From positions 2,311 to 66,310 of the forward strand of contig CAINLW010000009.1 of assembly GCA_903850545.1 (NCBI GenBank): a stretch of DNA of 64,000 nt, in the 5' to 3' direction. Shown in pieces: positions 1 through 64,000 of this stretch. Below the pieces are notes generated by a model, which saw nothing but the letters and a program-made list of their open reading frames with translations, made no database searches and was not told the DNA's origin. The position numbers and the translations under genes were made by a program. How positions within the stretch are numbered: the first letter of the stretch is position 1; each line of letters starts with the position of its first letter. Source of the stretch: an uncultured bacterium. GTDB taxonomy: Bacteria > Patescibacteriota > Minisyncoccia > Phycocordibacterales > GWA1-40-21.

Positions 1-299
1 TTCGTTATTTTTGGGTTTATAAAAATAAGATCATTTGTTTCATTAATCTTTTTTGGCCATTCTGAATCTGTTGAAAAGACTTTTTTTGATATCATAAACA
101 ATCTTATGGGTTGTCCTATTTGAATAGCTGAAATAGCAGCGGCATCAATTTGACTGTGAAGAGCTTTTTTAAGCAAAGTAATGGTTTTTTTGATCTTTAC
201 TGTGCTAATTTCTGTAGCTGGAATAGCTGAAGAAATTTCTCTCAAAATAGGGTTGTCTACTTGTAGTATTTCGGTTTTACTAATTTTGGTTTTTAACAT
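1..299 (-). CDS. def: Peptide deformylase, N-terminal part only; the gene continues past the window start
   Basis: Reverse-strand translation from ATG(299) reads MLKTKISKTEILQVDNPILREISSAIPATEISTVKIKKTITLLKKALHSQIDAAAISAIQIGQPIRLFMISKKVFSTDSEWPKKINETNDLIFINPKIT. This matches the Def N-terminal architecture (DxRLR-like / GxGLAAxQxG-like / NP-E motif regions). The frame is open to position 1. Confidence 0.7.
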   Translation of the reverse strand, partial: MLKTKISKTEILQVDNPILREISSAIPATEISTVKIKKTITLLKKALHSQIDAAAISAIQIGQPIRLFMISKKVFSTDSEWPKKINETNDLIFINPKIT

Positions 300-363
300 A
301 ATCAATAGAATAACATTTTTCAATAAATTGGTCAAAATTTACAAATATGCTATTATCAAAAAC

Positions 364-1356
364 ATGAAATCAAATATTTGGAAAAAAATATATAAAAAAA
401 ATACTTTTTTCTGTCTTGCGCCAATGGCGGATGTTACAGATGTAGTTTTTAGGCAAATAATCACTAAATACAGCAAACACGGTAAAATTGGCGGTGGACC
501 AGATGTTTTTTTTACTGAATTTGTTTCTGCTGATGGGATTGCAAATGAAATAGGTAGAAAAAAGCTTTTGCCTATTTTAAAATTTTCAAAAAAAGAAAAG
601 CCGATCATTGCACAAATATTTGGATCAAAACCGGAAAATATTAAAAAAACTTGTCAGATTATTGCCAAACTTGGTTTTGATGGAATAGATATAAATATGG
701 GATGTCCAGACAGATCTGTAATAAAGCAGGGTGCTGGCTCAGCTTTGATAAGAACACCGAAGCTTGCTTGTGAAATAATACGTTCAGCAAAAGCTGGCGC
801 TCCCAAACTTCCAATTTCAATAAAGACGCGCATTGGTTTTAATGTCATTGAATACAAAAAATGGCTTCCAAAAATTCTGGCTGAAAATATTTCTGCACTT
901 ACGGTTCACTTAAGGACAAAGAAAGAGATGTCGAATGTTTCTGCACATTTTGAGCTTGCAAATGATATTGTAAAAGTTGTTCGAGGATGTGATAAAAATG
1001 TGGTTTTAATCGCTAATGGCGATATAGAAAGTTTAGAGCAGGGAAGAATACTAGCTAAAGATACTGGTTTTGATGGAATAATGATAGGAAGAGGGATTTT
1101 TGGTAATCCATGGCTTTTCGATTCAAAAAGAAAAAATCCACCTAGTACAAGCGAAAAACTTAAAGTTCTAATTGAGCACACAAAACTTTATGAAAAAATT
1201 TTGACTCATAGAAATTTTGCAAATATGAAAAAACACTTCAAGGCATATGTAAGTGGTTTTGATGGAGCAAAAGAATTAAGAATGGAACTTATGGAGACTA
1301 ATAATTCAAAAGAAGTTCAAGTTATTATTGAAAAATTTCTACAAAATATATATTAG
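364..1356 (+). CDS. dus: tRNA-dihydrouridine synthase (Dus family, TIM-barrel flavoenzyme)
   Basis: The listed ORF 181..1356 trimmed to ATG at 364 (MKSNIW...). The upstream part would overlap divergent def. CLAPMADVTDVVFR motif. Family length. Confidence 0.8.
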   Translation: MKSNIWKKIYKKNTFFCLAPMADVTDVVFRQIITKYSKHGKIGGGPDVFFTEFVSADGIANEIGRKKLLPILKFSKKEKPIIAQIFGSKPENIKKTCQIIAKLGFDGIDINMGCPDRSVIKQGAGSALIRTPKLACEIIRSAKAGAPKLPISIKTRIGFNVIEYKKWLPKILAENISALTVHLRTKKEMSNVSAHFELANDIVKVVRGCDKNVVLIANGDIESLEQGRILAKDTGFDGIMIGRGIFGNPWLFDSKRKNPPSTSEKLKVLIEHTKLYEKILTHRNFANMKKHFKAYVSGFDGAKELRMELMETNNSKEVQVIIEKFLQNIY

Positions 1357-1604
1357 TAGTTTTTAATTTATTATTTACAAACTGTAATAAGTGTAATAAG
1401 ATACAAATTAGATGTATAACGCGCACTGTGTAAGGGAGATATGGTGCGTGGTAGTATTCATCTCACTGTCCAAGATTGTTTGCCTCATAATAACCATACT
1501 CCTCATGGGTTTTGGGGACTCTTGAAAAAGGGTTAGGGGCAGTGAGATGTAAGATTTTTCCGAGGCCAATAGTGACCTCGGATTTTTATATTATTTTTGT
1601 GTAC

Positions 1605-1632
1605 TTGACAAGTAGCCTGAGTATGCTAAGAT
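1605..1632 (+). promoter_or_regulatory. Sigma70-like promoter (TTGACA, 16-nt spacer, TAAGAT) in front of a GC-rich structured region
   Basis: Perfect -35 hexamer TTGACA at 1605-1610. The -10-like TAAGAT at 1627-1632 follows a 16-nt spacer. Confidence 0.4.
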
Positions 1633-1639
1633 GTATTTC

Positions 1640-1959
1640 GGACTCGTGAGAATCCCCCTAAAGGACCACTCCGAGCAAAAGTGAGGAGTTTTATGAACAA
1701 AAACAACACTAAAGCACCCTTGATCGAGAGCTAAAATATCGGCGCCCCGGCCTGCAAAATTCACTAAAAGGAGAGGGAAATCCCTCTAAGGAGGAGTGCC
1801 TAACCGCACCCGATATGGAGCCAAACTAACGCCCGCCAAGGGTATTGTTTGGAAAAACCAGCGGACTAGAAGCAAAGATACGTAGCCGTGACGACAAAGT
1901 GTTTTGGGGTCTTGACCCCCGCCCCCAGGAACCTCGTGTTCCTGGGCGGCTTTTTTTTA
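1640..1959 (+). ncRNA. Unidentified structured RNA candidate, about 320 nt and GC-rich, lying between a promoter and an intrinsic terminator just upstream of dnaX
   Basis: GC content is clearly above the surroundings. No ORF of 60 aa or more. Many local helices, e.g. ccgagg..cctcgg at 1560-1581 and ggggtc..gacccc at about 1907-1920. Terminal hairpin gcccccaggaac/gttcctgggcggc followed by T9. Identity (SRP RNA, RNase P RNA, tmRNA or other) is unresolved. Confidence 0.35.
1921..1959 (+). terminator. Rho-independent terminator
   Basis: GC-rich 12-bp stem gcccccaggaac/gttcctgggcggc followed by a run of nine T. Confidence 0.7.
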
Positions 1960-2017
1960 TATTTATTCGCGAAAATTGATGAACTGAGTTATAATATTTG
2001 AGTAATAAATATCATAC

Positions 2018-3067
2018 ATGACAGAAACAGCTTTATATAGAAAATATCGTCCGCAAAAATTTAAAGAAATTTTGGGACAAGATCATATAGTAAAAGTACT
2101 AGAATCTTCTATTAAAAATGGAAATATTGCTCACGCATATATTTTTGCAGGTTCACGAGGAACTGGAAAGACCAGTATTGCTAGAATATTAGCAAAAGAA
2201 ATTGGCACAACAGTAAATGACATTTCCGAAATAGATGCAGCTTCTAACACCGGAGTTGATGATATCCGAGCTTTAAATGAATCTGTAAGCACTTTGCCTT
2301 TTGAATCTGTATATAAAGTTTATATTTTAGACGAGGCTCATATGCTTTCAAAATCTGCTTGGAATGCGCTTTTAAAAACAATTGAGGAACCTCCTAAACA
2401 TGTAATTTTTATTCTTGCTACTACTGAAGCAAACAAAATTCCTGAAACTATCATTTCAAGATGTCAGACTTTCTCATTTAGAAAACCAACTCAAAAAATG
2501 CTAAAAGATGTAGTTGTGGCTATTGCAAAAAAGGAAGGTTTTTCCTTGGAAGCCTCCTCAGCGGATCTTATCGCTTTGCTTGGAGATGGGTCTTTTCGTG
2601 ATGCGCAAAGTATTTTGCAAAAAGTAATGAGTGCTTCAAAAGACAAAAAAATTAGTCATGAAGAAGTAGAACTTGTTACTGGTGCACCAAAAACTGAGCT
2701 AGTAAATGATTTTATAAGAGCTATAGACGAAAACAATCTTGAAATAGGACTTGGAGCTATTTCAAAAGCCACCGAAGCAAATATTGATATGCTTTTATAT
2801 TTTAAACTCGTTCTTCATAAGATGCGTTCAATACTTTTGCTTCGAAATCTGAAAAGCTCAGAAGGGAAGTTACAAGATGAAATGACAGATACCGATTTTA
2901 AATTTCTAAAAGGTCTTGCCGATAAAAAACCATCAAACCCGCCTACAGGTCGGGCAGGAATTACTTCTGATACTTTACTTACACTTTTATCTTATTACGA
3001 TATGGTGGCAAAAGCGTATATTCCCGAGTTACCACTTGAGATCGCTCTTACAAAGCTCATAAAATAG
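2018..3067 (+). CDS. dnaX: DNA polymerase III gamma/tau subunit, short form
   Basis: N-terminal YRKYRPQKF..GQDH, Walker A GSRGTGKTS, DEAH-like ILDEAHML, sensor SRCQ. Confidence 0.85.
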   Translation: MTETALYRKYRPQKFKEILGQDHIVKVLESSIKNGNIAHAYIFAGSRGTGKTSIARILAKEIGTTVNDISEIDAASNTGVDDIRALNESVSTLPFESVYKVYILDEAHMLSKSAWNALLKTIEEPPKHVIFILATTEANKIPETIISRCQTFSFRKPTQKMLKDVVVAIAKKEGFSLEASSADLIALLGDGSFRDAQSILQKVMSASKDKKISHEEVELVTGAPKTELVNDFIRAIDENNLEIGLGAISKATEANIDMLLYFKLVLHKMRSILLLRNLKSSEGKLQDEMTDTDFKFLKGLADKKPSNPPTGRAGITSDTLLTLLSYYDMVAKAYIPELPLEIALTKLIK

Positions 3068-3113
3068 TGTAGAAGATCGACAATTTTTATTAATTTATAA
3101 TTAAAATATAATT

Positions 3114-4874
3114 ATGACCAGTCTAGAAAATAATAAATTTGAAAAAGTGTCTTTAAATGACAAGATGGAAGAATCCCCACTGTTTTCAAAAAGATTTTAT
3201 GAAAAAATGCGTTTATTTGCATTAGCTGGTTTATTGCTTATGCCCGGTTATGGAATTGCATCAAAAAACAAAAACGAATCTACTGAAACATCTACTTCAC
3301 AACTGGAAAATAATCCAAACTATAACGATAGTTTAATAGAGCAATTTAATAAAATTAAACTTGAATCTCCACATATACACAATACATTTTTTATAAAAAA
3401 TGAAAAAACTGGTGTAATTGAAACAAACTGGTGGGCATTACTCGCACCATTTCAAGTAGAATTACCTTGGACAAAAGATGGAGTTAAAGATAGTTATAAC
3501 GTATTACATGATTATGCTCGTCTTTTCATATCCGCAGGAGCACTTAACAATAAAGAATATTCAAAAATTTCAGAATTAATGGAGCAAGAAATAAAACAAC
3601 AGTTGGTAGAAGTTTTATACGGTTTAGACATAAGCAAAAAAGCTCATGAAGCCAATGAAGCGCCAAATTTTGATCAATTAAAAATTGAGAGTATCAATAT
3701 AACCGGAACGGCTTCTCCAGAGGGTCCAGCTTATAAAGGACCAGAAACAATTGAAAGTGTAGATCCAGAAAATCTCAAATTGGCACATTCAAGAGGAGTA
3801 AGTGGTTTTGATGAAATAATTAAGTCACTTAAAAAATTAGGAATAAATCCTGATGAAAAGATATTGCAAAAAGCTCTTTATGGTATTAACTTTGAGGAAG
3901 TGCAATTTTCACCAGATGAAATGAATAGAATGGCAGAATTATCCCGTGACTATTTTGGGTCAGATTCTTTGGAAAAGATCTTTAATATGATTGTTGATTA
4001 TAATGATAAAAAAATCTCAGATCCAAATTTAGTTTTGGAACTTGATTCGAGGGTTGCTTCAAAAAGATCTGTAGAAATTGAAATCGAATATTCTGGCAAA
4101 TTGCATCGAAGCTTCTTAGTACCAATACCACTTTTGCTTTTTATATTACCTTTTATATTTGGAGATGGTCGCAAAAAATATATAAGTAAGATTTCAAAAA
4201 ATGGATCATTTTTTAATGAAAATTATGATACTTTGATTAAATCGGGAAGTGGCGCATATGGTGATAGTGAAAGTGCTGGAATAAGTAACATTGGTAAAAT
4301 TGGTGGTCCAGATAAAGTCAGTGAAGTTTCTATTACAAGTAGCGGAAATGTTGAAAAAATAAGTGAAGCAGAAAAAATTGGTTCTGCAAACGCAATAACA
4401 GAAACTGAAAAAATATCTGAAAATTTTCTTAAATATTATTATTCATCCACTATACCTGAAGGAAAAGATAGTGAGCAAATGGAGGAGGCAACATGGATTG
4501 ATGATCTCTATAATTACTTCGACAGCGAGATTGCGATTAAGAGGGGTTTGAGTTATCGAGCTATTACTGATTCTATTTTATATGATAGTAAAATCTTTAA
4601 AAATAGTGATGAGATAGAATTAAAACTTACATTTCTTATTTTAAATAAATGGACCGAGCATGATTTGGCGGCTCGTCGTGAAGCCGGAGTAGATGAAAAT
4701 GTAATAAATGACGGTTTGAATTACACTGAAAATAATGAGCAAATAAAATGGGCTCGCATGCACGCAAAAGCCATTATTGAGATTGTTAAAATGAAAAAAG
4801 AAAATCCAAACAAGGATTATGAGGAATTGCTTGCAATAAAAGTTCAACAACTTCAAAAAAGAAGAACTTTTTAA
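3114..4874 (+). CDS. Hypothetical membrane-anchored protein (N-terminal transmembrane segment, internal hydrophobic segment)
   Basis: 586-aa ORF. Hydrophobic stretch LFALAGLLLMPGYGIA near the N-terminus and LVPIPLLLFILPFIFG internally. No recognisable catalytic motif. Confidence 0.45.
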   Translation: MTSLENNKFEKVSLNDKMEESPLFSKRFYEKMRLFALAGLLLMPGYGIASKNKNESTETSTSQLENNPNYNDSLIEQFNKIKLESPHIHNTFFIKNEKTGVIETNWWALLAPFQVELPWTKDGVKDSYNVLHDYARLFISAGALNNKEYSKISELMEQEIKQQLVEVLYGLDISKKAHEANEAPNFDQLKIESINITGTASPEGPAYKGPETIESVDPENLKLAHSRGVSGFDEIIKSLKKLGINPDEKILQKALYGINFEEVQFSPDEMNRMAELSRDYFGSDSLEKIFNMIVDYNDKKISDPNLVLELDSRVASKRSVEIEIEYSGKLHRSFLVPIPLLLFILPFIFGDGRKKYISKISKNGSFFNENYDTLIKSGSGAYGDSESAGISNIGKIGGPDKVSEVSITSSGNVEKISEAEKIGSANAITETEKISENFLKYYYSSTIPEGKDSEQMEEATWIDDLYNYFDSEIAIKRGLSYRAITDSILYDSKIFKNSDEIELKLTFLILNKWTEHDLAARREAGVDENVINDGLNYTENNEQIKWARMHAKAIIEIVKMKKENPNKDYEELLAIKVQQLQKRRTF

Positions 4875-4984
4875 AAAATAGTGATAAATATTTGCTTGTT
4901 AACTAATAATAATAAGTATTACTGAGGGATTAAAAGTTATCCACAGTATTAATTGTTGACTATAATTAATATTTGAGTATAATT

Positions 4985-5430
4985 TGCGACAGGAAAAAAT
5001 ATTGATCTTTCTGCGCATAGAAAAACGACCCTTTCGGTCAAGGAAATAGCTATGCGCATAATCCGTATCTTGCGGACAGGGCAAGATAGGGTGCTCTTCA
5101 GAAGAACACCGCTACAAAGTGGGCGACTCTTTAAATAGTTGCCACGGATAAACAAAGTGCAGTAGTGCAAAACAAATCAAGCGCCACCCAAAAAGCGAAA
5201 ACTTGCGGGCCAAAGCGTCAGTTTATGCACTCCAGCCTGTTACTTAAAATTGCGACCAATCACCCTGAGAGGACGCAATTTGTGGCACAAAAGAGTGGTC
5301 ACGCCATTCTTTAGTTAGGGGTCCTGATGGTACTCAGCGAGACCTAAAGCTCGCGTCATCTAGCTTGCTCAGGCATGCAAAAAAGGACCCCGCGATTTCG
5401 CGGTCGAGTGGGGTTGGACTAGTAAAGTTC
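4985..5430. other. GC-rich, highly self-complementary intergenic island between convergent genes; candidate structured RNA or foreign remnant
   Basis: Nested helices: ctgcgcatag..ctatgcgca enclosing gacc-ctttc-ggtc; aaattgcg..cgcaattt; gcgag-acctaaag-ctcgc; ggggttgaac..gttcaacccc at 5410-5440. Only short spurious ORFs. Confidence 0.3.
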
Positions 5431-5530
5431 AACCCCCTCTTTAATTTATAAATTATATTTAATCTACACAATAACCACATTAAAGTGGTTTTTTAATTTT
5501 GTATTTAGAATACAATAGACGTCTTAAATA

Positions 5531-6601
5531 TTAAATTTTCCAATTACCTTTTTCCTGAATTACTTTTCCATCAACAATAATTTGTGCTTTTTTCATACTT
5601 TTAACAATATCCCAATGTAGAGAGGAATCATTTCCACCACCGTTTTCTTTGTAGGCGGCACCCAACGCTAAGTGAATTGTACCACCGATTTTTTCATCAA
5701 ATAATAAATTGTTTGTATATTTATTTATTTTTGGGTTACAACCAATACCAAGTTCCCCTACAAATTCTGAATTTTTGTCTAATGCAAGCATTTTTTTCAA
5801 ATAATCAAGATTTTTTGTCGCTTTTGCTTCAATCACTTTTCCATCTTTAAAAACTAATTCTATATCAGAAACTTCTTTTCCATCTCGAACAGAAGGGAAG
5901 TCAAATTTAATATAACCATTTAAACTTTCTCGAACTGGAGCCATAAAAACTTCACCACCTGGCATATTTTCCTCACCTTTATCAGCAACGGCTTTTTCTC
6001 CATGCACCTTCATTTTCAAATCTACACCAACACCCACAAGGTGAACCTCACTATTTTTCTTAAATTTTAGCAAAATTTTATCCATCAATTTACCCAATTT
6101 TTTCCAATCTTGCAAACACGCACCGAAAACAAAATTTTCGTATTCTGTAAGTGACATCTCAGCTTCTTGTGCTAAAGCTTGGCAAGGATATCCAACAGTG
6201 ACTCTGTGCATTAACGGTTTTGAATTACAAATATGTTCTCTAATAGAATGCGTTACTTTTGATCTTGTGGCGATTTTATTTGAATCACAATTTGTAAGTT
6301 CTCTTGTGTTTGTATCTGTATCTATACCGATATATTTTTGGGAATTTTTGACTACAAACTCAAAATCCTCCGGAAATTTTTCTAGCTGGTGTTGTTGCGC
6401 ATGAGTATAATACGTATGAGTAAGCCCGGGTAACGATAATCTTAACACTGGATGTGCACCTGCTTTTATTACTTCTTCATATAAAACTCGTATAAATTCT
6501 TCTGCTTCAGTGCTACCCGAGATAATAACTTTTTCATTGTGTTTAACAAAAACAGAATATTTAACTACCAACTGCGCTAACTTTTTTGTTCTAATATCCA
6601 T
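5531..6601 (-). CDS. M29-family aminopeptidase (AmpS/PepS-like), tentative
   Basis: 356 aa. N-terminal MDIRTKKLAQLVVKYS and overall layout resemble thermophilic aminopeptidase II (M29). Confidence 0.5.
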   Translation of the reverse strand: MDIRTKKLAQLVVKYSVFVKHNEKVIISGSTEAEEFIRVLYEEVIKAGAHPVLRLSLPGLTHTYYTHAQQHQLEKFPEDFEFVVKNSQKYIGIDTDTNTRELTNCDSNKIATRSKVTHSIREHICNSKPLMHRVTVGYPCQALAQEAEMSLTEYENFVFGACLQDWKKLGKLMDKILLKFKKNSEVHLVGVGVDLKMKVHGEKAVADKGEENMPGGEVFMAPVRESLNGYIKFDFPSVRDGKEVSDIELVFKDGKVIEAKATKNLDYLKKMLALDKNSEFVGELGIGCNPKINKYTNNLLFDEKIGGTIHLALGAAYKENGGGNDSSLHWDIVKSMKKAQIIVDGKVIQEKGNWKI

Positions 6602-6617
6602 TGTATTTAAATTAAAA

Positions 6618-6660
6618 ATTAAATATCAAAAATCAAAATTATAGATTAAATATCAAAAAT
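6618..6660. promoter_or_regulatory. Two perfect 16-bp direct repeats (attaaatatcaaaaat) 27 bp apart, in the promoter region of the M29 aminopeptidase gene
   Basis: Copies at 6618-6633 and 6645-6660. Confidence 0.3.
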
Positions 6661-6760
6661 TTCGATTCAAACTAATAAATTTATACATTAAATTTCAAAA
6701 TATATTTAATAACCTTAGTAGTATTACATCTTCAATAATAACAACTACTTCAAATCTTGC

Positions 6761-8284
6761 TTATTTTAGCACAATTATTGTTTCGTCTCTATCAGGCCCA
6801 ACTGAAATAATCCGAGTTTTAACACCAGCCTCTTTTTCAATAAACGAAATAATTTTTTTAAGTTGTTGCGGAAGTTCGTTTACATTTCTTAGTTTACGAA
6901 TAGTTGTTTGCCAACCAGAAAAAGTCTTATATATTGGTCTACAATATTTCAAAACTTCTTTGTCTGGAATTGCAATGTTGATTTTTGTTCCTTTATTTAA
7001 TATAAGTTCACCTACATGATATTTTGGGCCAGTATATTCATAAGCTACACAAATTTTAATTTCTTTACATAAATCCATTACATCAATTTTGGTAAAAATA
7101 ACATCTGGACCGCTAAATTGAACCGAATATCTTAAAAAGGGAAGATCTAGCCAGCCAGTTCGTCTCGGTCGTCCTGTTGTGGCACCGTATTCATAACCTG
7201 CCATTCTAACAGCTACACCAAGTTTAAATTCATCTGTTTGATCAAGTAGTAAATCTCCAAACTTATCTTTCTCCATCTTTTTTGTTATTCCAGACGTTCC
7301 ACACCATTTGGCCGATTTTAAACCACCCATTTCTGTTGGAAAAGCACCTTCACCAACCCTAGTCATGTATGGAGCCTTTATAATGCCAAAAGTCATATCA
7401 ACATCATTTTCATGCAACCCAACGCCTTTAGCTAAGCCAGCGATTGTGCAATCTGAAGCTGTAACAAAAGGATAAGTGCCATGATCAATACTAAGCAGGT
7501 TTCCTTGAGCACCCTCAAGAAGTATTTTCTTTTTACCAAGATTTTTTCTCAAATAAGTATCTGTATCTGTAATATTATTTTTAAATATTTTGCCATATCT
7601 AGTATATTCTTTAACTATTGCATCTATATTAAATATATTTTTATTGTCGTAAAAACGTCCACAACCCAAATGCTCATGTTGAAGAATTTGTTTAATTACT
7701 TTTTTATCATATTGATTAAGTAAAACTATTTTTTCACGAAGATTTCTAATAAGCTTTTCTTTAAAAATTTTAGGATTAAGCAAATCATTAACAGTAAGGC
7801 CTATGCGAGCATAATGGTCTTCGTATACTGGACCAATTCCTCTGCCAGTTGTGCCTATTTTATTCAAACCAGCTTTGCTTTCTTTTACTCGATCTAATAA
7901 TAAGTGTTGAGGTAATACTAAGTGAGCATCTTTAGAAAAGAATATGTTTTTATTACTACACCCCGAGGCTTTTAAAAGCGACATTTCATGTTCTACAACA
8001 GCTGGATCAAAAGCAACTCCGCTACCAATAATATTAATTTTACCTTTTGAATCATATAGAATCCCTGACGGAATAAGATGGAAAATATATTCTTTATCTT
8101 TGAGACGAATGGTGTGTCCAGCGTTTGCTCCACCAGTACCACGTGCAATAATATCTGCCCATGAACCAAAAAAATCTACAAATTTTCCTTTTCCGGTATC
8201 GCCCCATTGATTGCATACAACTGCAATAGTTTTTTTACCTTTTAATAATTCGCTCGTTTTTTTAAAAAGATTTGTTTTTAACAT
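6761..8284 (-). CDS. purA: Adenylosuccinate synthetase
   Basis: QWGDTGKGKFVD P-loop. GGANAGHTI motif. Longer than the usual 430 aa, at 507 aa. Confidence 0.85.
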   Translation of the reverse strand: MLKTNLFKKTSELLKGKKTIAVVCNQWGDTGKGKFVDFFGSWADIIARGTGGANAGHTIRLKDKEYIFHLIPSGILYDSKGKINIIGSGVAFDPAVVEHEMSLLKASGCSNKNIFFSKDAHLVLPQHLLLDRVKESKAGLNKIGTTGRGIGPVYEDHYARIGLTVNDLLNPKIFKEKLIRNLREKIVLLNQYDKKVIKQILQHEHLGCGRFYDNKNIFNIDAIVKEYTRYGKIFKNNITDTDTYLRKNLGKKKILLEGAQGNLLSIDHGTYPFVTASDCTIAGLAKGVGLHENDVDMTFGIIKAPYMTRVGEGAFPTEMGGLKSAKWCGTSGITKKMEKDKFGDLLLDQTDEFKLGVAVRMAGYEYGATTGRPRRTGWLDLPFLRYSVQFSGPDVIFTKIDVMDLCKEIKICVAYEYTGPKYHVGELILNKGTKINIAIPDKEVLKYCRPIYKTFSGWQTTIRKLRNVNELPQQLKKIISFIEKEAGVKTRIISVGPDRDETIIVLK

Positions 8285-8288
8285 CGAT

Positions 8289-8834
8289 TTATTTATTAGT
8301 TGAAATCAAATATTTATGTAATTTTTTTAGTGCAATATTTCTCATCGCATAAGGTTTATGTTCCTGATTTGTCATCTCGGCGTATGTCCTATCACATCCT
8401 TTTGGAATAAAAATTGAAGCCCAACCAAAACTGTTTTTACCTTTTGGATTTTGAGAAACAGTGCCTTCCATAGAACCACTGAAAAATCTCACTTTTTTTC
8501 CATCATAAAATCCGTAACAAACGGTTGCAGTGCAACTACGATCTTTTCCATCAAGTAATCTGCATAAACCTTCGTTCGTTAACTCATGTTCAAACCATTT
8601 AATAAGCGGGCCAGGCAATTTTCCCAGCGAATGGAAAACAAAAGACACATCTTCAACCAAGATAGTTTTTTTAACTATTTTAAAAGCTCTCTCAGCTTTA
8701 TCTTTTACAATTTCTTCAAGATCTAAAGATTGTACCTCGTGTAAATTTAGCGATTGATGATCAATTGGCATTTTTAAGTAACGACACACTTCCTCAGCTT
8801 TTCCTGCATTTCCAGTAATAAATATTATTTTCAT
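8289..8834 (-). CDS. rdgB: Non-canonical purine NTP pyrophosphatase (ITPase, Ham1/RdgB family)
   Basis: MKIIFITGNAGKAEE N-terminal signature. Length 181 aa. Confidence 0.7.
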   Translation of the reverse strand: MKIIFITGNAGKAEEVCRYLKMPIDHQSLNLHEVQSLDLEEIVKDKAERAFKIVKKTILVEDVSFVFHSLGKLPGPLIKWFEHELTNEGLCRLLDGKDRSCTATVCYGFYDGKKVRFFSGSMEGTVSQNPKGKNSFGWASIFIPKGCDRTYAEMTNQEHKPYAMRNIALKKLHKYLISTNK

Positions 8835-8956
8835 AGTGTAAACTTTAACACGATATAGTCATTATTACAAAAAGTTAGGTGATTCCAAGCTATTGAACCT
8901 ATACGGTACCATTGACAAATATTAAATTAATTGTTAATATTATAGATAGTAGTAAA

Positions 8957-9085
8957 TTTAGTATGTTTCAGCGGTTGAGCCCAAAGGACCAAGAGTTACC
9001 TCCGTGCTTTTGGTGCCTCTCCAGACAAACGCTGAAGCATCCGCCTCATTCAGGTTTGGGCAAACTGAATGAGGCACTTTTTTTT
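8957..9085 (+). ncRNA. Small structured element ending in an intrinsic terminator; candidate sRNA
   Basis: Long-range pairing atgtttcagcg..cgctgaagcat. Terminal hairpin gcctcattcag/ctgaatgaggc followed by T8. No credible ORF; the 99-aa listed ORF has no supporting features. Confidence 0.3.
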
Positions 9086-9181
9086 AAAAGTTGTAAATTA
9101 AAAACATATCTATTTAATAATTTTCAATATATAACCTTATATCTCTGTGTCATTCAAAATGTAAAAAAATATTTACAAGTC

Positions 9182-9817
9182 CTAGCACCCGAAAATTTTG
9201 AGACAAAGTAAAATGATTCCAATAATAACCAAAATAATAAGTAAAAAATGAATAAAAGACAGTAGGTGATTTGAATGGTAATCGTTTCTGTTCCAAACAA
9301 TGTTCATATAAATATTATATTTTTTATACAAAGATATCGGAAGTCCAGCATTAATGGCTTTATCGATTGTATCTTGAGTTCCAAAGCTATTATTTATTTG
9401 AAAAGCAAACACTTCATCTGAAATTTTCACCTCTTCTGTGTTACGAAGCAAATATTCTTTATCATCAATGATGGTGTCGTTTTGTATTTGTATAACTGCG
9501 CTTGGATTTACATCAATTATTTTTACTAAAAGTTTCTCAAGGTTATTAATGATTTCATCAGTAATAGGTTTTTTACACCAATTTGTGCGGTAATTAATTA
9601 TATAATTGTTTAAAAAAGCCGGAATGATTACTTTCAATCTTGATGCATCTGGAAAAAGTTTCATTGCTTCATCTATAGCAAAAAAATCCACACCAGTTGT
9701 TCCACCGGTAACAATTCCATCACCATGAGAAAGAACTTCTCGAGTCGCAGTGCGAACATCATTTTCAACTTCTTTGTTAATAGTTCTCCATGATCCTGTA
9801 AACAAAATCCATTTCAT
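9182..9817 (-). CDS. Rossmann-fold protein with a GG..GVD motif (SLOG/DprA-like), tentative
   Basis: ILFTGSW..HGDGIVTGGTTGVDFFAIDEAM is reminiscent of DprA/Smf and SLOG-family nucleotide-binding domains. Confidence 0.3.
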   Translation of the reverse strand: MKWILFTGSWRTINKEVENDVRTATREVLSHGDGIVTGGTTGVDFFAIDEAMKLFPDASRLKVIIPAFLNNYIINYRTNWCKKPITDEIINNLEKLLVKIIDVNPSAVIQIQNDTIIDDKEYLLRNTEEVKISDEVFAFQINNSFGTQDTIDKAINAGLPISLYKKYNIYMNIVWNRNDYHSNHLLSFIHFLLIILVIIGIILLCLKIFGC

Positions 9818-9844
9818 AATGTTTATATCTAATGTATAAAAAAA

Positions 9845-10201
9845 CTATTTTTTATATTCTTTAACTTTTGCTTTTAATAATTTCACAGCGGAGTCATTTT
9901 TAAGTTTATTGCTTTCTAATAATCCATTGGCCAATCCTAAATAGTAATCTCTCATGTTATATTCATTTCCTTCAGCGGTTTTAACAACACTAGAATTATT
10001 AATATTCATAATGAGAAAAAGAACAGTTTCCATATCACTTTGATTTTCAGAGAGTTTTTTAAGCTCAATCCGTCTAATTTTTATTTCTTCTGATTCAGGG
10101 TTACTGCTATCTAAATTTGAAATGTTGTTTTCTGACATACAGTAAGTATAGCATGATTTAAATATATTTTGTGGATAATAAACTACCTCGGTGTAGAGCA
10201 C
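9845..10201 (-). CDS. Hypothetical protein
   Basis: 118-aa ORF. No recognisable motif. Confidence 0.35.
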   Translation of the reverse strand: MLYTEVVYYPQNIFKSCYTYCMSENNISNLDSSNPESEEIKIRRIELKKLSENQSDMETVLFLIMNINNSSVVKTAEGNEYNMRDYYLGLANGLLESNKLKNDSAVKLLKAKVKEYKK

Positions 10202-10336
10202 ACGAGGTATTCGTCATAATACTTCTGTCTTTGCGAGCGAAGCGTGGCAATCCAGGTTTGTACTGTATGTAGTTCTGGATTGCTTCGCTTCGCTCGCAAA
10301 GACGAAATACAAAACATTAACCGATGCAGAGCATCG
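10195..10336. repeat. Dispersed hairpin repeat, copy A
   Basis: agagcacacgaggtatt..gtctttgcgagcgaagcgtggcaatccag (10227-10255) / ctggattgcttcgcttcgctcgcaaagac (10275-10303)..accgatgcagagcatcg. A second near-identical copy sits at 42810-42950. Confidence 0.7.
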
Positions 10337-10372
10337 AGTAATATTAGGATTTAATCTACAAGATGTCTTTAC

Positions 10373-11206
10373 TTAATACATTAACAAGATTAAGCCCGCT
10401 ACCACAAAAGCAAATGAAACAATTTTTATTAATATATGCTTCTCGTGAAAAAATTTATTCCCGGATACAATAGAAGCAAGTACGGATGTTCCACGTTTAG
10501 CTCCGGTGATTACTGACGTTGGTGCGTATAGATAAGCCATACTCATAAAAACAGCAGCAAAACCTCTAGAAACTGATTGTAATAGAAACTTTTTATTAAA
10601 AACAAATCGAAGTGGATTTTCTTTAGATTTCCAAAAGGCCATTATAAAGAGAGCAACTAATAAAATTGAAATTTCTAGGAATTGTTGAGCTTCTACTGAA
10701 TTATAATTGGTAATTAGATATTTAAAGATTGAAATTGTAGCAACTGCATTAAAAGTACTAAACCATACGTATCTTATTCCTTTTTTACTTAGTCCATGAT
10801 TAATAAATAAAAATATAAGACTCAAAACAATAAAGCTTATTCCAATTAAATTAATAAATGATATTGAATATCCTAGAAAAATATCAACTACCAAAAGAAG
10901 GGGAATTGTACCAACCATCAAAAAACCGAATGTACTACGATCAGCTTCTGCAATAGCATGTAAAGAAGAATATATTTGAGCCCCATCTAACAATAATAGT
11001 AAAGTAAACAAGGGGATAGAAGCAGGATCAAAAATAAAATGACCTTTTATTAAAATAATGCACAAAAAAATAATTGCACCCCAAAAATAATTAAGGAATC
11101 CAAGTGTGTACAGACTCTCGATTTTATGATTTACATTCCATTTCCCGGCTGAAGATGAAACTTCATCAAGAATTGTTCCAATAACAACTAAAATTATTCC
11201 AAACAT
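10373..11206 (-). CDS. Multi-pass membrane protein, unknown function
   Basis: 277 aa. Repeated hydrophobic segments throughout. Confidence 0.45.
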   Translation of the reverse strand: MFGIILVVIGTILDEVSSSAGKWNVNHKIESLYTLGFLNYFWGAIIFLCIILIKGHFIFDPASIPLFTLLLLLDGAQIYSSLHAIAEADRSTFGFLMVGTIPLLLVVDIFLGYSISFINLIGISFIVLSLIFLFINHGLSKKGIRYVWFSTFNAVATISIFKYLITNYNSVEAQQFLEISILLVALFIMAFWKSKENPLRFVFNKKFLLQSVSRGFAAVFMSMAYLYAPTSVITGAKRGTSVLASIVSGNKFFHEKHILIKIVSFAFVVAGLILLMY

Positions 11207-11275
11207 ATCCTAGATTATACTATATATTTGAATATATGCTAAAATTTAACTGTAAATAGTTAATAAATATATTAG

Positions 11276-11839
11276 ATGAAAAGAAATATTAAATTAAATA
11301 ACGAAAATGTCCAATATCTTTTAAAAGAAAGCAAGTGCTCTCGAAGAATGAAACTCGCGGTGTATTGTGATGGAAGTTTTGTTGTAACAACTCCAAAAAA
11401 TATTGATCAGGGAGTAGTTGAAAAGTTTATTGTGGAAAAATCTCATTGGGTATTAGATAGATTAAGTTTTTTTAAAAATTCGAAAAAAATATTTTTTCCC
11501 AAAAGTACTAAAACTGAGTATACGAAACACAAACATACAGCAAAACAAATTGTTCAGCAAAAAATTGAAAAACTCAATTTAATATATAATTTTAAATTTA
11601 ATCGTGTAAGTATTAAAAATCAAAAAACTCGATGGGGAAGTTGTTCAAGTAAAGGCAACTTAAATTTTAATTATAAAATCGCATTAATTCCGGAAAATAT
11701 CGCGGAATATATCGTCGCTCATGAGCTTTGTCATCTTTATGAATTCAATCATTCACCAAAATTTTGGAGCTTAGTTGCAAAAACTATTCCAGATTATTTG
11801 AGTCTTAAGAAAAAACTAAAATCTTGTAGTTTTTATTAG
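11276..11839 (+). CDS. YgjP-like metal-dependent hydrolase (M48/DUF45 family)
   Basis: HExxH motif within IVAHELCHLYEFNHSPKFW near the C-terminus. Confidence 0.55.
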   Translation: MKRNIKLNNENVQYLLKESKCSRRMKLAVYCDGSFVVTTPKNIDQGVVEKFIVEKSHWVLDRLSFFKNSKKIFFPKSTKTEYTKHKHTAKQIVQQKIEKLNLIYNFKFNRVSIKNQKTRWGSCSSKGNLNFNYKIALIPENIAEYIVAHELCHLYEFNHSPKFWSLVAKTIPDYLSLKKKLKSCSFY

Positions 11840-13119
11840 GCTAAGTGCTTATTTTCCATTATTTGTTCAATAGAACTTCCTTTTTCATAAAACACCAAAT
11901 CACTGTTGTTATTTTTCCACATATTTTGTATCTCATCCAAAATTCTCCAGGTTTGTATTATTTCTTCGCTTGATGTAAATAGATTGTGGTCAGAGTTTAT
12001 CGCATTAAATAATACTTGTTCATATGCGTTTGGTAATTCTCCGTAGTATTCTTTAAACAAAAAATGAAGTTTGTGTTTACTGACCTGATGTTCGAGTCCT
12101 GGCTTTTTAGCCCATATACTAAACTCAATTCCAGCATCGGGCTGAACTCGCAATTGTAATTCATTTGATTCGTTTTCATCATCTTTTTTGTAACGGATTT
12201 TTATTACAGTAAATTCTTCTTTTAATGCTTTTCCAGTAGTTAATGTAATTGGAATACCCGCCAGTTTGCTGTCATTCGATTGTAGGTTTATGGAAACGAA
12301 AGTTTCAATCATACTTTTGAGATTGTTCACTTCGTTTCGATATCCTTTGTATTGGGCACGTTTTACGCATTCCTCATTTTTTATATTACATACAATATTG
12401 AGTTGTTTTAATGCTTGTAGACGACATTTTGGCACATCGTCAAGATTTTTTGGTAAATCCATTAATGCTAGCGACGCCAATTGTAAAAGATGACTTTGCA
12501 CTACATCACGCAGTGCGCCGGTTTGTTCATAAAAATTTACACGTCCTTCTATATCAATTTTTTCGCTAACTGTAATCTCTATGCTCTCAATAAAATCTTT
12601 ATTCCACGTTTTTTTGAATAATGAATTACCATTACGAAAAACGATCAAGTTCTGAGATATTTCCTTTGCCATATAATGGTCTACTCTATAAACTTGTTCA
12701 GATGAAAAATACTTATCTACATGTTTAACGAGGTCTTTAGCACTTGATAAATTGGTACCGAAAGGTTTTTCTAACAAAAGTTTATTGTTATTGTGTTTAA
12801 TTAAACTTGATTTACCGATAAGCTCAATTATATCCTTACATGCTTCGGGAGGAACGGCTAAATAAAATATTCTTTGAGTTGGTTCTTTAAATTCTTTTTC
12901 TATTTCATTCAAGTAGACATTTAATCTTTCGTAGTCTTCTTTGTCTGTAATGTCCATTTGAAAATAATCTGAATTTTTTTGGCGAGTCACACCAACAATT
13001 TGAAACTTGTTTGGAAGCATACCAGTTTTTGCAATGGCGTTAATTGCAGGCAAAAGATACCTCTGTGCCAAATCACCAGATACGCCAAAAATTATAAAAA
13101 TTGTAGGGATTTTGTTCAT
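11836..13119 (-). CDS. zwf: Glucose-6-phosphate 1-dehydrogenase
   Basis: N-terminal IFGVSGDLAQRYLLPA NADP-binding motif. RVDHYMAKE (the RIDHYLGKE motif). Confidence 0.8.
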   Translation of the reverse strand: MNKIPTIFIIFGVSGDLAQRYLLPAINAIAKTGMLPNKFQIVGVTRQKNSDYFQMDITDKEDYERLNVYLNEIEKEFKEPTQRIFYLAVPPEACKDIIELIGKSSLIKHNNNKLLLEKPFGTNLSSAKDLVKHVDKYFSSEQVYRVDHYMAKEISQNLIVFRNGNSLFKKTWNKDFIESIEITVSEKIDIEGRVNFYEQTGALRDVVQSHLLQLASLALMDLPKNLDDVPKCRLQALKQLNIVCNIKNEECVKRAQYKGYRNEVNNLKSMIETFVSINLQSNDSKLAGIPITLTTGKALKEEFTVIKIRYKKDDENESNELQLRVQPDAGIEFSIWAKKPGLEHQVSKHKLHFLFKEYYGELPNAYEQVLFNAINSDHNLFTSSEEIIQTWRILDEIQNMWKNNNSDLVFYEKGSSIEQIMENKHLA

Positions 13120-13234
13120 CCCAGTAGTAAAATTTTTAAGCTACTAATATTTATTTTTTTTATCATGATATATTCTAATATTATTACACAGTTGTTTATG
13201 TATTACTAGTTCGTAATTTACTACGGGACAAGTA

Positions 13235-14140
13235 TTAGTTTTTGTTTATTTTATGTCCACCAAAAGCATTGCGCATTGCAGCCAACAATTTGGTGGCAAA
13301 ATTAATTTTGCCTTTTTGAGATTTTACTCTCACATCAAATGCTGATTGCATGGCCGGTGTTTCAATTTTCAAACTTTTTGCTAGTTCAAGTGCCCAGCGA
13401 GCTTCTCCAGACTCAGCTACGAATCCTTCAACTCCTTTTAGGTTCGGATTTTCTTTCAAAACATCGCGACAAAGCTCATTGAGCCAAGAAGTTACAACAC
13501 TGTGATGTTGCCAAACGTCTCCCGCAGCAGCCAAATCGATATTTTTGTATGGCCCTTCTTTCAAAATTCTGTATCCTTCGGCCAATGACTCCATCATTCC
13601 GTATTCTATTGCGTTGTGTGTCATTTTAACAAAATGACCGGCACCACTTTCTCCAAAATGAAAATATGCACCTTCTGGTAAAGATAGTGTTTTTAAAACC
13701 GGTTCTATTATTTTATAAGATTTTTTATCACCGCCTGCCATCATTGAAAAACCATTTTTGTAGCCCCAAATTCCGCCACTGGTTCCAACATCCAAATAAT
13801 TTATTCCGAAAGAGGTTACTTTTTTTGCTCTCTTTTGTGTAAGTCGAAAATCTGAATTGCCTCCATCAATTATAATACTATTCTTTGGCAACAATTTTAT
13901 TAAGGTGTCTAATTCATTATCTACAGCCTCGGCTGGAATCATTAGCCAAATAATTATTCGATCTTTTTTAAATAACTTTACAATATCTTCTTTGGTATAA
14001 GCCGGTGTCATTCCCAAAGTAGCCATTTCGTCAATCGAATTTCGACTCCTATTATGAACTATAACCTTATGTTTTCCTTCATGAAGTTTTTTTGCGATCT
14101 GCATTCCCATTTTACCTAAACCAAAAATTGCTATTTTCAT
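13235..14140 (-). CDS. gnd: 6-phosphogluconate dehydrogenase, short NAD(P)-binding form
   Basis: MKIAIFGLGKMGMQIAKKL..HNRS Rossmann N-terminus. About 300-aa 6PGDH-like layout. Adjacent to zwf. Confidence 0.65.
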   Translation of the reverse strand: MKIAIFGLGKMGMQIAKKLHEGKHKVIVHNRSRNSIDEMATLGMTPAYTKEDIVKLFKKDRIIIWLMIPAEAVDNELDTLIKLLPKNSIIIDGGNSDFRLTQKRAKKVTSFGINYLDVGTSGGIWGYKNGFSMMAGGDKKSYKIIEPVLKTLSLPEGAYFHFGESGAGHFVKMTHNAIEYGMMESLAEGYRILKEGPYKNIDLAAAGDVWQHHSVVTSWLNELCRDVLKENPNLKGVEGFVAESGEARWALELAKSLKIETPAMQSAFDVRVKSQKGKINFATKLLAAMRNAFGGHKINKN

Positions 14141-14142
14141 AA

Positions 14143-14793
14143 TTATTTATTAGTAAATATTGTTAATAATGGTACTTTTTTTAAAACTTGTGATGGTTGT
14201 TCTCTAATACTAATCTCTTTTTGCAAATTTTCAAGCACATTTGGCTTGTTCTGCATCCAAACCACCGCTTCGTCCAGCTTTTCTATTGCATAACATGTCA
14301 AAGTAATTCGAGAAAATTTTGGAGTATCATAATTACAAACAAAATTTTTATCATCAACTGCAATACTTCCTGGTAAGATTCCTGCTGTGTGTCCATCTTC
14401 GCCGATACCAAACAAACCAATTTTGTAATCTGCTGTAGCAAATTCATGTTTAATAATTTTATTAAAATTTTTGGTTGTCGTTTTTTTATCTTTATCAATC
14501 AATACAGGAATAATTTTTGAGTAGGGAAGGACAAATCCATTTTTTATAAGCTGAAAATAATTTGAATCAGGATGATTTATATGGCCATATCTTTCATCGG
14601 TGAGTGTAACCTTTAAATTATTATGTAAGTGTCCTCTCAAAAGTTCCGCTACTTTTATTCCAACAGAAATTGCTGAGCCACCCGCAACAAAAAACAATAC
14701 ATTTTTACCAATTTTTAGTTGATTTAATATAGAAGCTGTAATAAATTTTGCAGTTGTTTCTGGTTTGCTTGTTTTTTTTATTTTAAAACTCAT
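14143..14793 (-). CDS. pgl: 6-phosphogluconolactonase / glucosamine-6-P isomerase family, tentative
   Basis: 216 aa. VLFFVAGGSAISV segment. Position immediately upstream of gnd-zwf in the same orientation. Confidence 0.45.
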   Translation of the reverse strand: MSFKIKKTSKPETTAKFITASILNQLKIGKNVLFFVAGGSAISVGIKVAELLRGHLHNNLKVTLTDERYGHINHPDSNYFQLIKNGFVLPYSKIIPVLIDKDKKTTTKNFNKIIKHEFATADYKIGLFGIGEDGHTAGILPGSIAVDDKNFVCNYDTPKFSRITLTCYAIEKLDEAVVWMQNKPNVLENLQKEISIREQPSQVLKKVPLLTIFTNK

Positions 14794-14938
14794 GTGTTAA
14801 ATTTTTTATGTAAAAAAATTATTTTTAAATAATACTACAAAATACTAATATTAACTAATTAATTATTTATAAATAGATAGTAATACATTATCGCTTGAAT
14901 TAATTTGGTTTTTCTAGTATTCTTCATGAGTCAAACAT

Positions 14939-15012
14939 TGGGGGATCGTCTAATGGTAGGACGCGTGCCTTTGGCGCATGCAATCGGGGTTCGAGTCCCT
15001 GTCCCCCAGCCA
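14939..15012 (+). tRNA. tRNA-Gln (anticodon TTG), CCA encoded
   Basis: Acceptor TGGGGGA/TCCCCCA. D-arm GTCT-AATGGTA-GGAC. Anticodon stem CGTGC/GCATG with loop CTTTGGC. T-arm CGGGG-TTCGAGT-CCCTG. Discriminator G + CCA. Confidence 0.75.
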
Positions 15013-15086
15013 ACAAGTGATAGGTTCTCTCGCACGAGTTGCGTCGAACTATTTTTTTACAATAAAGAAGATAATAAAACCTAATT

Positions 15087-15740
15087 ATGAATGAAAACCA
15101 AATTAATACAGGTCTCTCTTTGTCCGAAATCAAAAAGATTATTATTCATGATACAAACGAACCATTGGTTGAGATTATTGAAAATGAAAAAATAAAACTT
15201 CTAAAAGAACATAAATTTTTATCTCCATATTTGAGAAAATCGGCGAACGATCTGCTTATTGAAGCATCAAGAAACTTACCCGCTACATATAAATTTCTAA
15301 TTGTGACTGCATATCGTCCACTATGGATGCAAAAAATACTTTGGAGAAATAGATTGATACAGATGGCGAAGAAATATCCTTTTAAAATGATTTTTCAATA
15401 TCCTAAATGGAAAAAGATGGCATCTAGATACACAGCTCCTCCTGGTGGATCACCTCATCAATTTGGCGGAGCGGTGGATCTGACAATAATTAACGCCAAG
15501 GGAGAAAAACTTGATATGGGTACAACACTTACCGATTTTGGAGAACGAGTAAGTACTCATAGTAATTTAATTACAGACAAACAAAAAGAAAATCGCAAAA
15601 TTCTTTATGATGCAATGACAAAAGCCGGATTTGTAAATTATCCACTTGAATGGTGGCACTATTCCTATGGAGATAGAACGTGGGCAGCATATACAAAACA
15701 AAAAGAGTGTTTTTATGGGAGAATAGAATCCACTGACTAA
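15087..15740 (+). CDS. D-Ala-D-Ala dipeptidase (VanX-like, peptidase M15D)
   Basis: APPGGSPHQFGGAVDLTI zinc-binding signature. Confidence 0.55.
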   Translation: MNENQINTGLSLSEIKKIIIHDTNEPLVEIIENEKIKLLKEHKFLSPYLRKSANDLLIEASRNLPATYKFLIVTAYRPLWMQKILWRNRLIQMAKKYPFKMIFQYPKWKKMASRYTAPPGGSPHQFGGAVDLTIINAKGEKLDMGTTLTDFGERVSTHSNLITDKQKENRKILYDAMTKAGFVNYPLEWWHYSYGDRTWAAYTKQKECFYGRIESTD

Positions 15741-15757
15741 ACAGATTTTAATGTTCA

Positions 15758-16222
15758 TTGTTTAGATTAAACTATTCAATAATGAGAAATCAAACTATAG
15801 CAAAATTAATAAATAAACTTTATCGAGTATATTGGTTTATCACTCATCCCAAAACAAAAGGTGTTAAAGCCCTTATATTCAACCAAGATAAAATTCTTAT
15901 GGTACGTCTTACATATTATCCAAATACATGGACTTTTCCTGGAGGAGGTGTTAATAAGAAAGAAAATACTATCGATGCAATTATTCGCGAATGTAAGGAA
16001 GAAGTTGGTATTACATTAAAGCATCCGGAATATATTGGAGATCTTCATTTTGAACATGAATATAAAAAAGATACCGTTTCTGTATTTAAAGAAACAATAG
16101 ATGGGCCTGAAATAAAAATTGATGGAAAAGAGGTTGCCGAAGCAAATTGGTATGAGTTAGACAAACTTCCTGTTATGGGTAAGAACGCCAGGACTATACT
16201 TAATATTGTATTAAATAAATGA
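15758..16222 (+). CDS. Nudix hydrolase
   Basis: Canonical Nudix box GGGVNKKENTIDAIIRECKEEVGI (Gx5Ex7REUxEExGU intact). Confidence 0.7.
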   Translation: MFRLNYSIMRNQTIAKLINKLYRVYWFITHPKTKGVKALIFNQDKILMVRLTYYPNTWTFPGGGVNKKENTIDAIIRECKEEVGITLKHPEYIGDLHFEHEYKKDTVSVFKETIDGPEIKIDGKEVAEANWYELDKLPVMGKNARTILNIVLNK

Positions 16223-16234
16223 TAATATAAGAAT

Positions 16235-16558
16235 ATGAAATCAAAAAATGTAAAAATTGTTGTTTTTGTTCCAGAAACTCACTCAGACATAGTTAGAAAA
16301 GCTATGGGAGATGCTGGTGCGGGGAAAATAGGAAATTACAGTCATTGCTCTTTTTCTTCAAAGGGACAAGGAAGATTCTTACCATTGAAAGGATCAAACC
16401 CTTCAATTGGAAAGGTTGGGACATCAGAAGTTGTGGATGAAGAAAGAATAGAGTTTGTTTGTGAAGAGAAAAATCTAAAAAATATTGTTTCTGCAATGAA
16501 AGAATCCCATCCTTATGAAGAGGTAGCTTTTGACATTTATCCACTACTAAATATATAA
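16235..16558 (+). CDS. Nif3/DUF34-like C-terminal domain protein, tentative
   Basis: GAGKIGNYSHCSF..GQGRFLPLKGSNPSIG resembles the C-terminal module of NIF3-family proteins. Confidence 0.3.
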   Translation: MKSKNVKIVVFVPETHSDIVRKAMGDAGAGKIGNYSHCSFSSKGQGRFLPLKGSNPSIGKVGTSEVVDEERIEFVCEEKNLKNIVSAMKESHPYEEVAFDIYPLLNI

Positions 16559-16564
16559 AATAAT

Positions 16565-17119
16565 ATGAAAACCAAGTATATTTTACATGGAGGATTTACT
16601 CCCAAAAACAAAAATGAAAATAATGAGGATTTTTACAAGGAAATTTTAAAGGATGCTCCCGAAGGGGCTAAGATTTTAATAGTTCCATTTGCAAAAGACA
16701 TCGACCGAATTCCTGTTAGTGTCGCAAGAGTTACGGCTGAATTTAATAAAAATAAGTGGCAAGAAAAATTTGATTTTGAAGTAGCAAATGAAGAATCTTT
16801 TATAAAACAAATAGAATCATCCAATGTTATTTATTTCCAAGGTGGAAAAACTTTAAAATTACTTGAGGTTCTTAAAAAGTTTTCTAATTTAAAAAAGATG
16901 TTTGAAGGAAAGATAATTGCTGGTGAATCAGCAGGGGCAAATGTTTTGGGAAAGTTTTTCTATAGTCCAAGCGCTAATGGTGTATTTGAAGGACTGGGTC
17001 TTCTTCCAATTAAAGTCATCCCTCACTATTCTTTAAAATATAGAGATGTATTTAAAGATACGGGATCAGATTTGGACTGCTTGTATCTTAAAGAGTACCA
17101 GTATAAAGTCTTTAAATAA
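16565..17119 (+). CDS. Peptidase S51 / peptidase E-like class-I glutamine amidotransferase-fold protein
   Basis: IYFQGGKTLKLL and IIAGESAGANVLG segments typical of the S51 family. Confidence 0.5.
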   Translation: MKTKYILHGGFTPKNKNENNEDFYKEILKDAPEGAKILIVPFAKDIDRIPVSVARVTAEFNKNKWQEKFDFEVANEESFIKQIESSNVIYFQGGKTLKLLEVLKKFSNLKKMFEGKIIAGESAGANVLGKFFYSPSANGVFEGLGLLPIKVIPHYSLKYRDVFKDTGSDLDCLYLKEYQYKVFK

Positions 17120-17125
17120 AATTAT

Positions 17126-17440
17126 ATGAAAACACTTTTTCAAAAAATCATAAACAAGGAGGAGCCGGCGAAGTTTTTATATGAAGATGACGACTATATT
17201 ATTATTGATAACAAATATCCTAAAGCTCCAATTCATTACCTAATTATTCCTAAAAAACCAATTCATTCTATTTCTGAATCCGTTAATAAAGATAAAGAAA
17301 TCCTAGGAGGACTTTTATTGTTGGCGAGTAGTTTTGCTAAGAAGAAGAAAATCAAAGATTATAAAATAGTTTTTAATTGTGGAAAACATTTACATATTCC
17401 ACATCTACACTTACATTTTCTTGCGGGTGATATAGATTAG
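17126..17440 (+). CDS. HIT-family (histidine triad) nucleotide hydrolase
   Basis: HLHLHF histidine triad at the C-terminus. IIDNKYPKAPIHYLIIPKK. Confidence 0.7.
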   Translation: MKTLFQKIINKEEPAKFLYEDDDYIIIDNKYPKAPIHYLIIPKKPIHSISESVNKDKEILGGLLLLASSFAKKKKIKDYKIVFNCGKHLHIPHLHLHFLAGDID

Positions 17441-18270
17441 TGACTTTTTATTTTCTCCAATTGATTAATAACCATTGTCTTATTATTTTCAAGGACATCT
17501 TTGATATCTTGATATTCCTTATATAATTGGTCGAGTGTAATAACATTCAAATCATAATTAAATTGTATCTGCAGATACTTTTCTTTTGTTATCTCCTTTT
17601 CAAAACTTTTATAAACGAAACCAGAAGCTGGATATAATGTGGTTTTAAAGTTTTTGAAAGCGTAGATTTTAATATTATTAAAAATTTTTAACGAATCAAA
17701 TAACGTCTTATTATATGTATTTGAATTTACAATAAAAACAAAGTATAAATCGTCTTTATGAATTCCTATTTCGCACAAATTAGTTGTTAAGGTAGGAATA
17801 CCAGTTTTTATTAAATTTCCTGAGTCATCAAAATTACCATGAGTTATTAATATATCACTGACAGGATCTCCATTCCTAGCAATCAATTCTCTTAATTTTG
17901 AAAGAAAAATTTTGGTGTCATATGTTTTTATGTTGAGATCCCATGCCACCAGGCCAGATTTTTTTATTTTCGCTTTATAACCAGGATAACTATAATAAAT
18001 CTTTCGTGCATCATCAGCTGAATGAATTGATGGCATGATTTTCTTAAAAGGTATTGCTTTAAACATACTTTCAATAGTTTTAAATTGACGCACTCGCTTT
18101 ACTTCCTTATTTATTCGTTGCTTCCCGCAGACAATAACCAAAACATCTCCCTTTTGGATATTAGTATAACGTATAGTGGCAGCGCGAGTTTCCACCGTTT
18201 TCAATCCATCTTTGATCTCATTAAAATTGTCTTTATCAACTGCACGAAAACGTAATATAATTTTTTTCAT
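17437..18270 (-). CDS. Hypothetical protein, possible ASCH-like N-terminal domain
   Basis: 277 aa. 4-nt overlap with the HIT gene stop. Confidence 0.3.
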   Translation of the reverse strand: MKKIILRFRAVDKDNFNEIKDGLKTVETRAATIRYTNIQKGDVLVIVCGKQRINKEVKRVRQFKTIESMFKAIPFKKIMPSIHSADDARKIYYSYPGYKAKIKKSGLVAWDLNIKTYDTKIFLSKLRELIARNGDPVSDILITHGNFDDSGNLIKTGIPTLTTNLCEIGIHKDDLYFVFIVNSNTYNKTLFDSLKIFNNIKIYAFKNFKTTLYPASGFVYKSFEKEITKEKYLQIQFNYDLNVITLDQLYKEYQDIKDVLENNKTMVINQLEKIKSH

Positions 18271-18303
18271 ATTGGTTACTTTTTATATAGTGTATTTATT
18301 GTT

Positions 18304-18759
18304 TTAATCTGAGATAGATGCAAAAATGCCTCTAAATGATTTACTGAATTCAGCTTGATTAATTTTTATGAGAACATCATTTTTTCCACTTCCGAAGAAC
18401 AGAGAAGGAAGAGAAAGTGTAGAATTATCTGCTATCTGTTTAATCACAGGGTTAATTCCAAAAGGTGACACAGAACCAACACTGTAGCCTGTAAGAGTCA
18501 TTACCTCTGTTGGTTTTGCCATTCGTAATCCTTGCTCTCTCGTAAGAGTTTCAATTTTTGCAATATTTGCTCTTTTGTCTCCAGGTAGGACAACAACAGG
18601 ATTTTTTCCAATGAAAATCAGTGTTTTGATCACCTCTAACGACTCACATTTGCAAGCAATTTGAACATCATGTACTGAATGTACAGCTTGGGTCAAATGG
18701 ATTAATTCAAAATTAATTCCTTTATCTCTTAACTCTTTTATACTGCTTATTTTTTCCAT
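18304..18759 (-). CDS. YbaK/ProX-type aminoacyl-tRNA deacylase
   Basis: GYSVGSVSPFG motif. 151 aa. Confidence 0.5.
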   Translation of the reverse strand: MEKISSIKELRDKGINFELIHLTQAVHSVHDVQIACKCESLEVIKTLIFIGKNPVVVLPGDKRANIAKIETLTREQGLRMAKPTEVMTLTGYSVGSVSPFGINPVIKQIADNSTLSLPSLFFGSGKNDVLIKINQAEFSKSFRGIFASISD

Positions 18760-18900
18760 ATGAATATATTTCTTCTCATTTTACTTATTATGTCCCATGT
18801 ATAAATATATCAGAATATGATTAAAAAATCTTTGTTTTGTTCTGGTTAAAAACATTATTGAAAAATCAGTTTATTCTTAATTAAAATATCTAAAATAAAA

Positions 18901-18934
18901 TTGGGTTCCTATGTCATTCATAGGAACCCAATCT
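18901..18934 (-). terminator. Rho-independent terminator (perfect 13-bp stem) after the DUF1385-like gene
   Basis: ttgggttcctatg-tcattc-ataggaacccaa with an A-rich plus-strand flank (T-run on the minus strand). Confidence 0.6.
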
Positions 18935-18938
18935 GTTG

Positions 18939-19712
18939 TTATGCCAAACTATGATGTTTTGCTACCAGCCGTTCTAGTGCTAACTGTGCAGTCTGCAACT
19001 CGACTTCACCTGGTTCGGTTGTGGTTATCCATTTTTGCAATAACCGGGACATGCCTGATGTTATGGGTATTTTATCCCAGCCTATTAATTTATCTATCCA
19101 CAAAATTGCTTCCATGGATAGTAAATTGACAACTATTGAGTTCACCCCCGAACTTTTGAAGGCGTACTCTGCAATAGTTGTCACTATGATTATAGGCAGG
19201 AATAATCTTCCACCACATTTTTCGTTTACACGGCTCTCTTTCACAATATCCTTCATTCTTACAGACCCAAGACGGTCATATGTGCCGATCGCCTTGTGTT
19301 CTGCACCGTGCCAAGAAGCAACTTCCTGTCGGATATATGTAAAAATGCAAGCATTTATGGTTGCATAAGTGACTAACGAGTCCCACCACCCACTTGATGT
19401 AGGCGCAGAAGCATGATGATGTCCAGGTAGGATGCTTGCTAACATATACAATCCTGCCAAGACTAAACCCCCAAAAACCAAAGTCCTAATTCCTATTTCA
19501 TCAATAAGCATTAGGATTAGTTTGACAGTTTGAGGTATGAAGAACGAACCCTTTTTAGTGATTAGCCGCAGAATAGCCGAATTGCGTTTTACCTCCCACA
19601 GAATACAGTCGGTGAATGGATCGTATTCAGCTGTCGATGTATATTCTTCTGAAAGAATACTTATACTTCTGGATTTGGACATTCCGCCAATAATTCTGAC
19701 TTTTTTCATCAA
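18939..19712 (-). CDS. DUF1385 (YqhQ-like) membrane-associated protein
   Basis: WHGAEHKAIGTYD motif. Hydrophobic segments. Confidence 0.45.
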   Translation of the reverse strand: MMKKVRIIGGMSKSRSISILSEEYTSTAEYDPFTDCILWEVKRNSAILRLITKKGSFFIPQTVKLILMLIDEIGIRTLVFGGLVLAGLYMLASILPGHHHASAPTSSGWWDSLVTYATINACIFTYIRQEVASWHGAEHKAIGTYDRLGSVRMKDIVKESRVNEKCGGRLFLPIIIVTTIAEYAFKSSGVNSIVVNLLSMEAILWIDKLIGWDKIPITSGMSRLLQKWITTTEPGEVELQTAQLALERLVAKHHSLA

Positions 19713-19979
19713 TAAACCCCCAATATTTTATGATATTTGTGATACTCAGTCTCTTATATTCAAACAACATTTCAAATACAAAAAACAGTTTTTGTACATC
19801 TGCCACTAAATATAGTAGATAGAAAAAATATGTCAATTCAAGTAAACGCTCGTATCTTTTGAAAAACGTATCATGAGTAGCTCCTAAAGTGTATCAAAGG
19901 GTTATCATTTTTTTGTGATTAACCTTTTTATATCTTAAATAGATTGGTAATATTTTAATATAAAAGATATAATACAAAT

Positions 19980-20255
19980 GTGAAAAGCGAAGATGTATTC
20001 AAAAGAATAAAAACTTTAGAAAATATTTGGGAAGTAAAACCCGAACTCGCAATAGATGTTATTGCTATGCATGAAAACGCTACAAAACTATGGTTATCTA
20101 GAAACAAGGCTGAAGAAGAAAAACAAAGAAAACTCGCTAATGTTTTTATTGGAGCATGTATAGCAGCAAACAGACTTGGCATATCGGATATTCCAAAAAT
20201 TATTGAAAATCGTTTAGTTGAACTTGAGAAATTGGCTAAAGAAAAGAAAAACTAA
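19980..20255 (+). CDS. Small all-alpha protein, MazG-like NTP pyrophosphohydrolase fold, tentative
   Basis: GTG start. ELAIDVIAMHE..LANVFIGACIAANRLGISD resembles the MazG/HisE helical core. Confidence 0.3.
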   Translation: MKSEDVFKRIKTLENIWEVKPELAIDVIAMHENATKLWLSRNKAEEEKQRKLANVFIGACIAANRLGISDIPKIIENRLVELEKLAKEKKN

Positions 20256-20302
20256 TTTTTTAGTAGTTTTTTTATTTCAAATAATCTCATTATTTATTAA
20301 AA

Positions 20303-20350
20303 TAAAAAAAGTAGCCGCTTCTATTTGTGTAAACAAATAGAAGCGGCTAC
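20303..20350 (-). terminator. Rho-independent terminator (perfect 18-bp stem) after repeat-protein gene A
   Basis: gtagccgcttctatttgt-gtaa-acaaatagaagcggctac preceded on the plus strand by A7. Confidence 0.7.
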
Positions 20351-20365
20351 AATGTTTGTAGATAG

Positions 20366-21181
20366 TTATTTTTCCTCCTTATTATTAATTATTTGGGCCA
20401 TCCTCCTAATGGCATCGCAAGACTCTTGAGAATGATGTTCTGTTTTCTTGAAAACAAATAAACAATCTTTGACGTTTTCAGTAGTGATCAAAGCCTTTTT
20501 AATAGCACTGGACTTAACGATACTTTCATCCGGAGAATCTTTCCACACTTTCATGCATTCCTTGAATGTCGTGGCGACTTCAAGTCTAGACTCGAGTATT
20601 TCGTTTATTTTATGAAGGGCTTTCGCTTGAACAGCGTCACTATATGAATCCCGTAGAACTTCCATGTAATCCCCAAATGTTAAAGCAGTTTCTAGCTTTA
20701 CCTCAAGAAGTTTTTCAATTTTCTCTGACACTTTTAGTTCAATGCAGTTACATATTTGCCGATCATCATCACGATCAATAATCTTTTCACATTCTTTAAT
20801 GGTCGTTGCAAATGTTACAGCTTTTTCCAACAACGCTTTCTGGAAAATACTAACATCACAATCATCAAAGTCCGTGTCGCCATCATCATCACAAAAAATT
20901 AACATATCATAAATCTTCATACACCCCCTGAATGTCGTGGCGTCTTCAACCTCCTTTTTAATAAGCTCCTCAATCTTTTCCTGCGCTTTTTCATAGATAT
21001 TCCTATCAGCAATATCACAATACTTAATTTCCCGACATTCGTTAAGTGTCTTGGCATTTTCGAGTCTCAAGTAAAGATCTGCATGTTTTTTTTCAATGTT
21101 TCCCAATGCCGACTCCGCAAAATATGTTCCGCCGAGGCCTAGAATACTCGCGATTTTTTCCACCAATATTTTTCTGTCCAT
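20366..21181 (-). CDS. Repeat protein, paralog A (~45-aa alpha-helical repeats with A-T-T-F-x-E/G-C-x-K-[IV]-[WY] cores)
   Basis: Internal repeats DATTFRGCMKIYD / ALTFGDYMEVLRDSYSD / VATTFKECMKVWKDSPDE. AAGGAG Shine-Dalgarno 8 nt before ATG(21181). C-terminal CDAIRRMAQIINNKEEK parallels the paralog. Confidence 0.55.
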   Translation of the reverse strand: MDRKILVEKIASILGLGGTYFAESALGNIEKKHADLYLRLENAKTLNECREIKYCDIADRNIYEKAQEKIEELIKKEVEDATTFRGCMKIYDMLIFCDDDGDTDFDDCDVSIFQKALLEKAVTFATTIKECEKIIDRDDDRQICNCIELKVSEKIEKLLEVKLETALTFGDYMEVLRDSYSDAVQAKALHKINEILESRLEVATTFKECMKVWKDSPDESIVKSSAIKKALITTENVKDCLFVFKKTEHHSQESCDAIRRMAQIINNKEEK

Positions 21182-21261
21182 ATACTCGTCTCCTTTAACT
21201 ACAGTTTTTTTAAAGAACTATTTGTTCCAATCAATAATTAAGCATAATCTTTTGAATAAAT

Positions 21262-21288
21262 AAAAAAAGCGAGGATGCCCTCGGTAAA
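21262..21288 (-). promoter_or_regulatory. 27-nt element aaaaaagcgaggatgccctcggtaaaa, copy 1 (weak terminator-like hairpin or shared regulatory site)
   Basis: An identical copy lies at 22335-22361. Each sits ~75-80 nt upstream of a repeat-protein start codon. Confidence 0.4.
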
Positions 21289-21368
21289 ATAGATAATAAA
21301 AATGTCGCACTTGGGATAAAACCAAATGCGACATAAGATCACGTATAACAAATATTCTGCAGAATGAA

Positions 21369-22259
21369 TTATTTTACCTCCTTTCTTTCTATAATCCTTG
21401 CCATCTTTCTGATGACACGACACATTTGTGAACCCCCATCTATAAGTCCATAATTCTTATCCATAAGAATATCTGAGCATTCCTTTGCAGTTCTGGCGAC
21501 ATCAATGGCTCTGTTAGCAATCTTTTTTTGAAGCCATGTGGAATTACTCCCTTCGTCTAAGTCGAGGAGCATATCGTAAAGTTCTTTCATTGAGGCCTTC
21601 AGTAATGCTTTTTTCAAAGACTCACGCTCTATGTAGTCACAATAATCGGGGGAATCTTCATATATCTCCCAGTATTCCTCAGTACTGGTAGCCACCTTAA
21701 GTCTCTGCATGAGAAGTTTTTTTACTTTTTTTCGTGCCTTAAGCTTAATGCGAGGGTCAATACAACCACTAGAAACATCCTCACATTCCCCGACAGTTTT
21801 GGCTGTCTTTAGCTCTCTTCGCATAAGTTTATCCACCATTTCTTTAGCTTTTTGTTTGGTTTTGGTGTTAGCTAAAGGATGATCGCTGATCTCAGAATAC
21901 TCAGAATATCCGAACCAGTCGCCACGACCCTCTTTTGCAATTGTAACAAGTTTTAATTGAAGAAGTTCGTTGAGCTTTTTTCGTGCCATCCTTTTAATGT
22001 CAGTACCTTGGGAATTATAAAGACACTCGCATTCTTTAATTGTTTTTGTGGTCAATATAATTTTATCCAAGATTTTTTGTCTGATATCGCTACCTTTTGG
22101 AGAATATATGTAAACCTTATAGCAATCTCTGGGTGTCGTGGCACATTCGAGTCTCTCTTCTAGTTCGGTAATTGACATCAACCCTAGAGTAAACCTCACG
22201 CTACAAGAACTATTTTCACCGAGAATCTTGACGATTTTTGCCGACGTATCAGTATTCAT
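21369..22259 (-). CDS. Repeat protein, paralog B
   Basis: Start moved to MNTDTSAK (GGAGG Shine-Dalgarno 7 nt upstream; the listed ORF begins 20 codons earlier). Repeats CATTPRDCYKVYIYSPKGSD / VATSTEEYWEIYEDSPDY / VARTAKECSDIL. C-terminal CRVIRKMARIIERKEVK. Confidence 0.55.
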   Translation of the reverse strand: MNTDTSAKIVKILGENSSCSVRFTLGLMSITELEERLECATTPRDCYKVYIYSPKGSDIRQKILDKIILTTKTIKECECLYNSQGTDIKRMARKKLNELLQLKLVTIAKEGRGDWFGYSEYSEISDHPLANTKTKQKAKEMVDKLMRRELKTAKTVGECEDVSSGCIDPRIKLKARKKVKKLLMQRLKVATSTEEYWEIYEDSPDYCDYIERESLKKALLKASMKELYDMLLDLDEGSNSTWLQKKIANRAIDVARTAKECSDILMDKNYGLIDGGSQMCRVIRKMARIIERKEVK

Positions 22260-22334
22260 TTCATTATCCTCCGTTTTAATTTTAAAGACCAATATTTTCT
22301 CCATTCCATGAATAATCATAGTCGTTCTATAAAA

Positions 22335-22361
22335 TTAAAAAAGCGAGGATGCCCTCGGTAA
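22335..22361 (-). promoter_or_regulatory. 27-nt element aaaaaagcgaggatgccctcggtaaaa, copy 2
   Basis: Identical to 21262-21288. Confidence 0.4.
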
Positions 22362-22392
22362 AAATTTTAAAGCTTAATTTTTTTAAACTTAA

Positions 22393-23103
22393 CTAAATGT
22401 CGCTTTGAATATCCTCCCTGAAAAAATATTGAACAGACTTATTTGTTTTCTTTTTAAGATCCTTCAAAACAATTTTTATGCTTTTAATTGAATCAAATTT
22501 AGATGATTCGTTTTTAATTGCAATATTTATTGGCACCCACATATTATGTCCAAAATCTGTATCTTCTATTAATTTTCCTGAATATTTATTCGCGAAGGCA
22601 ATGACAAACAGGACGTCAGAGAAAAGTTCTCCAGATTTATACATAATTCTTCTTTCACATCCAAGAATTTTGAACTTCGCATCAAGTCCAGTTTCTTGCC
22701 TTAATTTTCTGCTAGCAGCATCTTCAAATAATTCTCCTTTAAGTACTACGCCACCCATGACCCCGACTTTTCCATATGAAGGATTAGATTTTCTAATTTG
22801 ATTTAATATTTCTAATTTTCCACCTACAGTTCTTGAAACAATAGTGATAACTTTAACACCAAACAAAGCATCCTCCAATTTGTTGCTTGTGTGGGGATCA
22901 GCTACATATTTCAAACCTTGAGCTGATAGATAGTATTTTGAGTTTTCTTTGGTCAATAACCCCTTTTTTACCAAATGCTGTAAATGATAATTAAATAAGT
23001 CGTTTGGCGTTCCCTGAGGATGCAAATCTGCGTATCTTAAAACATCAGCATTCTTAAGCTTGGAAATAATATAATCTTGGATTGGTGAAAGTTTAGATGT
23101 CAT
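22393..23103 (-). CDS. Winged-helix DNA-binding domain fused to a degenerate Nudix domain (NrtR-like regulator candidate)
   Basis: N-terminal helix-turn-helix-like region. Nudix-box remnant GGVVLKGELFEDAASRKLRQETGLD, in which the REUxEE glutamates are replaced (RKLRQE). Confidence 0.5.
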   Translation of the reverse strand: MTSKLSPIQDYIISKLKNADVLRYADLHPQGTPNDLFNYHLQHLVKKGLLTKENSKYYLSAQGLKYVADPHTSNKLEDALFGVKVITIVSRTVGGKLEILNQIRKSNPSYGKVGVMGGVVLKGELFEDAASRKLRQETGLDAKFKILGCERRIMYKSGELFSDVLFVIAFANKYSGKLIEDTDFGHNMWVPINIAIKNESSKFDSIKSIKIVLKDLKKKTNKSVQYFFREDIQSDI

Positions 23104-23253
23104 GTATTTAAAGAATATACTTTATTTTGAGGAAAATGACAAAGAGTCTGTAGCGTTCTTATTTAATCAAGGTCTGTTTTTAAAGTTACTATTTTGTTTA
23201 TAATTTCTATTAACTGCTTGCTCCACCACAATATTTCATGATACCGTATTAAT

Positions 23254-23922
23254 ATGACAGTGTATGATAAACCACAACCGAAATCAGATGCTCTTGATCA
23301 TATTCGTATAGCAGTAGCCTTGATTCCTACAGAGCCTCTTTTTTCTAATATTATTGAGGCCAGTCAAGCTATAACTCGCCAATTTCAGAATTTTAACATT
23401 ATTGATAAAAATGTTTTTCCTCCTCATGCGTGCCTACATATTTGCACCATATCCAAAGACAAATTGCCACATTTCCTAAAAATAATTAATCAATTGTCCA
23501 ATACAACTTTCCCAATTTTTGATCCATCTATACTAATCAAGGGATCAACGGGCTACATCTCTTTTCAATTAAATATTTCCCCATTGATTCGTTCACTTCA
23601 CGAGAGTGTGTTATCAGCCGCTTTGACTGTTCGGGGAGATGACTATCAGGAAGACCCCGCTCGTTTAGCTCGCCTTTCGGTAGCTGACAGATTGAGCTTT
23701 CAGAAATATGGCAATCGTTTTATCTTCGACAAGTTCAATTTACACATATCCATTGCAAAGGTTGCGCAAGAACATCAAGATGAGGCTTTTGAAATCGCCA
23801 AAACGATCTTAAGCACACCTAAGGCAACGCCCGCAGCTGCTATTCAAGTTTGCGACATCGGAATGCGGAGCGAAAAATGGATCGTTTTATATAGTAAGAA
23901 AATGCAGGGAAAACGTCATTAA
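23254..23922 (+). CDS. 2H-phosphoesterase-like (LigT-like) protein, tentative
   Basis: Two H-x-[ST/C]-x-like motifs about 100 aa apart (PHACLHICTI and NLHISIAKV). GC content above the local average. Confidence 0.3.
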   Translation: MTVYDKPQPKSDALDHIRIAVALIPTEPLFSNIIEASQAITRQFQNFNIIDKNVFPPHACLHICTISKDKLPHFLKIINQLSNTTFPIFDPSILIKGSTGYISFQLNISPLIRSLHESVLSAALTVRGDDYQEDPARLARLSVADRLSFQKYGNRFIFDKFNLHISIAKVAQEHQDEAFEIAKTILSTPKATPAAAIQVCDIGMRSEKWIVLYSKKMQGKRH

Positions 23923-25238
23923 TTTAAATATATAGTTTTATCTTTCAAACTTATTTTACTTTTTAAACATCCCAGTAGTTCTCTCTTTTCTATATCTTTT
24001 CCTTCTCTAAGAATATATTTCGCATAATTTTTAATATCTATATCGGCTATTAGTATTTTTTCATTATTTCCGAGTATCATGTGATTAAATTTTTTGATTT
24101 CTTCAACTTTCGCTTTTATCTTCTCTTTTATTCCAATTTCATCTATATCAATTTTTTCAATTAGGGTTTCAAATTGTTTTATTAGATCTATTTCGTTTAT
24201 ATAACCTCCTTTGCAATTCCTGTCTCTTACCCTGGTACAGCTATAATAGACATGCCTGTGAATATTGCCGTTTTTTTGTTTTTTAAACTTTTCATCTGCT
24301 GTAATTCCAGATCCACAAAGTCCACAAGTCATTAATTTGGTAAAAGCAAATTCCTTACTTTCTGATTTAATAATCTGACTTTTTACTTGATTTTGTACTT
24401 GATCAAACAGTTCTTTGGTAATAAGTGGTTCATGTTTACCCGTATAGAAATTTCCACTTTTTAGTGGATATTCGAAAACTCCATAATAATACGGGTTTCC
24501 TAAAAGTTGATATATATTTCCGAAACTTAATCCTTTGTTACTTTTTACACTTTTGAAATTAATCTCAAACTTCAACCAATTATAGATTTTGTGACCACTC
24601 CATTTCTCATACGCCACCTTTTCAAACATTTTCTTGATTACCGGAGCTCGTTGATGATCAATTACTACGTATCCTTTTCTATCAACCCTTTTTTCGTTCA
24701 AATATCCTACTGGTGGAGGTCCTGGTCTTAATCCCATTTCACATTTAGTTCTTAACCCACGTTTTACATTTACTGATTTATTATCATTTTCTAATTTTGC
24801 TTGAGAACATAAAATCATTAATAAGAACTTTTCGTTTGGTGAATTTATAAATGATTGTCCATAAGTTCTTATTTGTAAAAGTAGTTTCTGATCCATTAAA
24901 TCAACAAGTGATCCAAGATCGCCAGCGTTTCTAGAAAGCCTATCTGGTGCCCAAGTAAGTATTCCGTTAAATCTTTCTTTTCTTATATCTTCAAGTATTT
25001 CTTTAAATATGGGTCTTTGTCCTGAATCTTTAGCTGAATGAGACTCTCTCCTTATATCAATAATCTCAAGTCCTTCTTTTTCAGCCAGTTCAAGCATTTC
25101 TTTTACTTGGGATTCTATAGATAAGATTTGGCGCTCCTCAGATTCTGTACTTTTTCTAGCATATAAACAATATTTAATCTTTGCGGTTGGTATTACAACC
25201 CTTGTACCAATCAAAGCGTTTGTCGCCTGTATTTCCAT
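23919..25238 (-). CDS. Large serine recombinase (resolvase/invertase catalytic domain + recombinase domain + Zn-ribbon)
   Basis: YCLYARKSTESEERQ..SIESQ catalytic-serine region. C-terminal Cys pairs (CGLCGS..CTRVRDRNCKGG). Confidence 0.8.
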   Translation of the reverse strand: MEIQATNALIGTRVVIPTAKIKYCLYARKSTESEERQILSIESQVKEMLELAEKEGLEIIDIRRESHSAKDSGQRPIFKEILEDIRKERFNGILTWAPDRLSRNAGDLGSLVDLMDQKLLLQIRTYGQSFINSPNEKFLLMILCSQAKLENDNKSVNVKRGLRTKCEMGLRPGPPPVGYLNEKRVDRKGYVVIDHQRAPVIKKMFEKVAYEKWSGHKIYNWLKFEINFKSVKSNKGLSFGNIYQLLGNPYYYGVFEYPLKSGNFYTGKHEPLITKELFDQVQNQVKSQIIKSESKEFAFTKLMTCGLCGSGITADEKFKKQKNGNIHRHVYYSCTRVRDRNCKGGYINEIDLIKQFETLIEKIDIDEIGIKEKIKAKVEEIKKFNHMILGNNEKILIADIDIKNYAKYILREGKDIEKRELLGCLKSKISLKDKTIYLN

Positions 25239-25424
25239 GTATTAATGGTGTCAGAGATAGTGTCTTTTGCTAAGCGATAGCTTGTTGGCAACTTTTCTTA
25301 GCAGAATAACTAATTAGCGATATGATCAAGGTAGATTAATAATTTAAAAAGAGTTATTATGTGTAGGACAACTAAATAAGAAGTAGCCTAAACCAGTAGT
25401 AATACTGGCATGGTGAAAGTAAGT

Positions 25425-25510
25425 CCGTTGAAGATAAAAAACCCATCATGTGGGATTTGTCTTCAACGGCCGTATCTGGAAACAGGTATGGAGGGTTCAA
25501 ACCCTCACTC
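25425..25510 (+). other. Structured region upstream of the recombinase: a 10-bp perfect inverted repeat plus a tRNA T-arm-like hairpin; candidate attachment site
   Basis: ccgttgaaga..tcttcaacgg (25425-25469). gaggg-TTCAAAC-ccctc (25491-25506) fits the TPsiC arm consensus, but no complete tRNA could be folded. Confidence 0.3.
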
Positions 25511-25570
25511 ACGTGATGGGCTTTTTGTTTTTCATCACTGGGTTTTAATAACAATTAATAATCTAATGAT

Positions 25571-26206
25571 ATGAAAATTCTCAGAAATATTTTGGGTATA
25601 GGTATCGGTCTTGTTTCTATTGGTTTGTTATTTAGTAAACCAATTTCAGGTATCGTAGGTCTTATTTTTGCAATAAGCTTTTTACCAAAAACGTGGTCTT
25701 ATCTTTCTAAGAAATATAATTTAAATATTCCTAAGCTCTATAAAATATTAATCGTTGTTGTATTACTTTTTGTTTTCTTTAGTCTTTTACCTCAATCAGC
25801 ACCTCAAGTCCAAAATGTTATTAACAATGAAGCTAGTTCAACTACAAATATAATTGATAAAGAAAAAACACAAAGTCTAAATGGTGGTATTAAGTTTAGT
25901 CTTGATAAGGATTACGGATTCGGTGTCATCACTGTTACAAACAAAGATAGCTTTGATTGGAAAGATTGTGTCTTTTCAGTTCCTCTTGCAAAAACTAATC
26001 CTCTTACAATATTAAAAGGAGATTATATGCCTATAACAGCATCTGATTTCTTTAATGATCCTGAGTTTAATAATGGTGGAAAACAAATGACTATGGATGA
26101 TGGCACTTTCAGAAATATAGGAGGTGCTATTAATGTCCAGTGCAGTAATGGTCAAAGCTCAATTGATAATGTTGCTAAAAATTTTAGTAATATAACTGTA
26201 AAATAA
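25571..26206 (+). CDS. Secreted/membrane-anchored hypothetical protein
   Basis: N-terminal hydrophobic segments. Thr/Asn-rich. Confidence 0.4.
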   Translation: MKILRNILGIGIGLVSIGLLFSKPISGIVGLIFAISFLPKTWSYLSKKYNLNIPKLYKILIVVVLLFVFFSLLPQSAPQVQNVINNEASSTTNIIDKEKTQSLNGGIKFSLDKDYGFGVITVTNKDSFDWKDCVFSVPLAKTNPLTILKGDYMPITASDFFNDPEFNNGGKQMTMDDGTFRNIGGAINVQCSNGQSSIDNVAKNFSNITVK

Positions 26207-26210
26207 AATT

Positions 26211-26927
26211 ATGAAAAAAAAGATAATAGTTCTATCTTTCTTTTCACTCCTTATGATAGGGGGTGCTTCAACCGTATTCGCTATTTATGGTATCCAAACA
26301 AAAATAATTAATTGTGTCGCTAACCAAACTTTACAAGACCCTGCTTGCACTCCAGGAGCAGTTTTAACGACGAGTACAACTACAATTTGTAAAACTGGTT
26401 ATACAACAACGGTTCGTGACGTTTCAGTAGCTACCAAAAAGAAAGTTTTTAAGGAATATGGCATTGATTATTCTTTACATTCAAATTATGAAGTTGATCA
26501 TCTAATCAGCCTTGAGCTTGGAGGAAGTAATGATATATCGAATCTTTTTCCCGAGTCATATTTGATTAAAGATAATGCCAGAATAAAAGATAAACTAGAA
26601 AACTATTTGCATAGTAAAGTTTGCAGTGGAAAAATGTCTATCACCGAAGCTCAAAAAGAAATATCAACCAATTGGCTTTATTATTACGATCTTTATTACA
26701 ATGTAAAAGTCGCAACAACTTCAAAAAGCGTTTTACCTGCGACAACTACTTCTATTGTTCCCACCAAATCAATAGCCACATCTTCTACAAATTTTCCCTC
26801 AGTAAAGAAAAGTTTAACTGGTCTTTGCCATGCTTTAGGCACAAGATATTATACTCAGACTTTAAATTACACAGGTTACAATTCGATTGGCGCTTGTTTG
26901 GCAAGTGGAGGAAAATTACCGAAATAA
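26211..26927 (+). CDS. Secreted HNH-family nuclease
   Basis: Signal-peptide-like N-terminus. HNH signature YEVDHLISLELGGSNDISNLFPE. Confidence 0.6.
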   Translation: MKKKIIVLSFFSLLMIGGASTVFAIYGIQTKIINCVANQTLQDPACTPGAVLTTSTTTICKTGYTTTVRDVSVATKKKVFKEYGIDYSLHSNYEVDHLISLELGGSNDISNLFPESYLIKDNARIKDKLENYLHSKVCSGKMSITEAQKEISTNWLYYYDLYYNVKVATTSKSVLPATTTSIVPTKSIATSSTNFPSVKKSLTGLCHALGTRYYTQTLNYTGYNSIGACLASGGKLPK

Positions 26928-26928
26928 A

Positions 26929-28455
26929 TTATCTAAAAAACGGTTTCCAATTTGCTCCAGTAATACCCATAGCTTGGTCAAGATCACTCTCATTAGTATG
27001 ATGATTACTATGATAAATATAACTAATGGATGGTGTACTTTTTGAATCCTCAAACATTTGTAAGATAAGCATTGTCGTGGCGTCAACCAAATCGTCATGC
27101 TTTTCTTTTCCGAAACCCAATATTTGTTCCACTAACTCCTCATTACCTTTATCAGCAAAAACTACACGTCCAAGTTCAATTAAAGCAGAAACAGCCATAA
27201 GTCGATCCTCTTTACTCCAACCTCTTACTGGAAATGGTCTGGCTGGTATTCCCTCAGCCCTTAAGAGATCTGTGATAATTCCTTGGAAGTTTACATCTTC
27301 AACATACACTCGGGAATATGATCCATTATCAGGATTTCGTGAAAGACTTTTAACTCTGCTGATTATTTGGTCAGTAGTTAACCTCGCATTTACTGGATTT
27401 GGTAAAATGTACAATTTTCTATCTTTTCCTGAACCATAGATTTTACCCGAAACCATAGCTGTGTAATCTGCGCCAGCCTTTTGTGATCTTGCAGGGTCAA
27501 TTGAAAGAGCACTGAATCTTAGACTTACTCCAACAGGCAGTTCAGAATAGTGGTGAATATGTTCTCTCTTAATAATCTGATAATCGTTATCGACGATTCT
27601 TAACATATACTCTCTTTGCCAAGTTAGGTCACTAAAACATTTTGATTTTTCATCATCTATATCTTTTTGTGTTTTAAATTTGCCAGGCCAAAGTGGTACA
27701 TTATTTTCATCAATAATTGGAAATTTTCTGAAAACATTTCTTGGATCATTGTTTTGAAAGAATTTTTCCATTCTCATGAGTGTCGAATCGTTGTGCAAGG
27801 GCGTGCCGATGAAAACAAGTTGAGTGTTTCTTTCACCTGCGGGTATGACATCACCTGTTAGCCAGTCATACATTTTATCTCTGTTTTCTTGTGTTCGTAC
27901 TGAATCCGAATCTTCTATATCGTCAGCGATGATCAAGTCTGGTCTATGCTGAAAATGCCTTATACCTCGAATATTTTGCCCAATAGAGCGAGTTGAAATA
28001 TTAGCTCCATATTGAGGAAGAAGAATAGACTGTGTTCCTTCCTGATCGACTTCTTCTTTGAATGGTCCGAAGTCACGTCTAAAGTCATCATTTTCTTCCA
28101 ATTCCTTTTTTATATCGGTAAGGTGTATCTGAGTACTTAGTTGTGTGTGACCTAGAATAAGGATAAACTTTTTCTGCTTTACGCCGACAATTGACCAGAT
28201 GACATACGAAAGAGTGATAATGGTGCTTTTGGCGCTACCCCTAAAAGCGGTAATAACGATATTACGAAGATCAGGATTTTCCGTGAGGTTGAAAATTTCT
28301 CTGTGGAAATCCGCAGTTGGAAATTCTGCATACTTTCTACCGAAGTAATAATGGAAAAACCAATAATGGCTTTTCCTTACCATTGCTAGACGGAATGTTT
28401 TATCTTTAATCATCTGATCGATAATATATTCCTCACTAGGATTTAGGTTGTTCAT
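26929..28455 (-). CDS. Phage terminase large subunit
   Basis: ATPase motif ITAFRGSAKST. Terminase-like length and C-terminal nuclease-like region. Overlaps the upstream small subunit by 20 nt. Confidence 0.75.
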   Translation of the reverse strand: MNNLNPSEEYIIDQMIKDKTFRLAMVRKSHYWFFHYYFGRKYAEFPTADFHREIFNLTENPDLRNIVITAFRGSAKSTIITLSYVIWSIVGVKQKKFILILGHTQLSTQIHLTDIKKELEENDDFRRDFGPFKEEVDQEGTQSILLPQYGANISTRSIGQNIRGIRHFQHRPDLIIADDIEDSDSVRTQENRDKMYDWLTGDVIPAGERNTQLVFIGTPLHNDSTLMRMEKFFQNNDPRNVFRKFPIIDENNVPLWPGKFKTQKDIDDEKSKCFSDLTWQREYMLRIVDNDYQIIKREHIHHYSELPVGVSLRFSALSIDPARSQKAGADYTAMVSGKIYGSGKDRKLYILPNPVNARLTTDQIISRVKSLSRNPDNGSYSRVYVEDVNFQGIITDLLRAEGIPARPFPVRGWSKEDRLMAVSALIELGRVVFADKGNEELVEQILGFGKEKHDDLVDATTMLILQMFEDSKSTPSISYIYHSNHHTNESDLDQAMGITGANWKPFFR

Positions 28456-28846
28456 TTGAGTTTTGATTATTATTTGGTAATGCTAGACGGAGGGCTTCAC
28501 GAAGTAATTTTTCTTGCTCTGGATCGAGGATTTCTTTTTCGTTTTTTATCGTTCCTACTATCTCAACCTTTTCTTTGAATTTTGGATTTCGATGCCTTAA
28601 CCAAAAAGAAAGGGCATTCCAATTTTTTTCTTTTATAAGTGTGAGCAGTTGGCTTTCGGAAATGTCATTGATTAAGGCTTCACCGTCGGCTAATGCTTCT
28701 TCCATATCTTTTGCAAATTCCTTATCTGTATTTTTCCACCTATACAAGCTGACTCTAGATATTGCTACTTTTTCACAGGCAACCTCAATAATCGGAATTT
28801 TTCTTAACTCTACCAGAAACTGATTTTTTACTTTATTCTTTTTCAT
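28436..28846 (-). CDS. Phage terminase small subunit-like helix-turn-helix protein
   Basis: ISRVSLYRWKN helix-turn-helix. Position immediately upstream of the terminase large subunit. Confidence 0.45.
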   Translation of the reverse strand: MKKNKVKNQFLVELRKIPIIEVACEKVAISRVSLYRWKNTDKEFAKDMEEALADGEALINDISESQLLTLIKEKNWNALSFWLRHRNPKFKEKVEIVGTIKNEKEILDPEQEKLLREALRLALPNNNQNSNEQPKS

Positions 28847-30122
28847 AGTAGTTGTGAATTATTTTTGCTTGTTTTCCTGTGAGTTTTAAAAATCTTCTTA
28901 TGGCTAAGTCGATATATATTGGCTGAAGCTCTAGACCATAAACTTTTCTTCTGAGTTGCTCTGCCGAAATTAATGAGCTTGCGGACCCGAGGAAGCTATC
29001 TAATATAATATCTCCGACCTTTGTACATCTTCTGATAATTTTTGAATATAAATTCGTTGGTTTGGAAGTTGCATGTTCCATTTCTTTGCCAGATAATCTT
29101 CTAACCGCCCAGACGTTGAGACAATCAAGGACTTGATCAAACATATCGTTTCCAGTCGTCATGTCCCCATTCATTACCTCATTGAGATTTTGAATGTTTG
29201 GAGCGATATATGGATGACCTCGAAGCCCGTAGGTACAAGGTTCATAGCACTTTGAAAAAGCAATACCTGGGGTCGGGTTTTGTGACTGCTTCAACCATAG
29301 ACACACTCTTTTGTTTTGTATTCCAAAACTTCTATATAATTCTTGTATAAAACCAATATAGATTTGGTCTGAAAAATAAAAGAAATTAACATCATACTTA
29401 GATACAGATAATGCTCCTGCCATGCTTTTTCTAAGGAATTCTTTATATTCAGTGTCGGTTCTATTATCGAGGACTTCACCGCCATAATTTTTTGATCCAC
29501 CTAATCCAGATTTGTAGTTATAATTTATATTGTAGATTGGATCTGAACATACCATTGACGCTTTTTCTTTTCCGAAAAGTTTTTTAACAGCCTCAGCATC
29601 CGTGCTATCTGCACACAAAATTTTATGATCTCCTAATATGACGAGATCACCAAGTTTTGTTTGTGGAATTTTAATTTTGGCTAACTCAATTTTTTCGTCA
29701 AAGTTATCATCCTCAGTTTTTAACTCATCTCCCCAAACTTTTGAAAGATCTATATCACTTAAACCAATGTCAGACAGCAAATCCATCTTAAAATCTTTTA
29801 ATTTTTCAAAATTCCATTGCCCATCATTTAAATTACTTTCGAGACCAATTTTTCTTCTTTCGTCTTCAGAAAGTTTGCGACTTGGGACAAGCACATTAAC
29901 CTCTTTTATCTTTAATTTCATAAGCGCAACCTTCCTTTGGTTGCCAGATAAAATTGTGTTATCTGCATCAATAACAATTACAGCATGAAAACCATGCTGT
30001 TTAATTCTATCCACTAGTCTAGCCATGTCCGGTTTTGTAATCCTGCGAGGATTCGCTTTCCAAACGACTAGTTCTTCGACCTTCCTAACTTCTGCGTGCC
30101 AAACTAATTTTTGTTGAGACAT
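28833..30122 (-). CDS. ParB-like nuclease domain fused to a DNA methyltransferase (N4/N6 type)
   Basis: N-terminal ParB-like region. SDPIYN (DPPY-like) and ILDSFLGSASS (SAM-binding) motifs. Confidence 0.65.
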   Translation of the reverse strand: MSQQKLVWHAEVRKVEELVVWKANPRRITKPDMARLVDRIKQHGFHAVIVIDADNTILSGNQRKVALMKLKIKEVNVLVPSRKLSEDERRKIGLESNLNDGQWNFEKLKDFKMDLLSDIGLSDIDLSKVWGDELKTEDDNFDEKIELAKIKIPQTKLGDLVILGDHKILCADSTDAEAVKKLFGKEKASMVCSDPIYNINYNYKSGLGGSKNYGGEVLDNRTDTEYKEFLRKSMAGALSVSKYDVNFFYFSDQIYIGFIQELYRSFGIQNKRVCLWLKQSQNPTPGIAFSKCYEPCTYGLRGHPYIAPNIQNLNEVMNGDMTTGNDMFDQVLDCLNVWAVRRLSGKEMEHATSKPTNLYSKIIRRCTKVGDIILDSFLGSASSLISAEQLRRKVYGLELQPIYIDLAIRRFLKLTGKQAKIIHNYYEKE

Positions 30123-30216
30123 AAATTTTATTTATGATTAATTAATAAAGTCGTGATTTCTCACGACCCTATTAAACACCATAAAAATAAATAGTTTGGA
30201 AAAAATTGGTCCAGAA

Positions 30217-30954
30217 TTATCCAAAAAGCTTCTTACGCATTTTATCTAAACTTCTTTTAGCATCATATACTTGTTGTGATTTTTTTCTGGATCCAAAATG
30301 TTCCTCGGCGAGGTCTCTCGCTGTTATTTTTTCGGTATATTTTTCTCTATCTTTTTGCCAATTCTCAAACGTAAGCCGTTTAATTGTAGCCTTTGTTATT
30401 TTGTTGATTTTTGGAAAATCCTTCGTCCTTTCTTTAATTAAACGCAGTAAGGATAACTGTTCATTTTTTGTAAGCCTAGAATATATTTCTATTTTTGCTA
30501 CGCGTTCTGTTTTTATATCCCATAGGTATGAAAAATTATCAGTAGGTATAAAATCAAATTTATTGTGAAGGATATATCGTCTTATAACACTGACAAGGTG
30601 AGAAGGTAAATTAAAATTATCTATAACATAATTACTAGCGTCAGTTAGAATATTTGCATGAAGATTTTCTCTGAGGAGTAGATTTAGTTGTTTATTTGCC
30701 ATATTTCGATCTAATTCACCAGATTTCATTTTTTCTCTTAGATACTGATTGTGTCTTTTGTAGTTTTTCGAGTTCAGATATTCACGATCTTTTTCCTCCC
30801 AATAATTTATCCATCTTTCGACTTCTTCATTTTTTGAAAAACCTGATTCAGGTATCTTTAAAAGAATCCGTATTGATTTTATGTAAACCTGAAACTTATC
30901 ATGACCGATTAATAGAGTTAGAAGTTGGACGTTGTTAGATTTGTTAATCATCAT
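30217..30954 (-). CDS. Hypothetical protein (first gene of the packaging-module transcription unit)
   Basis: 245-aa basic protein. No motif recognised. Confidence 0.35.
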   Translation of the reverse strand: MMINKSNNVQLLTLLIGHDKFQVYIKSIRILLKIPESGFSKNEEVERWINYWEEKDREYLNSKNYKRHNQYLREKMKSGELDRNMANKQLNLLLRENLHANILTDASNYVIDNFNLPSHLVSVIRRYILHNKFDFIPTDNFSYLWDIKTERVAKIEIYSRLTKNEQLSLLRLIKERTKDFPKINKITKATIKRLTFENWQKDREKYTEKITARDLAEEHFGSRKKSQQVYDAKRSLDKMRKKLFG

Positions 30955-31034
30955 TGTATTATATCCTAAAAATCCTTTGAAATATAGTAAAAATATGTTA
31001 TAATAATTATATAAAATGTTTTATTTGTATTAAT

Positions 31035-32573
31035 ATGGATCAAACAGAAATATCTATGGAAACGAGTAACAACCAACAAGGCAGTCAATCTACAAAGGGA
31101 GTATATTTTTCTGAGATTTTTGGTGTTCAACACTCAATTATTGAAAAATATGGAGCACTGGATATATCGCTTGTTTGTGACAATCCAGCTTTTGTGGATC
31201 CCTTTCTTATCTTCGCAAATCCTAAATATAGTAAGCTTCATGAATATATAATTAATTATCTTAAATTTTTAAAAGATCTTTCTTCAAAGAATAAAGGAAA
31301 TATACTAAGTGTGGGTGACTTTAAACATTATTATAAATTCCCCGAAGTTAAACAGGTATGGCTTGGTTATTCGCTTAGTGGTAATGGTGGTTTGGGTCTA
31401 GGTATAGAGTTTGCTAGGTCTCTTTATAAAAATTTAAATGAAATATTTTCTGAATTTGGTGACGAAGATATAACAGAAACGGCGCACTTAGAGAAACTGT
31501 GTTTAGTAGAAGATGGCATAGGAGTTGATAAGATTAGTGATTTTACTTTAAATCTAATAAAAATATTTATTCTTGAATATACTCAAGAATTTGCTGAAAA
31601 TTTTTTGGATAAAAAATTCCTATCTGTTTTTGCTGTAAAGAAGACGAGTTTTGATTTTACAAATCAGATTTGGCAGGACGGTTCCTTCAATCTGCCCTCA
31701 ATAGAAATAAATGGGAAAAAACAGTTCGTATTACTTGTTCCAAAAAATATTATAACGAAACACGATAATTGGATTTCAAAAAATGATTTTCTAAATAATG
31801 ATACCTCCATTTTTAATACCATAGAAAATGATGAGTTAAGGACAAAAATTAACAAGTATTTTCTTGATAATCTTTTGACAAAATTTAATAGAGAAAAAAA
31901 GATCGTGAAAGACTTCTCGAGAAAAAGTAAAGTAGTAGCTTTGTCGAAAACCGTTGCGGAGTTTCCTGAGACGCTAGATTACTATATTAGATTCAAAGAA
32001 AACAGAAAAGCTGAAGCATTATTGTCACATGTGGCCAATCCAGAAGAAATTAACCATTTTTTTGATACCTCCATCTTACAGGGTGAATTAGGCGTAAAAA
32101 AGTTTGAAAAGATGTCTTCGTTTGATGATTGTGTTTCTAGAATAGCCTTTTTCAAGAACACCCTAGAATCTAACAGTAAAAAGTTATACATAAAGGATAA
32201 GCCGTTGGAAGAAAAACAACTTCAATTAATGTTCAAGATGGTTACTTTTGATAGTTTGTTTAATTATGATTCCGAAGTAAATAACGGAAGAGGTCCAATT
32301 GATTTTATAATTTCTTATGGAAGTGGTGATAAGACAGGTCTAGAACTTAAGCTAGCTTCAAACACAAAACTAAAAAAGAATCTTAAAAACCAAGGTGTTG
32401 TTTACACTAAAGATTCAAATCTAAAACATGTCATAAAAATAATTTTCTTTTTCTCCGATAAAGAATTGGAAAGAGTGAACAAAATCTTTAAGGAATTGGA
32501 CAAGGTGGTTGATAATAATGAGTTTTTTCTAATTGATTGTCGTAAAAAAGATTCTGGATCAAACCAGGAATAA
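31035..32573 (+). CDS. Hypothetical 512-aa protein with a C-terminal PD-(D/E)xK-like motif
   Basis: GRGPIDFIISYGSGDKTGLELKLASN (D..ExK pattern) near the C-terminus. First gene of a tight four-gene cassette. Confidence 0.4.
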   Translation: MDQTEISMETSNNQQGSQSTKGVYFSEIFGVQHSIIEKYGALDISLVCDNPAFVDPFLIFANPKYSKLHEYIINYLKFLKDLSSKNKGNILSVGDFKHYYKFPEVKQVWLGYSLSGNGGLGLGIEFARSLYKNLNEIFSEFGDEDITETAHLEKLCLVEDGIGVDKISDFTLNLIKIFILEYTQEFAENFLDKKFLSVFAVKKTSFDFTNQIWQDGSFNLPSIEINGKKQFVLLVPKNIITKHDNWISKNDFLNNDTSIFNTIENDELRTKINKYFLDNLLTKFNREKKIVKDFSRKSKVVALSKTVAEFPETLDYYIRFKENRKAEALLSHVANPEEINHFFDTSILQGELGVKKFEKMSSFDDCVSRIAFFKNTLESNSKKLYIKDKPLEEKQLQLMFKMVTFDSLFNYDSEVNNGRGPIDFIISYGSGDKTGLELKLASNTKLKKNLKNQGVVYTKDSNLKHVIKIIFFFSDKELERVNKIFKELDKVVDNNEFFLIDCRKKDSGSNQE

Positions 32574-32611
32574 GGAACTGGAAAAGATTATAACTAATTT
32601 TTAGGAAAAAT

Positions 32612-33679
32612 ATGGAAAAACATCTCAAACCATATCAATACTACTCGGACTTGTACGACAAATACACTGTTGAAAGGTGTCGTAATCTGGAGAAAATTGA
32701 TAATGACATAAAATTGCCAGAGGATAAAATCACAAAAGAAAAGCAACAACATTTTAAAAAAGCTTTTTCCAAACTTCACATGTACTTTGAAACAGGAGAA
32801 GATTACCTAGGGAAATCCAAGAGGATAAACGAATGGATGGAAAGAGATAAAAAATACGATGAATTATATGAGCAGGCAAAAGCCCCAGAAAATATCACAT
32901 GTTTATCTTGTGGTCGTTTGATGTTTGTTGAATCGAAACATCTTGATTTTGCAAATAATGACAAAAGAGATCGGGTGATGTTCTTTTATGATTGCCCCCT
33001 AAAACATAAACCGATGCGTGTTTTTTACGATGACGGGGAAGAATATAGGGTCAAACCCCACATTTGTCCAAAATGTAGTTCATCTTTTAGCGAAGAATCA
33101 AAAAAAGAAAAAGATATAATCTATATTACTTATACTTGTTCGAAATGCGGTTTTATCGAAAAAACTGATTTAGACCTGACTATTAAAGAAGAAAAAATTG
33201 ATCTAGATTTTATTAAAGATCGTAATCGTTTCTGCTTATCTGAAGCCGACGGGCAAAAATATATGGAAGCCAAAGTAAACATAGAGAATCTCAGCAAAAT
33301 AATGGATAAATATAAAGAAAAAGAGAAAAATAAGAATTTATATGATAAGGTGGCGAAACTAAAAAAATTAAAAATTATAGAATTAGAAAAACTACTTACT
33401 CCTATACTTGAATCGGCAAATTATGTTAAGCTCCAATTTCAAACTCCGCAGGTAAGCAAGGATGTTTTTGTCCCATTCATAGTTTATGATTCCAAGAGTG
33501 AACGCTCCGAATACGATAGTAAACATAATCTACAAAAACTCTTAAAAACAAAACTAGAGGATACTAACTGGCGTTTGATGAGTGATGGAGTTAATTATCG
33601 CTTAGGTATGCTTGAGTGGCGTTTAAGAGCTTATGAGCGTGAGGAAGATTTGATTAAGCTAATTGAAGATATAAAATAA
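32612..33679 (+). CDS. Hypothetical Zn-ribbon protein
   Basis: Three CxxC pairs (CLSCG, CPKC, CSKCG). Confidence 0.4.
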   Translation: MEKHLKPYQYYSDLYDKYTVERCRNLEKIDNDIKLPEDKITKEKQQHFKKAFSKLHMYFETGEDYLGKSKRINEWMERDKKYDELYEQAKAPENITCLSCGRLMFVESKHLDFANNDKRDRVMFFYDCPLKHKPMRVFYDDGEEYRVKPHICPKCSSSFSEESKKEKDIIYITYTCSKCGFIEKTDLDLTIKEEKIDLDFIKDRNRFCLSEADGQKYMEAKVNIENLSKIMDKYKEKEKNKNLYDKVAKLKKLKIIELEKLLTPILESANYVKLQFQTPQVSKDVFVPFIVYDSKSERSEYDSKHNLQKLLKTKLEDTNWRLMSDGVNYRLGMLEWRLRAYEREEDLIKLIEDIK

Positions 33680-33687
33680 ACAAATCA

Positions 33688-34479
33688 ATGAACATAAAAA
33701 AGTTTCCCAACCCAAAATTAAATTTACCAAAGGATTTGAAAAAGAAAGCTAAAGAAGACCCCGCTTTATTTTTTAAGTATGTAGATAATTATATTAATTT
33801 AGTTGGTAAATACATTTATACAGATATTAATCTTGACTATCAACCAGTGGACGATAATCACATCCATGCTTGGATACAACGAATAGTGAGTGCAAATCTG
33901 TTAAGAAGTCTATATATTCGTAATGAATTTGTAGAGACGATAAATACTAGAAATTTCGTTGGAATGTTTTTACCACTCAAGGCGTGGTTTGAAATAGTTG
34001 GTGTTCTAGCATCAATTCTAGATTTACTAGAGAAAAAATTGTCGAAAGAAGATTTAAGAGAAAAATTAGAACCATATTGCTTAGGGAACAGAGGGATAAC
34101 AAAAATTGGTGAAGTTGAGTCAATAAATGTTTTAACCATGATAAATAAAGCCAACCGATATCTTGAAAAAATGCAAAAAGAAGTTCAAAATAAAGATAAG
34201 GCATCTCCTGAAACTTTTTTTACCAGTTTTTATGATACAGCAAGTAATCCATCACACCCAAGTTTTGATTCTATGGAAATGGTGGGTTTTCTAGATGAAG
34301 AAAGTGGAACTTGGCGCGCCGAATTGCCAGATAATATAAAAGAAAAAATCGTCACGAGTATTGATGGCTACGGTGGATTACTAATGTCACCACTATTTAT
34401 TGAAAATATTTGTCAAAAAATTTTTCTAATAGAAAAAGACAAATTTTTTAAACTAAAAAGTAAAAAGTATTTTGATTAA
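33688..34479 (+). CDS. Hypothetical protein
   Basis: 263 aa. 8-nt gap from the previous gene. Confidence 0.4.
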   Translation: MNIKKFPNPKLNLPKDLKKKAKEDPALFFKYVDNYINLVGKYIYTDINLDYQPVDDNHIHAWIQRIVSANLLRSLYIRNEFVETINTRNFVGMFLPLKAWFEIVGVLASILDLLEKKLSKEDLREKLEPYCLGNRGITKIGEVESINVLTMINKANRYLEKMQKEVQNKDKASPETFFTSFYDTASNPSHPSFDSMEMVGFLDEESGTWRAELPDNIKEKIVTSIDGYGGLLMSPLFIENICQKIFLIEKDKFFKLKSKKYFD

Positions 34480-34496
34480 TTTATCAAATTAAAACA

Positions 34497-34898
34497 ATGT
34501 TTAATGCCACAACTACACCAATACCAGATTTTACAAAAGAAATGGTTACCCAGATTATTCAAGCATTTGATAAGTTACCATTACAAACCGCTAATATCAT
34601 CTGGTCTATTTTTATTTCAATCTTAAAAGCAGATTGGCCTATTTTATTACTAATACTTTTTATAATTGTTTTAGTCGCGACTCTTAAGATGATGATTGGC
34701 CACTGGGGTATGTTTGGTAGTGTTATTTATAATATCTTGTATTTTGGAGTGCTATTAATTATAGGTCTATTTAAGGGCCCAGAGGTTTTTGTAAGTGATT
34801 TTTATAAGCCATTTTGTCTGATAATACTTTACCCCTTGTGTTATTGGATTACTGGATCAATACTAGATTTGGTTAGAAATAGATTTGGGCGAAGATAA
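34497..34898 (+). CDS. Small multi-pass membrane protein
   Basis: 133 aa with about 3 hydrophobic segments. Confidence 0.4.
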   Translation: MFNATTTPIPDFTKEMVTQIIQAFDKLPLQTANIIWSIFISILKADWPILLLILFIIVLVATLKMMIGHWGMFGSVIYNILYFGVLLIIGLFKGPEVFVSDFYKPFCLIILYPLCYWITGSILDLVRNRFGRR

Positions 34899-34899
34899 A

Positions 34900-35338
34900 A
34901 AGTTACACTCAACTGTAACTTTTTAGATCAATCCTGTGTTACTTTTGTAACTATTTAAATAGCTCTTGTCGCGTCGTTTTGATACACTTAAAAGCGTCAA
35001 AATGACCTTGTGGGGCTTGGCCGACCACGGCTCTGTCTCTAGTCGCTCAGCATTAAGTTTAAGTGGTCTGTTTTGGAAAAAATATTCGCGTCGCTACGCG
35101 ACTGTAACAACGTTTCTGCGAGAATTTGCCACGGCATTTTGAAATCCACAGAAATCGAACAGTACGTGTATATATGATTTTGTGAAAAAGATTCCTGACA
35201 TCGTTTTCTGATTAATTAAGTATATTTTGACTTTCAAGCTAAAATGTGACACTATCGAAATTAGGTCTGAAGAATTTAAAAATCAGATAATATCTGCACT
35301 TTAAAAAAACAATCAGTAATATTAAGGAGGAGGGAGAA
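34900..35338 (+). other. GC-rich structured leader/intergenic island in front of a GC-rich gene
   Basis: Helices gtcgttttga..tcaaaatgac and cgcgtcgc-tac-gcgacg. Ends in a perfect Shine-Dalgarno sequence AAGGAGGAGGGAG. Confidence 0.3.
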
Positions 35339-36313
35339 ATGAACGATAATAAGATACACTTCAGTAACGTGCCGTTTATGGCATATGTCGAGAGCATGGG
35401 AGACGAATTGATAGAATGTACTCCAGTGGTATACGGCGATGGACTCAACTATGGCATCAGTGTGTTATTTCCCAACATGGAAAGTATCACATGGGGTCTG
35501 GTGACACCCAGAAACCTCATCACTGCATGGCGTGGGACAGAAATACTGCGTCATATCCACACCATCGAGAACGGAACACTCTGCGCAGCCTACTACACGG
35601 GTATACGCAGTCCTCACGAGAGTGATATGAAGTCGTACGTGGAACCGATCATCAAAAAAATTGGTCGGGATGTGTACGACACAATCATGTCAATGACCGT
35701 ACCCGAACAAATAATAAGGGCAATACTCGACAATCAGAATGGTGATTCCAAACCTGATCTTTACCCGATAACTGACGAAGTACGGGCGGGAACCATCGAG
35801 TGGCGACAAGAGTTCGTCGAATTCGGGATCAAGCACCCTGATGATGTCGATAACGAAGAGAGGTTGCAGAAAGAGACAATCGCTAAATTCGAACGCCTAC
35901 TGGCTTCCTATGCAAGATCGAGAAGTATACCGAGAAACTGTATGGGTATGAATTACGTCGAGAGTGCTCTATTGACTCTCGTCGACAAGAAAGCCAACGA
36001 GGAACATTCGGATAACGTACTTATCGCTCTCTCAGGTGTCGTCGGCGAACTAAGTATAACGAACTTCGCAGCATTTATATTACCGTTTGGCATTAGTAAT
36101 CAGGCGGAATATGATGCACGAATTAACAAAACCAAGGAGGAAGCACTTGAGTATTCGGCGTCGTGGCTGGCTTCAATTTCTAAACCACCGTGGTTTAGTT
36201 TTCTTAGAAAGAAAGAGACTGTCTCATTCACCTCAGAAAATGCAACGAAGTTGCTCAGAGAATTACTTGAAAAGTATTTTCCCAGAAGGAAAAAGTTAGT
36301 TACTTTTGTGTAG
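35339..36313 (+). CDS. Hypothetical protein encoded by a compositionally atypical (higher-GC) gene
   Basis: 324 aa. Strong Shine-Dalgarno sequence. Codon usage is visibly richer in G/C-ending codons than neighbouring genes. Confidence 0.5.
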   Translation: MNDNKIHFSNVPFMAYVESMGDELIECTPVVYGDGLNYGISVLFPNMESITWGLVTPRNLITAWRGTEILRHIHTIENGTLCAAYYTGIRSPHESDMKSYVEPIIKKIGRDVYDTIMSMTVPEQIIRAILDNQNGDSKPDLYPITDEVRAGTIEWRQEFVEFGIKHPDDVDNEERLQKETIAKFERLLASYARSRSIPRNCMGMNYVESALLTLVDKKANEEHSDNVLIALSGVVGELSITNFAAFILPFGISNQAEYDARINKTKEEALEYSASWLASISKPPWFSFLRKKETVSFTSENATKLLRELLEKYFPRRKKLVTFV

Positions 36314-36568
36314 TCTAGTTCCAATCCTTACAACTCAACTGATGTTTGTTTGACGTTTATCTATACACCAAACTAGGAGAACTGGTGGAAAAATAAGCAA
36401 GAGGTCCCGGCTATTTTCAGCGGGACCTTTTACTTTTTATTTTATTTATTAACTACATAAATATTATAATTTTATAATTCACAAAAATTTTTGTTTAACA
36501 AATTTATCAAGATTATATTTTAGTAATTTTGTCCAGCATTTTTATTAAATTTTGATATAATACCCTAT

Positions 36569-37441
36569 ATGGAATTTATAGAGCCCGAAATCAAATATGC
36601 ACTTAACTTGCTTTTAAAAGAGCGAGCGATAGAAAGAATGGAAAAAATAGGCAATGTTTGGATTGGACCAGATATTTCTTTGGAAAAAAAAGTGATTATT
36701 CCTCCTCTCGCAACTGTTAGAAATATTAATATTGTGGTAAGTAAATCTGATTTACCACCAATAGAAATTGATAGAGGGACTTTTAGTGCACTGCGCTGGT
36801 CTGTTCGAAGTTGTCACGCACAATCAGGAACCGACATAATATTTCATCATTCGAATTTGTCTGATGAAATGATAAAAGATATAAGTGATGGAAAAAGTGT
36901 CTCAATACCAGTAGATATAATGAGTGTTTTAGATAGACCAGTTGAGCTAGAGGGAAATATTATGCGTTTCTTTTGGGTAAATGAGATTAATCGTCTGAGA
37001 CATGAAAAATTACGTGAAGTGGTAGGGAAAGAATTAATAATTGATGGAAAAGAAGGAACAGATTGGTCATATGGCGATTCTACAGAAATTACTGAGAAAG
37101 GAAAATATCCAAATGAATATTATAAAGATTTATGTCTTGTGATTTCATTAAAAGAAAAATATCATATTCCTCCTTCAACTGAAATATTAAAAGTAAATAG
37201 CAAAAAAGATTTACCAAATGTTTTACAAAAAATACCAGTTGGTGAAAAAGCATACTTTTCAGTGGGTGAAACTGTAAATGTAAAATTTGGGAAAAATATC
37301 GTAGGAGTTTTAGTTGCTAGAGGTTATGAACAAGGCATTCATCTTTATTCTCCTTTGATTGATTCTGGCTTTGAAGGTCCCATTAGAACCGAAACCTTAT
37401 TTGGTCTTAAAGAATTAGATCTTTATATATATAAAAAATAA
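36569..37441 (+). CDS. dCTP deaminase/dUTPase-superfamily protein with an N-terminal extension
   Basis: C-terminal VGVLVARGYEQGIHLYSPLIDSGFEGPIRTE matches the dCD/dUTPase motif. Confidence 0.4.
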   Translation: MEFIEPEIKYALNLLLKERAIERMEKIGNVWIGPDISLEKKVIIPPLATVRNINIVVSKSDLPPIEIDRGTFSALRWSVRSCHAQSGTDIIFHHSNLSDEMIKDISDGKSVSIPVDIMSVLDRPVELEGNIMRFFWVNEINRLRHEKLREVVGKELIIDGKEGTDWSYGDSTEITEKGKYPNEYYKDLCLVISLKEKYHIPPSTEILKVNSKKDLPNVLQKIPVGEKAYFSVGETVNVKFGKNIVGVLVARGYEQGIHLYSPLIDSGFEGPIRTETLFGLKELDLYIYKK

Positions 37442-37443
37442 TT

Positions 37444-38079
37444 ATGAATATAAAAAAATATGAACAATCAGGCTTAATTATTGAATCAAATAGTGGATAT
37501 AAAGTCGCAATTGATATTGGTTATTATACTCCAGTAGAAAAATTTGATGTAATTTCTGTAGACGCAATGCTTATTTCACATATTCACAAAGATCATTTTT
37601 CTCTAGAACAAATTAAGAAACTTTCTCCTAATAAATTATATCTTGGTAAAGATTGTATTGAATCATTAAATAATGAAAAATTATCATCAGAAATTATTGA
37701 GGTTAAAACTGGCGACCAAATAAATATAAATGATTTTAAAATATTAATTTTCGATGTAGATCACGGCCCTAATGTGAAGGCACCAGTGGAATCAAATTTT
37801 GGCTATCTGATAGAAGTTGATAATAAAAAAATCTATTATGCTGGAGAAATGTTCTATCAATCAGGAATTGATGTCACTTCATTAGAAGTTGATTATGTAA
37901 TAATACCAATTGGTGGGTATTATACTTTTGGACCAAAAGAAGCTTTGACTTTTTTATCTAAATTTAAAAAAATTGGAAATATTACACCAATGCATTATCA
38001 GAAAAATCCTGAGATAAAAGAAGAATTTGTCAAATTGGCAGTAGCTTGTGGAATCAACGCAGAGAGTATTATTTTTTAA
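37444..38079 (+). CDS. Metallo-beta-lactamase-fold hydrolase
   Basis: HxHxDH motif ISHIHKDH. Downstream DHGPN and PMHY. Confidence 0.6.
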   Translation: MNIKKYEQSGLIIESNSGYKVAIDIGYYTPVEKFDVISVDAMLISHIHKDHFSLEQIKKLSPNKLYLGKDCIESLNNEKLSSEIIEVKTGDQININDFKILIFDVDHGPNVKAPVESNFGYLIEVDNKKIYYAGEMFYQSGIDVTSLEVDYVIIPIGGYYTFGPKEALTFLSKFKKIGNITPMHYQKNPEIKEEFVKLAVACGINAESIIF

Positions 38080-38137
38080 ACAAAAATTATCAAGAAAATT
38101 ATCAAGGCAAGGCCTTAATAATTCTTGAATACAGAAT

Positions 38138-38180
38138 CAAACCTGGATTGCCACGTCGAATTACCTCCTCGCAATGACAC
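38138..38180. repeat. Partial copy (right half) of the dispersed hairpin repeat
   Basis: aaacctggattgccacgtcg..cctcgcaatgaca resembles aaacctggattgcttcg..cctcgcaaagaca of copies A/B. Confidence 0.4.
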
Positions 38181-38183
38181 AGA

Positions 38184-38220
38184 ACAAAAATATTCGTTAA
38201 AGCGAATATTTTTGTTTTTA
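38184..38220 (+). terminator. Rho-independent terminator after the MBL-fold gene
   Basis: Perfect 13-bp stem acaaaaatattcg/cgaatatttttgt, loop ttaaag, T-rich tail. Confidence 0.55.
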
Positions 38221-38310
38221 TGGGAGTAAGCTCGTTTCGGCTAGTAATATTCACGGCATTTTGATGTTTAATCTATTGTTATAAATATTGTATAATCATA
38301 TTTATAATAT

Positions 38311-39747
38311 ATGAATAATAAAAACCAACAATCTGTAATTTTCTCCTGCAGTCATATTTCTAAAAAATTTGAATTGATAGAGGTCTTGAATGATATATCT
38401 TTTACTATATCTAAAAATGAAAAAGTTGGACTGGTTGGCCCCAATGGATCAGGAAAAAGCACGCTACTAAAAATAATCGCAAATTTGATGGAAAAAGATG
38501 GTGGTGTCGTCTCATATTCAAAACAAGTAAAGATTAAGTATCTTTCCCAAATCCACTTAGAAGAAGAAAAACTTAGTGGTGGGGAAATTGCAAAAAAAAT
38601 TCTTTTACCAATAATTTTATCAGATGCGGATTTATATATTTTAGATGAGCCGACAAACAATTTAGATACTGATGGTTTGTTTATGCTCGAAAATTTTATT
38701 AGTAAAAGCAGTAAAGCTTTTTTAATAATTTCACACGATAGAGCCTTTTTGGATAAAATTGTAACTAAAATTATAGAGATTGATGTTGTAACAAAATCAT
38801 CATCAATATATGCTGGAAATTATTCTGATTTCATAAAAGAACGAAAATTAAAAATTGAAAGACAATGGAAAGAATACGACGATAAAGTTGAAAAAACTGA
38901 AAAAATAAAGACTAATGTAAATTTACGTTCTGCTTGGTTAAAAAGAGTCGAATTAGAGAAAAATAGCGCAAAAAATCTACCAATTCACGAAAGAGAAAAG
39001 AAACCTTTAGATTTTCGCAATCCAGATGGAAAATCAGCTAAGCGCTTAAAAGTAATGAAAGACAGACTCGAGAGATACGAAAGCAATTCAAAAAACGTCA
39101 CAAAACCAAAATATAATTTACCACTTAAAATATGTTTTAAAAATGAACGGGGAAGTACAAGTGTTTTTGATTTAAAAATGGTAGAAAAGAAAATTGGCAG
39201 AAGAAAAATAGGACCTATTAATCTTCATATCCAGTATGGCGACAGAATCCATATCATTGGAAAAAATGGAACAGGAAAAACAACATTAATAAAAATGGTT
39301 GTCGGCGAATTGAAAGTTGATTCAGGAATTGTAAAACGAGGTGAAAATGTGGTTGTAGGATATATTCCACAAGAAAAATGGTTGGACAGACCAAATAATA
39401 AAGTTATATCTGAATTCTTAGACGTTACAAAAATATCAGAGACAAATGCTAGAAAAATTTTAAACAGGTTTAGAATAACTACTGAGGACGTAAATAAGCA
39501 CATTTCGTTAATTAGCCCTGGTGAATATTCAAGACTAATTATTGCGGAACTTATTGCAACAAATCCAAATTGTATAATTCTAGATGAACCAAGTAATCAT
39601 CTTGATCTTGAGGTTATTGAGGAATTAGAAAACGGACTTAGGGAATATAAAGGAACCCTTATCGTTGTAAGCCATGATAGATATTTCGTAGAAAAACTAA
39701 AACTTAATAAAGTTATCGATTTAGATAATAATTCAAAAAAAATATAG
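38311..39747 (+). CDS. ABC-F family ATPase (two tandem ABC domains, no transmembrane domain)
   Basis: Walker A GPNGSGKST and GKNGTGKTT. Signatures LSGGE / SPGE. Walker B ILDEPTNNLD / ILDEPSNHLD. Confidence 0.8.
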   Translation: MNNKNQQSVIFSCSHISKKFELIEVLNDISFTISKNEKVGLVGPNGSGKSTLLKIIANLMEKDGGVVSYSKQVKIKYLSQIHLEEEKLSGGEIAKKILLPIILSDADLYILDEPTNNLDTDGLFMLENFISKSSKAFLIISHDRAFLDKIVTKIIEIDVVTKSSSIYAGNYSDFIKERKLKIERQWKEYDDKVEKTEKIKTNVNLRSAWLKRVELEKNSAKNLPIHEREKKPLDFRNPDGKSAKRLKVMKDRLERYESNSKNVTKPKYNLPLKICFKNERGSTSVFDLKMVEKKIGRRKIGPINLHIQYGDRIHIIGKNGTGKTTLIKMVVGELKVDSGIVKRGENVVVGYIPQEKWLDRPNNKVISEFLDVTKISETNARKILNRFRITTEDVNKHISLISPGEYSRLIIAELIATNPNCIILDEPSNHLDLEVIEELENGLREYKGTLIVVSHDRYFVEKLKLNKVIDLDNNSKKI

Positions 39748-39786
39748 AAATAATTTCGCCATATTTTTATCTTTTATTATAATCAA

Positions 39787-40035
39787 ATGTATTACCTCTA
39801 TATTCTTAAATGCGCTGATAAAACCCTATATACTGGAATTACAACAGATTTGAAAAGAAGAATTTTTGAACATAATAATACAAAACTTGGTTCAAAATAT
39901 ACTTCTTCTCGAAGACCGGTAAAAATTGTTTACTTTAGAAAATATAAAAATAGATCACTTGCTTCAATAGATGAGGCTAGGATTAAAAAATTAACAAGGA
40001 AAGAAAAAACCAAGTTAATAAATAAGAAATTGTAG
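39787..40035 (+). CDS. GIY-YIG nuclease-domain small protein
   Basis: YYLYILKCADKTLYTGITTDLKRRIFEH. Confidence 0.65.
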   Translation: MYYLYILKCADKTLYTGITTDLKRRIFEHNNTKLGSKYTSSRRPVKIVYFRKYKNRSLASIDEARIKKLTRKEKTKLINKKL

Positions 40036-40108
40036 TTTTGTGTATTTCGCCACGTTGATAATAGTTACGTTACGTGCTACTTTTCTTCATGAACGTTTTG
40101 GGAGGAAA

Positions 40109-40382
40109 AATGAATATAATAGTTAAAGCGGTAACAAATGTCGGTATGAAAGTCACAGGAAAAAGGACTAACAAGCTACCGAAGATTCCGCAAGGGTGCG
40201 GGTTGGTTGCTGTAATACACAAAGGGTCCGAAGATGTGTTAGAAGACGTGACATATTTAGCAAAATATATGGGTTGTCACATAAAGGACTGCTGCGGAAC
40301 ACACAGGATGGACCTATACATTCTGTCACATTATCAGATGCGGTTGTGTGGTATAGGGCCATGCCAACACAGCAAGAGGTAG
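40109..40382 (+). CDS. Cysteine-rich 91-aa ORF in a GC-rich segment
   Basis: GGGAGG 6 nt before ATG. 8 Cys including CCGTH and CGIGPC. The terminator-like hairpin cgcgcc..ggcgcg lies 34-66 nt downstream. Confidence 0.3.
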
Positions 40383-40459
40383 TTGAGTCACCTAGAAGTA
40401 CTCGTGATCGTCGCGCCTGTATTTTAAGGCGCGGCGATTATTTTTTTATATTTTCTGAT

Positions 40460-40493
40460 AACATTCCGACATTCTGCAGAATGTCGGAATGTT
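40460..40493. promoter_or_regulatory. Perfect 34-bp palindrome 50 nt upstream of the U32 peptidase start; candidate operator
   Basis: aacattccgacattctg|cagaatgtcggaatgtt centred on CTGCAG. Confidence 0.5.
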
Positions 40494-40543
40494 ACTTTAA
40501 ATTAGCCTTTCTTTTATTCAAATATAATGATAAAAATATACTA

Positions 40544-41776
40544 ATGGCAAAATTAACAAACAAACCTGAGTTACTTTCACCAGTACAAGATTTTACATCA
40601 CTAACAGCAGCAATAGAAAATGGTGCCGATGCTGTTTTTTTTGGTATCAAAGGCTTTAATATGCGCGCTGGGGCAAAAAACTTCACTGTAAGTGATTTAC
40701 ATAAAATCGCAAAAACTGCTCACAAAAGTAATGTAAAAACTTATCTAGCTATAAATACTATTATTTTTGAAAATGAACTAAAAGAAGTTGAGAAAATTTT
40801 AATTAAAGTTAAAAAAGCCAAAATAGACGCTATTATCTGCTGGGATTTTGCAATTATACAAATTGCAAAGAAGTTAAAAATTGAAATTCATATTAGCACT
40901 CAAGCAAGTATTGCAAATTCGGAGACGGCAGAATTTTATCAGAAACTTGGTGCGACAAGAGTGGTACTAGCACGCGAGTGTTCACTTGAACAAATTAAAG
41001 AAATAAAGAAAAACACGAATGTTGAAATAGAAATCTTTATTCATGGTGCAATGTGCGTATCTGTTTCTGGAAGATGTTTTATGTCACAATTTTTGTATGG
41101 TAAATCAGCAAATCGAGGTGAATGCTTACAACCCTGCAGAAGAAAATATATTATTAAACAAATTGATGGAGGTGCTGAACTAGAACTTGGTGAAAATTAT
41201 GTCCTTAGTCCAAAGGATTTATGTACAATTGATTTTATAGAAAAAATAATTGATGTTGGCGTAAACTGCTTAAAAATTGAAGGAAGAAACAGAAGTCCTG
41301 AATATGTAGCAACAGTTACTAAAGCCTATCGAACAATTATTGATTTTATTTATTCAGCTAAAGTACGTGACGATAAATTCAAACAGGAATTAAAAAATCT
41401 AAAAAACAAATTATTCGAAGATTTGAATACTGTATATCATCGAGGTAGTAGCAGTGGTTTTTTCCTTGGAAAACCTATTAATGAGTGGACAAAAGATCCT
41501 GAAAGCCAGGCGACTCAAAAGAAAGTATATATTGGAAAAGTTTCAAACTATTATAAAAAAATTGGTGCAATTGAAACAACTATTCAAACAAATAATACAA
41601 TTAGAATTGGTGATACACTTATTATTCAAGGGCCCACAACTGGAAGCATAAAAGAAAAAATTATATCAATTGAAAAAAATCATTTACCTACCAAAATGGC
41701 AAAAAAGGGCGAAAAGATTGCATTTGGAATCAAATCTCTCGTTAGACAAAATGATCAGATATATTTAATTAAATAG
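40544..41776 (+). CDS. U32-family peptidase (collagenase-like / RlhA-TrhP family)
   Basis: Listed ORF trimmed to MAKLTNKPELLSPVQDF. E-x-F-x-H-G-A-M-C-x-S-x-S-G-R-C motif region IFIHGAMCVSVSGRCFMS. Confidence 0.75.
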   Translation: MAKLTNKPELLSPVQDFTSLTAAIENGADAVFFGIKGFNMRAGAKNFTVSDLHKIAKTAHKSNVKTYLAINTIIFENELKEVEKILIKVKKAKIDAIICWDFAIIQIAKKLKIEIHISTQASIANSETAEFYQKLGATRVVLARECSLEQIKEIKKNTNVEIEIFIHGAMCVSVSGRCFMSQFLYGKSANRGECLQPCRRKYIIKQIDGGAELELGENYVLSPKDLCTIDFIEKIIDVGVNCLKIEGRNRSPEYVATVTKAYRTIIDFIYSAKVRDDKFKQELKNLKNKLFEDLNTVYHRGSSSGFFLGKPINEWTKDPESQATQKKVYIGKVSNYYKKIGAIETTIQTNNTIRIGDTLIIQGPTTGSIKEKIISIEKNHLPTKMAKKGEKIAFGIKSLVRQNDQIYLIK

Positions 41777-41838
41777 TCACTGTCATAAATAGTAATAATT
41801 TGATAAAATAGACATACTGTTTTTATAATTATCAATAT

Positions 41839-42711
41839 ATGAAAGTCGAAGCAATACGTGAATACTTGGAAAAATTTAATCAAAATATTTACACCTCTGG
41901 TGAAACTGAATTTTGCTTTGCTCGAGATCTACAAGGATTGCTTGGATATAAAGACTGGAATAATTTCTTGAATGTTATAGGAAAAGCAAAAACTGCTTGC
42001 AACCATTCTGGAATTGATGTTGAGAAAAATTTTAATCCAACCGTCAGACTTGTGAATATTTCTACAAATGGTAGTAAAGATGTTGATGATTTTCTTTTGA
42101 CTAGATATGCTTGTTATTTAATTGCACAAAACGGAGATTCTTCAAAAGAACAAGTTGCTTTTGCAATGAGTTATTTTGCTGTTCAAGCTAGAAAACAAGA
42201 AATTTTAGTAAAGAAACTTGAAGAGTTTGAAAGATTGCAAGCGAGAAAAAAATTAGGCGAAACAGAAAAGCAATTATCCGGAGTTGTTTATGAAAGAGGG
42301 GTTGATGGCGGAGGATTTGCTGTCATTCGAAGCAGTGGAGATGAGGCATTGTTTGGGGGGAAAACTACCGCTGAAATGAAAAATAAATACAAAATTCCTC
42401 AATCAAGAGCATTGGCCGATTTTTTACCAACCATAACAATAAAAGCAAAAGAGTTCGCTGACGAAATTACTGTATTTAATGTAAAGAAAAGTGGGGGAAT
42501 GCGCGGAATAAATAGCATAAAAGAAGAGCATGTTAGAAATAATAGAGACGTGAGAGATCTTTTAAAAAACAGAGGGATTGTCCCAGAAAATTTGCCTCCG
42601 GAAGAAGATTTACAAAAAGTACAAAGAAGAATAAACTCTCAAGAAAAAGTTATTTTAAAAGAAGTAAAGGAAAATCCGGATCATCAAACAGACCAAACGG
42701 TACTAAATTAG
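41839..42711 (+). CDS. Hypothetical protein, possibly DinD/antirepressor-like
   Basis: 290 aa. Weak resemblance only. Confidence 0.3.
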   Translation: MKVEAIREYLEKFNQNIYTSGETEFCFARDLQGLLGYKDWNNFLNVIGKAKTACNHSGIDVEKNFNPTVRLVNISTNGSKDVDDFLLTRYACYLIAQNGDSSKEQVAFAMSYFAVQARKQEILVKKLEEFERLQARKKLGETEKQLSGVVYERGVDGGGFAVIRSSGDEALFGGKTTAEMKNKYKIPQSRALADFLPTITIKAKEFADEITVFNVKKSGGMRGINSIKEEHVRNNRDVRDLLKNRGIVPENLPPEEDLQKVQRRINSQEKVILKEVKENPDHQTDQTVLN

Positions 42712-42809
42712 TAATTGATAAAATTAAAATAAATGTTCTAGTATGAAATATAACGTATGAAATGATGTAGATCAACAAAATCTGCAATTATTATTAAATA
42801 CTTCAATAC

Positions 42810-42950
42810 AGAGCACACGAGGTATTAGCTATTATTATTTCTGTCTTTGCGAGCAAAGCGAAGCAATCCAGAATTACATACAATACAAACCTGGATTGCT
42901 TCGTGCCTCGCAAAGACAATACATAGAAGGTGGACCGATGCAGAGCATCG
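42810..42950. repeat. Dispersed hairpin repeat, copy B
   Basis: agagcacacgaggtatt..gtctttgcgagcaaagcgaagcaatccag (42843-42871) / ctggattgcttcgtgcctcgcaaagac (42891-42917)..accgatgcagagcatcg. Same orientation as copy A. The loop sequence differs. Confidence 0.7.
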
Positions 42951-42962
42951 GGGAATATCTAA

Positions 42963-43850
42963 TCATTTAAATAACTCCAAAAATTTTATAGGATCAATTG
43001 AAATATTATTTATCCGAACTGTTAGATGTAAATGTGGACCAATAACATAACCAGTGTCCCCAGAAATTCCTATCAGCTGGCCTTGTTGTACCAGTTCTCC
43101 GACATTAACTTTTATTTTTGATAGGTGCATGTAAAAAGTCATGACACCTTCTCCATGATCAATAACTATTGTTTTTCCATAAACTTGAAAAGTTTTAGCT
43201 ATACGCACGATACCTTTATTCATCGCCACAACCTTCGTACCAACATCTGCTTTAAGATCAACTCCTTTATGCGCTAAAGTATAAACTCCAGTTTGTCTTG
43301 AATAACCATATTCATCCGTAACTGTGTGATTTAAAATAGGATAAATAAATTTTTTGGACCAAAGTGGTTTTGCAAATGTTTTTATTACAGACAACACATT
43401 ATTTTCAATACTCAAAGTATTAATAACTTTTGTTTGATTTTCTGATGAATTGCCACCCAAATTTTCTGGCACCTCCATTGCAACTTGATATTTATTTCTT
43501 TCCTTTACGGTCAAAAATTGCTCGGATGAACTTCCATTTTTATAATCAAGTTTTATTTTGTAATCACCAATTTTTTTGTTTAAATCAATTCCTAGTAAAG
43601 CAGAGGGAATATTTTTGTATATAAAAAATTTTAAACTCTTATTATCAAAAGTTATTTTTTTTATATCGGACAATTTAACACCGGAAATTTGTATTAAAAC
43701 TGGCTCGCCTTGAAATACAGCATTTTTCGGAATAATGGAAATTGAGGCCATGGCATTTACATGTTGATTTTCAAATAGAAATAAAAAAAATATAAATAAT
43801 ATAACAAAACGATAACTTTTGTTCTTTTTGTCCAGGTTGAATATTTTCAT
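42963..43850 (-). CDS. Secreted M23-family (LytM-type) metallopeptidase
   Basis: Signal peptide. HxxxD and HxH motifs (YTLAHKGVDL .. GPHLHLTV). Confidence 0.75.
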   Translation of the reverse strand: MKIFNLDKKNKSYRFVILFIFFLFLFENQHVNAMASISIIPKNAVFQGEPVLIQISGVKLSDIKKITFDNKSLKFFIYKNIPSALLGIDLNKKIGDYKIKLDYKNGSSSEQFLTVKERNKYQVAMEVPENLGGNSSENQTKVINTLSIENNVLSVIKTFAKPLWSKKFIYPILNHTVTDEYGYSRQTGVYTLAHKGVDLKADVGTKVVAMNKGIVRIAKTFQVYGKTIVIDHGEGVMTFYMHLSKIKVNVGELVQQGQLIGISGDTGYVIGPHLHLTVRINNISIDPIKFLELFK

Positions 43851-43871
43851 AATTGATAGTATTATTATACT

Positions 43872-44282
43872 ATGAATAATAAAATTAAATTAGTAGTAGT
43901 CTTTATATTAGTAGCAATTTTGTCATATTGTTTGTTTGTAAAGTTTTTGGATGAAGACTCATGGATTTGTACAGAGGCAGGCTGGACGGAACACGGCAAG
44001 CCAGATTTTGCTAAACCAATTTTACCCTGTGGAGAAATTGAAGTAAAAAATGTTGTAGAAAATTATTTAAGAGAAAATATTTCAAACATTTCAACAACAA
44101 AAGAAGTTTTGGGAGGCAAATTTAGTATTACAAAATTAAATTGGGTTGGAAACAATTCCGGAATGATTGAATATGAAGATGGTCATATACTTTTAAAAGC
44201 ACTTTTTGATTACAAAATTGAACCTAGCAGTGATGTAAAAAATTATTCTGTTATTATAGAAAATTTCAAAGTGATAAAGTAA
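43872..44282 (+). CDS. Secreted/membrane-anchored hypothetical protein
   Basis: N-terminal hydrophobic segment. Confidence 0.4.
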   Translation: MNNKIKLVVVFILVAILSYCLFVKFLDEDSWICTEAGWTEHGKPDFAKPILPCGEIEVKNVVENYLRENISNISTTKEVLGGKFSITKLNWVGNNSGMIEYEDGHILLKALFDYKIEPSSDVKNYSVIIENFKVIK

Positions 44283-44293
44283 CGCTGATTACA

Positions 44294-44752
44294 ATGATAA
44301 ATAAATTTAAGGAACTTAGAGAAAATAATCCTCATTTTTATCAATTTACGACTTATCTACCAATAAGTATCATAACGACAGTAATAGACTTTGCAATTTT
44401 GAATGCACTGATACTTATTACTGGAAAAAGTGTTGGTTGGGAGTATTCAGTATTCGTAGCTGTCGCTTTTTTGATATCAATAATATGTGGTTATTTTATG
44501 AATAGGCGCTGGACTTTTGATATCATTCACGAAATAGAAATAGTGGAGTTTTATAAATATCTTTTTATTTATATTGTAAGCGCAATTGTAAGCACCTGTA
44601 TAGCTACTTTTTTAGTAAATATTGTGAGAGCACCAAAATGGACAACACCCATGATGTGGGCCAACATTTCTTTGGCACTTACAGTTTTTTTTAATATCCC
44701 TTGGAATTTTTTGTGTATGAAACATCTTGTTTTTAAAAAACACGATTGTTAA
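44294..44752 (+). CDS. GtrA-family small membrane protein
   Basis: 4 hydrophobic segments. RRWTF motif. Confidence 0.55.
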   Translation: MINKFKELRENNPHFYQFTTYLPISIITTVIDFAILNALILITGKSVGWEYSVFVAVAFLISIICGYFMNRRWTFDIIHEIEIVEFYKYLFIYIVSAIVSTCIATFLVNIVRAPKWTTPMMWANISLALTVFFNIPWNFLCMKHLVFKKHDC

Positions 44753-44901
44753 ATTTATTTATCAAATATTAATTTAATGTAAATTGTACTTCGAGAATTG
44801 GCTTTTCAATTTATTTTATGTTATAAACTGACGCAGGAATAAAAAGTGGTTTTGTGTGTTCTTTGGTAGTAAAACGCAGTTTATTTTAGAAGGAGGAGAA
44901 A

Positions 44902-45384
44902 ATGAAAAATAAAAGTACCGCGATTAACGTTGATGATATAGATGTTAAAATTCTGCTGGCAGTTTTTGAGCGCGAGTGCATTCTTAACAGATTGCCGCTC
45001 CGTTTACCAGCAAATATTCCCGCCGAAGAAAAAACTTCTTTCTTCAAGCGGTTGCGGACAGAGCAGGATATCTTTTTACGTGATTTTTATAATAAACACA
45101 TCAGTGACAAAAAAGAATCGCCTGACAAAAAGCTGGAGGCTTACGTTATCGGCAAAAAAATTAAGGGGTCGAAAACAGGAAAGAACGAATGGACTCCTGC
45201 AAGCATTGACGCCCTCGCAAGAAAGAAGGGAAAGCTTCCCAAAGGATCAACCGATGGTATGACCAAGGCCGAGCTGAAGGAGTTCAAAAAGCTTCGGTGG
45301 AATTATAAATACGGAAAACGCCCCGTTACAAAAAAAGGAAAAGGGCGCGGTCAGTCCTCAGGGGCTGAATTGGAGGGCGATTGA
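44902..45384 (+). CDS. Hypothetical basic protein encoded by a higher-GC gene
   Basis: GAAGGAGGAG Shine-Dalgarno sequence. Lys/Gly-rich C-terminal tail. Confidence 0.45.
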   Translation: MKNKSTAINVDDIDVKILLAVFERECILNRLPLRLPANIPAEEKTSFFKRLRTEQDIFLRDFYNKHISDKKESPDKKLEAYVIGKKIKGSKTGKNEWTPASIDALARKKGKLPKGSTDGMTKAELKEFKKLRWNYKYGKRPVTKKGKGRGQSSGAELEGD

Positions 45385-45582
45385 AAAAAAAACAACTGAC
45401 TTTGTAACAACGGGAGGAAAACTTACATGGACAGATGTAGAGTCCAAAATTGCTGCTACTAAAGCTGCTAAGGAGGCAGAAATAAGGTTAAAAGAAGAAA
45501 AGATAGCAGAATTAAGAAAAAGAACAGGACTCTCGGTGCATGAAGCACCAGAAAGCAGGTAAGTAGACAGTAGTAAATATCA

Positions 45583-45620
45583 GCCCCGCCCGGAGTAATC
45601 TGGGCGGGGCTTTCAACTTT
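45583..45620 (+). terminator. GC-rich hairpin terminator
   Basis: gccccgccc..gggcggggc followed by TTTC. Confidence 0.45.
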
Positions 45621-45657
45621 ATATAATTAGTTTTGAACTCTGTCTTTGAAATTAAAG

Positions 45658-45695
45658 ACGACCGAGCTCCCCTGGGAGCTCGGTCGTATTTTTGT
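45658..45695. terminator. Bidirectional terminator (perfect 14-bp stem) between convergent genes
   Basis: acgaccgagctccc-ct-gggagctcggtcgt. T-run downstream on the plus strand and A-rich upstream. Confidence 0.6.
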
Positions 45696-45704
45696 GCTGA
45701 GAGT

Positions 45705-46157
45705 TCAGCGCGGAATCGACACTACTGTGATACCAGCAAAAGTATATTTCTTCGGCATCACTACAATTTTCCATCCTTCGCGAAGGCCGATGCCGCCACC
45801 ATGTGAGAACTTGACTTTGTTTTCTGGTGATAAGGTTGCTTCAACATCGGCCCAGAAAAGGTCGTCGACGGCATTAGCGAAGTCACATTCGACCATCGTT
45901 CGTCCCAAATTTTGGCACTTGGGACAGGTGAGCGAGTCGCCTGTGGTCGAGCAGTCAACCATCTCGTTGTGTTCACCAGCCATCTTGTTGTACGAGTCTA
46001 TGGTGTTGTTTTTGAAGGCGTAGAACTTTTGAAGTTCAATGTCGGTTATCTGTCCTACTATCACCTCATTCGACCCCACCTTATCATTCGGACCTTTGAT
46101 ATCCTCAGGTTTTATAGCCGAAATTCCGTCACATAACCGCCTCAGTATCTTTGTCAT
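45705..46157 (-). CDS. Hypothetical protein with a CxxC motif, encoded by a higher-GC gene
   Basis: AAGGAGAG Shine-Dalgarno sequence 5 nt before ATG(46157). CPKC. Confidence 0.45.
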   Translation of the reverse strand: MTKILRRLCDGISAIKPEDIKGPNDKVGSNEVIVGQITDIELQKFYAFKNNTIDSYNKMAGEHNEMVDCSTTGDSLTCPKCQNLGRTMVECDFANAVDDLFWADVEATLSPENKVKFSHGGGIGLREGWKIVVMPKKYTFAGITVVSIPR

Positions 46158-46430
46158 TTATTCTCTCCTTGTGTACATTTTACAGGTTTTCAAAACCTGT
46201 TTCGTATCGGATGTTAATATAAAAAATGTTGTTTGTCAATCTACTTTGGTATGTCTAATATTCAAACAGAAAGTATATAATTAACGTAAATGATTATCAT
46301 GTTGACAATAATCATCATATAGACTATAATTAACTCAATTAAGAAGTAAGTTGATTTTTGTAAGGATTAGTCGTCTTTCGTTTCAAGTGAGGTCTTAAGG
46401 ATTTATTAAGTGTGCGTAATTTATAATTGA

Positions 46431-46697
46431 ATGAAAAAATTATATGTAGGTGGTGTTTCTTATAGCACTACAGAGCAAGCTTTATCAGACGCTTTTTCAA
46501 AAGCAGGAGAAGTCGCATCAGTTGCTATCATCATGGACAAAATGACTGGTAGATCAAAAGGATTCGGTTTCGTTGAAATGGTAACCGAAGAAGGTGCAAA
46601 AGCAGCCATAGAAATGTGGAATGGTAAAGAACTTGACGGCAGAAAATTGACCGTTAACGAAGCAAGACCAAGAGAAGAGAGACCAGCAAGATACTAA
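46431..46697 (+). CDS. RRM-domain RNA-binding protein
   Basis: RNP-2 LYVGGV and RNP-1 KGFGFVEM. Confidence 0.75.
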   Translation: MKKLYVGGVSYSTTEQALSDAFSKAGEVASVAIIMDKMTGRSKGFGFVEMVTEEGAKAAIEMWNGKELDGRKLTVNEARPREERPARY

Positions 46698-46712
46698 TCT
46701 CAAACTAGCTTT

Positions 46713-46746
46713 AAAAAAAGACCCGCGCAAGCGGGTCTTTTTGTTT
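46713..46746 (+). terminator. Rho-independent terminator
   Basis: agacccgc-gcaa-gcgggtct followed by T5. Confidence 0.7.
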
Positions 46747-46756
46747 GTTTTTTATA

Positions 46757-47314
46757 CTATTCTAAAATAAATACGGCAGTAGCTATAGTTGTTGTCCAAA
46801 GTCCGTTTTTGTCTCCCTCAGCAGATTGACTAATGTTTGTTGTTTTAAAAATGTTTCCACTTGTTTTATAAATCTGTTCTCTTTCTTCCCAAGCTTGATT
46901 TGGATCAAATGAAATACCTAAAGTTGTAGCAAGCATTGTGGCAGCTAAATCTTCTGCATATTCACCAGCAATTTCTCCTTTTTCTCCATAAGCATGATGT
47001 TCAGATAAATACCCATAACCATTTTTTTCTGAAGGAATAGCCAAACCTATAGCAGAAGAAACAAGGCGATTTGGCTCGCTAGTCTCACTTCTTGCCATAA
47101 CACAAAAGGTAATTTGTCCCGGTTTAAGATATTTTAAACCTTCATCTTTTGAGATTATTTTGCATTCTGGAGGGAAAATACTTGAAACATAAACAAGATT
47201 ACATCCTTCTATACCAGCGCTTCTGAGAGCCAACTCAAACGACGCAAGTTTGTCTTTGTGTACACCAACACCTTTTGTCAAAAAGACTTTTTTAGGAACC
47301 ATTGTGTCTAACAT
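46757..47314 (-). CDS. pdaD: Pyruvoyl-dependent arginine decarboxylase
   Basis: [32 protein letters not shown] (Ser-Ser self-cleavage site). Confidence 0.6.
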
Positions 47315-47434
47315 ATATTTATTATAATTTTTTATATCAACTGATTAAGCGACAGTTTAGCTTTAATTTATATTATTTATTTTAGCTTTGGCCATTATAA
47401 AGTAGAATATAATTAAATACAAGGTTTTTTGATA

Positions 47435-47455
47435 ATTATTATTATTATTATTATT
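47435..47455. repeat. (ATT)7 trinucleotide microsatellite in the pdaD upstream region
   Basis: attattattattattattatt. Confidence 0.8.
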
Positions 47456-47585
47456 TATTCACAAATTATATATTAGTTAAAAAAAATTTTTATGGTTTGT
47501 ATTAAAAAATAATATTATATATAAAACATAAAGAGCCATATCGTTGGCTCTCGGTACGTCCGCTTGCGAGAATAATTATTATATT

Positions 47586-47819
47586 TTATTTATTTTCGTT
47601 CTCCTTTAAGAATTTTGCCCCTGCTTCAGTGATTTTGAAAAGTTTTTCTTCTTTTGTCACCAGCCCCTTCCTAACGAGGTGCTGAACACCAGTTGCGACC
47701 ATATACCTGCCATGAGCTATGGAAATTTTTTGTTGCTTACAAACAGCATCAATAATTTCCTCATTGGTGGCGCCATGCCGTTTTACCGCATCCAAAACCT
47801 TTAATATATTTATTCCCAT
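47586..47819 (-). CDS. Small hypothetical protein, possible winged-helix
   Basis: GGGAGGG Shine-Dalgarno sequence. 77 aa. Confidence 0.4.
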   Translation of the reverse strand: MGINILKVLDAVKRHGATNEEIIDAVCKQQKISIAHGRYMVATGVQHLVRKGLVTKEEKLFKITEAGAKFLKENENK

Positions 47820-48232
47820 TTTTCCCTCCCAAAGATCCCGCTGGGATTACAATTACATAGGCAAAATAAAAAGTCAACATACTCATTTGTTCTATTGACT
47901 TTATTTGGCATTTAGTTTACACTTGTAATAACTTTAAAACGAATGTGTTGCGGGCGTAAAGTGCCAAATAAGTAGGCTAGATTAAGTTGCTAAACGTCTT
48001 GCTTAAAAAAATAAGTTAAATTTTAAAAAGGAATAGAGAAACCTTATTGGGGAGGTTTGTCTTTTTTTGTTTAAAATTTGGTTTTTGTAAATAACAAAAA
48101 CCTTGTCAGTATGAATATAAAAATGTCGCATATTTTTATATTTTTTGACAAATAAATCGTATTTATTTTTTTGTGCGAGATTTTGTTAGATTAATACTTA
48201 ATATTTACTAACGAAAATAATAAAAATTATTC

Positions 48233-51200
48233 ATGAAAAGACCGGCAAATATTTTAACTGAAGGTGCGACTGGAGGAGAGCTAAAAAAGAAATATTTTAG
48301 CAAATACAAGAAACCTCTAATCAACACGCCAAACTTAGTTGACCACCAAATTAAGTCATATAAGTTGTTTTTGAAAGATGGTATCGCAGATGTGTTTAAA
48401 GAATTTTCCCCAATCAAAGATTACGCAGACAAAAAATTTGAATTGTATTTTTCTGGATTTGAAATTGGTGAATCAAAATATAATGAATTTCAAGCAAAAG
48501 AAAAGAAAATTTCATATGATGGACAACTAAAAGCAAAGGTTATCTTAAAAAACAAAACCTTTGGAACAGAAAATGAGCAGGAAATCTTTTTGACTGATAT
48601 TCCTCTTATGACTGATCATGGTACTTTCATTATAAATGGTATTGAAAGAGTTGTTATTCCTCAACTTGCAAGATCATATGGAATATTTTTTACTTTAAAC
48701 GATGCAAAAGGTAAAAATCAATTTGGAGCAAAAGTTATTCCAGCTCGCGGTTCTTGGATTGAAATTGAATCTGAGACAGACGGTGCTATTTATGTAAAAA
48801 TAGACAAAAAGAGAAAATTTGCGATTTCTTCTCTTTTGAGAATTTTTGGTGCAAAAACAGATAAAGATATTACAGCATTATTTGATGGTAATGATGAAGC
48901 TTTGAAAGTTATTGAGACAACTATTCTAAAAGACCATGCAAAAAGTCAAGACGATTCATATCTTGAAATATACAAAAGATTAAGAGACGGGGATCTAGCG
49001 GCACTTGAAAATGCAAAAGAATATGTAAATGCAGTATTTAGTGCAGAAAGATACGATATATCAAAAGTTGGACGTTCAAAATTCAACAAGAGATTTAATT
49101 TACCTACAGATGAAAAAACTCTAGAGAAAAAACATATTACTCTTGAGGATTTTGTTATTACAATAAAAAAGATTGTTGAACTTAATAATGATCCTGAAGC
49201 AAAAGAAGATGATATTGACCATTTGGGTTCAAGACGTGTCCGTTTTGTAGGAGAACTACTACAGCAAAAGTTTCGTGTTGGTATGGCACAAATGAAAAGA
49301 AATATTCAAGACAGAATGTCTACCGTTGATCCTGATATAAAAATGCCAGTTCAATTTATTTCTGCAAGACCACTTCAAGCAAGAATTAAAGAGTTTTTCT
49401 CAACAGGTCAAATGTCACAGTTTATGGATCAGGTAAACATTTTGAGCGAGCTTGAACACCTAAGAACGCTTTCTGCACTCGGTCCTGGAGGACTTACTAG
49501 AGAAAGAGCGGGATTCGAAGTTAGAGACGTTCACCCATCACACTATGGAAGACTTTGTCCTATTCAAACACCTGAAGGTCAAAACATTGGTCTTATTTTG
49601 AGGATGTCAACTTACGCAAAAATAAACGATTTTGGAATGATTGAAACTCCATATGCAAAAGTAAAAAAGGGAGTTATTACAAACGAAATCAAATATTACA
49701 ATGCGGTTGAAGAAGAAAATTTTAAAATTGCACACGCTGCCACAGCATATGATGACAAAGGAAAAATCTTAGAGGAAGAAGTTGAAGTTCGTCTAAACGG
49801 AGAACCAAAACTTGTAAGAAGTGATGAGGTAGATCTTATTGACGTTGCAGCAAACCAAGCATTTTCAGTTGGAACTTCTATTATACCTTTCTTAAACCAC
49901 GACGACTCTACAAGAGCTCTTATGGCAACGAACATGCAAAAACAAGCTGTTCCTTGTGTTATTCCTGAGGCAGCACTTGTTGCAACTGGAATCGAAGCAG
50001 AAGCAGCAAAATACACAGGTAGAGTAATTTTGGCAGAGGAAGAGGGAACAGTTACAGCAATTGATGCTACAAAAGTTGCAGTAAAATCTTCAAAAACAAA
50101 CAAAGAAAAGGTTTACAGTCTTGTAAATTTCTCAAGAACAAATGGATTTACCCCGTTCCACCAGAGACCAAGTGTCAATCTTGGACAAAAAGTTAAAAAA
50201 GGGGAATTACTTGCAGATACTTCATCTACTGTCAACGGAGAAATGGCACTTGGACAAAATGTTCTCGTAGCTTTTATGACATGGAGCGGATCAAACTATG
50301 AAGACGCAATTATTTTATCTGAAAAATTAGTTAAAGATAGCAAATTTTCATCAATACACATTGAAGAAATACAGGTAAATGTTCGCGATACAAAACTTGG
50401 ACCTGAAATCACAACTCACGATATTCCAAATGTTGGAGAAGCAAAATTAAAAAATCTTGATGAAGACGGAATCATTAGAATTGGAGCTGAAGTAAACACT
50501 GGAGATATTCTTGTTGGTAAAATTACACCAAAAGGAGAAACCCAGCTTACACCTGAAGAAAGATTGTTAAGATCAATCTTCGGAGAAAAAGCTAGAGACG
50601 TTAAAGACACATCAAAAAGATTAGAAAGTGGAAAATTGGGAAGAATTATTTCTGTAAAAGTATTTTCTAGAGAAAATGGAGATAAACTTGAATCAGGAAT
50701 TATAAAAAGAATTCACATAGAAGTAGCTCAATTAAGAAATGTTTCTGTCGGAGACAAACTTGCTGGTAGACACGGAAACAAAGGTGTTATTTCAAAAATC
50801 TTGCCAGTTGAAGATATGCCGTTTATGGCAGATGGAACTCCCGTTGATGTTATCCTTACACCACTCGGTATTCCAAGTCGTATGAACCTTGGACAAATTC
50901 TTGAATTACACTTAGGACTTGCTGCAAACACTTTAGATTATCAGGCAATCGTTCCACCTTTCATGGGAGCAACTGATACAGAAATAAAAGAAGAACTTGT
51001 AAAAGCTGGTTATAATTCAAACGGAAAAATGCCACTATTTGATGGTAGAACCGGTATAAAATATGAGCAAGATATTTCTGTTGGATATATGTATATTTTG
51101 AAACTTCACCATGAAGTAGAAGACAAGATACACATGAGATCTATCGGACCTTACTCAATGATTACTCAGCAACCTTTGGGAGGAAGAGCACAAGGAGGAG

Positions 51201-51448
51201 GACAGAGATTTGGAGAAATGGAGGTGTGGGCACTTCTTGGATACGGTGCTGCTTATACGCTACGCGAAATGCTCACTATAAAATCAGATGATATTGTGGG
51301 AAGATCATCAGCTTTTGATTCAATCGTTAAAGGAGAAAGAATCAAACAGCCAAATCTCCCAGCATCATTTAATGTATTGTTAAATAGCTTGAGAGGTCTC
51401 GCTCTAAATGTCGAACTCAAGAATGAAGATTTAGAAGAAGAAAAATAA
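48233..51448 (+). CDS. rpoB: DNA-directed RNA polymerase beta subunit (compact, 1071 aa)
   Basis: Rifampicin-region and catalytic motifs present (GSRRVRFVGELL.., NMQRQAVP-like, HGNKGV). Confidence 0.95.
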   Translation: MKRPANILTEGATGGELKKKYFSKYKKPLINTPNLVDHQIKSYKLFLKDGIADVFKEFSPIKDYADKKFELYFSGFEIGESKYNEFQAKEKKISYDGQLKAKVILKNKTFGTENEQEIFLTDIPLMTDHGTFIINGIERVVIPQLARSYGIFFTLNDAKGKNQFGAKVIPARGSWIEIESETDGAIYVKIDKKRKFAISSLLRIFGAKTDKDITALFDGNDEALKVIETTILKDHAKSQDDSYLEIYKRLRDGDLAALENAKEYVNAVFSAERYDISKVGRSKFNKRFNLPTDEKTLEKKHITLEDFVITIKKIVELNNDPEAKEDDIDHLGSRRVRFVGELLQQKFRVGMAQMKRNIQDRMSTVDPDIKMPVQFISARPLQARIKEFFSTGQMSQFMDQVNILSELEHLRTLSALGPGGLTRERAGFEVRDVHPSHYGRLCPIQTPEGQNIGLILRMSTYAKINDFGMIETPYAKVKKGVITNEIKYYNAVEEENFKIAHAATAYDDKGKILEEEVEVRLNGEPKLVRSDEVDLIDVAANQAFSVGTSIIPFLNHDDSTRALMATNMQKQAVPCVIPEAALVATGIEAEAAKYTGRVILAEEEGTVTAIDATKVAVKSSKTNKEKVYSLVNFSRTNGFTPFHQRPSVNLGQKVKKGELLADTSSTVNGEMALGQNVLVAFMTWSGSNYEDAIILSEKLVKDSKFSSIHIEEIQVNVRDTKLGPEITTHDIPNVGEAKLKNLDEDGIIRIGAEVNTGDILVGKITPKGETQLTPEERLLRSIFGEKARDVKDTSKRLESGKLGRIISVKVFSRENGDKLESGIIKRIHIEVAQLRNVSVGDKLAGRHGNKGVISKILPVEDMPFMADGTPVDVILTPLGIPSRMNLGQILELHLGLAANTLDYQAIVPPFMGATDTEIKEELVKAGYNSNGKMPLFDGRTGIKYEQDISVGYMYILKLHHEVEDKIHMRSIGPYSMITQQPLGGRAQGGGQRFGEMEVWALLGYGAAYTLREMLTIKSDDIVGRSSAFDSIVKGERIKQPNLPASFNVLLNSLRGLALNVELKNEDLEEEK

Positions 51449-51501
51449 TCTCAACATTTAGTTGTAGAAAAAATCTAAAAAATAATTAAATACTAAATAT
51501 T

Positions 51502-54500
51502 ATGATTAAAACAAAACAATCTTCAGATCAAAATTTCAACACAATATCCATCCACATTGCTTCTCCTGAAGTTATTGCAAAATGGTCATTTGGTGAAATT
51601 ACAAAACCGGAAACCATCAACTACAGAACGCAGAGATCAGAAAGAGGAGGACTCTTCGATGAAAAAATATTCGGTCCAGATAAGGACTACGAATGTTATT
51701 GCGGAAAATACAAAGGAATAAGATACAAAGGAATTGTTTGTGAAAAATGCGGAGTTGAAATAATCAGATCAATAGTCAGAAGAGAAAGAATGGGACATAT
51801 TGAATTGTCTACACCTGTTTCCCATATTTGGTTTTTGAGAGGAATACCTTCAAGACTTGGATCTGTAATGGGAATGTCAGTTGCTGATCTTGAAAAAGTT
51901 ATTTATTTCGCTGGATATATTATTACCCAAACTTTCCAACAAGAGAAAGATAGGATCTTAAAAGAAATAGAAAACGAATTTAAAAACAAAATAAAAACAG
52001 TTACCGACGAAAAAACAAAGGAAGCCTTGAAAGAAATGGCTACGAATGCCAAAAAGGAAGTTGAAGGAATTGTTGAAGGTAAAGTTTTAAACGAAGCTTC
52101 TTATCATAAATATTCAATAAAATACGGTCCTGCTTTTGAAGCTGGCATAGGAGGAGAAGTTATTTATGAACTTCTTAAAAAATTAAACTTGGATGATTTA
52201 GAGAAGAAAATTGTTACCGCACTAGAAAAAGCGAACTCTGCTGATTCTGAAAAACTAAACAAGAGATTGAGTTTGATAAGATCTATGATTGCATCAAAAT
52301 CAAGACCTGAATGGATGTTCTTAACAAAAATTCCTGTTATACCACCTGCACTAAGACCGATGGTACCACTTGATGGAGGAAGATTTGCTACATCTGATGT
52401 AAACGATCTTTACAGAAGAGTTATTAATAGAAATAACAGACTTCTTAAGCTAAAAGAAATTCATGCTCCAGACGTTATCTTGAGAAATGAAAAAAGAATT
52501 CTTCAAGAAGCGGTTGATGCCTTGATAGATAATTCAATCAGACATGGAAACGCTTTGTTTTCTGCTATGGGTTCGGCTTCAAGTAAAAGACTGTTGAAAT
52601 CTTTGGCAGACAATTTAAAAGGAAAAAGAGGTTTATTCAGACAAAATCTTCTTGGAAAACGTGTTGACTATTCTGGTAGATCAGTTATCGTTGTTGGTCC
52701 TGAATTACACTTGGATCAATGCGGGCTTCCAAAACACATGGCTCTTGAACTTTTTAGACCATTCGTTATTTCACAACTTTTGAAAAAAGAATTGGCTTAT
52801 AACATTCGTGGGGCTGGTAGATTGATTGATGATGGAGATCAAGAAGTTTGGGCAATACTTGAAGATGTCATTAAAGATAAATATGTTCTTCTAAACAGAG
52901 CCCCTACGCTTCACAGACTTGGTATTCAAGCTTTCAAACCAATACTTATCGAAGGAAACGCTATTCAGATTCACCCATTGGTATGTACAGCTTTCAACGC
53001 TGACTTCGATGGAGACCAAATGGCAGTTCACTTGCCACTAGGCGAAGAAGCGCAAAAAGAAGCGAAAGAAATTATGGCTGCTGACAAAAACATTTTGAAA
53101 CCTGGAGACGGAGATCCAACAATTTCTTCGAAACTTTTGGATATTGTGCTTGGATGTTATTGGATGACAAAAAATGTTGAGGGTGAGAAAGGTGAAGGAA
53201 AATATTATTCTTCAAAAAACGCCGCTATTACAGCTAGAGACTTTGATGTAATAGGATTTAGAACAAAAATTAAAGTTTTGCCATCAGAGAAAAAGAAATA
53301 TGACCAATTTGAAGGTAAAATATTTGAAACAACAGTTGGTAGATTGTTATTCAATTCATCATTACCTGAAGATTACCCATTTGTTAACAAAGAAATTGAT
53401 AACAAACAACTTAAAAAAATTATTGATGATTTAATTGTTCAGCATGGTCCAAATTCAATTGCTCCTATTATGGACAAAATCAAAGAGTTTGGATTCAAAT
53501 ATGCAACCTTATCAGGTGTCACTTGGGGTATAGATGATATTCAAATTCCAAAAGAAAAAGAGGCTATTGTTAAAAAAGCAAAACATAAATCTTTTGAGGT
53601 TTCTGAACAATTTAACGAAGGTTTGCTTATTGAAGAAGAAAGAATAAGAAAAAATATTGAAATTTGGCAAGGGGCAAAAGGAGAATTAGAAAAACTTATT
53701 ATTCCTTCTCAAGACAAAAACAGTTCAGCTTGCGATATGACAAAGTCTGGAGCTAGAGGATCTTTAGGACAACTAGTTCAAATGGCAGGTATGAAAGGTA
53801 TGATTCAAAACACAATGGGAGACACTATTGAATTCCCAGTTATTAACTGTTCAAAAGAAGGTTTTACTCCAATTGAATACTTCATTACAACTCACGGTTC
53901 AAGAAAAGGTCTTACTGACACTGCACTTAACACAGCAAGAGCTGGTTATTTGACCAGAAGATTGTTTGATGTTGCGCAAGATATTATTATCAAAGAAGAA
54001 GATTGTGGAACAAAAGAAAGTATAAAAATTTACAAGAGCTCTGGTAAGGATACAGGATCGTCTCTTGCAAAAAATATTAGAAGCAGAATTCTTGCTGAAG
54101 ACGCTGTAATGAAAGATGGGACTGTTTTATTCAAAAAAGGAACCCTACTTACAAAAATTGATGCTCAAGTGATTGAAAAATCAGATGTTGAGTCTGTTGC
54201 TGTCAGATCTCCACTTGTTTGTAAAACATTACACGGAATTTGCGCAAAATGTTACGGTATGGATCTTGGAAGAAATGCTTTGATAGATCTTGGAGAGGCT
54301 GTTGGAACAATCGCTGCTCAAGCTATCGGAGAACCAGGAACCCAGCTTACAATGAGAACATTCCACTCTGGAGGTGCTGCAGCTGAAGGTGGAGATATCA
54401 CGCAAGGTTTGCCTAGAGTTGAAGAAATTTTTGAAAAGAGAAGACCAAAAAATCCAGCCGTTATTGCAACAGTAAATGGTTTAATAACTTCTGTAAAAGA

Positions 54501-55176
54501 TTTTGGTAAAGAAAAAATAATCACAATAATTCCAGATCTAGAAGACAAAGGTAAAACAAAAAAATCAGGAGAAATTGAATACGTATTCAATCCAAAAAGA
54601 GTTGCGTTAGTTAAACAAGGAGATAAAGTCAAAAAAGGTCAATTACTCACAGACGGTTCAGCAGATGTAGATGAAATATTTGAATTTGCTGGAAGAGAAA
54701 AAGCTATTGAATATATTATTACCGAGGTCAGCAAACCTTACGAATTGCAAGGAGCTGCAGTTTCAAGAAAACACATTGAAATTATCGTTAAACAAATGTT
54801 TTCAAAGAAAATCGTCTCAAATCCAGGTGCATCTGATTTCTGTGTTGGCGACATCATTGATGAACTAGATTTGAAATTAGAAAATGAAGAAATAGCAGAG
54901 AGAAAAGGTGAACCAGTAGAAGCAAAACCTTTAGTTATGGGAATCACGGAATCATCACTCTCAAGAAGAAGCTTCTTATCCGCTGCTTCATTCCAACACA
55001 CAGTAAGAATACTTATAAATGCCGCAATAAAGGGAACAAACGACAATCTAGTTGGTCTAAAAGAAAATGTTATTATCGGTAGAATAATTCCATCTGGAAC
55101 AGGATTCGAAGGTAGTAAAAAATATGAAATGATAAGAGAGGTTCAAAAACAATTTGAAGGTGAAAACGAATACTAG
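51502..55176 (+). CDS. rpoC: DNA-directed RNA polymerase beta-prime subunit
   Basis: Zn-finger CYCGKYKG..CEKCG. NADFDGDQMAVH catalytic motif. Confidence 0.95.
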   Translation: MIKTKQSSDQNFNTISIHIASPEVIAKWSFGEITKPETINYRTQRSERGGLFDEKIFGPDKDYECYCGKYKGIRYKGIVCEKCGVEIIRSIVRRERMGHIELSTPVSHIWFLRGIPSRLGSVMGMSVADLEKVIYFAGYIITQTFQQEKDRILKEIENEFKNKIKTVTDEKTKEALKEMATNAKKEVEGIVEGKVLNEASYHKYSIKYGPAFEAGIGGEVIYELLKKLNLDDLEKKIVTALEKANSADSEKLNKRLSLIRSMIASKSRPEWMFLTKIPVIPPALRPMVPLDGGRFATSDVNDLYRRVINRNNRLLKLKEIHAPDVILRNEKRILQEAVDALIDNSIRHGNALFSAMGSASSKRLLKSLADNLKGKRGLFRQNLLGKRVDYSGRSVIVVGPELHLDQCGLPKHMALELFRPFVISQLLKKELAYNIRGAGRLIDDGDQEVWAILEDVIKDKYVLLNRAPTLHRLGIQAFKPILIEGNAIQIHPLVCTAFNADFDGDQMAVHLPLGEEAQKEAKEIMAADKNILKPGDGDPTISSKLLDIVLGCYWMTKNVEGEKGEGKYYSSKNAAITARDFDVIGFRTKIKVLPSEKKKYDQFEGKIFETTVGRLLFNSSLPEDYPFVNKEIDNKQLKKIIDDLIVQHGPNSIAPIMDKIKEFGFKYATLSGVTWGIDDIQIPKEKEAIVKKAKHKSFEVSEQFNEGLLIEEERIRKNIEIWQGAKGELEKLIIPSQDKNSSACDMTKSGARGSLGQLVQMAGMKGMIQNTMGDTIEFPVINCSKEGFTPIEYFITTHGSRKGLTDTALNTARAGYLTRRLFDVAQDIIIKEEDCGTKESIKIYKSSGKDTGSSLAKNIRSRILAEDAVMKDGTVLFKKGTLLTKIDAQVIEKSDVESVAVRSPLVCKTLHGICAKCYGMDLGRNALIDLGEAVGTIAAQAIGEPGTQLTMRTFHSGGAAAEGGDITQGLPRVEEIFEKRRPKNPAVIATVNGLITSVKDFGKEKIITIIPDLEDKGKTKKSGEIEYVFNPKRVALVKQGDKVKKGQLLTDGSADVDEIFEFAGREKAIEYIITEVSKPYELQGAAVSRKHIEIIVKQMFSKKIVSNPGASDFCVGDIIDELDLKLENEEIAERKGEPVEAKPLVMGITESSLSRRSFLSAASFQHTVRILINAAIKGTNDNLVGLKENVIIGRIIPSGTGFEGSKKYEMIREVQKQFEGENEY

Positions 55177-55278
55177 GTTTAACAGGATATAGTAAGTAGC
55201 TTTTTAGCTTCTTAGTAAAATACATTAGAATGTGTTTCCTAAAAAGCTAATAAGCTACAAGCTAATAAGCTATTTATA

Positions 55279-57054
55279 ATGTCCTCCGTAGATCAAATAA
55301 AAGAAAGATTAAATATTGAAGGTGTTGTTGGCTCCTACATCAAACTTGAGAAAGCCGGCAACAGCTTAAAAGCAAGGTGTCCTTTTCACAATGAAAAAAC
55401 GCCATCTTTCTTCGTATCTCCAGAGAGAGGAAGTTATTATTGTTTTGGGTGCGGTGCAAAAGGGGATATTTTTACTTTTGTTCAAGAATTTGAAGGTATT
55501 GATTTTCTTGGATCATTAAAAATTCTTGCAGATAAGGCAGGTATAACTCTTGAGAAATTTACTTCAAAAACTACTGACAAAAAAGAAAGATTATATCAAC
55601 TTTTGGAAACTGCGACTTTGTTTATGCAGAAAAACCTTGAAGCAGAAGATATTCCTTTAAGTTATTTGAAAAATAGAGGTCTCAACAACGAAACCATTAA
55701 AAATTGGAAAATAGGTTATGTCCGCGATGAATGGAGATCTATTTCTGATCATTTAAAATCAAAAGGGTTTATTGATGATGAAATAGAAAGAGCTGGAATA
55801 TCAAAAACTGAAGGAAAAAACACTTATGACAGATTTCGTGGACGAATAATGTTTCCTATTTTTGACTCTGCTGGACGTGTAATCGCATACTCTGGAAGAA
55901 TACTTCACGATGACGGAAAATCTGCAAAATATTTAAATTCGCCACAAACTGAGCTTTTTGATAAGTCAAAGGTTCTTTATGGATACGATAGAGCAAAACA
56001 ATCCATTAGAAAGTTTGATTTTTCAATTTTAGTTGAAGGACAAATGGATTTACTCATGGCACATCAAGCAGGTTTTACAAATGCTATTGCATCTTCTGGA
56101 ACCGCCCTCACAGTAGAACACTTGGCATTATTAAAAAGAATATCGAACAAAATAATAATGTCGTTTGATTCAGATTATGCGGGGGCAAAGGCAGCAGAAA
56201 GGGGATGGGCATTAGCACTTTCAAACGGAATGGATGTAAAAATCGCTGAAATACCAAAGGGATTTGATCCTGCCGACTTAATCCTTAAAGATAAAGAAAA
56301 ATTTAAAGATGTTATTAAAAATTCTACATTTTTAATAGATTTTCTTTTAAATAGAATTGAAGCGGAACATAAAGACCTGCCTGCGCAGGCAGGCAAAAAG
56401 AAATTGTGGCAAACAATAAAAAATAAGATTTTGCCATATGTTTACTTATTAGACGGAAATACGGAAAGAAGTAGATATGTAAAAAAAATATCCGATCTAA
56501 TAGACATAAAAGAAGACTTTATCTGGGATGATTTAAAAAAGGTCAAACTCGATGATGAATTTCAACCACAAAACACACAAGTCGAAAACAAAACTATAGA
56601 AAAAGAGATAAGTCAGGAAATATTAAAAAAAGGTTCGATAGAAAGAAGTTTGGCATCTATTTTGACTAAACAAGAGGGTCGGCAAACAGATACGACAAAT
56701 GTGCGAGAAAAAATAAAGAACATATTAAGTGATGAAAAATATTTAAAGTTTCAAGAAGAATACAAAAATAAAATAAATGAATTAGCTTTTGAAGCAGAGG
56801 GGTACTACGAAAATATTGACGACGATAAATTACAAAAAGAAACGGAATATTTGATTTTAAATCTACGCGAAGAATACTATAAAAAAGAACTGGAAAAGCT
56901 TTTAACAAACCTAAAACTAGCAGAAAAAAGTAAAATTGCAGAAATGATAGAGTCCATATCGCTAAGATTAAAACTACTGATGCAAAAATTAAGTGAGATT
57001 AAAAGCGAAAAAAATTCTTTTTATAAAAATAATCTCGATCAACCAAAAAAATGA
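55279..57054 (+). CDS. dnaG: DNA primase
   Basis: Zn-binding [33 protein letters not shown]. Confidence 0.85.
56374..56394. repeat. 21-nt palindromic insert gacctgcctgcgcaggcaggc, in-frame within dnaG (encodes DLPAQAG)
   Basis: Identical 21-mer at 60599-60619 in an unrelated gene. Core cctgcctgc|gcaggcagg is a perfect 18-nt palindrome. Confidence 0.85.
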
Positions 57055-58283
57055 AAAAACACAAAAAAACAAAAAAAGTTTCTAAAAGAAAAATAGTAAA
57101 AGTTAAAAAAACTATTAAAAAGATAGTTCATAAAACGTCTACTAAAACAAAATCTGCTCCAAAATCAAAACCCTCTCCAAAAACAAAAAGTCCAAAGATT
57201 TCTTCTAAACTTAAAGAAATGGATATAAAGGCAGGCAGACTTATTTCAAAAGGTAGAGAAAGAGGTTTTATTACTTATGATGAGATTCTAAAGGAATTTC
57301 CTAAAATCGAAGATGATATTTTTTTCCTTGATGATTTATATAGCAAACTTGTAGTTGCAGGAATTGATGTTCTTGAAGGAGGCGGAATGCTTGAAGTTGA
57401 CGAAGAACAAATCAAAAAATATTCAACTTATGGCTCACGTTCAGCAGATGCTGGATATGACTCTATTCAAATATACTTGAAAGAGATCGGACAATATCCG
57501 CTTATCAATGCTTCAATGGAAAAGGATTTGGCAAGAAAAATTCAGCAAGGTGACAACGAGGCCAAAAATCTTTTAGCAAAAGCCAACTTAAGACTTGTTG
57601 TTTCTATAGCAAAAAAATACGTAGGAAGATCTGCCGATCTTACACTATTAGATTTGATACAAGAAGGGAACCTCGGTTTATTTAAAGCGGTAGATAAATT
57701 TGATTGGACAAAAGGTTTTAAATTTTCAACTTACGCAACTTGGTGGATAAGACAAGCGATTACAAGAGCTCTTGCCGACCAATCAAGAACAATCCGTGTA
57801 CCAGTTCACATGGTGGAAACAATCGCAAAATACAAACAAGTTTACAGAAGGCTATCTCAAGATTTGGGAAGAGAACCTCTTTCAGAAGAAATTGCTACTG
57901 AAATGGGACTAGAGGTAAGCAAGGTTTACATGATTGAAAAAATTGACCAAGACACAATATCTTTGGAAGCTCCCGTTGGTGACGATGATGATGGAAAATC
58001 AACTCTTGGTGACTTCGTTGCAGACGATAAAATACTTTCACCTGATCAAGAATCATCCAGAAGAATTCTTTCTGACCAAGTTAAAGAAATTCTAAATGAC
58101 CTTTCATTAAAAGAGAAAAAAATTCTTGAAATGAGACATGGATTAAATGACGGTGTCACTCACACACTTGAAGAAGTCGGACTAGAATTTGGCGTAACCA
58201 GAGAAAGAATTAGACAAATTGAAGCTAAAGCGCATGAAAAAATAAGAATTCATGAAAAAATAAATAGACTTCAAGCATATTAG
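57051..58283 (+). CDS. rpoD: RNA polymerase sigma factor, sigma-70 family (primary-like)
   Basis: Region 2 [23 protein letters not shown]. Region 4 [22 protein letters not shown]. 4-nt overlap with dnaG. Confidence 0.9.
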
Positions 58284-58362
58284 AAGCTGACTCCGTCAAA
58301 TTGACTTTTTTGACCGAGGCTGACTACTATCACGTTTGGTTAATAAATCATTATATTTAACC

Positions 58363-58395
58363 GCACCAACCACGAAGAGTGGGTGGTGCTTTTAT
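58363..58395 (+). terminator. Rho-independent terminator after rpoD
   Basis: gcaccaacc..gggtggtgc followed by TTTTAT. Confidence 0.55.
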
Positions 58396-58445
58396 AAACA
58401 AAAAAAGACTAGAAACTGTAGCATTTAAGTGCTAATATTTACTGT

Positions 58446-59087
58446 ATGAAAATATACTTTGTAAGACATGGTGAAAGCAAAGGTAATGTTGGACCTTTTG
58501 TTCAGGGTCCAGATGAACCACTTACTGAAGCAGGCCTTAAACAAGCACAGTTTGTGGCAAAAAGATTAGAATCTATTCCTGTTGACGTTATTTTAAGTAG
58601 TCCAGAAAAACGTGCAGAAATGACAGCAAAAATCATAAGTGCGACTATTAATAAACCAATAGAATTAAGTAATTTGTTGATTGAATTTGTTAAACCGTCG
58701 GTAATTGTTAAAAAACTTAAAAAAGATCCTGAAGTAAAAGAAATTAAAAAGCTTATAAAAGATCATTTTCACATTTATGGATGGAAACATTCTGATGAAG
58801 AAAATTTTGAAGATTTTAAAAAAAGAGCAATAAAGCTTCTTAATTATCTTTCAACACGTAAGGAACAAAACATTCTTATTGCTACACATGGAATTTTTAT
58901 GAGAATGCTTTTGGCGATTGTTGTTATGGGCGAAGAGCTTACCTCCCGTGAATATTGGAAATTTTTTATTACATTTTCCTTAGATAATACGGGTATAATG
59001 GTGCTTAAATCTAACGATGTTGGATTATATGAAGACTCACCTAAATGGGAATTGATTACTTGGAATGACCATGCCCACTTGGATTAA
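58446..59087 (+). CDS. Histidine phosphatase (phosphoglycerate mutase family)
   Basis: FVRHGESKGN catalytic RHG motif. Downstream ATHG. Confidence 0.65.
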   Translation: MKIYFVRHGESKGNVGPFVQGPDEPLTEAGLKQAQFVAKRLESIPVDVILSSPEKRAEMTAKIISATINKPIELSNLLIEFVKPSVIVKKLKKDPEVKEIKKLIKDHFHIYGWKHSDEENFEDFKKRAIKLLNYLSTRKEQNILIATHGIFMRMLLAIVVMGEELTSREYWKFFITFSLDNTGIMVLKSNDVGLYEDSPKWELITWNDHAHLD

Positions 59088-59093
59088 AAATTT

Positions 59094-60116
59094 ATGACCA
59101 CAGAATCTAACATTAGAAATATTCCACTTCCTGAAGATCATGAATTGATTGAACATTATCAACCAAGATTTTTAGGTATGGGCGGAGACCATCTTGTATA
59201 TGAAGTGGGAGGACATCCCGATGTTGTTATTAAAGCATCAACATATTATATAAAAGATATTTTGCTTGGCGAAAAGACAAAAGACCTTGTTGCAACTGAG
59301 ATATTAATAAAAAATGATCAAATCAGAGAGTTACGTGCTTTTTGGGGGAAAAAACACACTGTTCCAGAAAGACGTTACCTTATGCGAGTTCCGATTTCAA
59401 AAGATTTGTTAGATGAAATATTTAAAAATGATTGGTTAAGACGTGTTCCTCCAAATGGTTACGAGTCTTTAAAAGAGGTTTGGACATCAGTGATAGTGCA
59501 AGAAAAAGTTCCTGAAATTAATAACCCAGAACACAAAAGTTTTAGTTTTGGTGGTTTTGTGGAGGATGAATTAGAGAATATTGATCAAGTACAGTATGAA
59601 AAATTAAATCATACTTTTATTACCCATGAAACTGTATTAAATGAGGAAGATTTAAACCTATTCTTTAATCTACAAGATAGTCCAAAAACTCATCATTTAA
59701 AAGATCTGATCAAGCAAGCAGAAAGTGATAACGAGCTTAAAGAAATGCTTAAGAAGTTTGTTTTACAGGCGATCGATTTTGCAATAAAAACTGGGAATAT
59801 TTTGGCTCTAGCTGGAGAAAATAATGTTATTTTTTACAAAAAAGACAACGGCTGGAATTACTTACTAATAGATGCGACGCCCGTTCATTCAGGGCCAGTA
59901 TTTAAAGCATCCATGGAGATTCTTCATAAAATTATGCTTGGTGAGAATATTGATATTAAAGAAAAAGATTTATTAAAAAAAGGGTTAAATTTTACAAGAA
60001 CAATAAATGGTTTTGCAAAGAGTCTCGGTTTAAATGATTTTTTAGATATTATCAATACTCAAGATTCATTAGATAAAATTAATTTCTCAAGAATTTTTAA
60101 AGCATCTTTAAAATAA
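59094..60116 (+). CDS. Hypothetical protein
   Basis: 340 aa. No motif recognised. Confidence 0.4.
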   Translation: MTTESNIRNIPLPEDHELIEHYQPRFLGMGGDHLVYEVGGHPDVVIKASTYYIKDILLGEKTKDLVATEILIKNDQIRELRAFWGKKHTVPERRYLMRVPISKDLLDEIFKNDWLRRVPPNGYESLKEVWTSVIVQEKVPEINNPEHKSFSFGGFVEDELENIDQVQYEKLNHTFITHETVLNEEDLNLFFNLQDSPKTHHLKDLIKQAESDNELKEMLKKFVLQAIDFAIKTGNILALAGENNVIFYKKDNGWNYLLIDATPVHSGPVFKASMEILHKIMLGENIDIKEKDLLKKGLNFTRTINGFAKSLGLNDFLDIINTQDSLDKINFSRIFKASLK

Positions 60117-60229
60117 TTAAAACCATCTTATAGACTTGTGATTGTTTTGTTAACTCTAGAGAGATCGAGCCAAAATAAGGTCACTAATGTAACTATTCTA
60201 TATTTGCATTAATTTGATACAATAATCAA

Positions 60230-61843
60230 ATGAAGCAGCTTACAAAAACAGATTTTATATCATACAAAGAGTGTCCAAATAATGTTTGGATAAAATGGCA
60301 TATGCCGGAAGAATATGCAAAATTTCCTGTTTCTGAATTTGAACAATCGCTTGGAGAAATGGGAAATGAGGTTGAAGAATTGGCGCGTGATATGTTTCCA
60401 AATGGCTATTTAATTGAAAAAAGAAGCGAGGGCGCACAGGAACTCACGATGAAGTTGATGAGCGAGCATACGCCCATCATTTATCAGGCAGTGTTTAGTA
60501 CTGACAAATATTTAGCTGCAACAGATGTTATACACTGGAATGAAAAAGCTAGTGCTTATGACCTTTATGAAATTAAAATGTCTTCTACAGAAGGCGAGGA
60601 CCTGCCTGCGCAGGCAGGCGAAATAACAGATGATAACACTCCGCCAAAAGTAAATAAAAAAAGAGAAACTCAATATGAGTATGACCTCGCATTTCAAACA
60701 AATGTCGCTAAACTTTGTGGTGTAAATTTTAATAAAAAATATCTTGTTCGACTAAATAAAAAATATGTAAGAAGTGGGGAATTAGATTTTTCTAAATTAT
60801 TCGAAATAACAGATAAAACTGAAGTATTAAATGACATTTTTCTTTCTGTGACATCAACAGAAATGAATTCGGCTTATGAATATCTTTCAAACACGAAACA
60901 ATCCATTAAAAGGTGTCCGTGTTATTACAAAGGACGTTCGTCACATTGCACAACTTTTAGTATCAGCAACCCTGACGTGCCCATATACAGTGTTCATGAT
61001 TTAAACAGAATTGGAAATAGTAAAAAATATTTAAGTGAGCTTTTAAATGAAGGTGTAATGGAAATAGATAAAGTTCCAGAAGACGATAGGCTAAAACCAA
61101 AACAAAAGAAAAGTGGAGAACTAAGCAAGCCTAAAAAATTAAACCAAGTCAGAGTTTATAAAACAAAAGAACCCATTGTCGATATAATTTCTATTAAAAA
61201 AGAACTGGATTCACTAAAATATCCTTTGTATTTTTTAGATTACGAGACCTCACCTCGAGCAATTCCTCTCTATAATGGTTATCGTCCGTACCAACATGTA
61301 GTTTTTCAATATTCATTGCATATTTTAAAAAACAAAGATGCTAAACTTGAACATAAAGAATGTTTGATACTTGATGGGGATCCTGCTGAAAGATTGGTTG
61401 CAAGTTTAAGAAATGCTATTGGAGAAACTGGAAGTGTTATTTCTTGGTATAAAAGTTTTGAAAATTCTCGTAACAAAGAATTGGCAAATTTAGTGCCAGC
61501 TCAATATGATTTTCTTTACAGTGTCATCAATCGCACATATGACCTAATGGACATCGTCGATAAGCAATACTTTGTTCATCATGGTTTCAAAGGAAGTTCA
61601 TCGATTAAAAAAATACAGCCGGTTATTGCTCCAGATTTTTCATACAAAGAACTTGATGTACACAATGGAACAGACGCGATAGAGGCTTATAGACAAATAT
61701 CTAGCGGTGAATTAGTTGGTAAAGATGCTGAAGAAAAAAGACTGGCAATGCTTAAATACTGCGAATACGATACTAAAATTATGTATATAATATGGAAATA
61801 TTTCACTGATTTGATTGAAAATGAGCTTTTGCCAGATAAATAG
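60230..61843 (+). CDS. Cas4/RecB-like PD-(D/E)xK nuclease-like N-terminal region with a Cys cluster, plus a C-terminal DUF2779-like region; tentative
   Basis: N-terminal YKECP. DVIH..YDLYEIK (D..ExK). Cys cluster CPCYYKGRSSHC. C-terminal YFLDYETS segment. Confidence 0.35.
   Translation: MKQLTKTDFISYKECPNNVWIKWHMPEEYAKFPVSEFEQSLGEMGNEVEELARDMFPNGYLIEKRSEGAQELTMKLMSEHTPIIYQAVFSTDKYLAATDVIHWNEKASAYDLYEIKMSSTEGEDLPAQAGEITDDNTPPKVNKKRETQYEYDLAFQTNVAKLCGVNFNKKYLVRLNKKYVRSGELDFSKLFEITDKTEVLNDIFLSVTSTEMNSAYEYLSNTKQSIKRCPCYYKGRSSHCTTFSISNPDVPIYSVHDLNRIGNSKKYLSELLNEGVMEIDKVPEDDRLKPKQKKSGELSKPKKLNQVRVYKTKEPIVDIISIKKELDSLKYPLYFLDYETSPRAIPLYNGYRPYQHVVFQYSLHILKNKDAKLEHKECLILDGDPAERLVASLRNAIGETGSVISWYKSFENSRNKELANLVPAQYDFLYSVINRTYDLMDIVDKQYFVHHGFKGSSSIKKIQPVIAPDFSYKELDVHNGTDAIEAYRQISSGELVGKDAEEKRLAMLKYCEYDTKIMYIIWKYFTDLIENELLPDK
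60599..60619. repeat. Second copy of the 21-nt palindromic insert (encodes DLPAQAG in-frame)
   Basis: gacctgcctgcgcaggcaggc, identical to 56374-56394. Confidence 0.85.
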
Positions 61844-62017
61844 GGATTTGTACCAAAACCTCACAAAAAGGCCCAAATTAGGCCAAATATTGCGTATTAG
61901 AGGCATAATTTACTCAAAATTCATCAATTAAAGTGGTTTGACCAAAGGCCAAACCGCTTTTCTGTTTTTTAAAAAAATTAAACATTTACTTACCTTGAAT
62001 CACGAATCTCCCTTTTC

Positions 62018-62192
62018 TGTCATCCTCGCTTCGGCAGGGTTGAAGTTGGGATGGGACCCAACTTCAAGGACGGACTGAGCGGAGGCGAAGGAGTCGGGGT
62101 CGCGAGATTTTTCAGCTGAAAAATACTTGTGATCCAGATTAATTGAATTAAAATGCGATACAACCTGGATCCCCGCATCCGCGAGGATGACA
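62018..62192. other. GC-rich structured element with 12-bp terminal inverted repeats and nested palindromes; candidate miniature mobile element or structured RNA
   Basis: Terminal inverted repeats tgtcatcctcgc (62018-62029) and gcgaggatgaca (62181-62192). Internal hairpin ttgaagttggg..cccaacttcaa. Perfect palindrome atttttcag|ctgaaaaat. gatccagatt..aacctggatc. Confidence 0.4.
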
Positions 62193-62217
62193 ATTCGGAG
62201 AGTTTCGTAATTCACAG

Positions 62218-63009
62218 TTACTTAACTATCAAATCCAAAATATCTTTTACGTTTTGTAATGGTAACGCACCATTTATAACAATCTTTTTGTTTGAATCTG
62301 AAACTGAAACAAAAACATTACCGTCGCTATCAATCAAACTATTTTTAGAAATATATTCATCTATTTGGTTTTTTACTTCTGAGGTTATAGATGTTTTTAA
62401 TAAAATAACATTATAAGGAGTAGATCGTGCTCCAGCATTTACACCATCTTGAAAATTTTCTGCAACAAGATTCGCATATTTACCAGAATTTAAACATTCA
62501 TTAAATTTTGTAACATCAATACCAACATTTTTTGCAAATTCAGGAAGTTTACTAGCATCAAGTCCATTGTTGGAAGGAGTATTGGCATAAATCATATCCA
62601 ACATTTTCCAAAAAGTAGTATTTCCACCTAGTTCATTCGCACATTCCGTAGATTCAGCTTCTTTTCTTGATTTTGAATGTAATTCATCAATGGGAAAATG
62701 TCTATATACCCAAGCAACTTTTCCTTCTTTTCCGTATGTGTTCATAATATTTTGCATTGTGTTTTGAAATATTCTACAAAAAGGACACTCGGTGTCAGAA
62801 AATTCTACAATAACTGCCTCAGCATTCGGGTTACCTAAAATATGATCAGTACTTGATACTGGATTAATATTAATATCTGATTGAAAAGAAGAATTATTAT
62901 TTACCAAAGATGGCTTATTATTTTTAGAATAATAAATTCCACCAGCAACCATAAGGCCGATAAAGATAATAAAAGCTGGAATATAATAACTGTTTTTTGA
63001 TTCCTCCAT
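62218..63009 (-). CDS. DsbA-like thiol:disulfide oxidoreductase (thioredoxin fold), membrane-anchored
   Basis: N-terminal transmembrane segment. CPFC active site in SDTECPFCRIF. Confidence 0.65.
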   Translation of the reverse strand: MEESKNSYYIPAFIIFIGLMVAGGIYYSKNNKPSLVNNNSSFQSDININPVSSTDHILGNPNAEAVIVEFSDTECPFCRIFQNTMQNIMNTYGKEGKVAWVYRHFPIDELHSKSRKEAESTECANELGGNTTFWKMLDMIYANTPSNNGLDASKLPEFAKNVGIDVTKFNECLNSGKYANLVAENFQDGVNAGARSTPYNVILLKTSITSEVKNQIDEYISKNSLIDSDGNVFVSVSDSNKKIVINGALPLQNVKDILDLIVK

Positions 63010-63142
63010 AATTTGTTAGATAATTATAACACGTAAATTTTATTTTAAATAATAAAATATTTAAATTTATTCAATACAAACTTAAAAACAATCAGTATAT
63101 TTCATCTTGCAAAAGTTTTAATTTTCGTGTAGTATATTTCTC

Positions 63143-63460
63143 ATGGAATTCGCAGTTATAAAAACAGGTGGAAAACAATACAAAGTTTCAAAAGGTGATT
63201 CTATAAAGATAGAAAAGCTTTCTGATACTGCTAAAGTTGGTGATAAAGTCGCTTTTGAAGAGGTGTTGTTGGTAGATAATGGAAAAGATACTACAGTTGG
63301 TGCACCGTTCATAAAAGGAGCAAAAGTTGAAGCAACAATAGCTGAAATAGGAAAACTTCCAACGGTTACTGTAATTCATTACAAACAGAAGAGCAGATAC
63401 TTCAAGAAAAACGGACACAGACAACCATTCTTCAAAGTCACAATCGATTCAATAAAGTAA
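63143..63460 (+). CDS. rplU: Ribosomal protein bL21
   Basis: MEFAVIKTGGKQYKVSKGD. Confidence 0.85.
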   Translation: MEFAVIKTGGKQYKVSKGDSIKIEKLSDTAKVGDKVAFEEVLLVDNGKDTTVGAPFIKGAKVEATIAEIGKLPTVTVIHYKQKSRYFKKNGHRQPFFKVTIDSIK

Positions 63461-63483
63461 AAATAGAACACATAAATTCAAAA

Positions 63484-63517
63484 AAGTCGCGCATTTTAAG
63501 CGCGACTTTTTATTTTT
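63484..63517 (+). terminator. Rho-independent terminator after rplU
   Basis: aagtcgcgc-attttaa-gcgcgactt followed by a T-run. Confidence 0.7.
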
Positions 63518-63594
63518 AATTTGATAAAATATTGTAGTATTTAAATTTTCGTAGGATTTCGTTATTATTCGTAGTTTTTATTTTCGCATATTAA

Positions 63595-64000
63595 ATGAAA
63601 AGCAAATCTCATAAATACATCTTTGTTATTGGAGGAGTTATGTCAGGTGTCGGTAAAGGTATTGCAACTTCTTCCATCGGAGCAATTCTACAGTCAAAAG
63701 GTTTTGTTGTGAATCTTCTAAAAGCCGATCCATATTTAAATGTGGACGCAGGTACCATGAATCCAGTTGAACACGGAGAGGTCTTTGTTCTTGATTCTGG
63801 ACTCGAAACAGATCAAGACATGGGAAATTATGAAAGATTTTTAAACAGAAGTCTTTCAGGAGATGATTACATAACATCAGGAATGGTTTACAAACATGTT
63901 ATTGATGCCGAAAGAGCTCTCAAATATGGTGGAAAATGTGTTGAAGCGATTCCACACATTAGAGACGAAATAGTTCATCGTTTTGAGAAATCTGCAAAAG
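63595..64000 (+). CDS. pyrG: CTP synthase, N-terminal part (runs off the window end)
   Basis: MKSKSHKYIFVIGGVMSGVGKGIATSSIGAIL..DPYLNVDAGTMNPVEHGEVFV. Not in the ORF track because no stop falls within the window. Confidence 0.8.
   Translation, partial: MKSKSHKYIFVIGGVMSGVGKGIATSSIGAILQSKGFVVNLLKADPYLNVDAGTMNPVEHGEVFVLDSGLETDQDMGNYERFLNRSLSGDDYITSGMVYKHVIDAERALKYGGKCVEAIPHIRDEIVHRFEKSAK

Follow-up and report, generated by a model that had tools for sequence, protein, structure and literature searches.

In Bacillus and other Firmicutes, the gene for the SRP RNA (scr/ffs) lies upstream of dnaX. What occupies this place in the genome of an uncultured Patescibacteriota bacterium, where a GC-rich segment separates dus from dnaX in the gene order fmt, def, dus, dnaX? 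The window, which is the whole stretch of 64,000 nt that we analysed, has a GC content of 32.9% vs. 50.6% for positions 1640-1959, and among 6368 sliding windows of 320 nt only two have a GC content of at least 50.6% (1640-1959 itself and 45661-45981). An earlier note on this DNA was thus right to call the segment conspicuously GC-rich, since it is the highest 320 nt of the window. The note had left open two identities, a divergent housekeeping RNA, with SRP RNA suggested by the Firmicute gene order, and a novel structured RNA.

The note had also treated positions 1560-1959 as one feature, which did not hold up, as 1560-1597 is the end of a separate upstream unit, here termed RNA A. The unit of interest, RNA B, begins downstream of it. 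The features of the two units outside the conserved domain described below are as follows.

~1408-1598, + strand: RNA A, a separate upstream unit with a promoter-like TTTACA-17-TAAGAT at 1374-1402, ending in a hairpin and T-run
1560-1597, + strand: terminator of RNA A, hairpin CCGAGG-N10-CCTCGG plus T-run, outside RNA B
1605-1632, + strand: sigma-70-type promoter, -35 TTGACA at 1605-1610, 16-nt spacer, extended -10 TGcTAAGAT at 1624-1632
1639-1959, + strand: RNA B, the whole putative transcription unit, ~320 nt, with A-rich linkers between G+C-rich hairpins
1640-1655, + strand: predicted 5' hairpin (MFE and centroid), followed by the C-rich single strand UCCCCCU at 1653-1659
1668-1689, + strand: predicted pairing of ACUCC (1668-1672) with GGAGU (1685-1689) (MFE and centroid)
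1693-1734, + strand: mini-ORF MNKNNTKAPLIES, AUG, 12 further codons and UAA, starting 4 nt after the Shine-Dalgarno (SD) sequence GAGGAG (1683-1688)
1741-1752, + strand: GGCGCC-CCGGCC motif, each hexamer present only twice in 64 kb
1772-1787, + strand: hairpin AGAGGG-AAAU-CCCUCU, directly 5' of the second SD-like tract; in the scan also a - strand terminator-like site
1906-1919, + strand: hairpin GGGGU-CUUG-ACCCC, predicted from the sequence
1921-1958, + strand: intrinsic terminator, stem GCCCCCAGGAAC / GUUCCUGGGCGGC, loop CUCGU, then U8

The promoter scan recovered the near-consensus TTGACA-16-TAAGAT element that the note had proposed, with 10 of 12 matches, TAAGAT at 1627-1632 and an additional TG at 1624-1625; transcription of RNA B would be expected to start near 1639-1640. 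Promoter-like sites as a class are no commoner in the region than in shuffled sequences (31 found vs. 27.8 expected), so support for this promoter comes from a box shared with the equivalent units of relatives (loci fetched from relatives carry L-numbers): CTTGACA-N17-TGnTAnnnT heads the units of L085, L086, L087, L171, L173, L174, L006, L090, L092, and L097. At the other end, scan and folds agree on a terminator stem at 1921-1932/1938-1950, whose core (1924-1946) has 9 pairs, 6 of them G-C. The strong GC-rich terminator described earlier is therefore real, except that its T-run is T8 (1951-1958) rather than T9. All equivalent units in relatives likewise end in a G+C-rich hairpin and a T-run. 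The orientation of promoter and terminator, together with G-U pairs in the conserved helices (those in P0 and P1 fit the sense strand), places RNA B on the + strand.

On that strand, the RNA B region contains no ORF of at least 60 aa, and on four public contigs with identical DNA no gene is called in the Dus-dnaX spacer. The segment had been described as free of ORFs, which is correct at this length but overlooks the 13-codon ORF with a good SD at 1693-1734. Judged from its sequence, RNA B fits a generic small-RNA gene, with its own promoter, an intrinsic terminator and no long ORF. Single-sequence folding of RNA B was only modestly better than that of shuffled sequences (z = -2.5 on the + strand, -2.3 on the - strand), so the case for structure rests on comparison with relatives, not on folding energy. 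The fold of RNA A (1408-1598), which has its terminator hairpin at the 3' end, gave z = -4.4. Another unit of the window, at 4990-5450, also folds more strongly than RNA B. Within RNA B, the ACUCC/GGAGU pairing would mask the first SD (GAGGAG, 1683-1688).

Searches for known RNA families gave no identity for the unit. At the Rfam 15 gathering score, the whole window contains only a LOOT RNA (RF03000, 25385-25506) and a tRNA-Gln, and ARAGORN likewise found the tRNA-Gln and no tmRNA in the window. Scanning 1350-2050 on both strands at E ≤ 10 with permissive filters, a check the note had called for, returned no SRP RNA, RNase P RNA, tmRNA, or 6S RNA. The only matches at this threshold were terminator-driven noise (PyrG leader, NsiR1, Thr leader), and the PyrG leader match, whose 30 bits fall short of the gathering score of 65, lies on the terminator of RNA A. 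Rfam searches of 17 relatives' loci found tRNAs only, and a literature search found no description of this RNA.

The best genome matches are metagenome-assembled genomes (MAGs) of Paceibacterota (Patescibacteria/CPR). The organism itself is represented in the ENA assemblies ERZ18664827, ERZ18665887, ERZ27313565, and ERZ27313573. Relatives with 76-93% identical DnaX have equivalent promoter-to-terminator units in the same Dus-dnaX spacer. In many relatives at 48-56% DnaX identity, a Dus-size ORF ends within ~100 nt of dnaX (L028 and L032 were read closely), and in four at 53-59% (L010, L011, L014, L016) the spacer is already ~1-1.3 kb long. Throughout the clade with 72-93% identical DnaX, the spacer measures 0.3-3.5 kb and contains GC-rich promoter-to-terminator units, one or several of them, in some cases together with protein genes. 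Spacer content varies widely among relatives: units number from one to more than five, L087 and L010-L016 have protein genes there, and L006 has a 3.5-kb array, in which 3 kb and further terminated units separate the homologous unit from dnaX. A hairpin repeat in the L006 array was considered as a general feature and set aside, as it occurs in L006 alone.

A blastn search (word size 7) with RNA A, RNA B, and RNA C against all fetched loci recovered only identical copies. Third-codon positions of dnaX in relatives are 42-63% identical to those of the window (52-63% for the closest relatives), which is near saturation; unconstrained DNA would thus be unalignable and the silence of blastn is expected. 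Even at 89-93% DnaX identity, most of the RNA B sequence is unalignable. Alignment revealed a sole shared block, window positions 1786-1873 (~85 nt), which makes up about a quarter of RNA B. Its features in the window are as follows.

1787-1796, + strand: orphan SD-like tract UAAGGAGGAG, complementary over 8 nt to the canonical 16S 3' tail
1800-1869, + strand: stem-loop domain P0-P1-P2, from the alignment of 10 sequences, the covariance model and folds
1800-1802 / 1867-1869, + strand: P0, CUA / UAG
1810-1812 / 1862-1864 and 1816-1818 / 1858-1860, + strand: P1, CCG / CGG and UGG / CCA
internal loop, + strand: AG on one side and AAAAA on the other
1821-1826 / 1847-1852 and 1831-1834 / 1840-1843, + strand: P2, CCAAAC / GUUUGG, with inner helix GCCC / GGGU
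3' tail of the domain, + strand: ACUAG

Across the family, the block reads AAGGAG(G), P0 (ACU/AGU type), a bulge, P1 (CCCNNN/NNNGGG), an internal loop (AAGA/AAAC), a variable P2, and a GGGCUAG tail. AAGGAG is kept in 10/10 aligned members, and in the window the UAAGGAGGAG tract is followed by no usable start codon. Pairing in P1 is maintained through the alternatives CCCGAAA/UUUCGGG, CCCGAGA/UCUCGGG, CCCAAG/CUUGGG, CCCUAA/UUGGGG, and GCCAAAU/AUUGGC. In the 10-sequence alignment, 84.9% of the cells are paired vs. 74.1% in shuffles, the covariation score is 0.271 vs. 0.101 (a value reached by 0/500 shuffles), and 5 of 10 pairs have changed on both sides; these figures rest on 10-12 sequences and lean towards the structure, because it was derived from the same sequences. 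When the partners were slid against each other, pairing fell to 13-51%. Single-sequence folds recover P1 and P2 in 8 of 10 members. The comparative alignment suggested in the note thus yielded a covarying helix, P1. Compensatory changes argue for a conserved secondary structure in 1800-1869 only.

A covariance model (R1) was built from the shared block with ten seeds. In 579 kb of sequence from relatives it found spacer copies only, with the seeds at 41-66 bits and the next best match at 22.6 bits (L169), and it recovered an independent new member, L173, at 65 bits. With the model, the domain is found in 11 species. The window copy scores 48.5 bits (E = 2e-9), the third-lowest of the ten seeds, and its own P1 is weaker than that of the family, with 3 of 7 columns mispaired. 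For L086 and L173, the whole 570-nt unit is 90.7% identical, as compared to 80% at dnaX third positions, and compensatory changes occur in P2 and the terminator. At least in this pair, the whole RNA is under purifying selection. Several other readings of the domain were dropped: a tmRNA-like "resume codon GCA", as the tRNA-like part is missing, and a likeness to the 11-nt tetraloop receptor (CCUAAC...UAUGG), present in the window's copy only. The domain may also resemble a circularly permuted preQ1-I, a reading likewise set aside.

The block is missing from L172 (92% DnaX identity), L007-L009, L092, L095, L097, and all more distant relatives (≤72% DnaX identity), and copies in L085 and L174 (both seen by eye) and in L169 are degenerate. 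Within these sequences, the RNA B family is confined to one narrow Paceibacterota (CPR) lineage. Its patchiness even among close relatives, being absent from L172 and degenerate in L085 and L169, counts against the reading preferred below.

The spacer units also differ from the native genes in their use of SD sequences. Of 49 native genes in the window, 43 have no SD, and the SD-led genes are mostly GC-rich ORFs, most of them without Pfam matches (35339, ~40111, 44902, 45705c). In this the RNA B unit resembles the GC-rich, SD-bearing accessory genes of the window, given that native genes do without an SD. On the sense strand of Dus-dnaX spacers, matches of at least 7 nt to TAAGGAGGTGATCC are nine-fold enriched (1.84 vs. 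0.20 per kb). The matches reach 11-13 nt in L174, L089, L086, L173, and L092, several of them with no usable start codon after, and L085 and L171 carry start-stop ORFs. The spacer of this lineage is best explained as a variable islet that gathers GC-rich, SD-bearing accessory units.

We tentatively favour, with confidence somewhat short of even, the view that RNA B is a regulatory or dual-function small RNA, specific to its lineage and independently transcribed from a variable accessory spacer. Positions ~1639-1959 would then be a ~320-nt small-RNA gene with its own transcription and intrinsic termination. Its 5' half would carry a masked SD and a very short ORF, shortened from a mini-ORF that relatives appear to translate, and its 3' half would have as its core the orphan AAGGAGG tract followed by the P0-P1-P2 domain. 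The part under selection would be this folded, non-coding domain with its exposed purine tract, and the RNA may act through RNA-RNA or RNA-protein contact, possibly with the ribosome; its transcription and regulatory action are inferred. The "novel structured RNA" of the note survives in part: RNA B looks like an independent unit with an ~85-nt covarying domain that belongs to no Rfam family, but a structured non-coding RNA describes only part of the unit, because most of it is unconserved and it carries an SD-led ORF.

This ORF is the starting point of the main rival. At the equivalent place, relatives have longer mini-ORFs with Pro-Pro or Pro-x-Pro near the start (MTRAPP, MTTAPP, MKTGPP, MNTPP, MKQNPIPI), among them MKTGPPTIRRKSVVTKAKTACIGA in L091, MTTAPPVL...IDGAIA in L090, and MTRAPPIY... 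in L006, and many end in Ile/Leu-x-Gly-Ala, read from the same GGCGCC. A regular expression for them (M-x(2-5)-P-x-P) was too unspecific in GC-rich loci for statistics. In the window, the frame continues past the UAA as NIGAPACKIH*, across GGCGCC-CCGGCC; L090 and L091 have this pair of hexamers in their equivalent units, and those of L006, L007, and L097 have only GGCGCC. The mini-ORF of the window looks like a shortened copy of the relatives' proline-motif mini-ORF. MKQNPIPIIAGA in L097 and MRKQHPIPIASG in L010 are set apart by one in-frame indel and, over seven aligned codons, by four synonymous changes, a coding signature indicating that spacer mini-ORFs are probably translated in some species.

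With such a signature in relatives, the unit may be mainly a micro-protein mRNA. RNA B would in that case be a tiny messenger whose SD-led mini-ORFs are the product, the domain only stabilising the mRNA or controlling a second micro-ORF. We consider this rather unlikely, although several observations besides the good SD and the L097/L010 comparison fit it: between L097 and L007, the second mini-ORF (MR..RKAR..) varies in synonymous Arg codons, GGC GCC encodes Gly-Ala in the same frame in L090, L091, L007, L092, and L097, an in-frame indel of 6 nt distinguishes the first mini-ORF of L086 from that of L173, and the other GC-rich islands of the window are SD-led protein genes. However, an in-frame UAA limits the window mini-ORF, which may itself be translated, to 13 codons, and a UGA truncates that of L006. 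Nor does the conserved domain behave as a coding region. It has no conserved start codon, the triplet at its expected start being UUG three times, UCG and UAA twice each, and CUG, UCA, GUA, CCG, and UAG once each; the common frame is stopped early in 6 of 11 members; differences in P2 length shift the frame; and positions more than 40 nt apart covary, which coding constraint does not explain. A 50-aa ORF in L173 was discounted as coding evidence, since L086 reads its middle part in a different frame.

Less probable still is that the unit is accessory or foreign DNA in decay, what is left of a cassette gained by horizontal transfer that has kept a promoter and terminator but has no present function. 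Such decay would fit the in-frame stop in the mini-ORF, a GC content and SD use that are unlike those of native genes and like those of the no-Pfam islands of the window, the highly variable spacer content, and the presence of the family in some close relatives and not others. Against it, domain, promoter, and terminator persist across species near synonymous saturation, and conservation of the L086/L173 unit exceeds that of synonymous sites. A foreign source was not apparent either: a phage DNA search found no similarity to phage records, and a PHROGs search gave no match for the three GC-rich no-Pfam ORFs tested or for a 586-aa ORF, and one weak match (E = 0.003) for the SD-led ORF at 20366-21181. 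Scanning viral contigs for the pattern of the conserved domain produced 7 matches, about the number expected by chance on a rough estimate and all ≤18 bits by the model. The best of them, and the one read in detail (L180, 18 bits), lies inside a 529-aa ORF, so it provides no viral link.

A bolder proposal, which we regard as improbable, is that the family consists of abundant ribosome-engaging decoy or sensor RNAs in a bacterium whose genes lack SDs, titrating or reporting a subpopulation of ribosomes. In this proposal, unusually long orphan tracts (up to 13 nt complementary to the canonical 16S 3' tail), the start-stop ORFs, the Pro-Pro mini-ORFs, and a conserved hairpin domain standing where a start codon would be expected would act together to trap 30S or 70S particles whose anti-SD is free.

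RNA B is very unlikely to be a cis-acting leader or attenuator of dnaX, in which the promoter at 1605 would read into dnaX whenever the terminator is bypassed, as set by translation of the mini-ORF. The unit does lie directly upstream of dnaX on the same strand, and its order of mini-ORF, hairpins, and terminator resembles that of leader-peptide attenuators. But in relatives a separate TGnTATAAT box lies 6-8 nt upstream of the dnaX ATG, which suggests a leaderless mRNA, and dnaX lacks an SD; an internal AUG on a read-through RNA would thus be poorly placed for initiation. The displaced unit of L006, separated from dnaX by 3 kb and other terminated units, also argues against a leader, as does the strong terminator, for which no alternative antiterminator pairing was found.

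A highly divergent housekeeping RNA is essentially refuted despite the position upstream of dnaX, the GC richness, and the promoter and terminator: none of the models for SRP RNA (RF00169 / RF01854, either strand), RNase P RNA (RF00010 / RF00011), tmRNA (RF00023 and permuted forms, also by ARAGORN), or 6S RNA (RF00013, although the Rfam model may miss a divergent 6S, and the MFE structure of RNA B is multibranched, not a rod) matched at E ≤ 10, domain IV, P4, and tRNA-like motifs are absent, and the unit is missing at ≤72% DnaX identity and in some relatives at 92%, thus not universal, its sequence being unalignable at divergences where housekeeping RNAs are expected to stay alignable. RNA B shares with the SRP RNA gene its GC richness, its apparently independent transcription, and its position directly upstream of dnaX on the same strand. 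It differs in lacking helix 8/domain IV, in its narrow lineage, and in being mostly unconserved, so that the likeness is positional only.

As a regulatory or dual-function RNA, RNA B has closer parallels. SgrS/SgrT, RNAIII/hld, and SR1/SR1P likewise combine their own promoter and terminator with a small SD-led ORF and a separate conserved structured part, whereas the ORF of RNA B has 13 codons and is interrupted relative to relatives, and there is no sequence or structural homology to these RNAs. CsrB/RsmZ are similar in having a strong promoter, a terminator, and GGA purine tracts between hairpins and A-rich linkers. The tracts of RNA B are instead extended SD sequences (up to AAGGAGGUGAUC in relatives) and not ANGGA in hairpin loops; its GGAG tracts number only 2-3 per RNA and are mostly between hairpins or masked, and we know of no CsrA in this lineage. 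The units of relatives recall ApdA/ApdP (RAPP-type) and SecM, in which a tiny Pro-Pro/Pro-x-Pro ORF is followed by hairpins and a terminator. The window copy departs from these in having a single Pro, and no regulated downstream gene is apparent, because dnaX has its own promoter in relatives. LOOT RNA (RF03000), an Rfam motif from CPR and environmental sequences, is another small structured RNA of the same genome, with no similarity to RNA B by cmscan. By its sequence, RNA B is best placed in a new family of a well-known type, that of small RNAs limited to one lineage and carrying a mini-ORF.

CPR/Patescibacteria make up a large share of bacterial diversity, yet their regulatory RNAs are, to our knowledge, almost entirely uncharacterised. 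The present analysis settles that the gene before dnaX in this organism is not that of the SRP RNA, and it defines a small-RNA family by its promoter, its terminator, and a covarying domain of ~85 nt, for which a working covariance model is now available. If RNA B is only a lineage-specific small RNA or a micro-ORF cassette, this would amount to ordinary genome annotation. The contrast between native genes without SD sequences and accessory units rich in them raises a broader question for the biology of this lineage, namely how ribosomes of such an organism treat RNAs that bear an SD.

The window holds a second promoter-to-terminator unit, GC-rich (47%) and flanked by a 586-aa ORF without a Pfam match and an M29 peptidase gene:
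4956-5450, whole unit
4956-4983, promoter, TTGACT-16-TATAAT
5410-5445, terminator

The unit (~460 nt) contains no ORF of at least 90 aa and folds much better than its shuffled counterparts (z = -6.9), and no Rfam match was found even at E ≤ 5. It looks to be a stronger structured-RNA candidate than RNA B, the candidate small RNA gene upstream of dnaX.

Immediately 5′ of RNA B lies a separate unit with a folding z of -4.4, for which blastn against the relatives returned no homologue:
1374-1598, whole unit, with a promoter-like site TTTACA-17-TAAGAT
1441-1536, 31-aa ORF abutting an AAGGGAGAU tract
1470-1478 with 1541-1549, long-range helix
1560-1597, terminator

Elsewhere in the window, a full-length LOOT RNA, a motif of unknown function, occupies 25385-25506 (Rfam RF03000, 85.6 bits, E = 9e-15), upstream of the ORF at 25571-26206.

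Two fetched loci, L169 (3640-3735) and L170 (~3650-3745), each contain a compact candidate RNA of ~95 nt with its own promoter. Its ACCCUA...UAGGGCUAA helix sits inside an outer stem, GCUGGUUAUUUA/UAAAUAACUGGC, that also serves as the terminator. Between the two species the outer stem shows a U-G to C-G change. In a Candidatus Paceibacterota MAG (L006, JBAZYH010000003.1), the 3.5-kb stretch 5′ of dnaX (100-3593) has no ORF of at least 60 aa on the sense strand and is built of at least five promoter/terminator mini-units, a layout that resembles a cassette array. A hairpin repeat, GTCGCG...GTCCATTGAARCGCGAC followed by AAACTAATAGACAA, is present in six scattered copies across this locus and was found in no other fetched locus; the stretch also contains a 107-nt tandem duplication with two mini-ORFs, MNTPPNYSLFS and MNGPPSYLF.

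Tracts that match the complement of the canonical 16S 3′ tail (TAAGGAGGTGATC) over 10-13 nt, an unusual length, occur in the spacers between dus and dnaX of relatives: L174 (2160), L089 (1639), L086 (3566), L173 (912), L092 (2168), and L085 (3563). Several such tracts have no usable start codon after them, and in L085 and L171 they are followed by start-stop ORFs (AUG UAA). Directly after an SD-AUG, L086 (3566-3590) has a run of nine A residues vs. eight in L173 (912-935), a difference that switches between a 5-codon and a 50-codon ORF; it may be no more than indel noise, or the site may be prone to slippage.

Among window ORFs of at least 150 aa, 43 of 49 have no Shine-Dalgarno (SD) sequence within 25 nt (for example, the genes at 2018, 3114, 5531c, and 38311). 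Strong SDs belong mostly to GC-rich ORFs, the majority of which have no Pfam match:
35339-36313, GC-rich ORF with strong SD
~40111-40383, GC-rich ORF with strong SD
44902-45384, GC-rich ORF with strong SD
45705-46157, minus strand, GC-rich ORF with strong SD

TATAAT-like boxes lie just 5′ of many gene starts in the window, and dnaX looks leaderless in relatives.

Follow-up and report, generated by a model that had tools for sequence, protein, structure and literature searches.

It was found that the spacer between two convergent genes of the window (the whole stretch of DNA analysed, 64,000 nucleotide residues in length) has a GC-rich core from position 4988 to position 5445. I propose that this island is a separate gene on the plus strand whose product is a non-coding RNA, highly structured and about 450 nucleotide residues in length, a model to which I would give an even chance. 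In the model, transcription would start from a promoter at 4956-4983 and would end at a hairpin at 5410-5436, and a second hairpin at 5473-5490 would serve as a back-up terminator. I present the island as a candidate RNA gene that has no family assignment and whose general kind is already known; no new class is claimed for it.

Composition and predicted fold of the island

The island is 458 nucleotide residues in length with a GC content of 0.474. The value is 0.212 for the upstream flank (4875-4987), 0.188 for the downstream flank (5446-5530), and 0.329 for the whole 64-kb window. Thus, the statement of an earlier note on this DNA that the segment is far more GC-rich than its flanks is confirmed by the computed values. 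The same note had placed about 450 residues between the two stop codons, but the real distance between them (4874 and 5531) is 656 residues, and the figure of about 450 belongs to the GC-rich core. The flanking genes are those that it had described. The upstream gene on the plus strand encodes a 586-aa protein whose translation contains hydrophobic segments and which has no match in Pfam, and the downstream convergent gene on the minus strand encodes an M29 peptidase (PF02073, E = 9.5e-67). Across 5000-5300, the AT skew is +0.26 to +0.32, meaning that the plus strand is A-rich. Structured non-coding RNAs are known to occur at a raised frequency in long GC-rich intergenic regions of AT-rich genomes (PMC6429828, PMC8632094).

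The predicted features of the locus are as follows, where p denotes the pair probability in the predicted fold.

4956-4983, plus strand: sigma-70-like promoter, TTGACT-16-TATAAT, a consensus match at 11 of 12 positions
4988-5445, plus strand: body of the proposed structured RNA, 458 residues, delimited by composition and fold
5012-5020/5050-5058, plus strand: hairpin H1 with a 9-bp stem, UGCGCAUAG/CUAUGCGCA, p = 0.96
5027-5039, plus strand: small hairpin GACC-CUUUC-GGUC inside H1, p = 0.94
5061-5149, plus strand: closed multi-helix junction with the closing stem AUCCGU/ACGGAU, less certain (closing p = 0.51)
5067-5087 (7 bp), 5090-5110 (4+4 bp), and 5122-5143 (7 bp), plus strand: arms of this junction, p = 0.88-0.98
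5156-5238, plus strand: middle domain, an irregular long hairpin (AGUGCA/UGCACU among other stems) with A-rich internal loops, p = 0.33-0.87
5239-5286, plus strand: hairpin with an 8-bp stem, AAAUUGCG/CGCAAUUU (5247-5254/5274-5281), p = 0.91
5290-5312, plus strand: 10-bp hairpin, AAAGAGUGGU-CAC-GCCAUUCUUU, p = 0.97
5318-5391, plus strand: branched 3′ domain with the closing stem GGGGUCCU/AGGACCCC, p = 0.77-0.99; it holds the stems GAUGG/UCAUC and GCGAG/CUCGC and a small UGC-UCAG-GCA hairpin
5337-5341/5350-5354, plus strand: the GCGAG/CUCGC stem of this domain, p = 0.99
5380-5403, minus strand: terminator-like site (5403 to 5390), CCGCGAAAUCGCGG followed by GGUCCUUUUUU
5406-5447, plus strand: intrinsic-terminator-like hairpin of 11 bp with 6 G-C pairs (stem 5410-5420/5426-5436) followed by CUCUUUAAUU, p = 1.0
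5473-5500, plus strand: second terminator-like hairpin, AACCAC-AUUAAA-GUGGUU (5473-5490), followed by UUUUUAAUUUU

The overall fold is predicted to be a chain of local domains. Its least certain part is the middle domain at 5156-5238, and its sole long-range helix has a pair probability of only 0.16. The minimum free energy (MFE) of the plus strand is -157.6 kcal/mol, as compared with -124.5 ± 5.8 kcal/mol for dinucleotide shuffles (z = -5.7; none of 100 shuffles is as stable). In a repeat run, the shuffle mean was -122.8 ± 5.75 and none of 200 shuffles was as stable as the island (z of about -6). Seven helices in the island run for 7 bp or more without interruption versus 3.6 ± 1.4 in shuffles, of which 5 in 200 reach seven. 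All four inverted-repeat stems quoted earlier are present in the MFE fold with high partition-function pair probabilities. The stem at the 3′ end had been given as a perfect repeat, ggggttgaac/gttcaacccc. The hairpin itself is there, but the sequence reads ggggttggac...gttcaacccc, which leaves one G·U pair.

The predicted fold also sorts the bases. The paired fraction is 0.63, and the GC content is 0.60 at paired positions and 0.26 at unpaired positions, where A makes up 0.52 of the bases; each of the two values for unpaired positions was reached by none of 200 dinucleotide shuffles. A-rich unpaired positions are typical for structured RNAs, and G/C in the stems combined with A-rich unpaired bases is their usual look in AT-rich genomes. 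Since G and C segregate into stems and the unpaired positions are A-rich, a structured RNA is favoured over random higher-GC DNA. In the proposed RNA, about 63% of the bases would lie in local hairpins and two closed multi-helix junctions, with A-rich linkers between them.

Which strand would be transcribed? Folding energies (-157.6 kcal/mol for the plus strand and -156.1 kcal/mol for the minus strand) and the numbers of G·U pairs are nearly equal for both strands and are uninformative in this respect. On the other hand, the A-richness of the unpaired positions is specific to the plus strand.

Transcription signals and the convergent mRNAs

The promoter match ends about 5 residues upstream of the GC-rich core and would place the transcription start at about 4989-4992. 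Matches of at least 11 of 12 positions occur five times on both strands of the window versus 5.4 times in shuffles. Because this frequency is at the shuffle level, the support for the promoter comes from its position at the 5′ edge of the core and not from the quality of the match. The chance of such a match on either strand of a 40-residue slot is estimated to be about 0.003. At the other end, the hairpin at 5410-5436 is followed by an interrupted U-tract, CUCUUUAAUU, and the G·U pair of its stem would turn into an A·C mismatch on the minus strand. Consensus matches to a promoter and to a Rho-independent terminator thus surround a non-coding segment, which is the arrangement expected of an independent sRNA gene.

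The minus strand has a terminator-like site at 5403 to 5390 and a further one at 5040 to 5026, while two hairpins lying closer to the stop codon of the M29 gene have no T-run on this strand. Judging from these motifs, the site at 5403 to 5390 is likely to be the end of the convergent M29 mRNA. If so, the 3′ untranslated region (UTR) of the M29 mRNA would be antisense to the last 60 or so residues of the proposed RNA and the two would pair there. On the plus strand, no terminator was found between 4874 and 5410, so that read-through transcripts of the operon of dnaX and the 586-aa protein gene would end at the terminator of the island. Thus, the proposed RNA would resemble an sRNA embedded in a 3′ UTR, having an internal promoter and a terminator in common with the operon.

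These signals also bear on a different explanation, in which the island, with no gene of its own, acts as a buffer for convergent transcription and as a long 3′ UTR rich in structure. The plus-strand transcripts of the operon and the minus-strand transcripts of the M29 gene would stop at the hairpins, and the extra structure would stabilise the 3′ ends or prevent collision. The explanation draws on the read-through of the operon, which must enter the island, on the presence of terminator-like sites on both strands (5403 to 5390 and 5040 to 5026 on the minus strand, 5410-5436 and 5473-5490 on the plus strand), and on the shuffle-level frequency of the promoter match. However, about 30-40 residues per strand are enough for a terminator to work, as against the 458 residues and two closed multi-helix junctions seen here. 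Elsewhere in the window, the gaps between convergent (tail-to-tail) genes have little length or are rich in A and T, e.g. 42712-42962 with a GC content of 0.33. In addition, a dedicated transcript is favoured by the strand-specific A-rich unpaired positions and by a promoter lying right at the 5′ edge, and I regard the explanation as unlikely. A bidirectional intrinsic terminator alone, in which a single GC-rich hairpin of a few tens of residues between an A-tract and a T-tract serves both strands, would leave about 400 residues of structure over. The terminator-like hairpins explain only the last 60-100 residues or so (5390-5500), and the earlier view that the segment is more than a bidirectional terminator was borne out.

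Relatives of the island and variability of the locus

Do relatives of this bacterium carry the island? The closest relatives of its M29 and dnaX products place it in Candidatus Paceibacterota (Parcubacteria, CPR), as a metagenome-assembled genome. The exact M29 protein was found on 11 public contigs, six of which (ENA metagenome contigs L001 to L006) span the island and agree with the window at every position of it (100% identity). The sole divergent stretch among the public copies, in L005, falls in purA. Beyond these copies, blastn and nhmmer searches of about 1.3 Mb of relatives' loci gave no homologue of the island. Single-sequence covariance models of its 5′ domain (R1) and 3′ domain (R2) retrieved only the window itself from 0.99 Mb of loci. 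Thus, as to conservation in related genomes, which the earlier note had suggested as a check, only identical same-species copies were found. Searches of mobile elements and metagenomes were made as well. No match was obtained with blastn against phage and plasmid records. For two scans of IMG/VR and one scan of JGI metagenome contigs, the stop-free frames were used as pseudo-proteins with six degenerate patterns per scan; only chance pattern matches were obtained, none of which was confirmed. Since no homologues were found, none of the helices is backed by covariation.

The neighbouring genes were used as anchors. Of 61 M29 loci in GTDB genomes, the four nearest (79-85% identity) have no adjoining GC-rich island and no match to it. 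The 586-aa protein has eight homologues only, the closest of which is 45% identical, a near-identical copy (P0001) excepted. At the three homologue loci examined, there is no large spacer beside the gene and no match to the island. I also read 14 dnaX loci with 72-93% identity and found a different set of genes downstream of dnaX in each; blastn and nhmmer gave no match to the island in these 14 loci or in more distant ones. A contig of ERZ1426829 (P0013), whose dnaX shows 93% identity, has a 600-residue gap after dnaX between convergent genes. Even within the species the locus varies. L001 is identical to the window from 3126 on, but upstream of this point a GC-rich methyltransferase-like ORF, just upstream of the 586-aa protein gene, replaces dnaX. 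The next-closest relatives of the M29 gene are in DPANN archaea. The locus is unstable, varying between relatives and between assemblies of one species. The variability is compatible with a recent acquisition that has no established function. The accessible data suggest, without proving it, that the island is species-specific.

It was considered whether the island may be an inert remnant of acquired or decayed higher-GC DNA at a recombination hot spot downstream of dnaX, with an incidental promoter and terminator. The changing genes after dnaX in every relative at 72-93% identity, the methyltransferase-like ORF of L001, the archaeal affinity of the M29 gene, and the lack of a detectable homologue of the island all fit this possibility. 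Nevertheless, no protein-coding ancestry was found in six frames, and neither the phage and plasmid collections nor IMG/VR yielded a match. Moreover, a fold lying 6 standard deviations beyond its own shuffles, with 26% GC and 52% A at unpaired positions, is unexpected for a random higher-GC fragment. I consider an inert remnant to be quite unlikely.

Comparison with known RNAs and with other islands of the window

With the 4227 models of Rfam 15, including RNaseP_bact_a/b, tmRNA variants, SRP, 6S, OLE, GOLLD, ROOL, HEARO, raiA, and Intron_gpI, only a tRNA-Gln and a LOOT RNA were found in the whole window at the gathering thresholds, both of them elsewhere. No match was obtained for 4000-6500 at E ≤ 1, and nothing relevant was obtained for 4900-5520 (621 residues) at E ≤ 10. 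The latter scan gave four chance matches, all on the minus strand and over the AT-rich 3′ flank and the terminator. Thus, SRP, 6S, HEARO, and raiA RNAs were rejected, having no match even at E ≤ 10. ARAGORN reported no tmRNA in the whole window and only the tRNA-Gln at 14939.

Could the island still be a divergent housekeeping or intron-bearing RNA, such as a reduced RNase P RNA, an unusual tmRNA, or an intron-split tRNA? A length of about 450 residues lies within the size range of RNase P RNAs, tmRNAs, and intron-containing tRNAs. Two stretches, AAGGAAAUAGCUAUGC (at about 5040) and ACAAAAGAGUGGUCAC (5287), superficially recall what I take, from the B. subtilis sequence, to be the CR-I and CR-V elements of RNase P RNA, a lead only. 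However, the CR-I-like stretch is locked in H1 and the CR-V-like stretch lies 150 residues from the 3′ end, so that no P4 helix can be drawn. The predicted fold has no credible long-range P1 or P4, and a local alignment to the E. coli rnpB scores 23 versus 23.2 ± 3.3 for shuffles. As for tmRNA, there is no T-loop, no acceptor pairing at the ends, and no frame with a typical tag ending in AA and a stop codon. A tRNA split by a group I intron was rejected for want of exon halves, as the first and last 40 or so residues contain no D-arm, anticodon-arm, or T-arm sequence. The group I intron model RF00028 gave no match at E ≤ 10; however, tRNA-Thr introns of Patescibacteria have been reported that escape both RF00028 and ARAGORN (PMC13011429), and a divergent intron core might go unnoticed in such a scan. 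Given that Rfam, ARAGORN, and the rnpB alignment are all negative, the suspicion that an RNase P or tmRNA gene had simply been missed was not upheld, and a divergent housekeeping or intron-bearing RNA of any of these kinds is most improbable.

A coding function was likewise assessed. No stop-free frame in the island is longer than 63 codons, and a chimeric six-frame query gave nothing at E ≤ 10 among 5.8 billion predicted proteins. On these two results, neither a decayed gene nor a small-protein gene can be recognised in the island. A 28-aa Arg-rich ORF (ATG at 5052, AAGGA 7 residues upstream) and stop-free stretches of 49-63 codons in several frames might point to a small protein, or several, or to a toxin-antitoxin pair of type I. 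This can hardly be credited, since the Shine-Dalgarno sequence and the start codon are predicted to be sequestered in the 9-bp stem of H1, no frame has a homologue in that protein collection, no gene is called at the island in the six public contigs, and the conceptual peptides are not hydrophobic, unlike type I toxins.

Returning to the proposed RNA gene, its nearest counterparts in general character are the large ornate non-coding RNAs such as OLE, GOLLD, ROOL, and raiA. Like them, the island is a long GC-rich intergenic region in an AT-rich genome, with many predicted helices and A-rich linkers, no coding potential, and predicted independent transcription. These signatures are used by discovery pipelines for GC-rich intergenic regions (PMC6429828, PMC8632094, PMC11109978). 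The earlier suggestion of a large structured non-coding RNA of the OLE/GOLLD/ROOL-like class holds in part. A structured non-coding RNA is the best reading, but membership in those families is not supported, as Rfam is negative and OLE, GOLLD, and ROOL are longer than the island with its 450 or so residues. Unlike OLE, GOLLD, ROOL, and raiA, the island has, in the accessible data, no conservation beyond one species, no covariation, and no characteristic gene neighbourhood.

The second point of comparison is the DapZ/MicL type of enterobacterial sRNAs, which are embedded in 3′ UTRs and have an internal promoter and a terminator in common with the mRNA. The island likewise lies 3′ of a terminator-less operon and has its own promoter-like site and a shared terminator. 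These sRNAs are 80-300 residues in length, Hfq-dependent, and equipped with a short conserved seed, whereas the island is about 450 residues in length and almost wholly folded, and no seed or target was found. I know of no DapZ/MicL-like system in CPR bacteria.

How might such an RNA act? In a target search against 57 translation-initiation regions in the window, the best duplex had -41.2 kcal/mol versus a mean best of -38.5 kcal/mol for shuffled RNAs, and none stands out. A CsrA-type sponge was rejected, as the island has seven GGA triplets versus about 7.5 expected and no enrichment. Because little of the RNA would be single-stranded, no target is outstanding, and GGA is at the expected frequency, a folded scaffold or protein-binding RNA acting in trans seems more likely than a seed-pairing antisense regulator. 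No reverse transcriptase, Cas, transposase, or integrase gene was found nearby as a possible partner, and the neighbours are housekeeping or uncharacterised genes. Paralogues or repeats of the island were not found within the window.

CPR bacteria (Patescibacteria) have tiny genomes whose regulation is poorly understood. To my knowledge, almost nothing is known of their non-coding RNAs beyond rRNAs and tRNA introns. A 450-residue RNA kept in a tiny genome would be costly and therefore probably functional. It is possible, although I find it doubtful, that the island founds a new class of large structured non-coding RNAs in Paceibacterota, with a single species so far. If this is true, a reduced CPR genome would hold several orphan structured RNAs that evolve fast, this one among them, and minimal symbiotic bacteria would depend on a lineage-specific RNA repertoire outside the current family databases. 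As a singleton, the island has its value in offering metatranscriptome mapping and searches of sibling genomes a target with well-defined limits.

Is the island alone? At least four islands without family assignment, and a LOOT RNA (RF03000) at 25385-25506, lie within 64 kb, which hints at many uncatalogued structured RNAs in the lineage. The islands at 1600-1950 (island 1) and 8920-9085 (island 3) each have a promoter, a GC-rich fold, and a terminator; island 1 has no Rfam match, and island 3 has none at the gathering thresholds. At 61990-62210, the minus strand has a fold with z = -6.8. Like the island at 4988-5445 (island 2), these islands and the LOOT RNA are GC-rich, strongly folded intergenic blocks. 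Thus, islands 1 and 3 and the one at 61990-62210 lend support to the broader notion that the GC-rich islands of this lineage represent RNA genes. Island 1 lies in the spacer between Dus and dnaX, which is GC-rich in every relative, and a core of about 100 residues aligns with three of them, whereas island 2 has no positional counterpart in relatives. RNase P was rejected for island 1 as well, since the stretch that I take to be CR-I-like is a local hairpin and is not conserved in relatives. No alignable similarity was found among islands 1, 2, and 3, the one at 61990-62210, and the LOOT RNA. Islands 1, 2, and 3 have the 8-mer AAAGGACC in common.

A conserved GC-rich spacer and an 8-mer common to three islands

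Two further GC-rich islands were found on the forward strand near island 2, the candidate structured RNA lying between the convergent 586-aa and M29 genes.

1600-1950, +: island 1, GC-rich, between Dus and dnaX, with counterparts upstream of dnaX in the relatives' loci L076, L077, L079, L080 and L159
8920-9085, +: island 3, a third sRNA-like gene with a promoter, a GC-rich hairpin and a terminator

In island 1, a GC-rich stretch of about 330 nt lies between the promoter (TTGACA-16-TAAGAT) and a strong terminator. A GC-rich Dus-dnaX spacer is present, its position unchanged, in all the dnaX relatives. With L077, L079 and L080, a core some 100 nt long (AAGGAGG..CACCCGA..CTAACGCC..AGGGTATTG..CGGGCTAG) can be aligned, and within this alignment there is a double change from GCCC/GGGU to ACCU/AGGU. 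The relatives' versions also carry several perfect Shine-Dalgarno-like AAGGAGGTGAT motifs. Island 1 could represent an RNA that is conserved and as yet undescribed, or else a leader with mini-ORFs. It has no match in Rfam, and its similarity to RNase P RNA, which was tried as a candidate, is not above chance.

Island 3 has a TTGACA..TAATAT promoter and about 120 nt of GC-rich sequence that folds as a long hairpin; the terminator is GCCTCATTCAG...CTGAATGAGGC, followed by T8. No Rfam family was matched at the gathering threshold.

It was found that islands 1, 2 and 3, all three of them promoter-terminator RNA candidates, have the 8-mer AAAGGACC in common (at 1660, 5380 and 8983). By a rough estimate, the expected number of such triple-shared 8-mers is 0.004-0.02. 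The shared AAAGGACC could reflect a common protein or RNA contact, or chance.

A fourth structured element and a LOOT RNA

61990-62210, -: fourth GC-rich structured element, GC up to 59%
25385-25506, +: LOOT RNA (Rfam RF03000; 85.6 bits, gathering score 46.4, E=9.4e-15)

The fourth element lies directly downstream of the minus-strand gene 62218-63009. It folds into a closed multi-branch structure whose closing stem has 13 bp (z=-6.8, which 0 of 200 shuffles reach), and minus-strand terminators come after it at 61955->61935 and 61884->61870. The LOOT RNA lies upstream of the gene 25571-26206.

Probable gene acquisitions and differences between contigs

5531-6601, -: M29 peptidase gene
44900-46200 and 35339-36313: higher-GC coding regions (GC 0.45-0.48 vs 33% for the genome)

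Recent acquisition is the probable origin of the genes in the two higher-GC regions, which have no match in Pfam. Strong terminator hairpins occur at 45585-45615 and 45660-45690. The nearest relatives of the M29 peptidase are in a few CPR genomes (79-85% identity), and the next-nearest are in dozens of DPANN archaea (Woesearchaeota, Pacearchaeota and Nanoarchaeota; 55-69%), a pattern of sequence similarity that suggests transfer of the gene across domains, among ultra-small symbionts.

I compared the window with two of the public contigs that cover island 2. The first, L001 (ERZ27313568), comes from the same species and is identical to the window over 3126-9601. Upstream of 3126, a GC-rich DNA-methyltransferase-like ORF replaces dnaX (L001 6477-7071 vs window 2500-3126), and the start of the 586-aa gene is slightly different, giving 584 aa. 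Either the strains differ here by a rearrangement at a hot spot, or the assembly is chimeric. In the second, L005, all 67 mismatches to the window fall inside 533 nt of purA (adenylosuccinate synthetase; 7663-8195), identity being about 87% in this stretch and 100% elsewhere. The confined divergence suggests recombination with a related strain or its co-assembly.

Follow-up and report, generated by a model that had tools for sequence, protein, structure and literature searches.

Two copies of a mosaic repeat between genes

The window analysed here, a stretch of 64,000 nucleotides from a Patescibacteria (CPR) genome, contains two copies of an intergenic mosaic DNA repeat of approximately 175 bp. 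Copy A (10177–10349, +) runs from AATAAAC to GAGTAATATTAGG and lies between an ORF at 9845–10138 (−) and the stop codon of an ORF at 10373–11206 (−), while copy B (42792–42962, +) separates the convergent genes 41839–42711 (+) and 42963–43850 (−). The limits were placed where similarity starts and stops in an alignment of five full copies, in which the element begins with AATAAAC, 18 nt ahead of a 5' box, and ends with GGAATAKCTAA past a 3' box. An earlier, sequence-only reading of the window had given the element a length of about 140 bp; the element is real, but the outer similarity extends it to the size given above. The common layout and intergenic setting proposed in that reading were borne out. 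The 5' box AGAGCACACGAGGTATT occurs exactly at 10195–10211 and 42810–42826, and the 3' box ACCGATGCAGAGCATCG exactly at 10320–10336 and 42934–42950 (both +), which is far above chance: with up to three mismatches allowed, neither box has any other match in the window (chance expectation 0.04 and 0.02). The 3' box is a mini-palindrome (CGATGC-AGA-GCATCG), and the 5' box is part of a small hairpin (TACCTCGGTG/CACACGAGGTA, TAGAG loop), covering its loop and 3' arm; this hairpin makes up the 5' module of copy A at 10184–10209 (+).

The hairpin core lies in opposite orientations in the two copies

Between the boxes of copy A, a forward left unit (GTCTTTGCGAGCGAAGCGTGGCAATCCAG, 10227–10255, +) and a reverse right unit (10275–10303, −; minus-strand reading GTCTTTGCGAGCGAAGCGAAGCAATCCAG) enclose the loop GTTTGTACTGTATGTAGTT at 10256–10274. 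The corresponding core of copy B (42843–42917, −) consists of units at 42843–42871 and 42891–42917 around a loop at 42872–42890. The arms have the form GTC(A/T)TTGCGAG…GCAATCCAG, those in the window reading GTC(A/T)TT...AATCCAG, and the arm core CTGGATTGCYWCG was found five times in the window against 0.11 expected. Folding of the arm pairs was strong both as RNA (−72 kcal/mol for A and −57 kcal/mol for B, z = −9.7 and −8.3) and as DNA (z = −11 and −9), whereas single arms as DNA performed no better than shuffled sequence (z = −0.5 to +0.3). Only the inverted pair forms the hairpin; a single arm does not fold alone. For comparison, an NTS unit folded by itself gave z = −3.2, and the unit at 62165–62192 described below gave z = −2.2.

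The loops of the two copies agree at 6 of 19 positions when compared forward, but at 17 of 19 when one of them is reverse complemented, and the identity of the whole hairpins rises from 75% to 90% upon reversal. The reverse complement of loop B is identical over all 19 positions to the loop of a copy in another genome (L171), while loop A stands in the 'flip' orientation as in L171 and L173. The hairpin of copy B is a whole-module inversion relative to copy A, with only the boxes co-oriented. The orientation shared by the two copies, as proposed earlier, therefore holds for the boxes and not for the core. Likewise, a loop that had been taken as non-conserved proved to be conserved but inverted, and the argument for selection on structure drawn from kept arms beside a diverged loop falls away, as the loop is flipped and the arms differ without compensation. 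The loop (17–19 of 19 positions) is better conserved than the linkers (roughly half). A second, independent flip was found in Taylorbacteria-like copies, where L178 and L174 matched L184 and L187 in reverse at 55 bases over the first 57–60 nt. Four assemblies made independently from the same strain have an identical copy B in a single orientation, and flipping is thus not seen as ongoing.

Two further units lie in the window. The first, at 38143–38178 (−), is a solo 'long-arm' unit GTCATTGCGAGGAGGTAATTCGACGTGGCAATCCAG with a remnant of the AGAAYACAAAA spacer; its arm type is that of the long arm in L174, L178, L184 and L187. This site (38138–38180) had been described as a partial right-half copy before a terminator; it does hold a single long arm followed by a terminator-like hairpin, but the boxes are absent. 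The second, TGTCATCCTCGCGGATGCGGGGATCCAG at 62165–62192 (−), is a canonical NTS/SRM-type unit matching the published SRM pattern (0.05 expected by shuffling), and it faces a probable disrupted partner at 62019–62137 (+).

Copies in other genomes and metagenomes

About eight further copies were recovered in MAGs of related Patescibacteria and in metagenomes. Among one genome each from 185,579 species, the 17-mer of the 5' box had four real matches, each of them in a CPR MAG and with a forward unit after it, and metagenomes yielded five more copies of this box. The 5' module, with a forward unit always 10–16 nt downstream of the box, is constant across all ten copies. Past this first unit the copies vary, with inverted pairs either way round, mismatched arms, tandem arrays and nested inserts, and the 3' box is absent from half of them. 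L181 and L188 have, in place of the core, arrays of same-orientation units unable to form the hairpin; in these, behind the same 5' box, TTGCGAG-type and canonical NTS-type units adjoin each other in one orientation at a distance of 7–8 nt. The loop of L174 carries an inserted IS110-family transposase, L178 being the unfilled version.

The element sits close to gene ends. In L173 and L178, the upstream gene stops at the TAA within AATAAAC, and in A, B, L171 and L184 the converging gene ends fall −9 to +15 nt from the 3' end of the element as defined here. Copies in other genomes occupy unrelated loci, and the element is wholly absent from relatives with a roughly 70% identical M23 peptidase, which indicates that it is dispensable and lineage-specific. 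The two boxes are likewise specific to this lineage. Since no orthologous empty site of the composite was recovered, mobility of the composite as a whole is not demonstrated.

The arms are a variant of the NTS/SRM hairpin repeats

The arms belong, in variant form, to the NTS/dRS3/SRM hairpin repeats of Neisseria and many other bacteria, a very widespread family that crosses phyla. The pattern CTGGATTGCTTCG-N2-12-CTCGCAAWGAC matched on at least 120 IMG/VR contigs, and those listed held 222 arms and 69 inverted pairs at a contig GC of 0.30–0.73. Among these listed matches, the typical pair joins one 35-nt and one 29-nt arm, sizes that follow the arm definition used here, in either order around a loop of 16–18 nt. 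The arm type is also present on replicons of Novosphingobium, Methylosinus and Methylobacterium (at least 40 places on one replicon), and the hairpin on alphaproteobacterial megaplasmids. A census of 245 arms, anchored solely on TTGCRAG...GCAATC so that the flanks were not imposed, gave C (78%), G (96%), T (95%), C (96%) and A (92%) upstream and C (94%), A (92%) and G (86%) downstream. These frequencies show that CGTCA...C-CAG corresponds to the flanks of the NTS consensus CGTCATTCCCGCGMAVGCGGGAATCYRG.

In Neisseria, NTS/SRM repeats are bound and cut as ssDNA by Ssn GIY-YIG nucleases, on one strand only and a few nucleotides ahead of the unit (Chenal et al., Nat Commun 2025, PMC11893778), and in the NTS the GTC governs cleavage while the C after the stem governs binding (PMC11893778). 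The arms studied here are likewise oriented units with (C)GTC 5' of the stem, C and then YRG after it, and a stem of the form ATT...AAT. Their ends, (C)GTCATT at the 5' side and AATC-CAG at the 3' side, are identical to those of the Neisseria units, and both groups comprise oriented 27–36 nt units that are intergenic, often in inverted pairs and dispersed across phyla. The surroundings of N. gonorrhoeae ssnA similarly carry nine NTS in 6 kb as +/− pairs. Moreover, TTGCGAG-type units co-occur and interleave with canonical NTS-type units: seven canonical SRMs were observed in 45 kb around the composite copies against 0.05 expected, and 30 in the viral loci among the matches listed against 6.4 expected.

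The two types nevertheless differ. The core of the present arms is TTGCGAG...GC rather than a GC-rich palindrome, and the window's five TTGCGAG-type arms all fall outside the published SRM pattern HGTCWYN(0-2)YYVSBRHN(0-5)WNVSBRGN(0-2)RNCYNB, which only 62165–62192 matched there. A unit that folds by itself is a defining property of NTS, whereas here the hairpin needs a pair, and the two size classes, long and short, make that hairpin asymmetric. Finally, no Ssn gene was found beside TTGCGAG-type hairpins at the loci examined.

Likeness to other repeat systems

Three other systems offer partial parallels. NIMEs are reportedly repeat segments bracketed by inverted dRS3 (Parkhill et al. 2000). 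They resemble the present element as intergenic mosaics of inverted hairpin units and other short conserved segments, and as targets of IS110/Piv-type recombinases, since the IS110-family insertion in the L174 loop parallels dRS3 as a recombinase target; here, however, the conserved boxes lie outside the inverted pair and not between units, and the spacer is about 19 nt instead of the 50–150 nt in Neisseria. REPINs and BIMEs are said to be doublets of REP sequences that RAYT Y1 transposases mobilise (Bertels & Rainey 2011; Ton-Hoang 2012). With these the element shares two inverted short repeats and a spacer that give a long ssDNA hairpin, and a non-autonomous, intergenic character with either orientation, mosaic clusters and hot spots for IS insertion; its inverted doublets occur in many dispersed intergenic copies (69 inverted pairs in the 120 loci of the matches listed). 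It differs in its 5' signature, GTC instead of GTAG, in the want of a RAYT among the window ORFs scanned, and in its reach, the arm sequence being conserved from Alphaproteobacteria through to CPR while REP sequences are peculiar to single species. Minute hairpin-loop inversions, reportedly known from non-coding DNA such as chloroplast spacers (Kelchner & Wendel 1996), and the flip/flop palindromes of parvoviral termini also present one palindrome in two orientations against fixed flanks. In contrast to these, the whole asymmetric palindrome, arms included, is inverted here, and a role in priming replication is not indicated.

Search for a cognate enzyme

The window encodes a small single-domain GIY-YIG protein of 82 aa (39787–40035, +; Pfam PF01541, E = 2.8e-15), a candidate hairpin-specific ssDNA nuclease. 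Arms lie 1.6 kb upstream of its gene and 2.8 kb downstream. Its best solved relatives belong to UPF0213 (E = 2.4e-15) and it shares 32% identity with N. gonorrhoeae SsnA, placing it by sequence comparison closer to UPF0213 than to SsnA. The CPR UPF0213-like GIY-YIG protein is highly conserved, and looks like a mobile cassette in L216. No SRM-like motif was found in the flanks of the window gene, and six loci with CPR homologues of it held almost no such units (one SRM in 114 kb). An Ssn-like gene was found in only one of the 120 viral loci among the matches listed, as a pseudogene flanked by its own, different hairpins, and genuine Ssn-like genes carry other hairpins. A scan of 37 window ORFs, 27 of them against Pfam and the other 10 against NCBIfam alone, detected no RAYT/Y1 transposase, and no Y1 transposase was present among the ORF clusters recurring near hairpins in the 120 viral loci of the matches listed.

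Interpretation

The element is probably a REP/NIME-like DNA repeat, in which an inverted pair of NTS-variant units forms a flip/flop module between lineage-specific boxes and acts at the DNA level. The main competing explanation is a structured RNA, either a small RNA gene or a 3'-UTR or bidirectional terminator, whose three hairpins terminate transcription, stabilise mRNA or serve RNase III processing. Such a role would suit the position of the element tight against gene ends at all copies and the very strong folding of the arm pairs. Furthermore, the 3' box of copy A has a terminator-like score on the minus strand, for gene 10373–11206; the GTATT ending the 5' box complements an AATAC just past the hairpin in all full copies, as read from the alignment; and at the three positions of the 5' hairpin changed on one side, G-U pairing still holds on the plus strand. 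However, although 92.5% of cells in this hairpin are paired in eight copies, its changes are one-sided (G-U) only and none of its ten pairs is changed on both sides, so that the compensatory changes for which a test had been proposed from sequence alone did not appear in what is a weak test, the 3' arm being fixed by the search pattern. The arms also diverge without compensation (e.g. 5 mismatches over 29 positions in L171), and it is their sequence, not merely their structure, that is conserved across phyla. A flip of the core changes the loop and bulge strand of any transcript, the arrays of L181 and L188 form no hairpin, and half of the copies lack the 3' box. The earlier suggestion of a small RNA family found no backing either, as there was no Rfam match at gathering or E-value thresholds, a promoter-like site was absent at copy A and at copy B no more frequent than in shuffles, and copy B has no terminator-like tail. 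We consider the structured-RNA explanation unlikely as the main account, although it could hold alongside the DNA-level one, as a secondary effect.

A MITE would likewise display 29-bp inverted arms that match almost perfectly, an interior that is short and AT-rich, and dispersed intergenic copies, the arms then being the terminal inverted repeats of a DDE cut-and-paste transposon supplied in trans. This was among the earlier suggestions, but no direct repeat that could be a target-site duplication was found at the hairpin, box-to-box or element boundaries. Arms also occur solo (38143–38178) and in tandem direct arrays, their ends are NTS ends, and the typical pair in the matches listed is asymmetric, with a long and a short arm in either order. 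The 37 window ORFs scanned included no transposase with matching ends, and the sole transposase seen, that in L174, is inserted into the element and is not its parent, which leaves a MITE origin highly improbable. A further account, chance similarity or segmental duplication of one locus, could appeal to there being only two full copies in 64 kb. It was rejected, and retains practically no probability: two exact 17-mers occur twice each against 0.02–0.04 expected, no homology between A and B extends beyond the element in the alignment, which argues against a segmental duplication, and copies occupy unrelated loci in other genomes and metagenomes. The proposal of a dispersed family instead of a simple duplication accordingly stands, with the arm type itself widely dispersed. 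A quite doubtful variant, which refines the preferred reading and is not a true alternative to it, holds that hairpin units insert repeatedly and independently of one another, either way round, at a fixed 5' box region acting as a 'landing pad' in an immobile composite. The constancy of the 5' module and forward unit in ten otherwise variable copies agrees with this, as does the better conservation of the loop than of the linkers, a pattern to be expected of a hairpin that arrived after the boxes. A parallel has been reported from Pseudomonas, in which REP arrays keep a set position downstream of TwoAYGGAY RNA motifs (bioRxiv 10.64898/2026.09.22.753630). Yet the boxes themselves are at unrelated loci, so that something must move or duplicate them too, and some ten copies are too few to tell inversion in place from independent insertion.

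Under the preferred reading of a DNA-level flip/flop repeat, the core would be an inverted pair of 27–36-nt units, (C)GTC-(A/T)TTGCGAG...GCAAT-CCAG, behaving like a REPIN or NIME unit and forming its long hairpin only in single-stranded DNA. It would be a self-contained module that takes up the flip or flop orientation between the two boxes, with the loop as a hot spot for further insertions. Action would most likely be at the DNA level: an enzyme specific for both structure and sequence, such as, by analogy, a GIY-YIG ssDNA nuclease of the Ssn type, would recognise the units on single strands exposed in replication or DNA uptake and nick a few nt 5' of GTC. As the units are inverted, the nick sites would bracket the pair on opposite strands, offering a route to copying, inversion or loss. 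The element may also affect neighbouring genes, for instance as a transcription barrier between convergent genes. A bolder and rather improbable extension is that the 5' box hairpin (TACCTCGGTG-YAGAG-CACACGAGGTA) anchors a CPR-specific system for handling hairpins, in which a site-specific ssDNA enzyme positioned by it, possibly the UPF0213-like GIY-YIG protein, would insert, invert or excise units 10–16 nt downstream. Flip/flop would then be the footprint of active programmable rearrangement, and Ssn-type substrates would comprise a second, 'split-stem' class defined by the TTGCGAG-type hairpin.

CPR bacteria presumably depend on DNA uptake. The present results connect the NTS/Ssn system, described only recently, with a hairpin repeat of an ultra-small CPR genome; in Neisseria that system restricts incoming single-stranded DNA. 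The very abundant cross-phylum hairpin of GTCATTGCGAG...GCAATCCAG pairs carries the functional ends of NTS yet escapes the published search pattern, so SRM censuses may undercount. Two features provide handles on how such repeats are copied, namely the inversion of an asymmetric palindrome between constant boxes and the set distance from the lineage-specific box to the first unit. On a practical note, the element creates spurious ORFs and may break assemblies, and masking it is advisable in annotation.

Structure of the two copies

Both repeat copies were confirmed at the positions reported by the sequence-only reading. That reading had taken each to be about 140 bp long, but an alignment of five full copies gave an element of about 175 bp (roughly 10177-10349 for copy A and 42792-42962 for copy B), because similarity starts 18 nt 5' of the 5' box (AATAAACTACCTCGGTGY) and runs past the 3' box up to GGAATAKCTAA, where it ends abruptly. 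The same alignment bore out that the pair is not a segmental duplication, the flanks of copies A and B being unrelated. With up to three mismatches allowed, the 17-nt 5' box and the 3' box were each found at exactly two sites in the 64 kb (0.04 and 0.02 expected), and the core of the TTGCGAG-type arm occurred five times in the window compared to 0.11 expected. The arms form 29-bp stems, with RNA folding energies of -72 and -57 kcal/mol (z = -9.7 and -8.3), and the same hairpins folded as DNA yielded z-scores of -11 and -9. The third site, previously described as a partial copy, does hold an arm before a terminator-like hairpin, though this is a solo 36-nt arm on the minus strand (38143-38178).

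Inversion of the hairpin core

The loop, which had been regarded as non-conserved, turned out to be inverted: loop B is the reverse complement of loop A, with 17 of 19 positions matching in the reversed and 6 of 19 in the forward comparison. Similarly, the whole hairpins of A and B were 90% identical when one was reversed and 75% identical in the forward direction, and the slight asymmetry of the arms was inverted along with the loop. The reverse complement of loop B matched the loop of a copy from another genome (L171) at all 19 positions. A second, independent flip was observed between further copies, where L178/L174 and L184/L187, in which the long and the short arm are very unlike, shared 55 matching bases in the first 57-60 nt once one of them was reversed. 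Since loop, arm asymmetry and whole hairpin are all reversed between copies, the palindromic core is a module found in both orientations between fixed boxes, and this documented flip-flop is new. Copy B was identical, and in a single orientation, in four assemblies of the same strain. The loop (17-19 of 19 positions) was better conserved than the AT-rich linkers, which would fit a hairpin module that is younger than the boxes or has been homogenised apart from them.

Distribution and mobility

The closest named relatives of the neighbouring proteins are found in Candidatus Paceibacterota, Moranbacteria, Minisyncoccia and Taylorbacteria, and the window has a GC content of 33%. A search of 185,579 species, with one genome per species, returned only four real matches to the 5' box 17-mer, two in the MAG MFD01476.bin.2.188 (CAWCTC01) and two in a Ca. 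Taylorbacteria MAG (JAPLZG01), all four with a forward arm downstream. Five more copies were recovered in a metagenome scan, all from one low-GC sample set. The 5' box had no match in IMG/VR; the 47 matches to the 3' box there were attributed to chance, because they lie in GC-rich coding sequence without a neighbouring hairpin.

What is constant across the copies is the 5' hairpin and a forward unit 10-16 nt downstream; only about half of them have the 3' box. The core is variously an inverted pair facing either way, a long arm and a short arm that are mismatched and have no loop (L184), a tandem series of units all in one orientation plus a reverse arm farther off (L181 and L188), a hairpin with an insert of ~105 nt (L178), or a hairpin whose loop contains an IS110-family insertion sequence (L174). 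The last of these resembles dRS3 and REP, which are targets of IS110/Piv-type recombinases; the IS110-family (RNA-guided) transposase lies inside the composite hairpin loop at 121-1176 of L174 (locus coordinates), and L178 represents the unfilled hairpin. The CPR-specific boxes and their fixed distance to the first unit are likewise new. A perfect 20-22-bp palindrome, AGATACACCATG(G/T)TGTATCT, which could be an operator or another repeat, lies directly upstream of the element at L184 (630-660) and at L174 (reverse strand).

The flanks of the copies are unrelated and the loci differ from genome to genome. Relatives with a ~70% identical M23 peptidase and a partly kept gene order contained neither the element nor any arms in 17 kb. 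A search of the relatives' loci did not recover a precise empty site: in these closest non-strain relatives the neighbouring gene is different and the element absent, and the insertion boundary is therefore not definable precisely. Loci carrying an identical GIY-YIG protein or a 99% variant (L192-L197, L214 and L215) were rejected as empty sites, as they represent the same strain in the same orientation.

The arm family and its relation to the Neisseria NTS

The TTGCGAG-type arm pattern was found in at least 120 IMG/VR contigs, as well as on replicons of megaplasmid size in Novosphingobium (one of which has it in at least 40 places), Methylosinus and Methylobacterium. Among the 120 IMG/VR matches listed there were 222 arms, with 69 inverted pairs, and the contigs had a GC fraction of 0.30-0.73, the typical pair consisting of a 35-nt and a 29-nt arm, sizes that depend on the arm definition adopted here, in either order around a loop of 16-18 nt. 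For the most part, the hairpins in this set are flanked by phage or GTA structural genes, and such genes were the only ones to recur nearby, with no recurring nuclease or transposase. Cargo genes between separated arms (four-helix-bundle or rRNA intervening-sequence genes) were considered and discarded, the 69 pairs having loops of 2-59 nt; long interiors were seen in only four arm pairs among the matches listed.

Full-text searches with the arm sequences and with spurious peptides encoded there gave unrelated primers or nothing, while a search with the NTS-type core GTCATTCCCGC led to Chenal et al. 2025. The Neisseria NTS (CGTCATTCCCGCGMAVGCGGGAATCYRG), an extended dRS3, is recognised in single-stranded form by SsnA, a 94-aa GIY-YIG nuclease that binds it and cleaves one strand only, a few nt upstream of the repeat (PMC11893778). 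The GTC triplet preceding the stem governs cleavage, the C that follows the stem matters more for binding than any other base, and Ssn-related motifs (SRM) flank ssn genes across phyla (PMC11893778). In the arms, flanks that the search did not impose (its anchor being only TTGCRAG...GCAATC) were conserved as CGTCA and C-CAG at 78-96%, so the arms, judged by their sequence, have every NTS position outside the GC-rich core in common. L181 and L188 both carry, behind the same 5' box, TTGCGAG-type units interleaved with canonical NTS-type ones and sharing their orientation. Canonical SRM were enriched both around the composite copies (7 compared to 0.05 expected) and near the viral hairpins (30 compared to 6.4). 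The 9 NTS in the 6 kb surrounding ssnA of N. gonorrhoeae occur as +/- pairs, the same inverted-pair layout as in the window repeat, albeit with longer spacers.

The SRM pattern as published does not cover the TTGCGAG arms. Whereas the NTS unit folds on its own (z = -3.2), as does the canonical unit of the window (z = -2.2), a single TTGCGAG-type arm did not differ from shuffled sequence (z about 0) and folds only as an inverted pair. These arms make up a new 'split-stem' TTGCGAG class with NTS ends, which falls outside that pattern and whose conservation extends from Alphaproteobacteria to CPR. Overall, the element is probably a REP/NIME-like mosaic DNA repeat with an inverted pair of NTS-related units as its core. 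Elsewhere in the window, canonical SRM-type units (GTCATCCTCGCGGATGCGGGGATCCAG) form an inverted pair at 62019-62192; opposite the unit at 62165-62192, the left partner is probably disrupted, apparently split by a GC-rich insert of ~100 nt with its own hairpin (TTGAAGTTGGG/CCCAACTTCAA).

Action at the RNA or DNA level

The element could act at the RNA level, as a small RNA or a terminator. It is packed against gene ends, the TAA in AATAAAC being the stop codon of the upstream gene in L173 and L178, converging genes end -9 to +15 nt from the 3' end as defined here in four copies, and the 3' box of copy A is terminator-like on the minus strand. Against such a role, Rfam searches at gathering and permissive thresholds gave only generic miRNA-hairpin noise, and no promoter-like site was found at copy A, nor any above shuffle expectation at copy B. 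No pair of the 5' hairpin was altered on both sides, although this test is a weak one, the search pattern itself having fixed the 3' arm. Moreover, the alignment showed that the 3' hairpin has acquired mismatches in L171 and L173, the divergence of the arms is uncompensated, the core either is inverted or gives way to arrays unable to pair, and conservation across phyla concerns the sequence and not the structure alone. On the grounds of these Rfam, promoter and compensation results, the flipped core and the conserved sequence, we conclude that DNA is most plausibly the level at which the element acts. As a by-product, it may form a barrier or terminator between convergent genes.

GIY-YIG proteins as candidate nucleases

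The window encodes an 82-aa single-domain GIY-YIG protein (39787-40035); arms lie 1.6 kb upstream and 2.8 kb downstream of its gene. Among solved proteins, its best matches belong to UPF0213 (E = 2.4e-15), a group to which SsnA is barely a match (E = 0.1), and the window protein is 32% identical to SsnA of N. gonorrhoeae. No SRM-like motif was found in the immediate flanks of its gene, and six loci with CPR homologues (74-80% identical) contained a single SRM across 114 kb. The UPF0213 likeness, the 32% identity to SsnA and the SRM-poor surroundings make this protein a weaker candidate. No Ssn gene was found beside these TTGCGAG hairpins: the 120 matches listed included one Ssn-like pseudogene, which, like its intact relatives, is flanked by a different hairpin (CGTCGGCCCGGG...), and the association was not retained; a Sphingobium homologue has CGTCACCCCGGG... 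on its flanks. An Ssn-type nuclease as the enzyme at work is a tentative and rather doubtful proposal.

At the comparison loci L204-L209 and L213, alphaproteobacterial Ssn-like genes (47% identity to SsnA of N. gonorrhoeae) have inverted hairpin units of their own on both sides (CGTCGGCCCGGGCTTGACCCGGGCC... or CGTCACCCCGGGCTTGACCCGGGGTCCCG), an illustration of lineage-specific pairs of nuclease and motif. In a related genome (L216, 12800-13270), an 80-aa GIY-YIG gene homologous to that at 39787-40035 lies between a duplicated 5' tRNA fragment and the intact tRNA, with a second GIY-YIG gene oriented divergently to it, which suggests that the CPR GIY-YIG genes are mobile cassettes themselves. 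Downstream of a tRNA in L216, 11 nt match the 5' box, but this match is absent from the orthologous site of the window and was taken as chance.

Other observations in the window

Between the GIY-YIG and U32 peptidase genes, the region 40036-40445 is by eye richer in G+C than its AT-rich surroundings; a 90-aa ORF was placed there by one gene caller, and a clean terminator (40407-40438) with a T-run at its end is followed by a perfect 36-bp palindrome (40459-40494). An RNase P-like identity was dismissed, as the region had no Rfam match. A large serine recombinase (23919-25238), a LOOT RNA (25385-25506, 85.6 bits), a weak terminase-like ORF (26929-28455), an N6/N4 DNA methylase (28833-30122) and many ORFs without a Pfam match were also observed, and 23919-30122, perhaps extending to ~37.4 kb, is probably an integrated phage-like element. 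Finally, an 18-bp GC-rich palindrome (CCTGCCTGCGCAGGCAGG) occurs at 56374-56398 and 60599-60623, in frame (DLPAQAG) inside dnaG and a DUF2779 ORF, and in L216 at about 12850-12880, where it splits the duplicated 5' tRNA gene fragment; it looks like a tiny mobile palindromic insert tolerated in coding sequence.

What the first reader, a model, noticed from the sequence alone, without database searches (positions are those of the whole stretch)
20366..22392. Tandem paralogous repeat proteins, each preceded ~75-80 nt upstream by an identical 27-mer
The two adjacent minus-strand genes encode alpha-helical repeat proteins of 271 and 296 aa. Their ~45-aa units are built around A-T-T-F-x-[EG]-C-x-K-[IV]-[WY]...S-P-D cores, and both end in the C-terminal tails C-x-x-I-R-[RK]-M-A-[QR]-I-I. 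The exact 27-mer aaaaaagcgaggatgccctcggtaaaa occurs at 21262-21288 and again at 22335-22361, at nearly the same distance upstream of each start codon. It contains a 5-bp hairpin cgagg/cctcg next to an A-run, so it could be a weak terminator or a shared operator. The pair sits next to a winged-helix/degenerate-Nudix regulator. The repeat-protein family itself is not one I recognise.
Basis: seen in the sequence. Interest (0 to 1): 0.55.

Follow-up and report, generated by a model that had tools for sequence, protein, structure and literature searches.

The report
Conserved CPR promoter-operator drives duplicated repeat-protein genes
The identical 27-mer before each of two tandem repeat-protein genes is not a generic terminator: it is the core of a promoter/operator conserved across Patescibacteria (CPR bacteria), almost always found right after a highly conserved winged-helix–Nudix gene that is probably its regulator.

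Summary
Two co-linear paralogs (271 and 296 aa, 29% identical) are each preceded by the exact 27-mer TTTTACCGAGGGCATCCTCGCTTTTTT (gene strand).

The 27-mer core, ACCGAGG-N4-CCTCGCT plus a T-tract, is conserved across Patescibacteria. It lies just downstream of 76 of 77 orthologs of the adjacent winged-helix–Nudix gene. A -10 box (TAnnnT) follows at a fixed 24-25 nt in 61 of 66 unique sites, and a start-site G follows 7 nt later. There is no -35 box.

Changes in the two arms are not compensated (paired cells 89.7%, the same as shuffled arms). Copies located elsewhere keep the -10 spacing but often lose the T-run. So this is a DNA operator/promoter centred near -43, not an RNA hairpin or a generic terminator.

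The neighbouring protein has an N-terminal wHTH and a degenerate Nudix domain whose closest solved relative is the NrtR-family regulator AraR. It is the likely binder; this is inferred, not shown.

The element usually drives a 2OG-Fe(II) oxygenase. Here it drives two copies of a rare, uncurated alpha-solenoid family ("ATT-EC" repeats, 53 relatives among 1.84 billion representatives). The biochemical function of these proteins is unknown.

The parts
22393..23103 (-). wHTH-Nudix gene (236 aa), the putative regulator. wHTH is at about residues 7-59, the recognition helix is PNDLFNYHLQHLVKKG, and the Nudix domain is at about 81-234 with a degenerate box (RKLRQETG).
   Evidence: Pfam NUDIX E=7.5e-8 and weak HTH_45/DUF7347. 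More than 650 homolog clusters at 60-70% identity, with Patescibacteria source names. Alignment A5. AF2 pLDDT 80.8. PDB profile best hit is the AraR Nudix domain, E=1.5e-6. Foldseek best hits are MutT/MTH1.
23114..23142 (-). Candidate canonical sigma-70 promoter of the wH-Nudix gene (TTGTCA-17-TATATT). It shows that this organism has promoters with a normal -35 box.
   Evidence: Promoter scan, 10/12 match. Sequence verified. This is a consensus match only.
22337..22363 (-). 27-mer copy 1 (TTTTACCGAGGGCATCCTCGCTTTTTT), 29 nt after the wH-Nudix stop codon. It contains the palindrome CGAGG-GCAT-CCTCG at 22344-22357.
   Evidence: Matches the phylum-wide consensus ttTACCGAGGac.tCCTCgCTTTTTT.
22315..22320 (-). 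Predicted -10 box of promoter PB (TATGAT), starting 24 nt after the stem. Predicted start site is the G at 22307.
   Evidence: TAnnnT at offset 24/25 in 16/18 and 61/66 sites. G 7 nt after the hexamer in 38/61 sites. Coordinates verified.
21369..22259 (-). Gene B, an ATT-EC repeat protein (296 aa, pI 9.0, 7 repeat units).
21302..21334 (-). Strong intrinsic-terminator-like hairpin (13-bp stem plus T-run) after gene B, 12 nt upstream of 27-mer copy 2.
   Evidence: The fold of 21200-21345 has z = -4.1.
21263..21289 (-). 27-mer copy 2, identical to copy 1. Palindrome at 21270-21283.
21241..21246 (-). Predicted -10 box of promoter PA (TATGCT), starting 24 nt after the stem. Predicted start site is near 21232.
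21206..21289 (-). 84-nt duplicated promoter/leader block upstream of A. Its partner is 22280-22363. Identity is 76% overall, 27/27 in the core and 65% in the remaining 57 nt.
   Evidence: (family D1).
22280..22363 (-). 84-nt duplicated promoter/leader block upstream of B.
   Evidence: (family D1).
20366..21181 (-). Gene A, an ATT-EC repeat protein (271 aa, pI 5.0, 6 repeat units). The AF2 model is an all-alpha hairpin solenoid.
20311..20350 (.). 18-bp-stem bidirectional terminator-like hairpin between gene A and the convergent 91-aa gene.

Best explanation
The 27-mer is the upstream core of a regulated promoter that is conserved across Patescibacteria.

Layout of the element: a near-palindrome A(C/G)CGAGG-N4-CCTCGCT is usually followed by a T-tract. 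A -10 box (TAtaCT) sits exactly 24-25 nt after the palindrome, and a purine (G) start site follows 7 nt later. No -35 hexamer is present. This puts the centre of the palindrome near -42 to -43, the position of a class-II activator site.

Likely regulator: the element almost always lies directly downstream of a highly conserved gene for a protein with an N-terminal winged helix and a catalytically degenerate C-terminal Nudix domain. The most likely mechanism is that a dimer of this protein binds the palindrome, with its Nudix domain acting as a small-molecule sensor (probably for a nucleotide derivative). It would then switch on the gene or genes downstream.

What is special in this window: in most genomes the target is a 2OG-Fe(II) oxygenase. 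In this organism the target position holds a gene of a rare alpha-helical repeat family. That gene was duplicated in tandem together with its promoter, and purifying selection on the operator has kept the 27-mer identical while the coding sequences drifted to 29% identity.

Shown versus inferred:
- Shown: conservation, linkage to the regulator gene, spacing to the -10, absence of pairing covariation, and the domain make-up of the protein.
- Inferred: that the wH-Nudix protein is the binder, that it activates rather than represses, the nature of the effector, and the transcription start.
- Unknown: the biochemical role of the repeat proteins. The best guess is that they are protein-binding scaffolds.
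For: 1. Occurrence in the window. The 27-mer occurs only twice in 64 kb, both times before the paralogs.

2. Distribution across genomes. A scan of 185,579 species genomes for TTACCGAGGNNNNCCTCGCTTTT gave 18 hits. Sixteen are in Patescibacteria-type MAGs, and 13 of those lie 3-61 nt after a wH-Nudix ortholog.

3. Unbiased sample. Eighty metagenome loci were chosen by the protein alone. The element follows the stop codon in 74/77 loci, and in 76/77 after two sites outside the first search range were added.

4. Fixed promoter geometry.
- TAnnnT sits at offset 24/25 in 16/18 sites and at offset 22-26 in 61/66 sites; the background rate is 2.1% per position.
- A G lies 7 nt after the hexamer in 38/61 sites and a C never does.
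- The -35 position reads CTTTTT, whereas the regulator's own promoter has TTGTCA-17-TATATT.

5. No selection for base pairing.
- Paired cells are 89.7% observed and 89.7% shuffled (277/500 shuffles reach the observed value). The covariation score is 0.017 against 0.018.
- There are 34 unpaired cells against 1 compensated change.

6. Secondary copies. Copies not located after the regulator gene keep the -10 spacing (18/23), but seven of those 18 lack the T-run.

7. The protein looks like a regulator.
- wHTH plus Nudix architecture.
- The Nudix box is degenerate across the whole family.
- The closest solved sequence relative is the effector domain of the NrtR-family regulator AraR.
- The recognition helix is nearly invariant, matching the invariant operator core. 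The only two Q-to-K variants coincide with two of the three AGTGAGG operators.

8. Which side the linkage is on. Upstream neighbours are not conserved and downstream genes vary, so the element tracks the regulator gene.

9. Selection on the upstream block in the window. It is 76% identical overall and 27/27 in the core. The CDS is 49% identical, 41% at third codon positions.
Against: - No binding, expression or transcription-start data exist. Everything rests on comparative sequence analysis.
- The conserved T-tract right after a GC-rich inverted repeat, at the 3' end of a gene, is also what a weak intrinsic terminator looks like. A dual role cannot be excluded.
- The flanks of the palindrome are not symmetric (T-rich on both sides), which is unusual for a purely dimeric operator.
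- Another transcription factor could bind the site.
- Activation versus repression rests only on the position of the site and the missing -35.
- Nothing here reveals the function of the repeat proteins. The nearest family member (P0008) has no such element upstream, so the link between the repeat family and this regulon is specific to this lineage.
- The literature search covered only open-access text and bioRxiv.
Confidence: 0.62

Rival explanations
1. The 27-mer is an intrinsic (Rho-independent) terminator. An RNA hairpin CGAGG/CCUCG plus a U-run ends the upstream transcript: the wH-Nudix mRNA at copy 1 and the gene B mRNA at copy 2. The identity of the two copies reflects duplication.
For: - The terminator scan flags both copies: 5-bp stem, 4 GC pairs, T-run.
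- Primary sites lie 2-50 nt after the wH-Nudix stop codon, and the T-tract is at least 80% conserved there.
Against: - The stem is weak: -6.8 kcal/mol, z = -1.7, and 18/200 shuffles fold as well.
- There is no covariation. The stem is broken in 27/66 sites, leaving 3-4 pairs.
- Copy 2 sits 12 nt after a far stronger terminator, so it is redundant there.
- Secondary sites often lack the T-run but keep the -10 spacing.
- Sequence-level conservation of the arms and flanks across phylum-level lineages is not expected for terminators.
- The fixed distance to a -10 box is unexplained by this model.
Confidence: 0.12
2. The palindrome is an operator, but the bound factor represses rather than activates, or the binder is a different transcription factor and the wH-Nudix gene is merely a conserved neighbour.
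For: - The best-studied Nudix-wHTH regulators (NrtR) are reported as regulators whose DNA binding is relieved by an effector (PMC2330246).
- A site at about -43 overlapping the -35 region could equally block RNA polymerase.
- No binding data exist.
Against: - The promoters lack any -35 hexamer, while the regulator's own promoter has one. That is typical of activator-dependent promoters.
- The element tracks the wH-Nudix gene, not any particular downstream or upstream gene.
- The recognition helix and the operator core are co-conserved, with a hint of co-variation.
Confidence: 0.2
3. The identical 27-mers are only a by-product of a recent duplication or gene conversion and have no function of their own.
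For: - The 27-mer is part of an 84-nt direct repeat.
- The variable loop (GCAT) is also identical in both copies.
Against: - The duplication is old: the CDS is 29% identical at the amino-acid level and 41% at third codon positions.
- The same core is conserved in 76/77 orthologous loci from distant lineages.
Confidence: 0.02
4. The element is a cis-regulatory RNA (leader, attenuator or riboswitch), a small RNA, or a mobile or recombination site such as an integron attC-like sequence flanking gene cassettes.
For: - Downstream genes vary between genomes, and some loci carry 2-3 tandem copies, each before a different small gene. This superficially resembles a cassette array.
- A serine recombinase gene lies 0.8 kb upstream in the window.
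Against: - The predicted start site is downstream of the palindrome, so the palindrome would not be in the leader.
- There is no covariation.
- No Rfam family matches in the window or in 20 loci.
- No recombinase is linked in other loci.
- The fixed -10 spacing points to a promoter.
Confidence: 0.04

Closest known systems
[quoted passage not shown]
   Same: - A Nudix-fold domain with a perturbed catalytic signature is fused to a winged-helix DNA-binding domain.
- Palindromic sites lie in the promoters of regulated genes next to the regulator gene.
- The best PDB sequence match of this family's Nudix domain is AraR 5bs6, E=1.5e-6.
- The expected logic is the same: the Nudix domain senses a metabolite and modulates DNA binding (PMC2330246; PMC4666351).
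   Different: - The domain order is reversed (wHTH at the N-terminus, Nudix at the C-terminus), whereas NrtR is defined by an N-terminal Nudix and a C-terminal wHTH.
- The operator differs: ACCGAGG-N4-CCTCGCT.
- The predicted targets are a 2OG-Fe(II) oxygenase, HD, HIT and CYTH enzymes, a methyltransferase and, here, repeat proteins, rather than NAD or sugar genes.
- The site position and the missing -35 suggest activation.
- The family appears restricted to Patescibacteria and is unusually conserved (60-70% identity).
Class II activator-dependent promoters (for example CRP/FNR sites centred at -41.5); comparison from general knowledge
   Same: A dimer-type palindrome is centred about 42-43 bp upstream of the inferred start. 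It replaces the -35 hexamer, and a good -10 is retained.
   Different: The putative activator is a wHTH-Nudix protein, not a CRP/FNR-fold protein. A conserved T-tract occupies the -35 region. None of this has been tested experimentally.
Intrinsic terminators
   Same: A GC-rich inverted repeat is followed by a T-run at the 3' end of a gene.
   Different: The sequence is conserved rather than the pairing. The T-run is dispensable at secondary sites. The distance to a -10 box is fixed.
TPR / Sel1-like / designed helical-repeat alpha-solenoids (for proteins A and B)
   Different: - No Pfam, NCBIfam, PHROG or PADLOC profile is matched, and there is no PDB sequence hit.
- The motifs are distinctive: LE.A.T.[ED]EC..[IV]Y..AP.GS.
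- The caps are conserved: N-terminal ..V..I..ILG....QI..AL and C-terminal S.EA..CI[RK].IA.[IL]L.

Membership tests
NrtR (Nudix-related transcriptional regulator) family | N-terminal Nudix domain fused to a characteristic C-terminal wHTH domain (stated as invariant in PMC2330246) | tested here: not met
   The order is reversed. The wHTH is at about residues 7-59 and the Nudix domain at about 81-234 (Pfam; AF2 secondary structure; definition).
NrtR (Nudix-related transcriptional regulator) family | Nudix effector domain homologous to those of NrtR proteins, often with a perturbed Nudix signature | tested here: met
   The profile of 15 orthologs hits the AraR (5bs6) Nudix domain at E=1.5e-6, the best PDB hit. 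The signature reads G-x5-E-x7-R-K-L-K-Q-E-T-G-L in most family members (RKLRQETG in the window protein).
NrtR (Nudix-related transcriptional regulator) family | Regulon of NAD-metabolism genes (or, for AraR, sugar-utilisation genes) with family-type operator motifs | tested here: not met
   The downstream genes are a 2OG-Fe(II) oxygenase (50/104), a YfbR-like HD protein, HIT, CYTH, a methyltransferase and unknown proteins. The operator is ACCGAGG-N4-CCTCGCT.
NrtR (Nudix-related transcriptional regulator) family | Effector-modulated (ADP-ribose or arabinose) binding to the operator | not testable with these tools
   Needs EMSA with candidate ligands.
Intrinsic (Rho-independent) terminator | Stable GC-rich RNA stem-loop immediately followed by a U-run | tested here: inconclusive
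   Both window copies fit a minimal pattern of a 5-bp stem plus T7. However, the free energy is only -6.8 kcal/mol and z = -1.7.
Intrinsic (Rho-independent) terminator | Pairing, rather than sequence, is maintained among orthologous sites | tested here: not met
   No excess pairing or covariation over shuffled arms. The stem is broken in 27/66 sites. The T-run is absent at many secondary sites.
Class II activator-dependent sigma-70 promoter | Activator site centred near -41.5 overlapping or replacing the -35 box, with a functional -10 | tested here: met
   The palindrome centre lies 30.5-31.5 nt upstream of the first base of TAnnnT in 61/66 sites, which places it at about -42.5 to -43.5. The -35 position reads CTTTTT. 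The positions are inferred from the -10 box and have not been mapped.
Class II activator-dependent sigma-70 promoter | Transcription depends on the activator, with a mapped start site | not testable with these tools
   Needs 5'-end mapping and in vitro transcription.
TPR / Sel1 / HEAT curated repeat families (proteins A and B) | Significant match to the family profile | tested here: not met
   Pfam on A, B and 10 relatives gave nothing above the curated cut-offs; the best hits were E of 0.002-0.1 to unrelated models. NCBIfam, PHROGs and PADLOC also gave nothing.
TPR / Sel1 / HEAT curated repeat families (proteins A and B) | Alpha-alpha hairpin solenoid fold | tested here: met
'ATT-EC' repeat family (defined here from the profile hits) | N-terminal cap (I..ILG....[IV]...L), at least 2 repeats with A.T..[ED][CYW]..[IV], and a C-terminal cap C/A-I-[RK]-x-[IM]-A-x-[IL]-[IL] | tested here: met
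   A and B carry all three features. The unit profile finds 53 further proteins at E of 1e-3 or better among 1.84 billion representatives.

The most novel reading that the evidence does not exclude
Patescibacteria share a previously undescribed, highly conserved transcription factor. It is a winged helix fused to a degenerate Nudix sensor, which is the reverse of the NrtR architecture. It activates -10-only promoters from an invariant palindrome centred near -43 and so controls a small, plastic regulon of nucleotide-handling enzymes. In this organism the regulon has captured and duplicated a gene of an uncharacterised alpha-solenoid family.
Probability: 0.55. Interest if true: 0.72.

Novelty: new variant of a known kind. 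Interest (0 to 1): 0.62.

Why it matters
- Regulation in CPR/Patescibacteria is poorly understood. These are a large, mostly uncultivated group with tiny genomes and few recognisable regulators.
- This work defines a concrete module: a regulator family at 60-70% identity across lineages, an 18-bp operator with fixed promoter geometry, and a predictable regulon (2OG oxygenase, HD, HIT and CYTH enzymes, a methyltransferase).
- The module can be tested directly by EMSA, by ligand screening of the Nudix domain, and by transcription-start mapping in cultivable Saccharibacteria.
- It could reveal which metabolite, plausibly a host-derived or damaged nucleotide, these symbionts monitor.
- It also gives a regulatory handle on an orphan repeat-protein family, and it corrects a start-codon annotation.
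- If instead the element proved to be only a terminator, the finding would be of minor interest.

Tried and rejected
- Curated families for A and B. I searched Pfam, NCBIfam, PHROGs, PADLOC and PDB sequences and found nothing significant.
- Whole-protein homology search with A. It found only itself among 5.8 billion proteins. The repeat-unit profile was needed to find relatives.
- Family alignment as a query. It was too divergent for the search for related loci. In the word-indexed search it returned only 4 proteins.
- Rfam. Nothing matches at the element, either in the window or in 20 related loci. "MDR-NUDIX" was not found in the paper library.
- A structured leader RNA. Folding the leaders gave inconsistent structures (z = +0.67 for A, -2.25 for B), so I rejected this.
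- Viral contigs. There was one chance match inside a high-GC coding region.
- Strain variation. Seven contigs of the same organism are identical across the locus, so there is no information on copy-number variation.
- Closest wH-Nudix relative (80% identity). It has a single unannotated 290-aa gene downstream, but no DNA or sequence was retrievable. I could not tell whether this gene is an ATT-EC gene or the oxygenase.
- Context of other ATT-EC members. The contigs for P0011, P0017 and P0030 are too short. P0008 lies among HEPN_AbiU2, Fic/RhuM and SocA_Panacea genes with no palindrome upstream.
- Autoregulatory site upstream of the regulator gene. No copy of the palindrome lies between the wH-Nudix gene and the divergent upstream gene in the window; this was not tallied for the other loci.
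- afdb50 fold library. It was unavailable.
Full report
**1. The observation**

Both genes are on the minus strand: A at 20366-21181 (271 aa) and B at 21369-22259 (296 aa). The ORF of B extends to an ATG at 22319 (316 aa, the version other pipelines annotate). However, a GGAGG Shine-Dalgarno precedes the ATG at 22259, just as AGGAG precedes the start of A, and the ATG at 22319 lies inside the predicted -10 box.

A and B are co-linear paralogs at 29% identity. They share an N-terminal KI..ILG motif and C-terminal tails CDAIRRMAQII / CRVIRKMARII. A seed HMM finds 6 repeat units in A and 7 in B. The units are 29-50 aa with a 37-position core, somewhat shorter than the roughly 45 aa reported.

The 27-mer occurs exactly twice, at 21263-21289 and 22337-22363. 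That is 1-2 nt from the reported coordinates, and no match occurred in 100 shuffles. It is the 5' end of an 84-nt direct repeat that is 76% identical. On the gene strand it reads TTTTAC-CGAGG-GCAT-CCTCG-CTTTTTT.

**2. The repeat proteins**

- Curated libraries. Neither protein matches Pfam, NCBIfam, PHROGs, PADLOC or any PDB sequence.
- Homologs. A whole-protein search with A found only itself among 5.8 billion proteins. The same organism recurs in a few metagenome series, with an identical locus. A profile of the 13 repeat units, searched exhaustively, found 53 further proteins among 1.84 billion representatives.
- Shared architecture. These relatives share an N-terminal cap (..V..I..ILG....QI..AL), a variable number of repeats (LE.A.T.[ED]EC..[IV]Y..AP.GS....KALEKAL.LA), and a C-terminal cap (S.EA..CI[RK].IA.[IL]L). 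Ten of them also lack any Pfam match.
- Origin. The nearest relative, P0008, comes from a Candidatus Zambryskibacteria (Parcubacteria) genome.
- Conclusion. This is a rare, uncurated alpha-solenoid family. I call it "ATT-EC" here.
- Charge. A is acidic (pI 5.0) and B is basic (pI 9.0).

**3. The 27-mer is part of a phylum-wide element tied to the neighbouring gene**

I scanned one genome for each of 185,579 species for TTACCGAGGNNNNCCTCGCTTTT, leaving the loop free. This gave 18 hits:
- 13 in named Patescibacteria lineages (Saccharibacteria, Paceibacterota/Parcubacteria, Taylorbacteria);
- 3 in unnamed MAGs;
- 2 in unrelated bacteria.

In 13 of the 16 Patescibacteria-type loci the motif lies 3-61 nt after a gene whose product ends ...DFGHNMWVPIDEAIKNES.EFDSIK...PFFFEE.IQSD. 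That is an ortholog of the window's wH-Nudix protein.

The wH-Nudix protein has more than 650 homolog clusters at 60-70% identity, and the source names are all of Patescibacteria type.

To remove selection bias, I fetched 80 metagenome loci using the protein alone. Of the 77 with a stop codon, 74 carry ACCGAGG-N4-CCTCGCT (4 substitutions or fewer) shortly after the stop, mostly within 2-50 nt. Two more sites lay just outside my first search range, bringing the total to 76/77.

Upstream neighbours of the gene are not conserved, and the downstream genes vary. The element therefore tracks the wH-Nudix gene itself.

**4. It is a promoter with fixed geometry**

- A TAnnnT hexamer starts 24 or 25 nt after the last stem base in 16/18 sites of the first set and in 61/66 unique sites of the unbiased set. 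The background rate is 2.1% per position.
- Anchored on that hexamer, the consensus is TAtaCT(T). A G lies 7 nt downstream in 38/61 sites and a C never does, which is a typical start site.
- The position where a -35 hexamer would sit reads CTTTTT.
- By contrast, the wH-Nudix gene's own upstream region has TTGTCA-17-TATATT. The organism therefore does use canonical -35 boxes elsewhere.
- The palindrome centre falls at about -42.5 to -43.5.

In the window:

| Promoter | -10 box | Coordinates | Inferred start |
|---|---|---|---|
| PB | TATGAT | 22320-22315 | G at 22307 |
| PA | TATGCT | 21246-21241 | near 21232 |

This gives leaders of about 50 nt.

**5. It is DNA, not an RNA hairpin**

- Pairing across the 66 unique sites. 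The five core pairs are all intact in only 39 sites. The outermost C-G pair is unpaired in 23 sites and compensated once. The G-C pair at position 4 is broken in 8 sites and never compensated.
- Formal test. The dedicated pair-counting tool gives 89.7% paired cells against 89.7% for shuffled arms (277/500 shuffles reach the observed value). The covariation score is 0.017 against 0.018. Each arm is therefore conserved as sequence.
- Stability. The hairpin is weak: -6.8 kcal/mol, and 18/200 shuffles fold as well.
- Redundancy. Copy 2 in the window sits 12 nt after a much stronger terminator.
- Secondary sites. Among 23 sites that do not follow a wH-Nudix gene, 18 keep the -10 at the fixed offset. 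Seven of those 18 lack the T-run and read CCTC[AG]CTAGAA instead.
- Known RNA families. No Rfam family matches the element.
- Remaining caveat. A secondary role as a weak terminator at primary sites remains possible, because the T-tract is best conserved there.

**6. The likely binder**

- Structure. The AF2 model of the neighbouring protein (pLDDT 80.8) shows a winged helix-turn-helix at residues 7-59 and a Nudix fold at 81-234.
- Nudix box. It reads G-x5-E-x7-RKLKQETGL across the family, with K and Q replacing two of the canonical glutamates.
- Solved relatives. The family profile's best sequence match in the PDB is the Nudix effector domain of Bacteroides AraR, an NrtR-family transcription factor (E=1.5e-6). 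By fold, the domain resembles MutT/MTH1.
- Recognition helix. The predicted helix PNDLFNYHLQxLVKKG is nearly invariant, as is the operator core. The only two proteins with Q-to-K in that helix are two of the three loci whose operator arm reads AGTGAGG. With n=2 this is only suggestive.
- Status. Binding is inferred, not shown.

**7. Targets**

Of 104 genes downstream of such sites, 50 belong to one 2OG-Fe(II) oxygenase family (PF03171, E=4e-10). The others are a YfbR-like HD 5'-deoxynucleotidase, HIT, CYTH, a SAM methyltransferase, and small unknown proteins. None is an ATT-EC protein.

The window contains no oxygenase or HD homolog. Twenty-two loci carry 2-3 sites. In L023/L046, for example, two sites lie 1548 nt apart before paralogous genes, which is the same pattern as in the window.

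The window's arrangement is therefore a lineage-specific variant. An ATT-EC gene occupies the regulated position and was duplicated together with its promoter.

The coding sequences have since diverged to 29% amino-acid identity, 49% nucleotide identity and 41% at third codon positions. The upstream block remains 76% identical, with 27/27 in the core. Twenty-three of the 27 bases coincide with positions that are conserved across the phylum, so purifying selection is enough to explain the identity.

**8. Comparison with known systems**

The closest described system is NrtR/AraR (PMC2330246, PMC4666351).
- Same: a Nudix sensor fused to a wHTH, and palindromic operators next to the regulator gene.
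- Different: NrtR is defined by an N-terminal Nudix and a C-terminal wHTH, whereas the order here is reversed. The operator and the regulon also differ. This family probably works like NrtR but is not a member of it.

Literature searches for Nudix together with Patescibacteria or Saccharibacteria regulators found no prior description in the library available.

**9. Verdict**

- The "shared operator" reading is supported by comparative evidence, and the "generic terminator" reading is not.
- The repeat family is uncurated and rare, and its function is unknown.
- I rate this as a new variant of a known kind (Nudix-type regulators with palindromic operators). Interest is moderate to high, because the module is conserved across a major, poorly understood bacterial radiation and can be tested directly.

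Noticed in passing
window 25385-25506 (+): A full-length LOOT RNA (Rfam RF03000, 85.6 bits against a gathering score of 46.4) lies between the serine recombinase gene (23919-25238, minus strand) and a membrane-protein gene.
   Followed up: no
window 10175-10344 and 42790-42958 (+): Two intergenic copies of a roughly 170-230-nt element, 79% identical. Each has three conserved hairpins: ACCTCG...AGAGCACA...CGAGGT; a long stem TCTGTCTTTGCGAGC.AAGCG..GCAATCCAG / CTGGATTGCTTCG...CTCGCAAAGAC; and CCGATGCAGAGCATCGG. There is no Rfam match. This is a candidate unannotated structured RNA.
   Followed up: partly
window 56374-56398 and 60599-60623: A near-identical palindromic 25-mer, GACCTGCCTGCGCAGGCAGGC[AG]AAA, occurs twice. 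It looks like a terminator (family D5).
   Followed up: no
window 22259-22319 (-): Gene B is annotated elsewhere as 316 aa starting at the ATG at 22319. That ATG lies inside the predicted -10 box (TATGAT, 22320-22315), upstream of the inferred start site. The start at 22259, preceded by a Shine-Dalgarno sequence, gives 296 aa.
   Followed up: yes
window 20366-21181 and 21369-22259: The two paralogs have opposite net charge: A has pI 5.0 and B has pI 9.0. Each has 10-11 cysteines, mostly at the conserved 'EC' repeat position. A heterodimer is conceivable but has not been tested.
   Followed up: no
L037 and L075 (wH-Nudix loci): The only two orthologs with Q-to-K in the predicted recognition helix (NYHLK) are two of the three loci whose operator arm is AGTGAGG instead of ACCGAGG. 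This is a possible protein-DNA co-variation, but n=2.
   Followed up: partly
L087, L089, L096, L104, L011 (secondary sites): A second class of the element lacks the T-tract (ACCGAGGAATTCCTCACTAGAA...) but keeps the -10 at +24/25. L089 has three sites in tandem.
   Followed up: partly
L026 (contig carrying P0008, Ca. Zambryskibacteria): The nearest ATT-EC relative sits among HEPN_AbiU2, Fic/RhuM, SocA_Panacea, ClpP and NYN-domain genes. This is a toxin-antitoxin or defence-island-like neighbourhood, and it has no wH-Nudix element.
   Followed up: partly
window 23254-23922 (+): The divergent 222-aa gene upstream of the wH-Nudix gene has weak similarity to DUF1045 and to a phosphonate-operon protein (a 2H-phosphoesterase-like protein?). 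It is not conserved next to wH-Nudix in other loci.
   Followed up: partly
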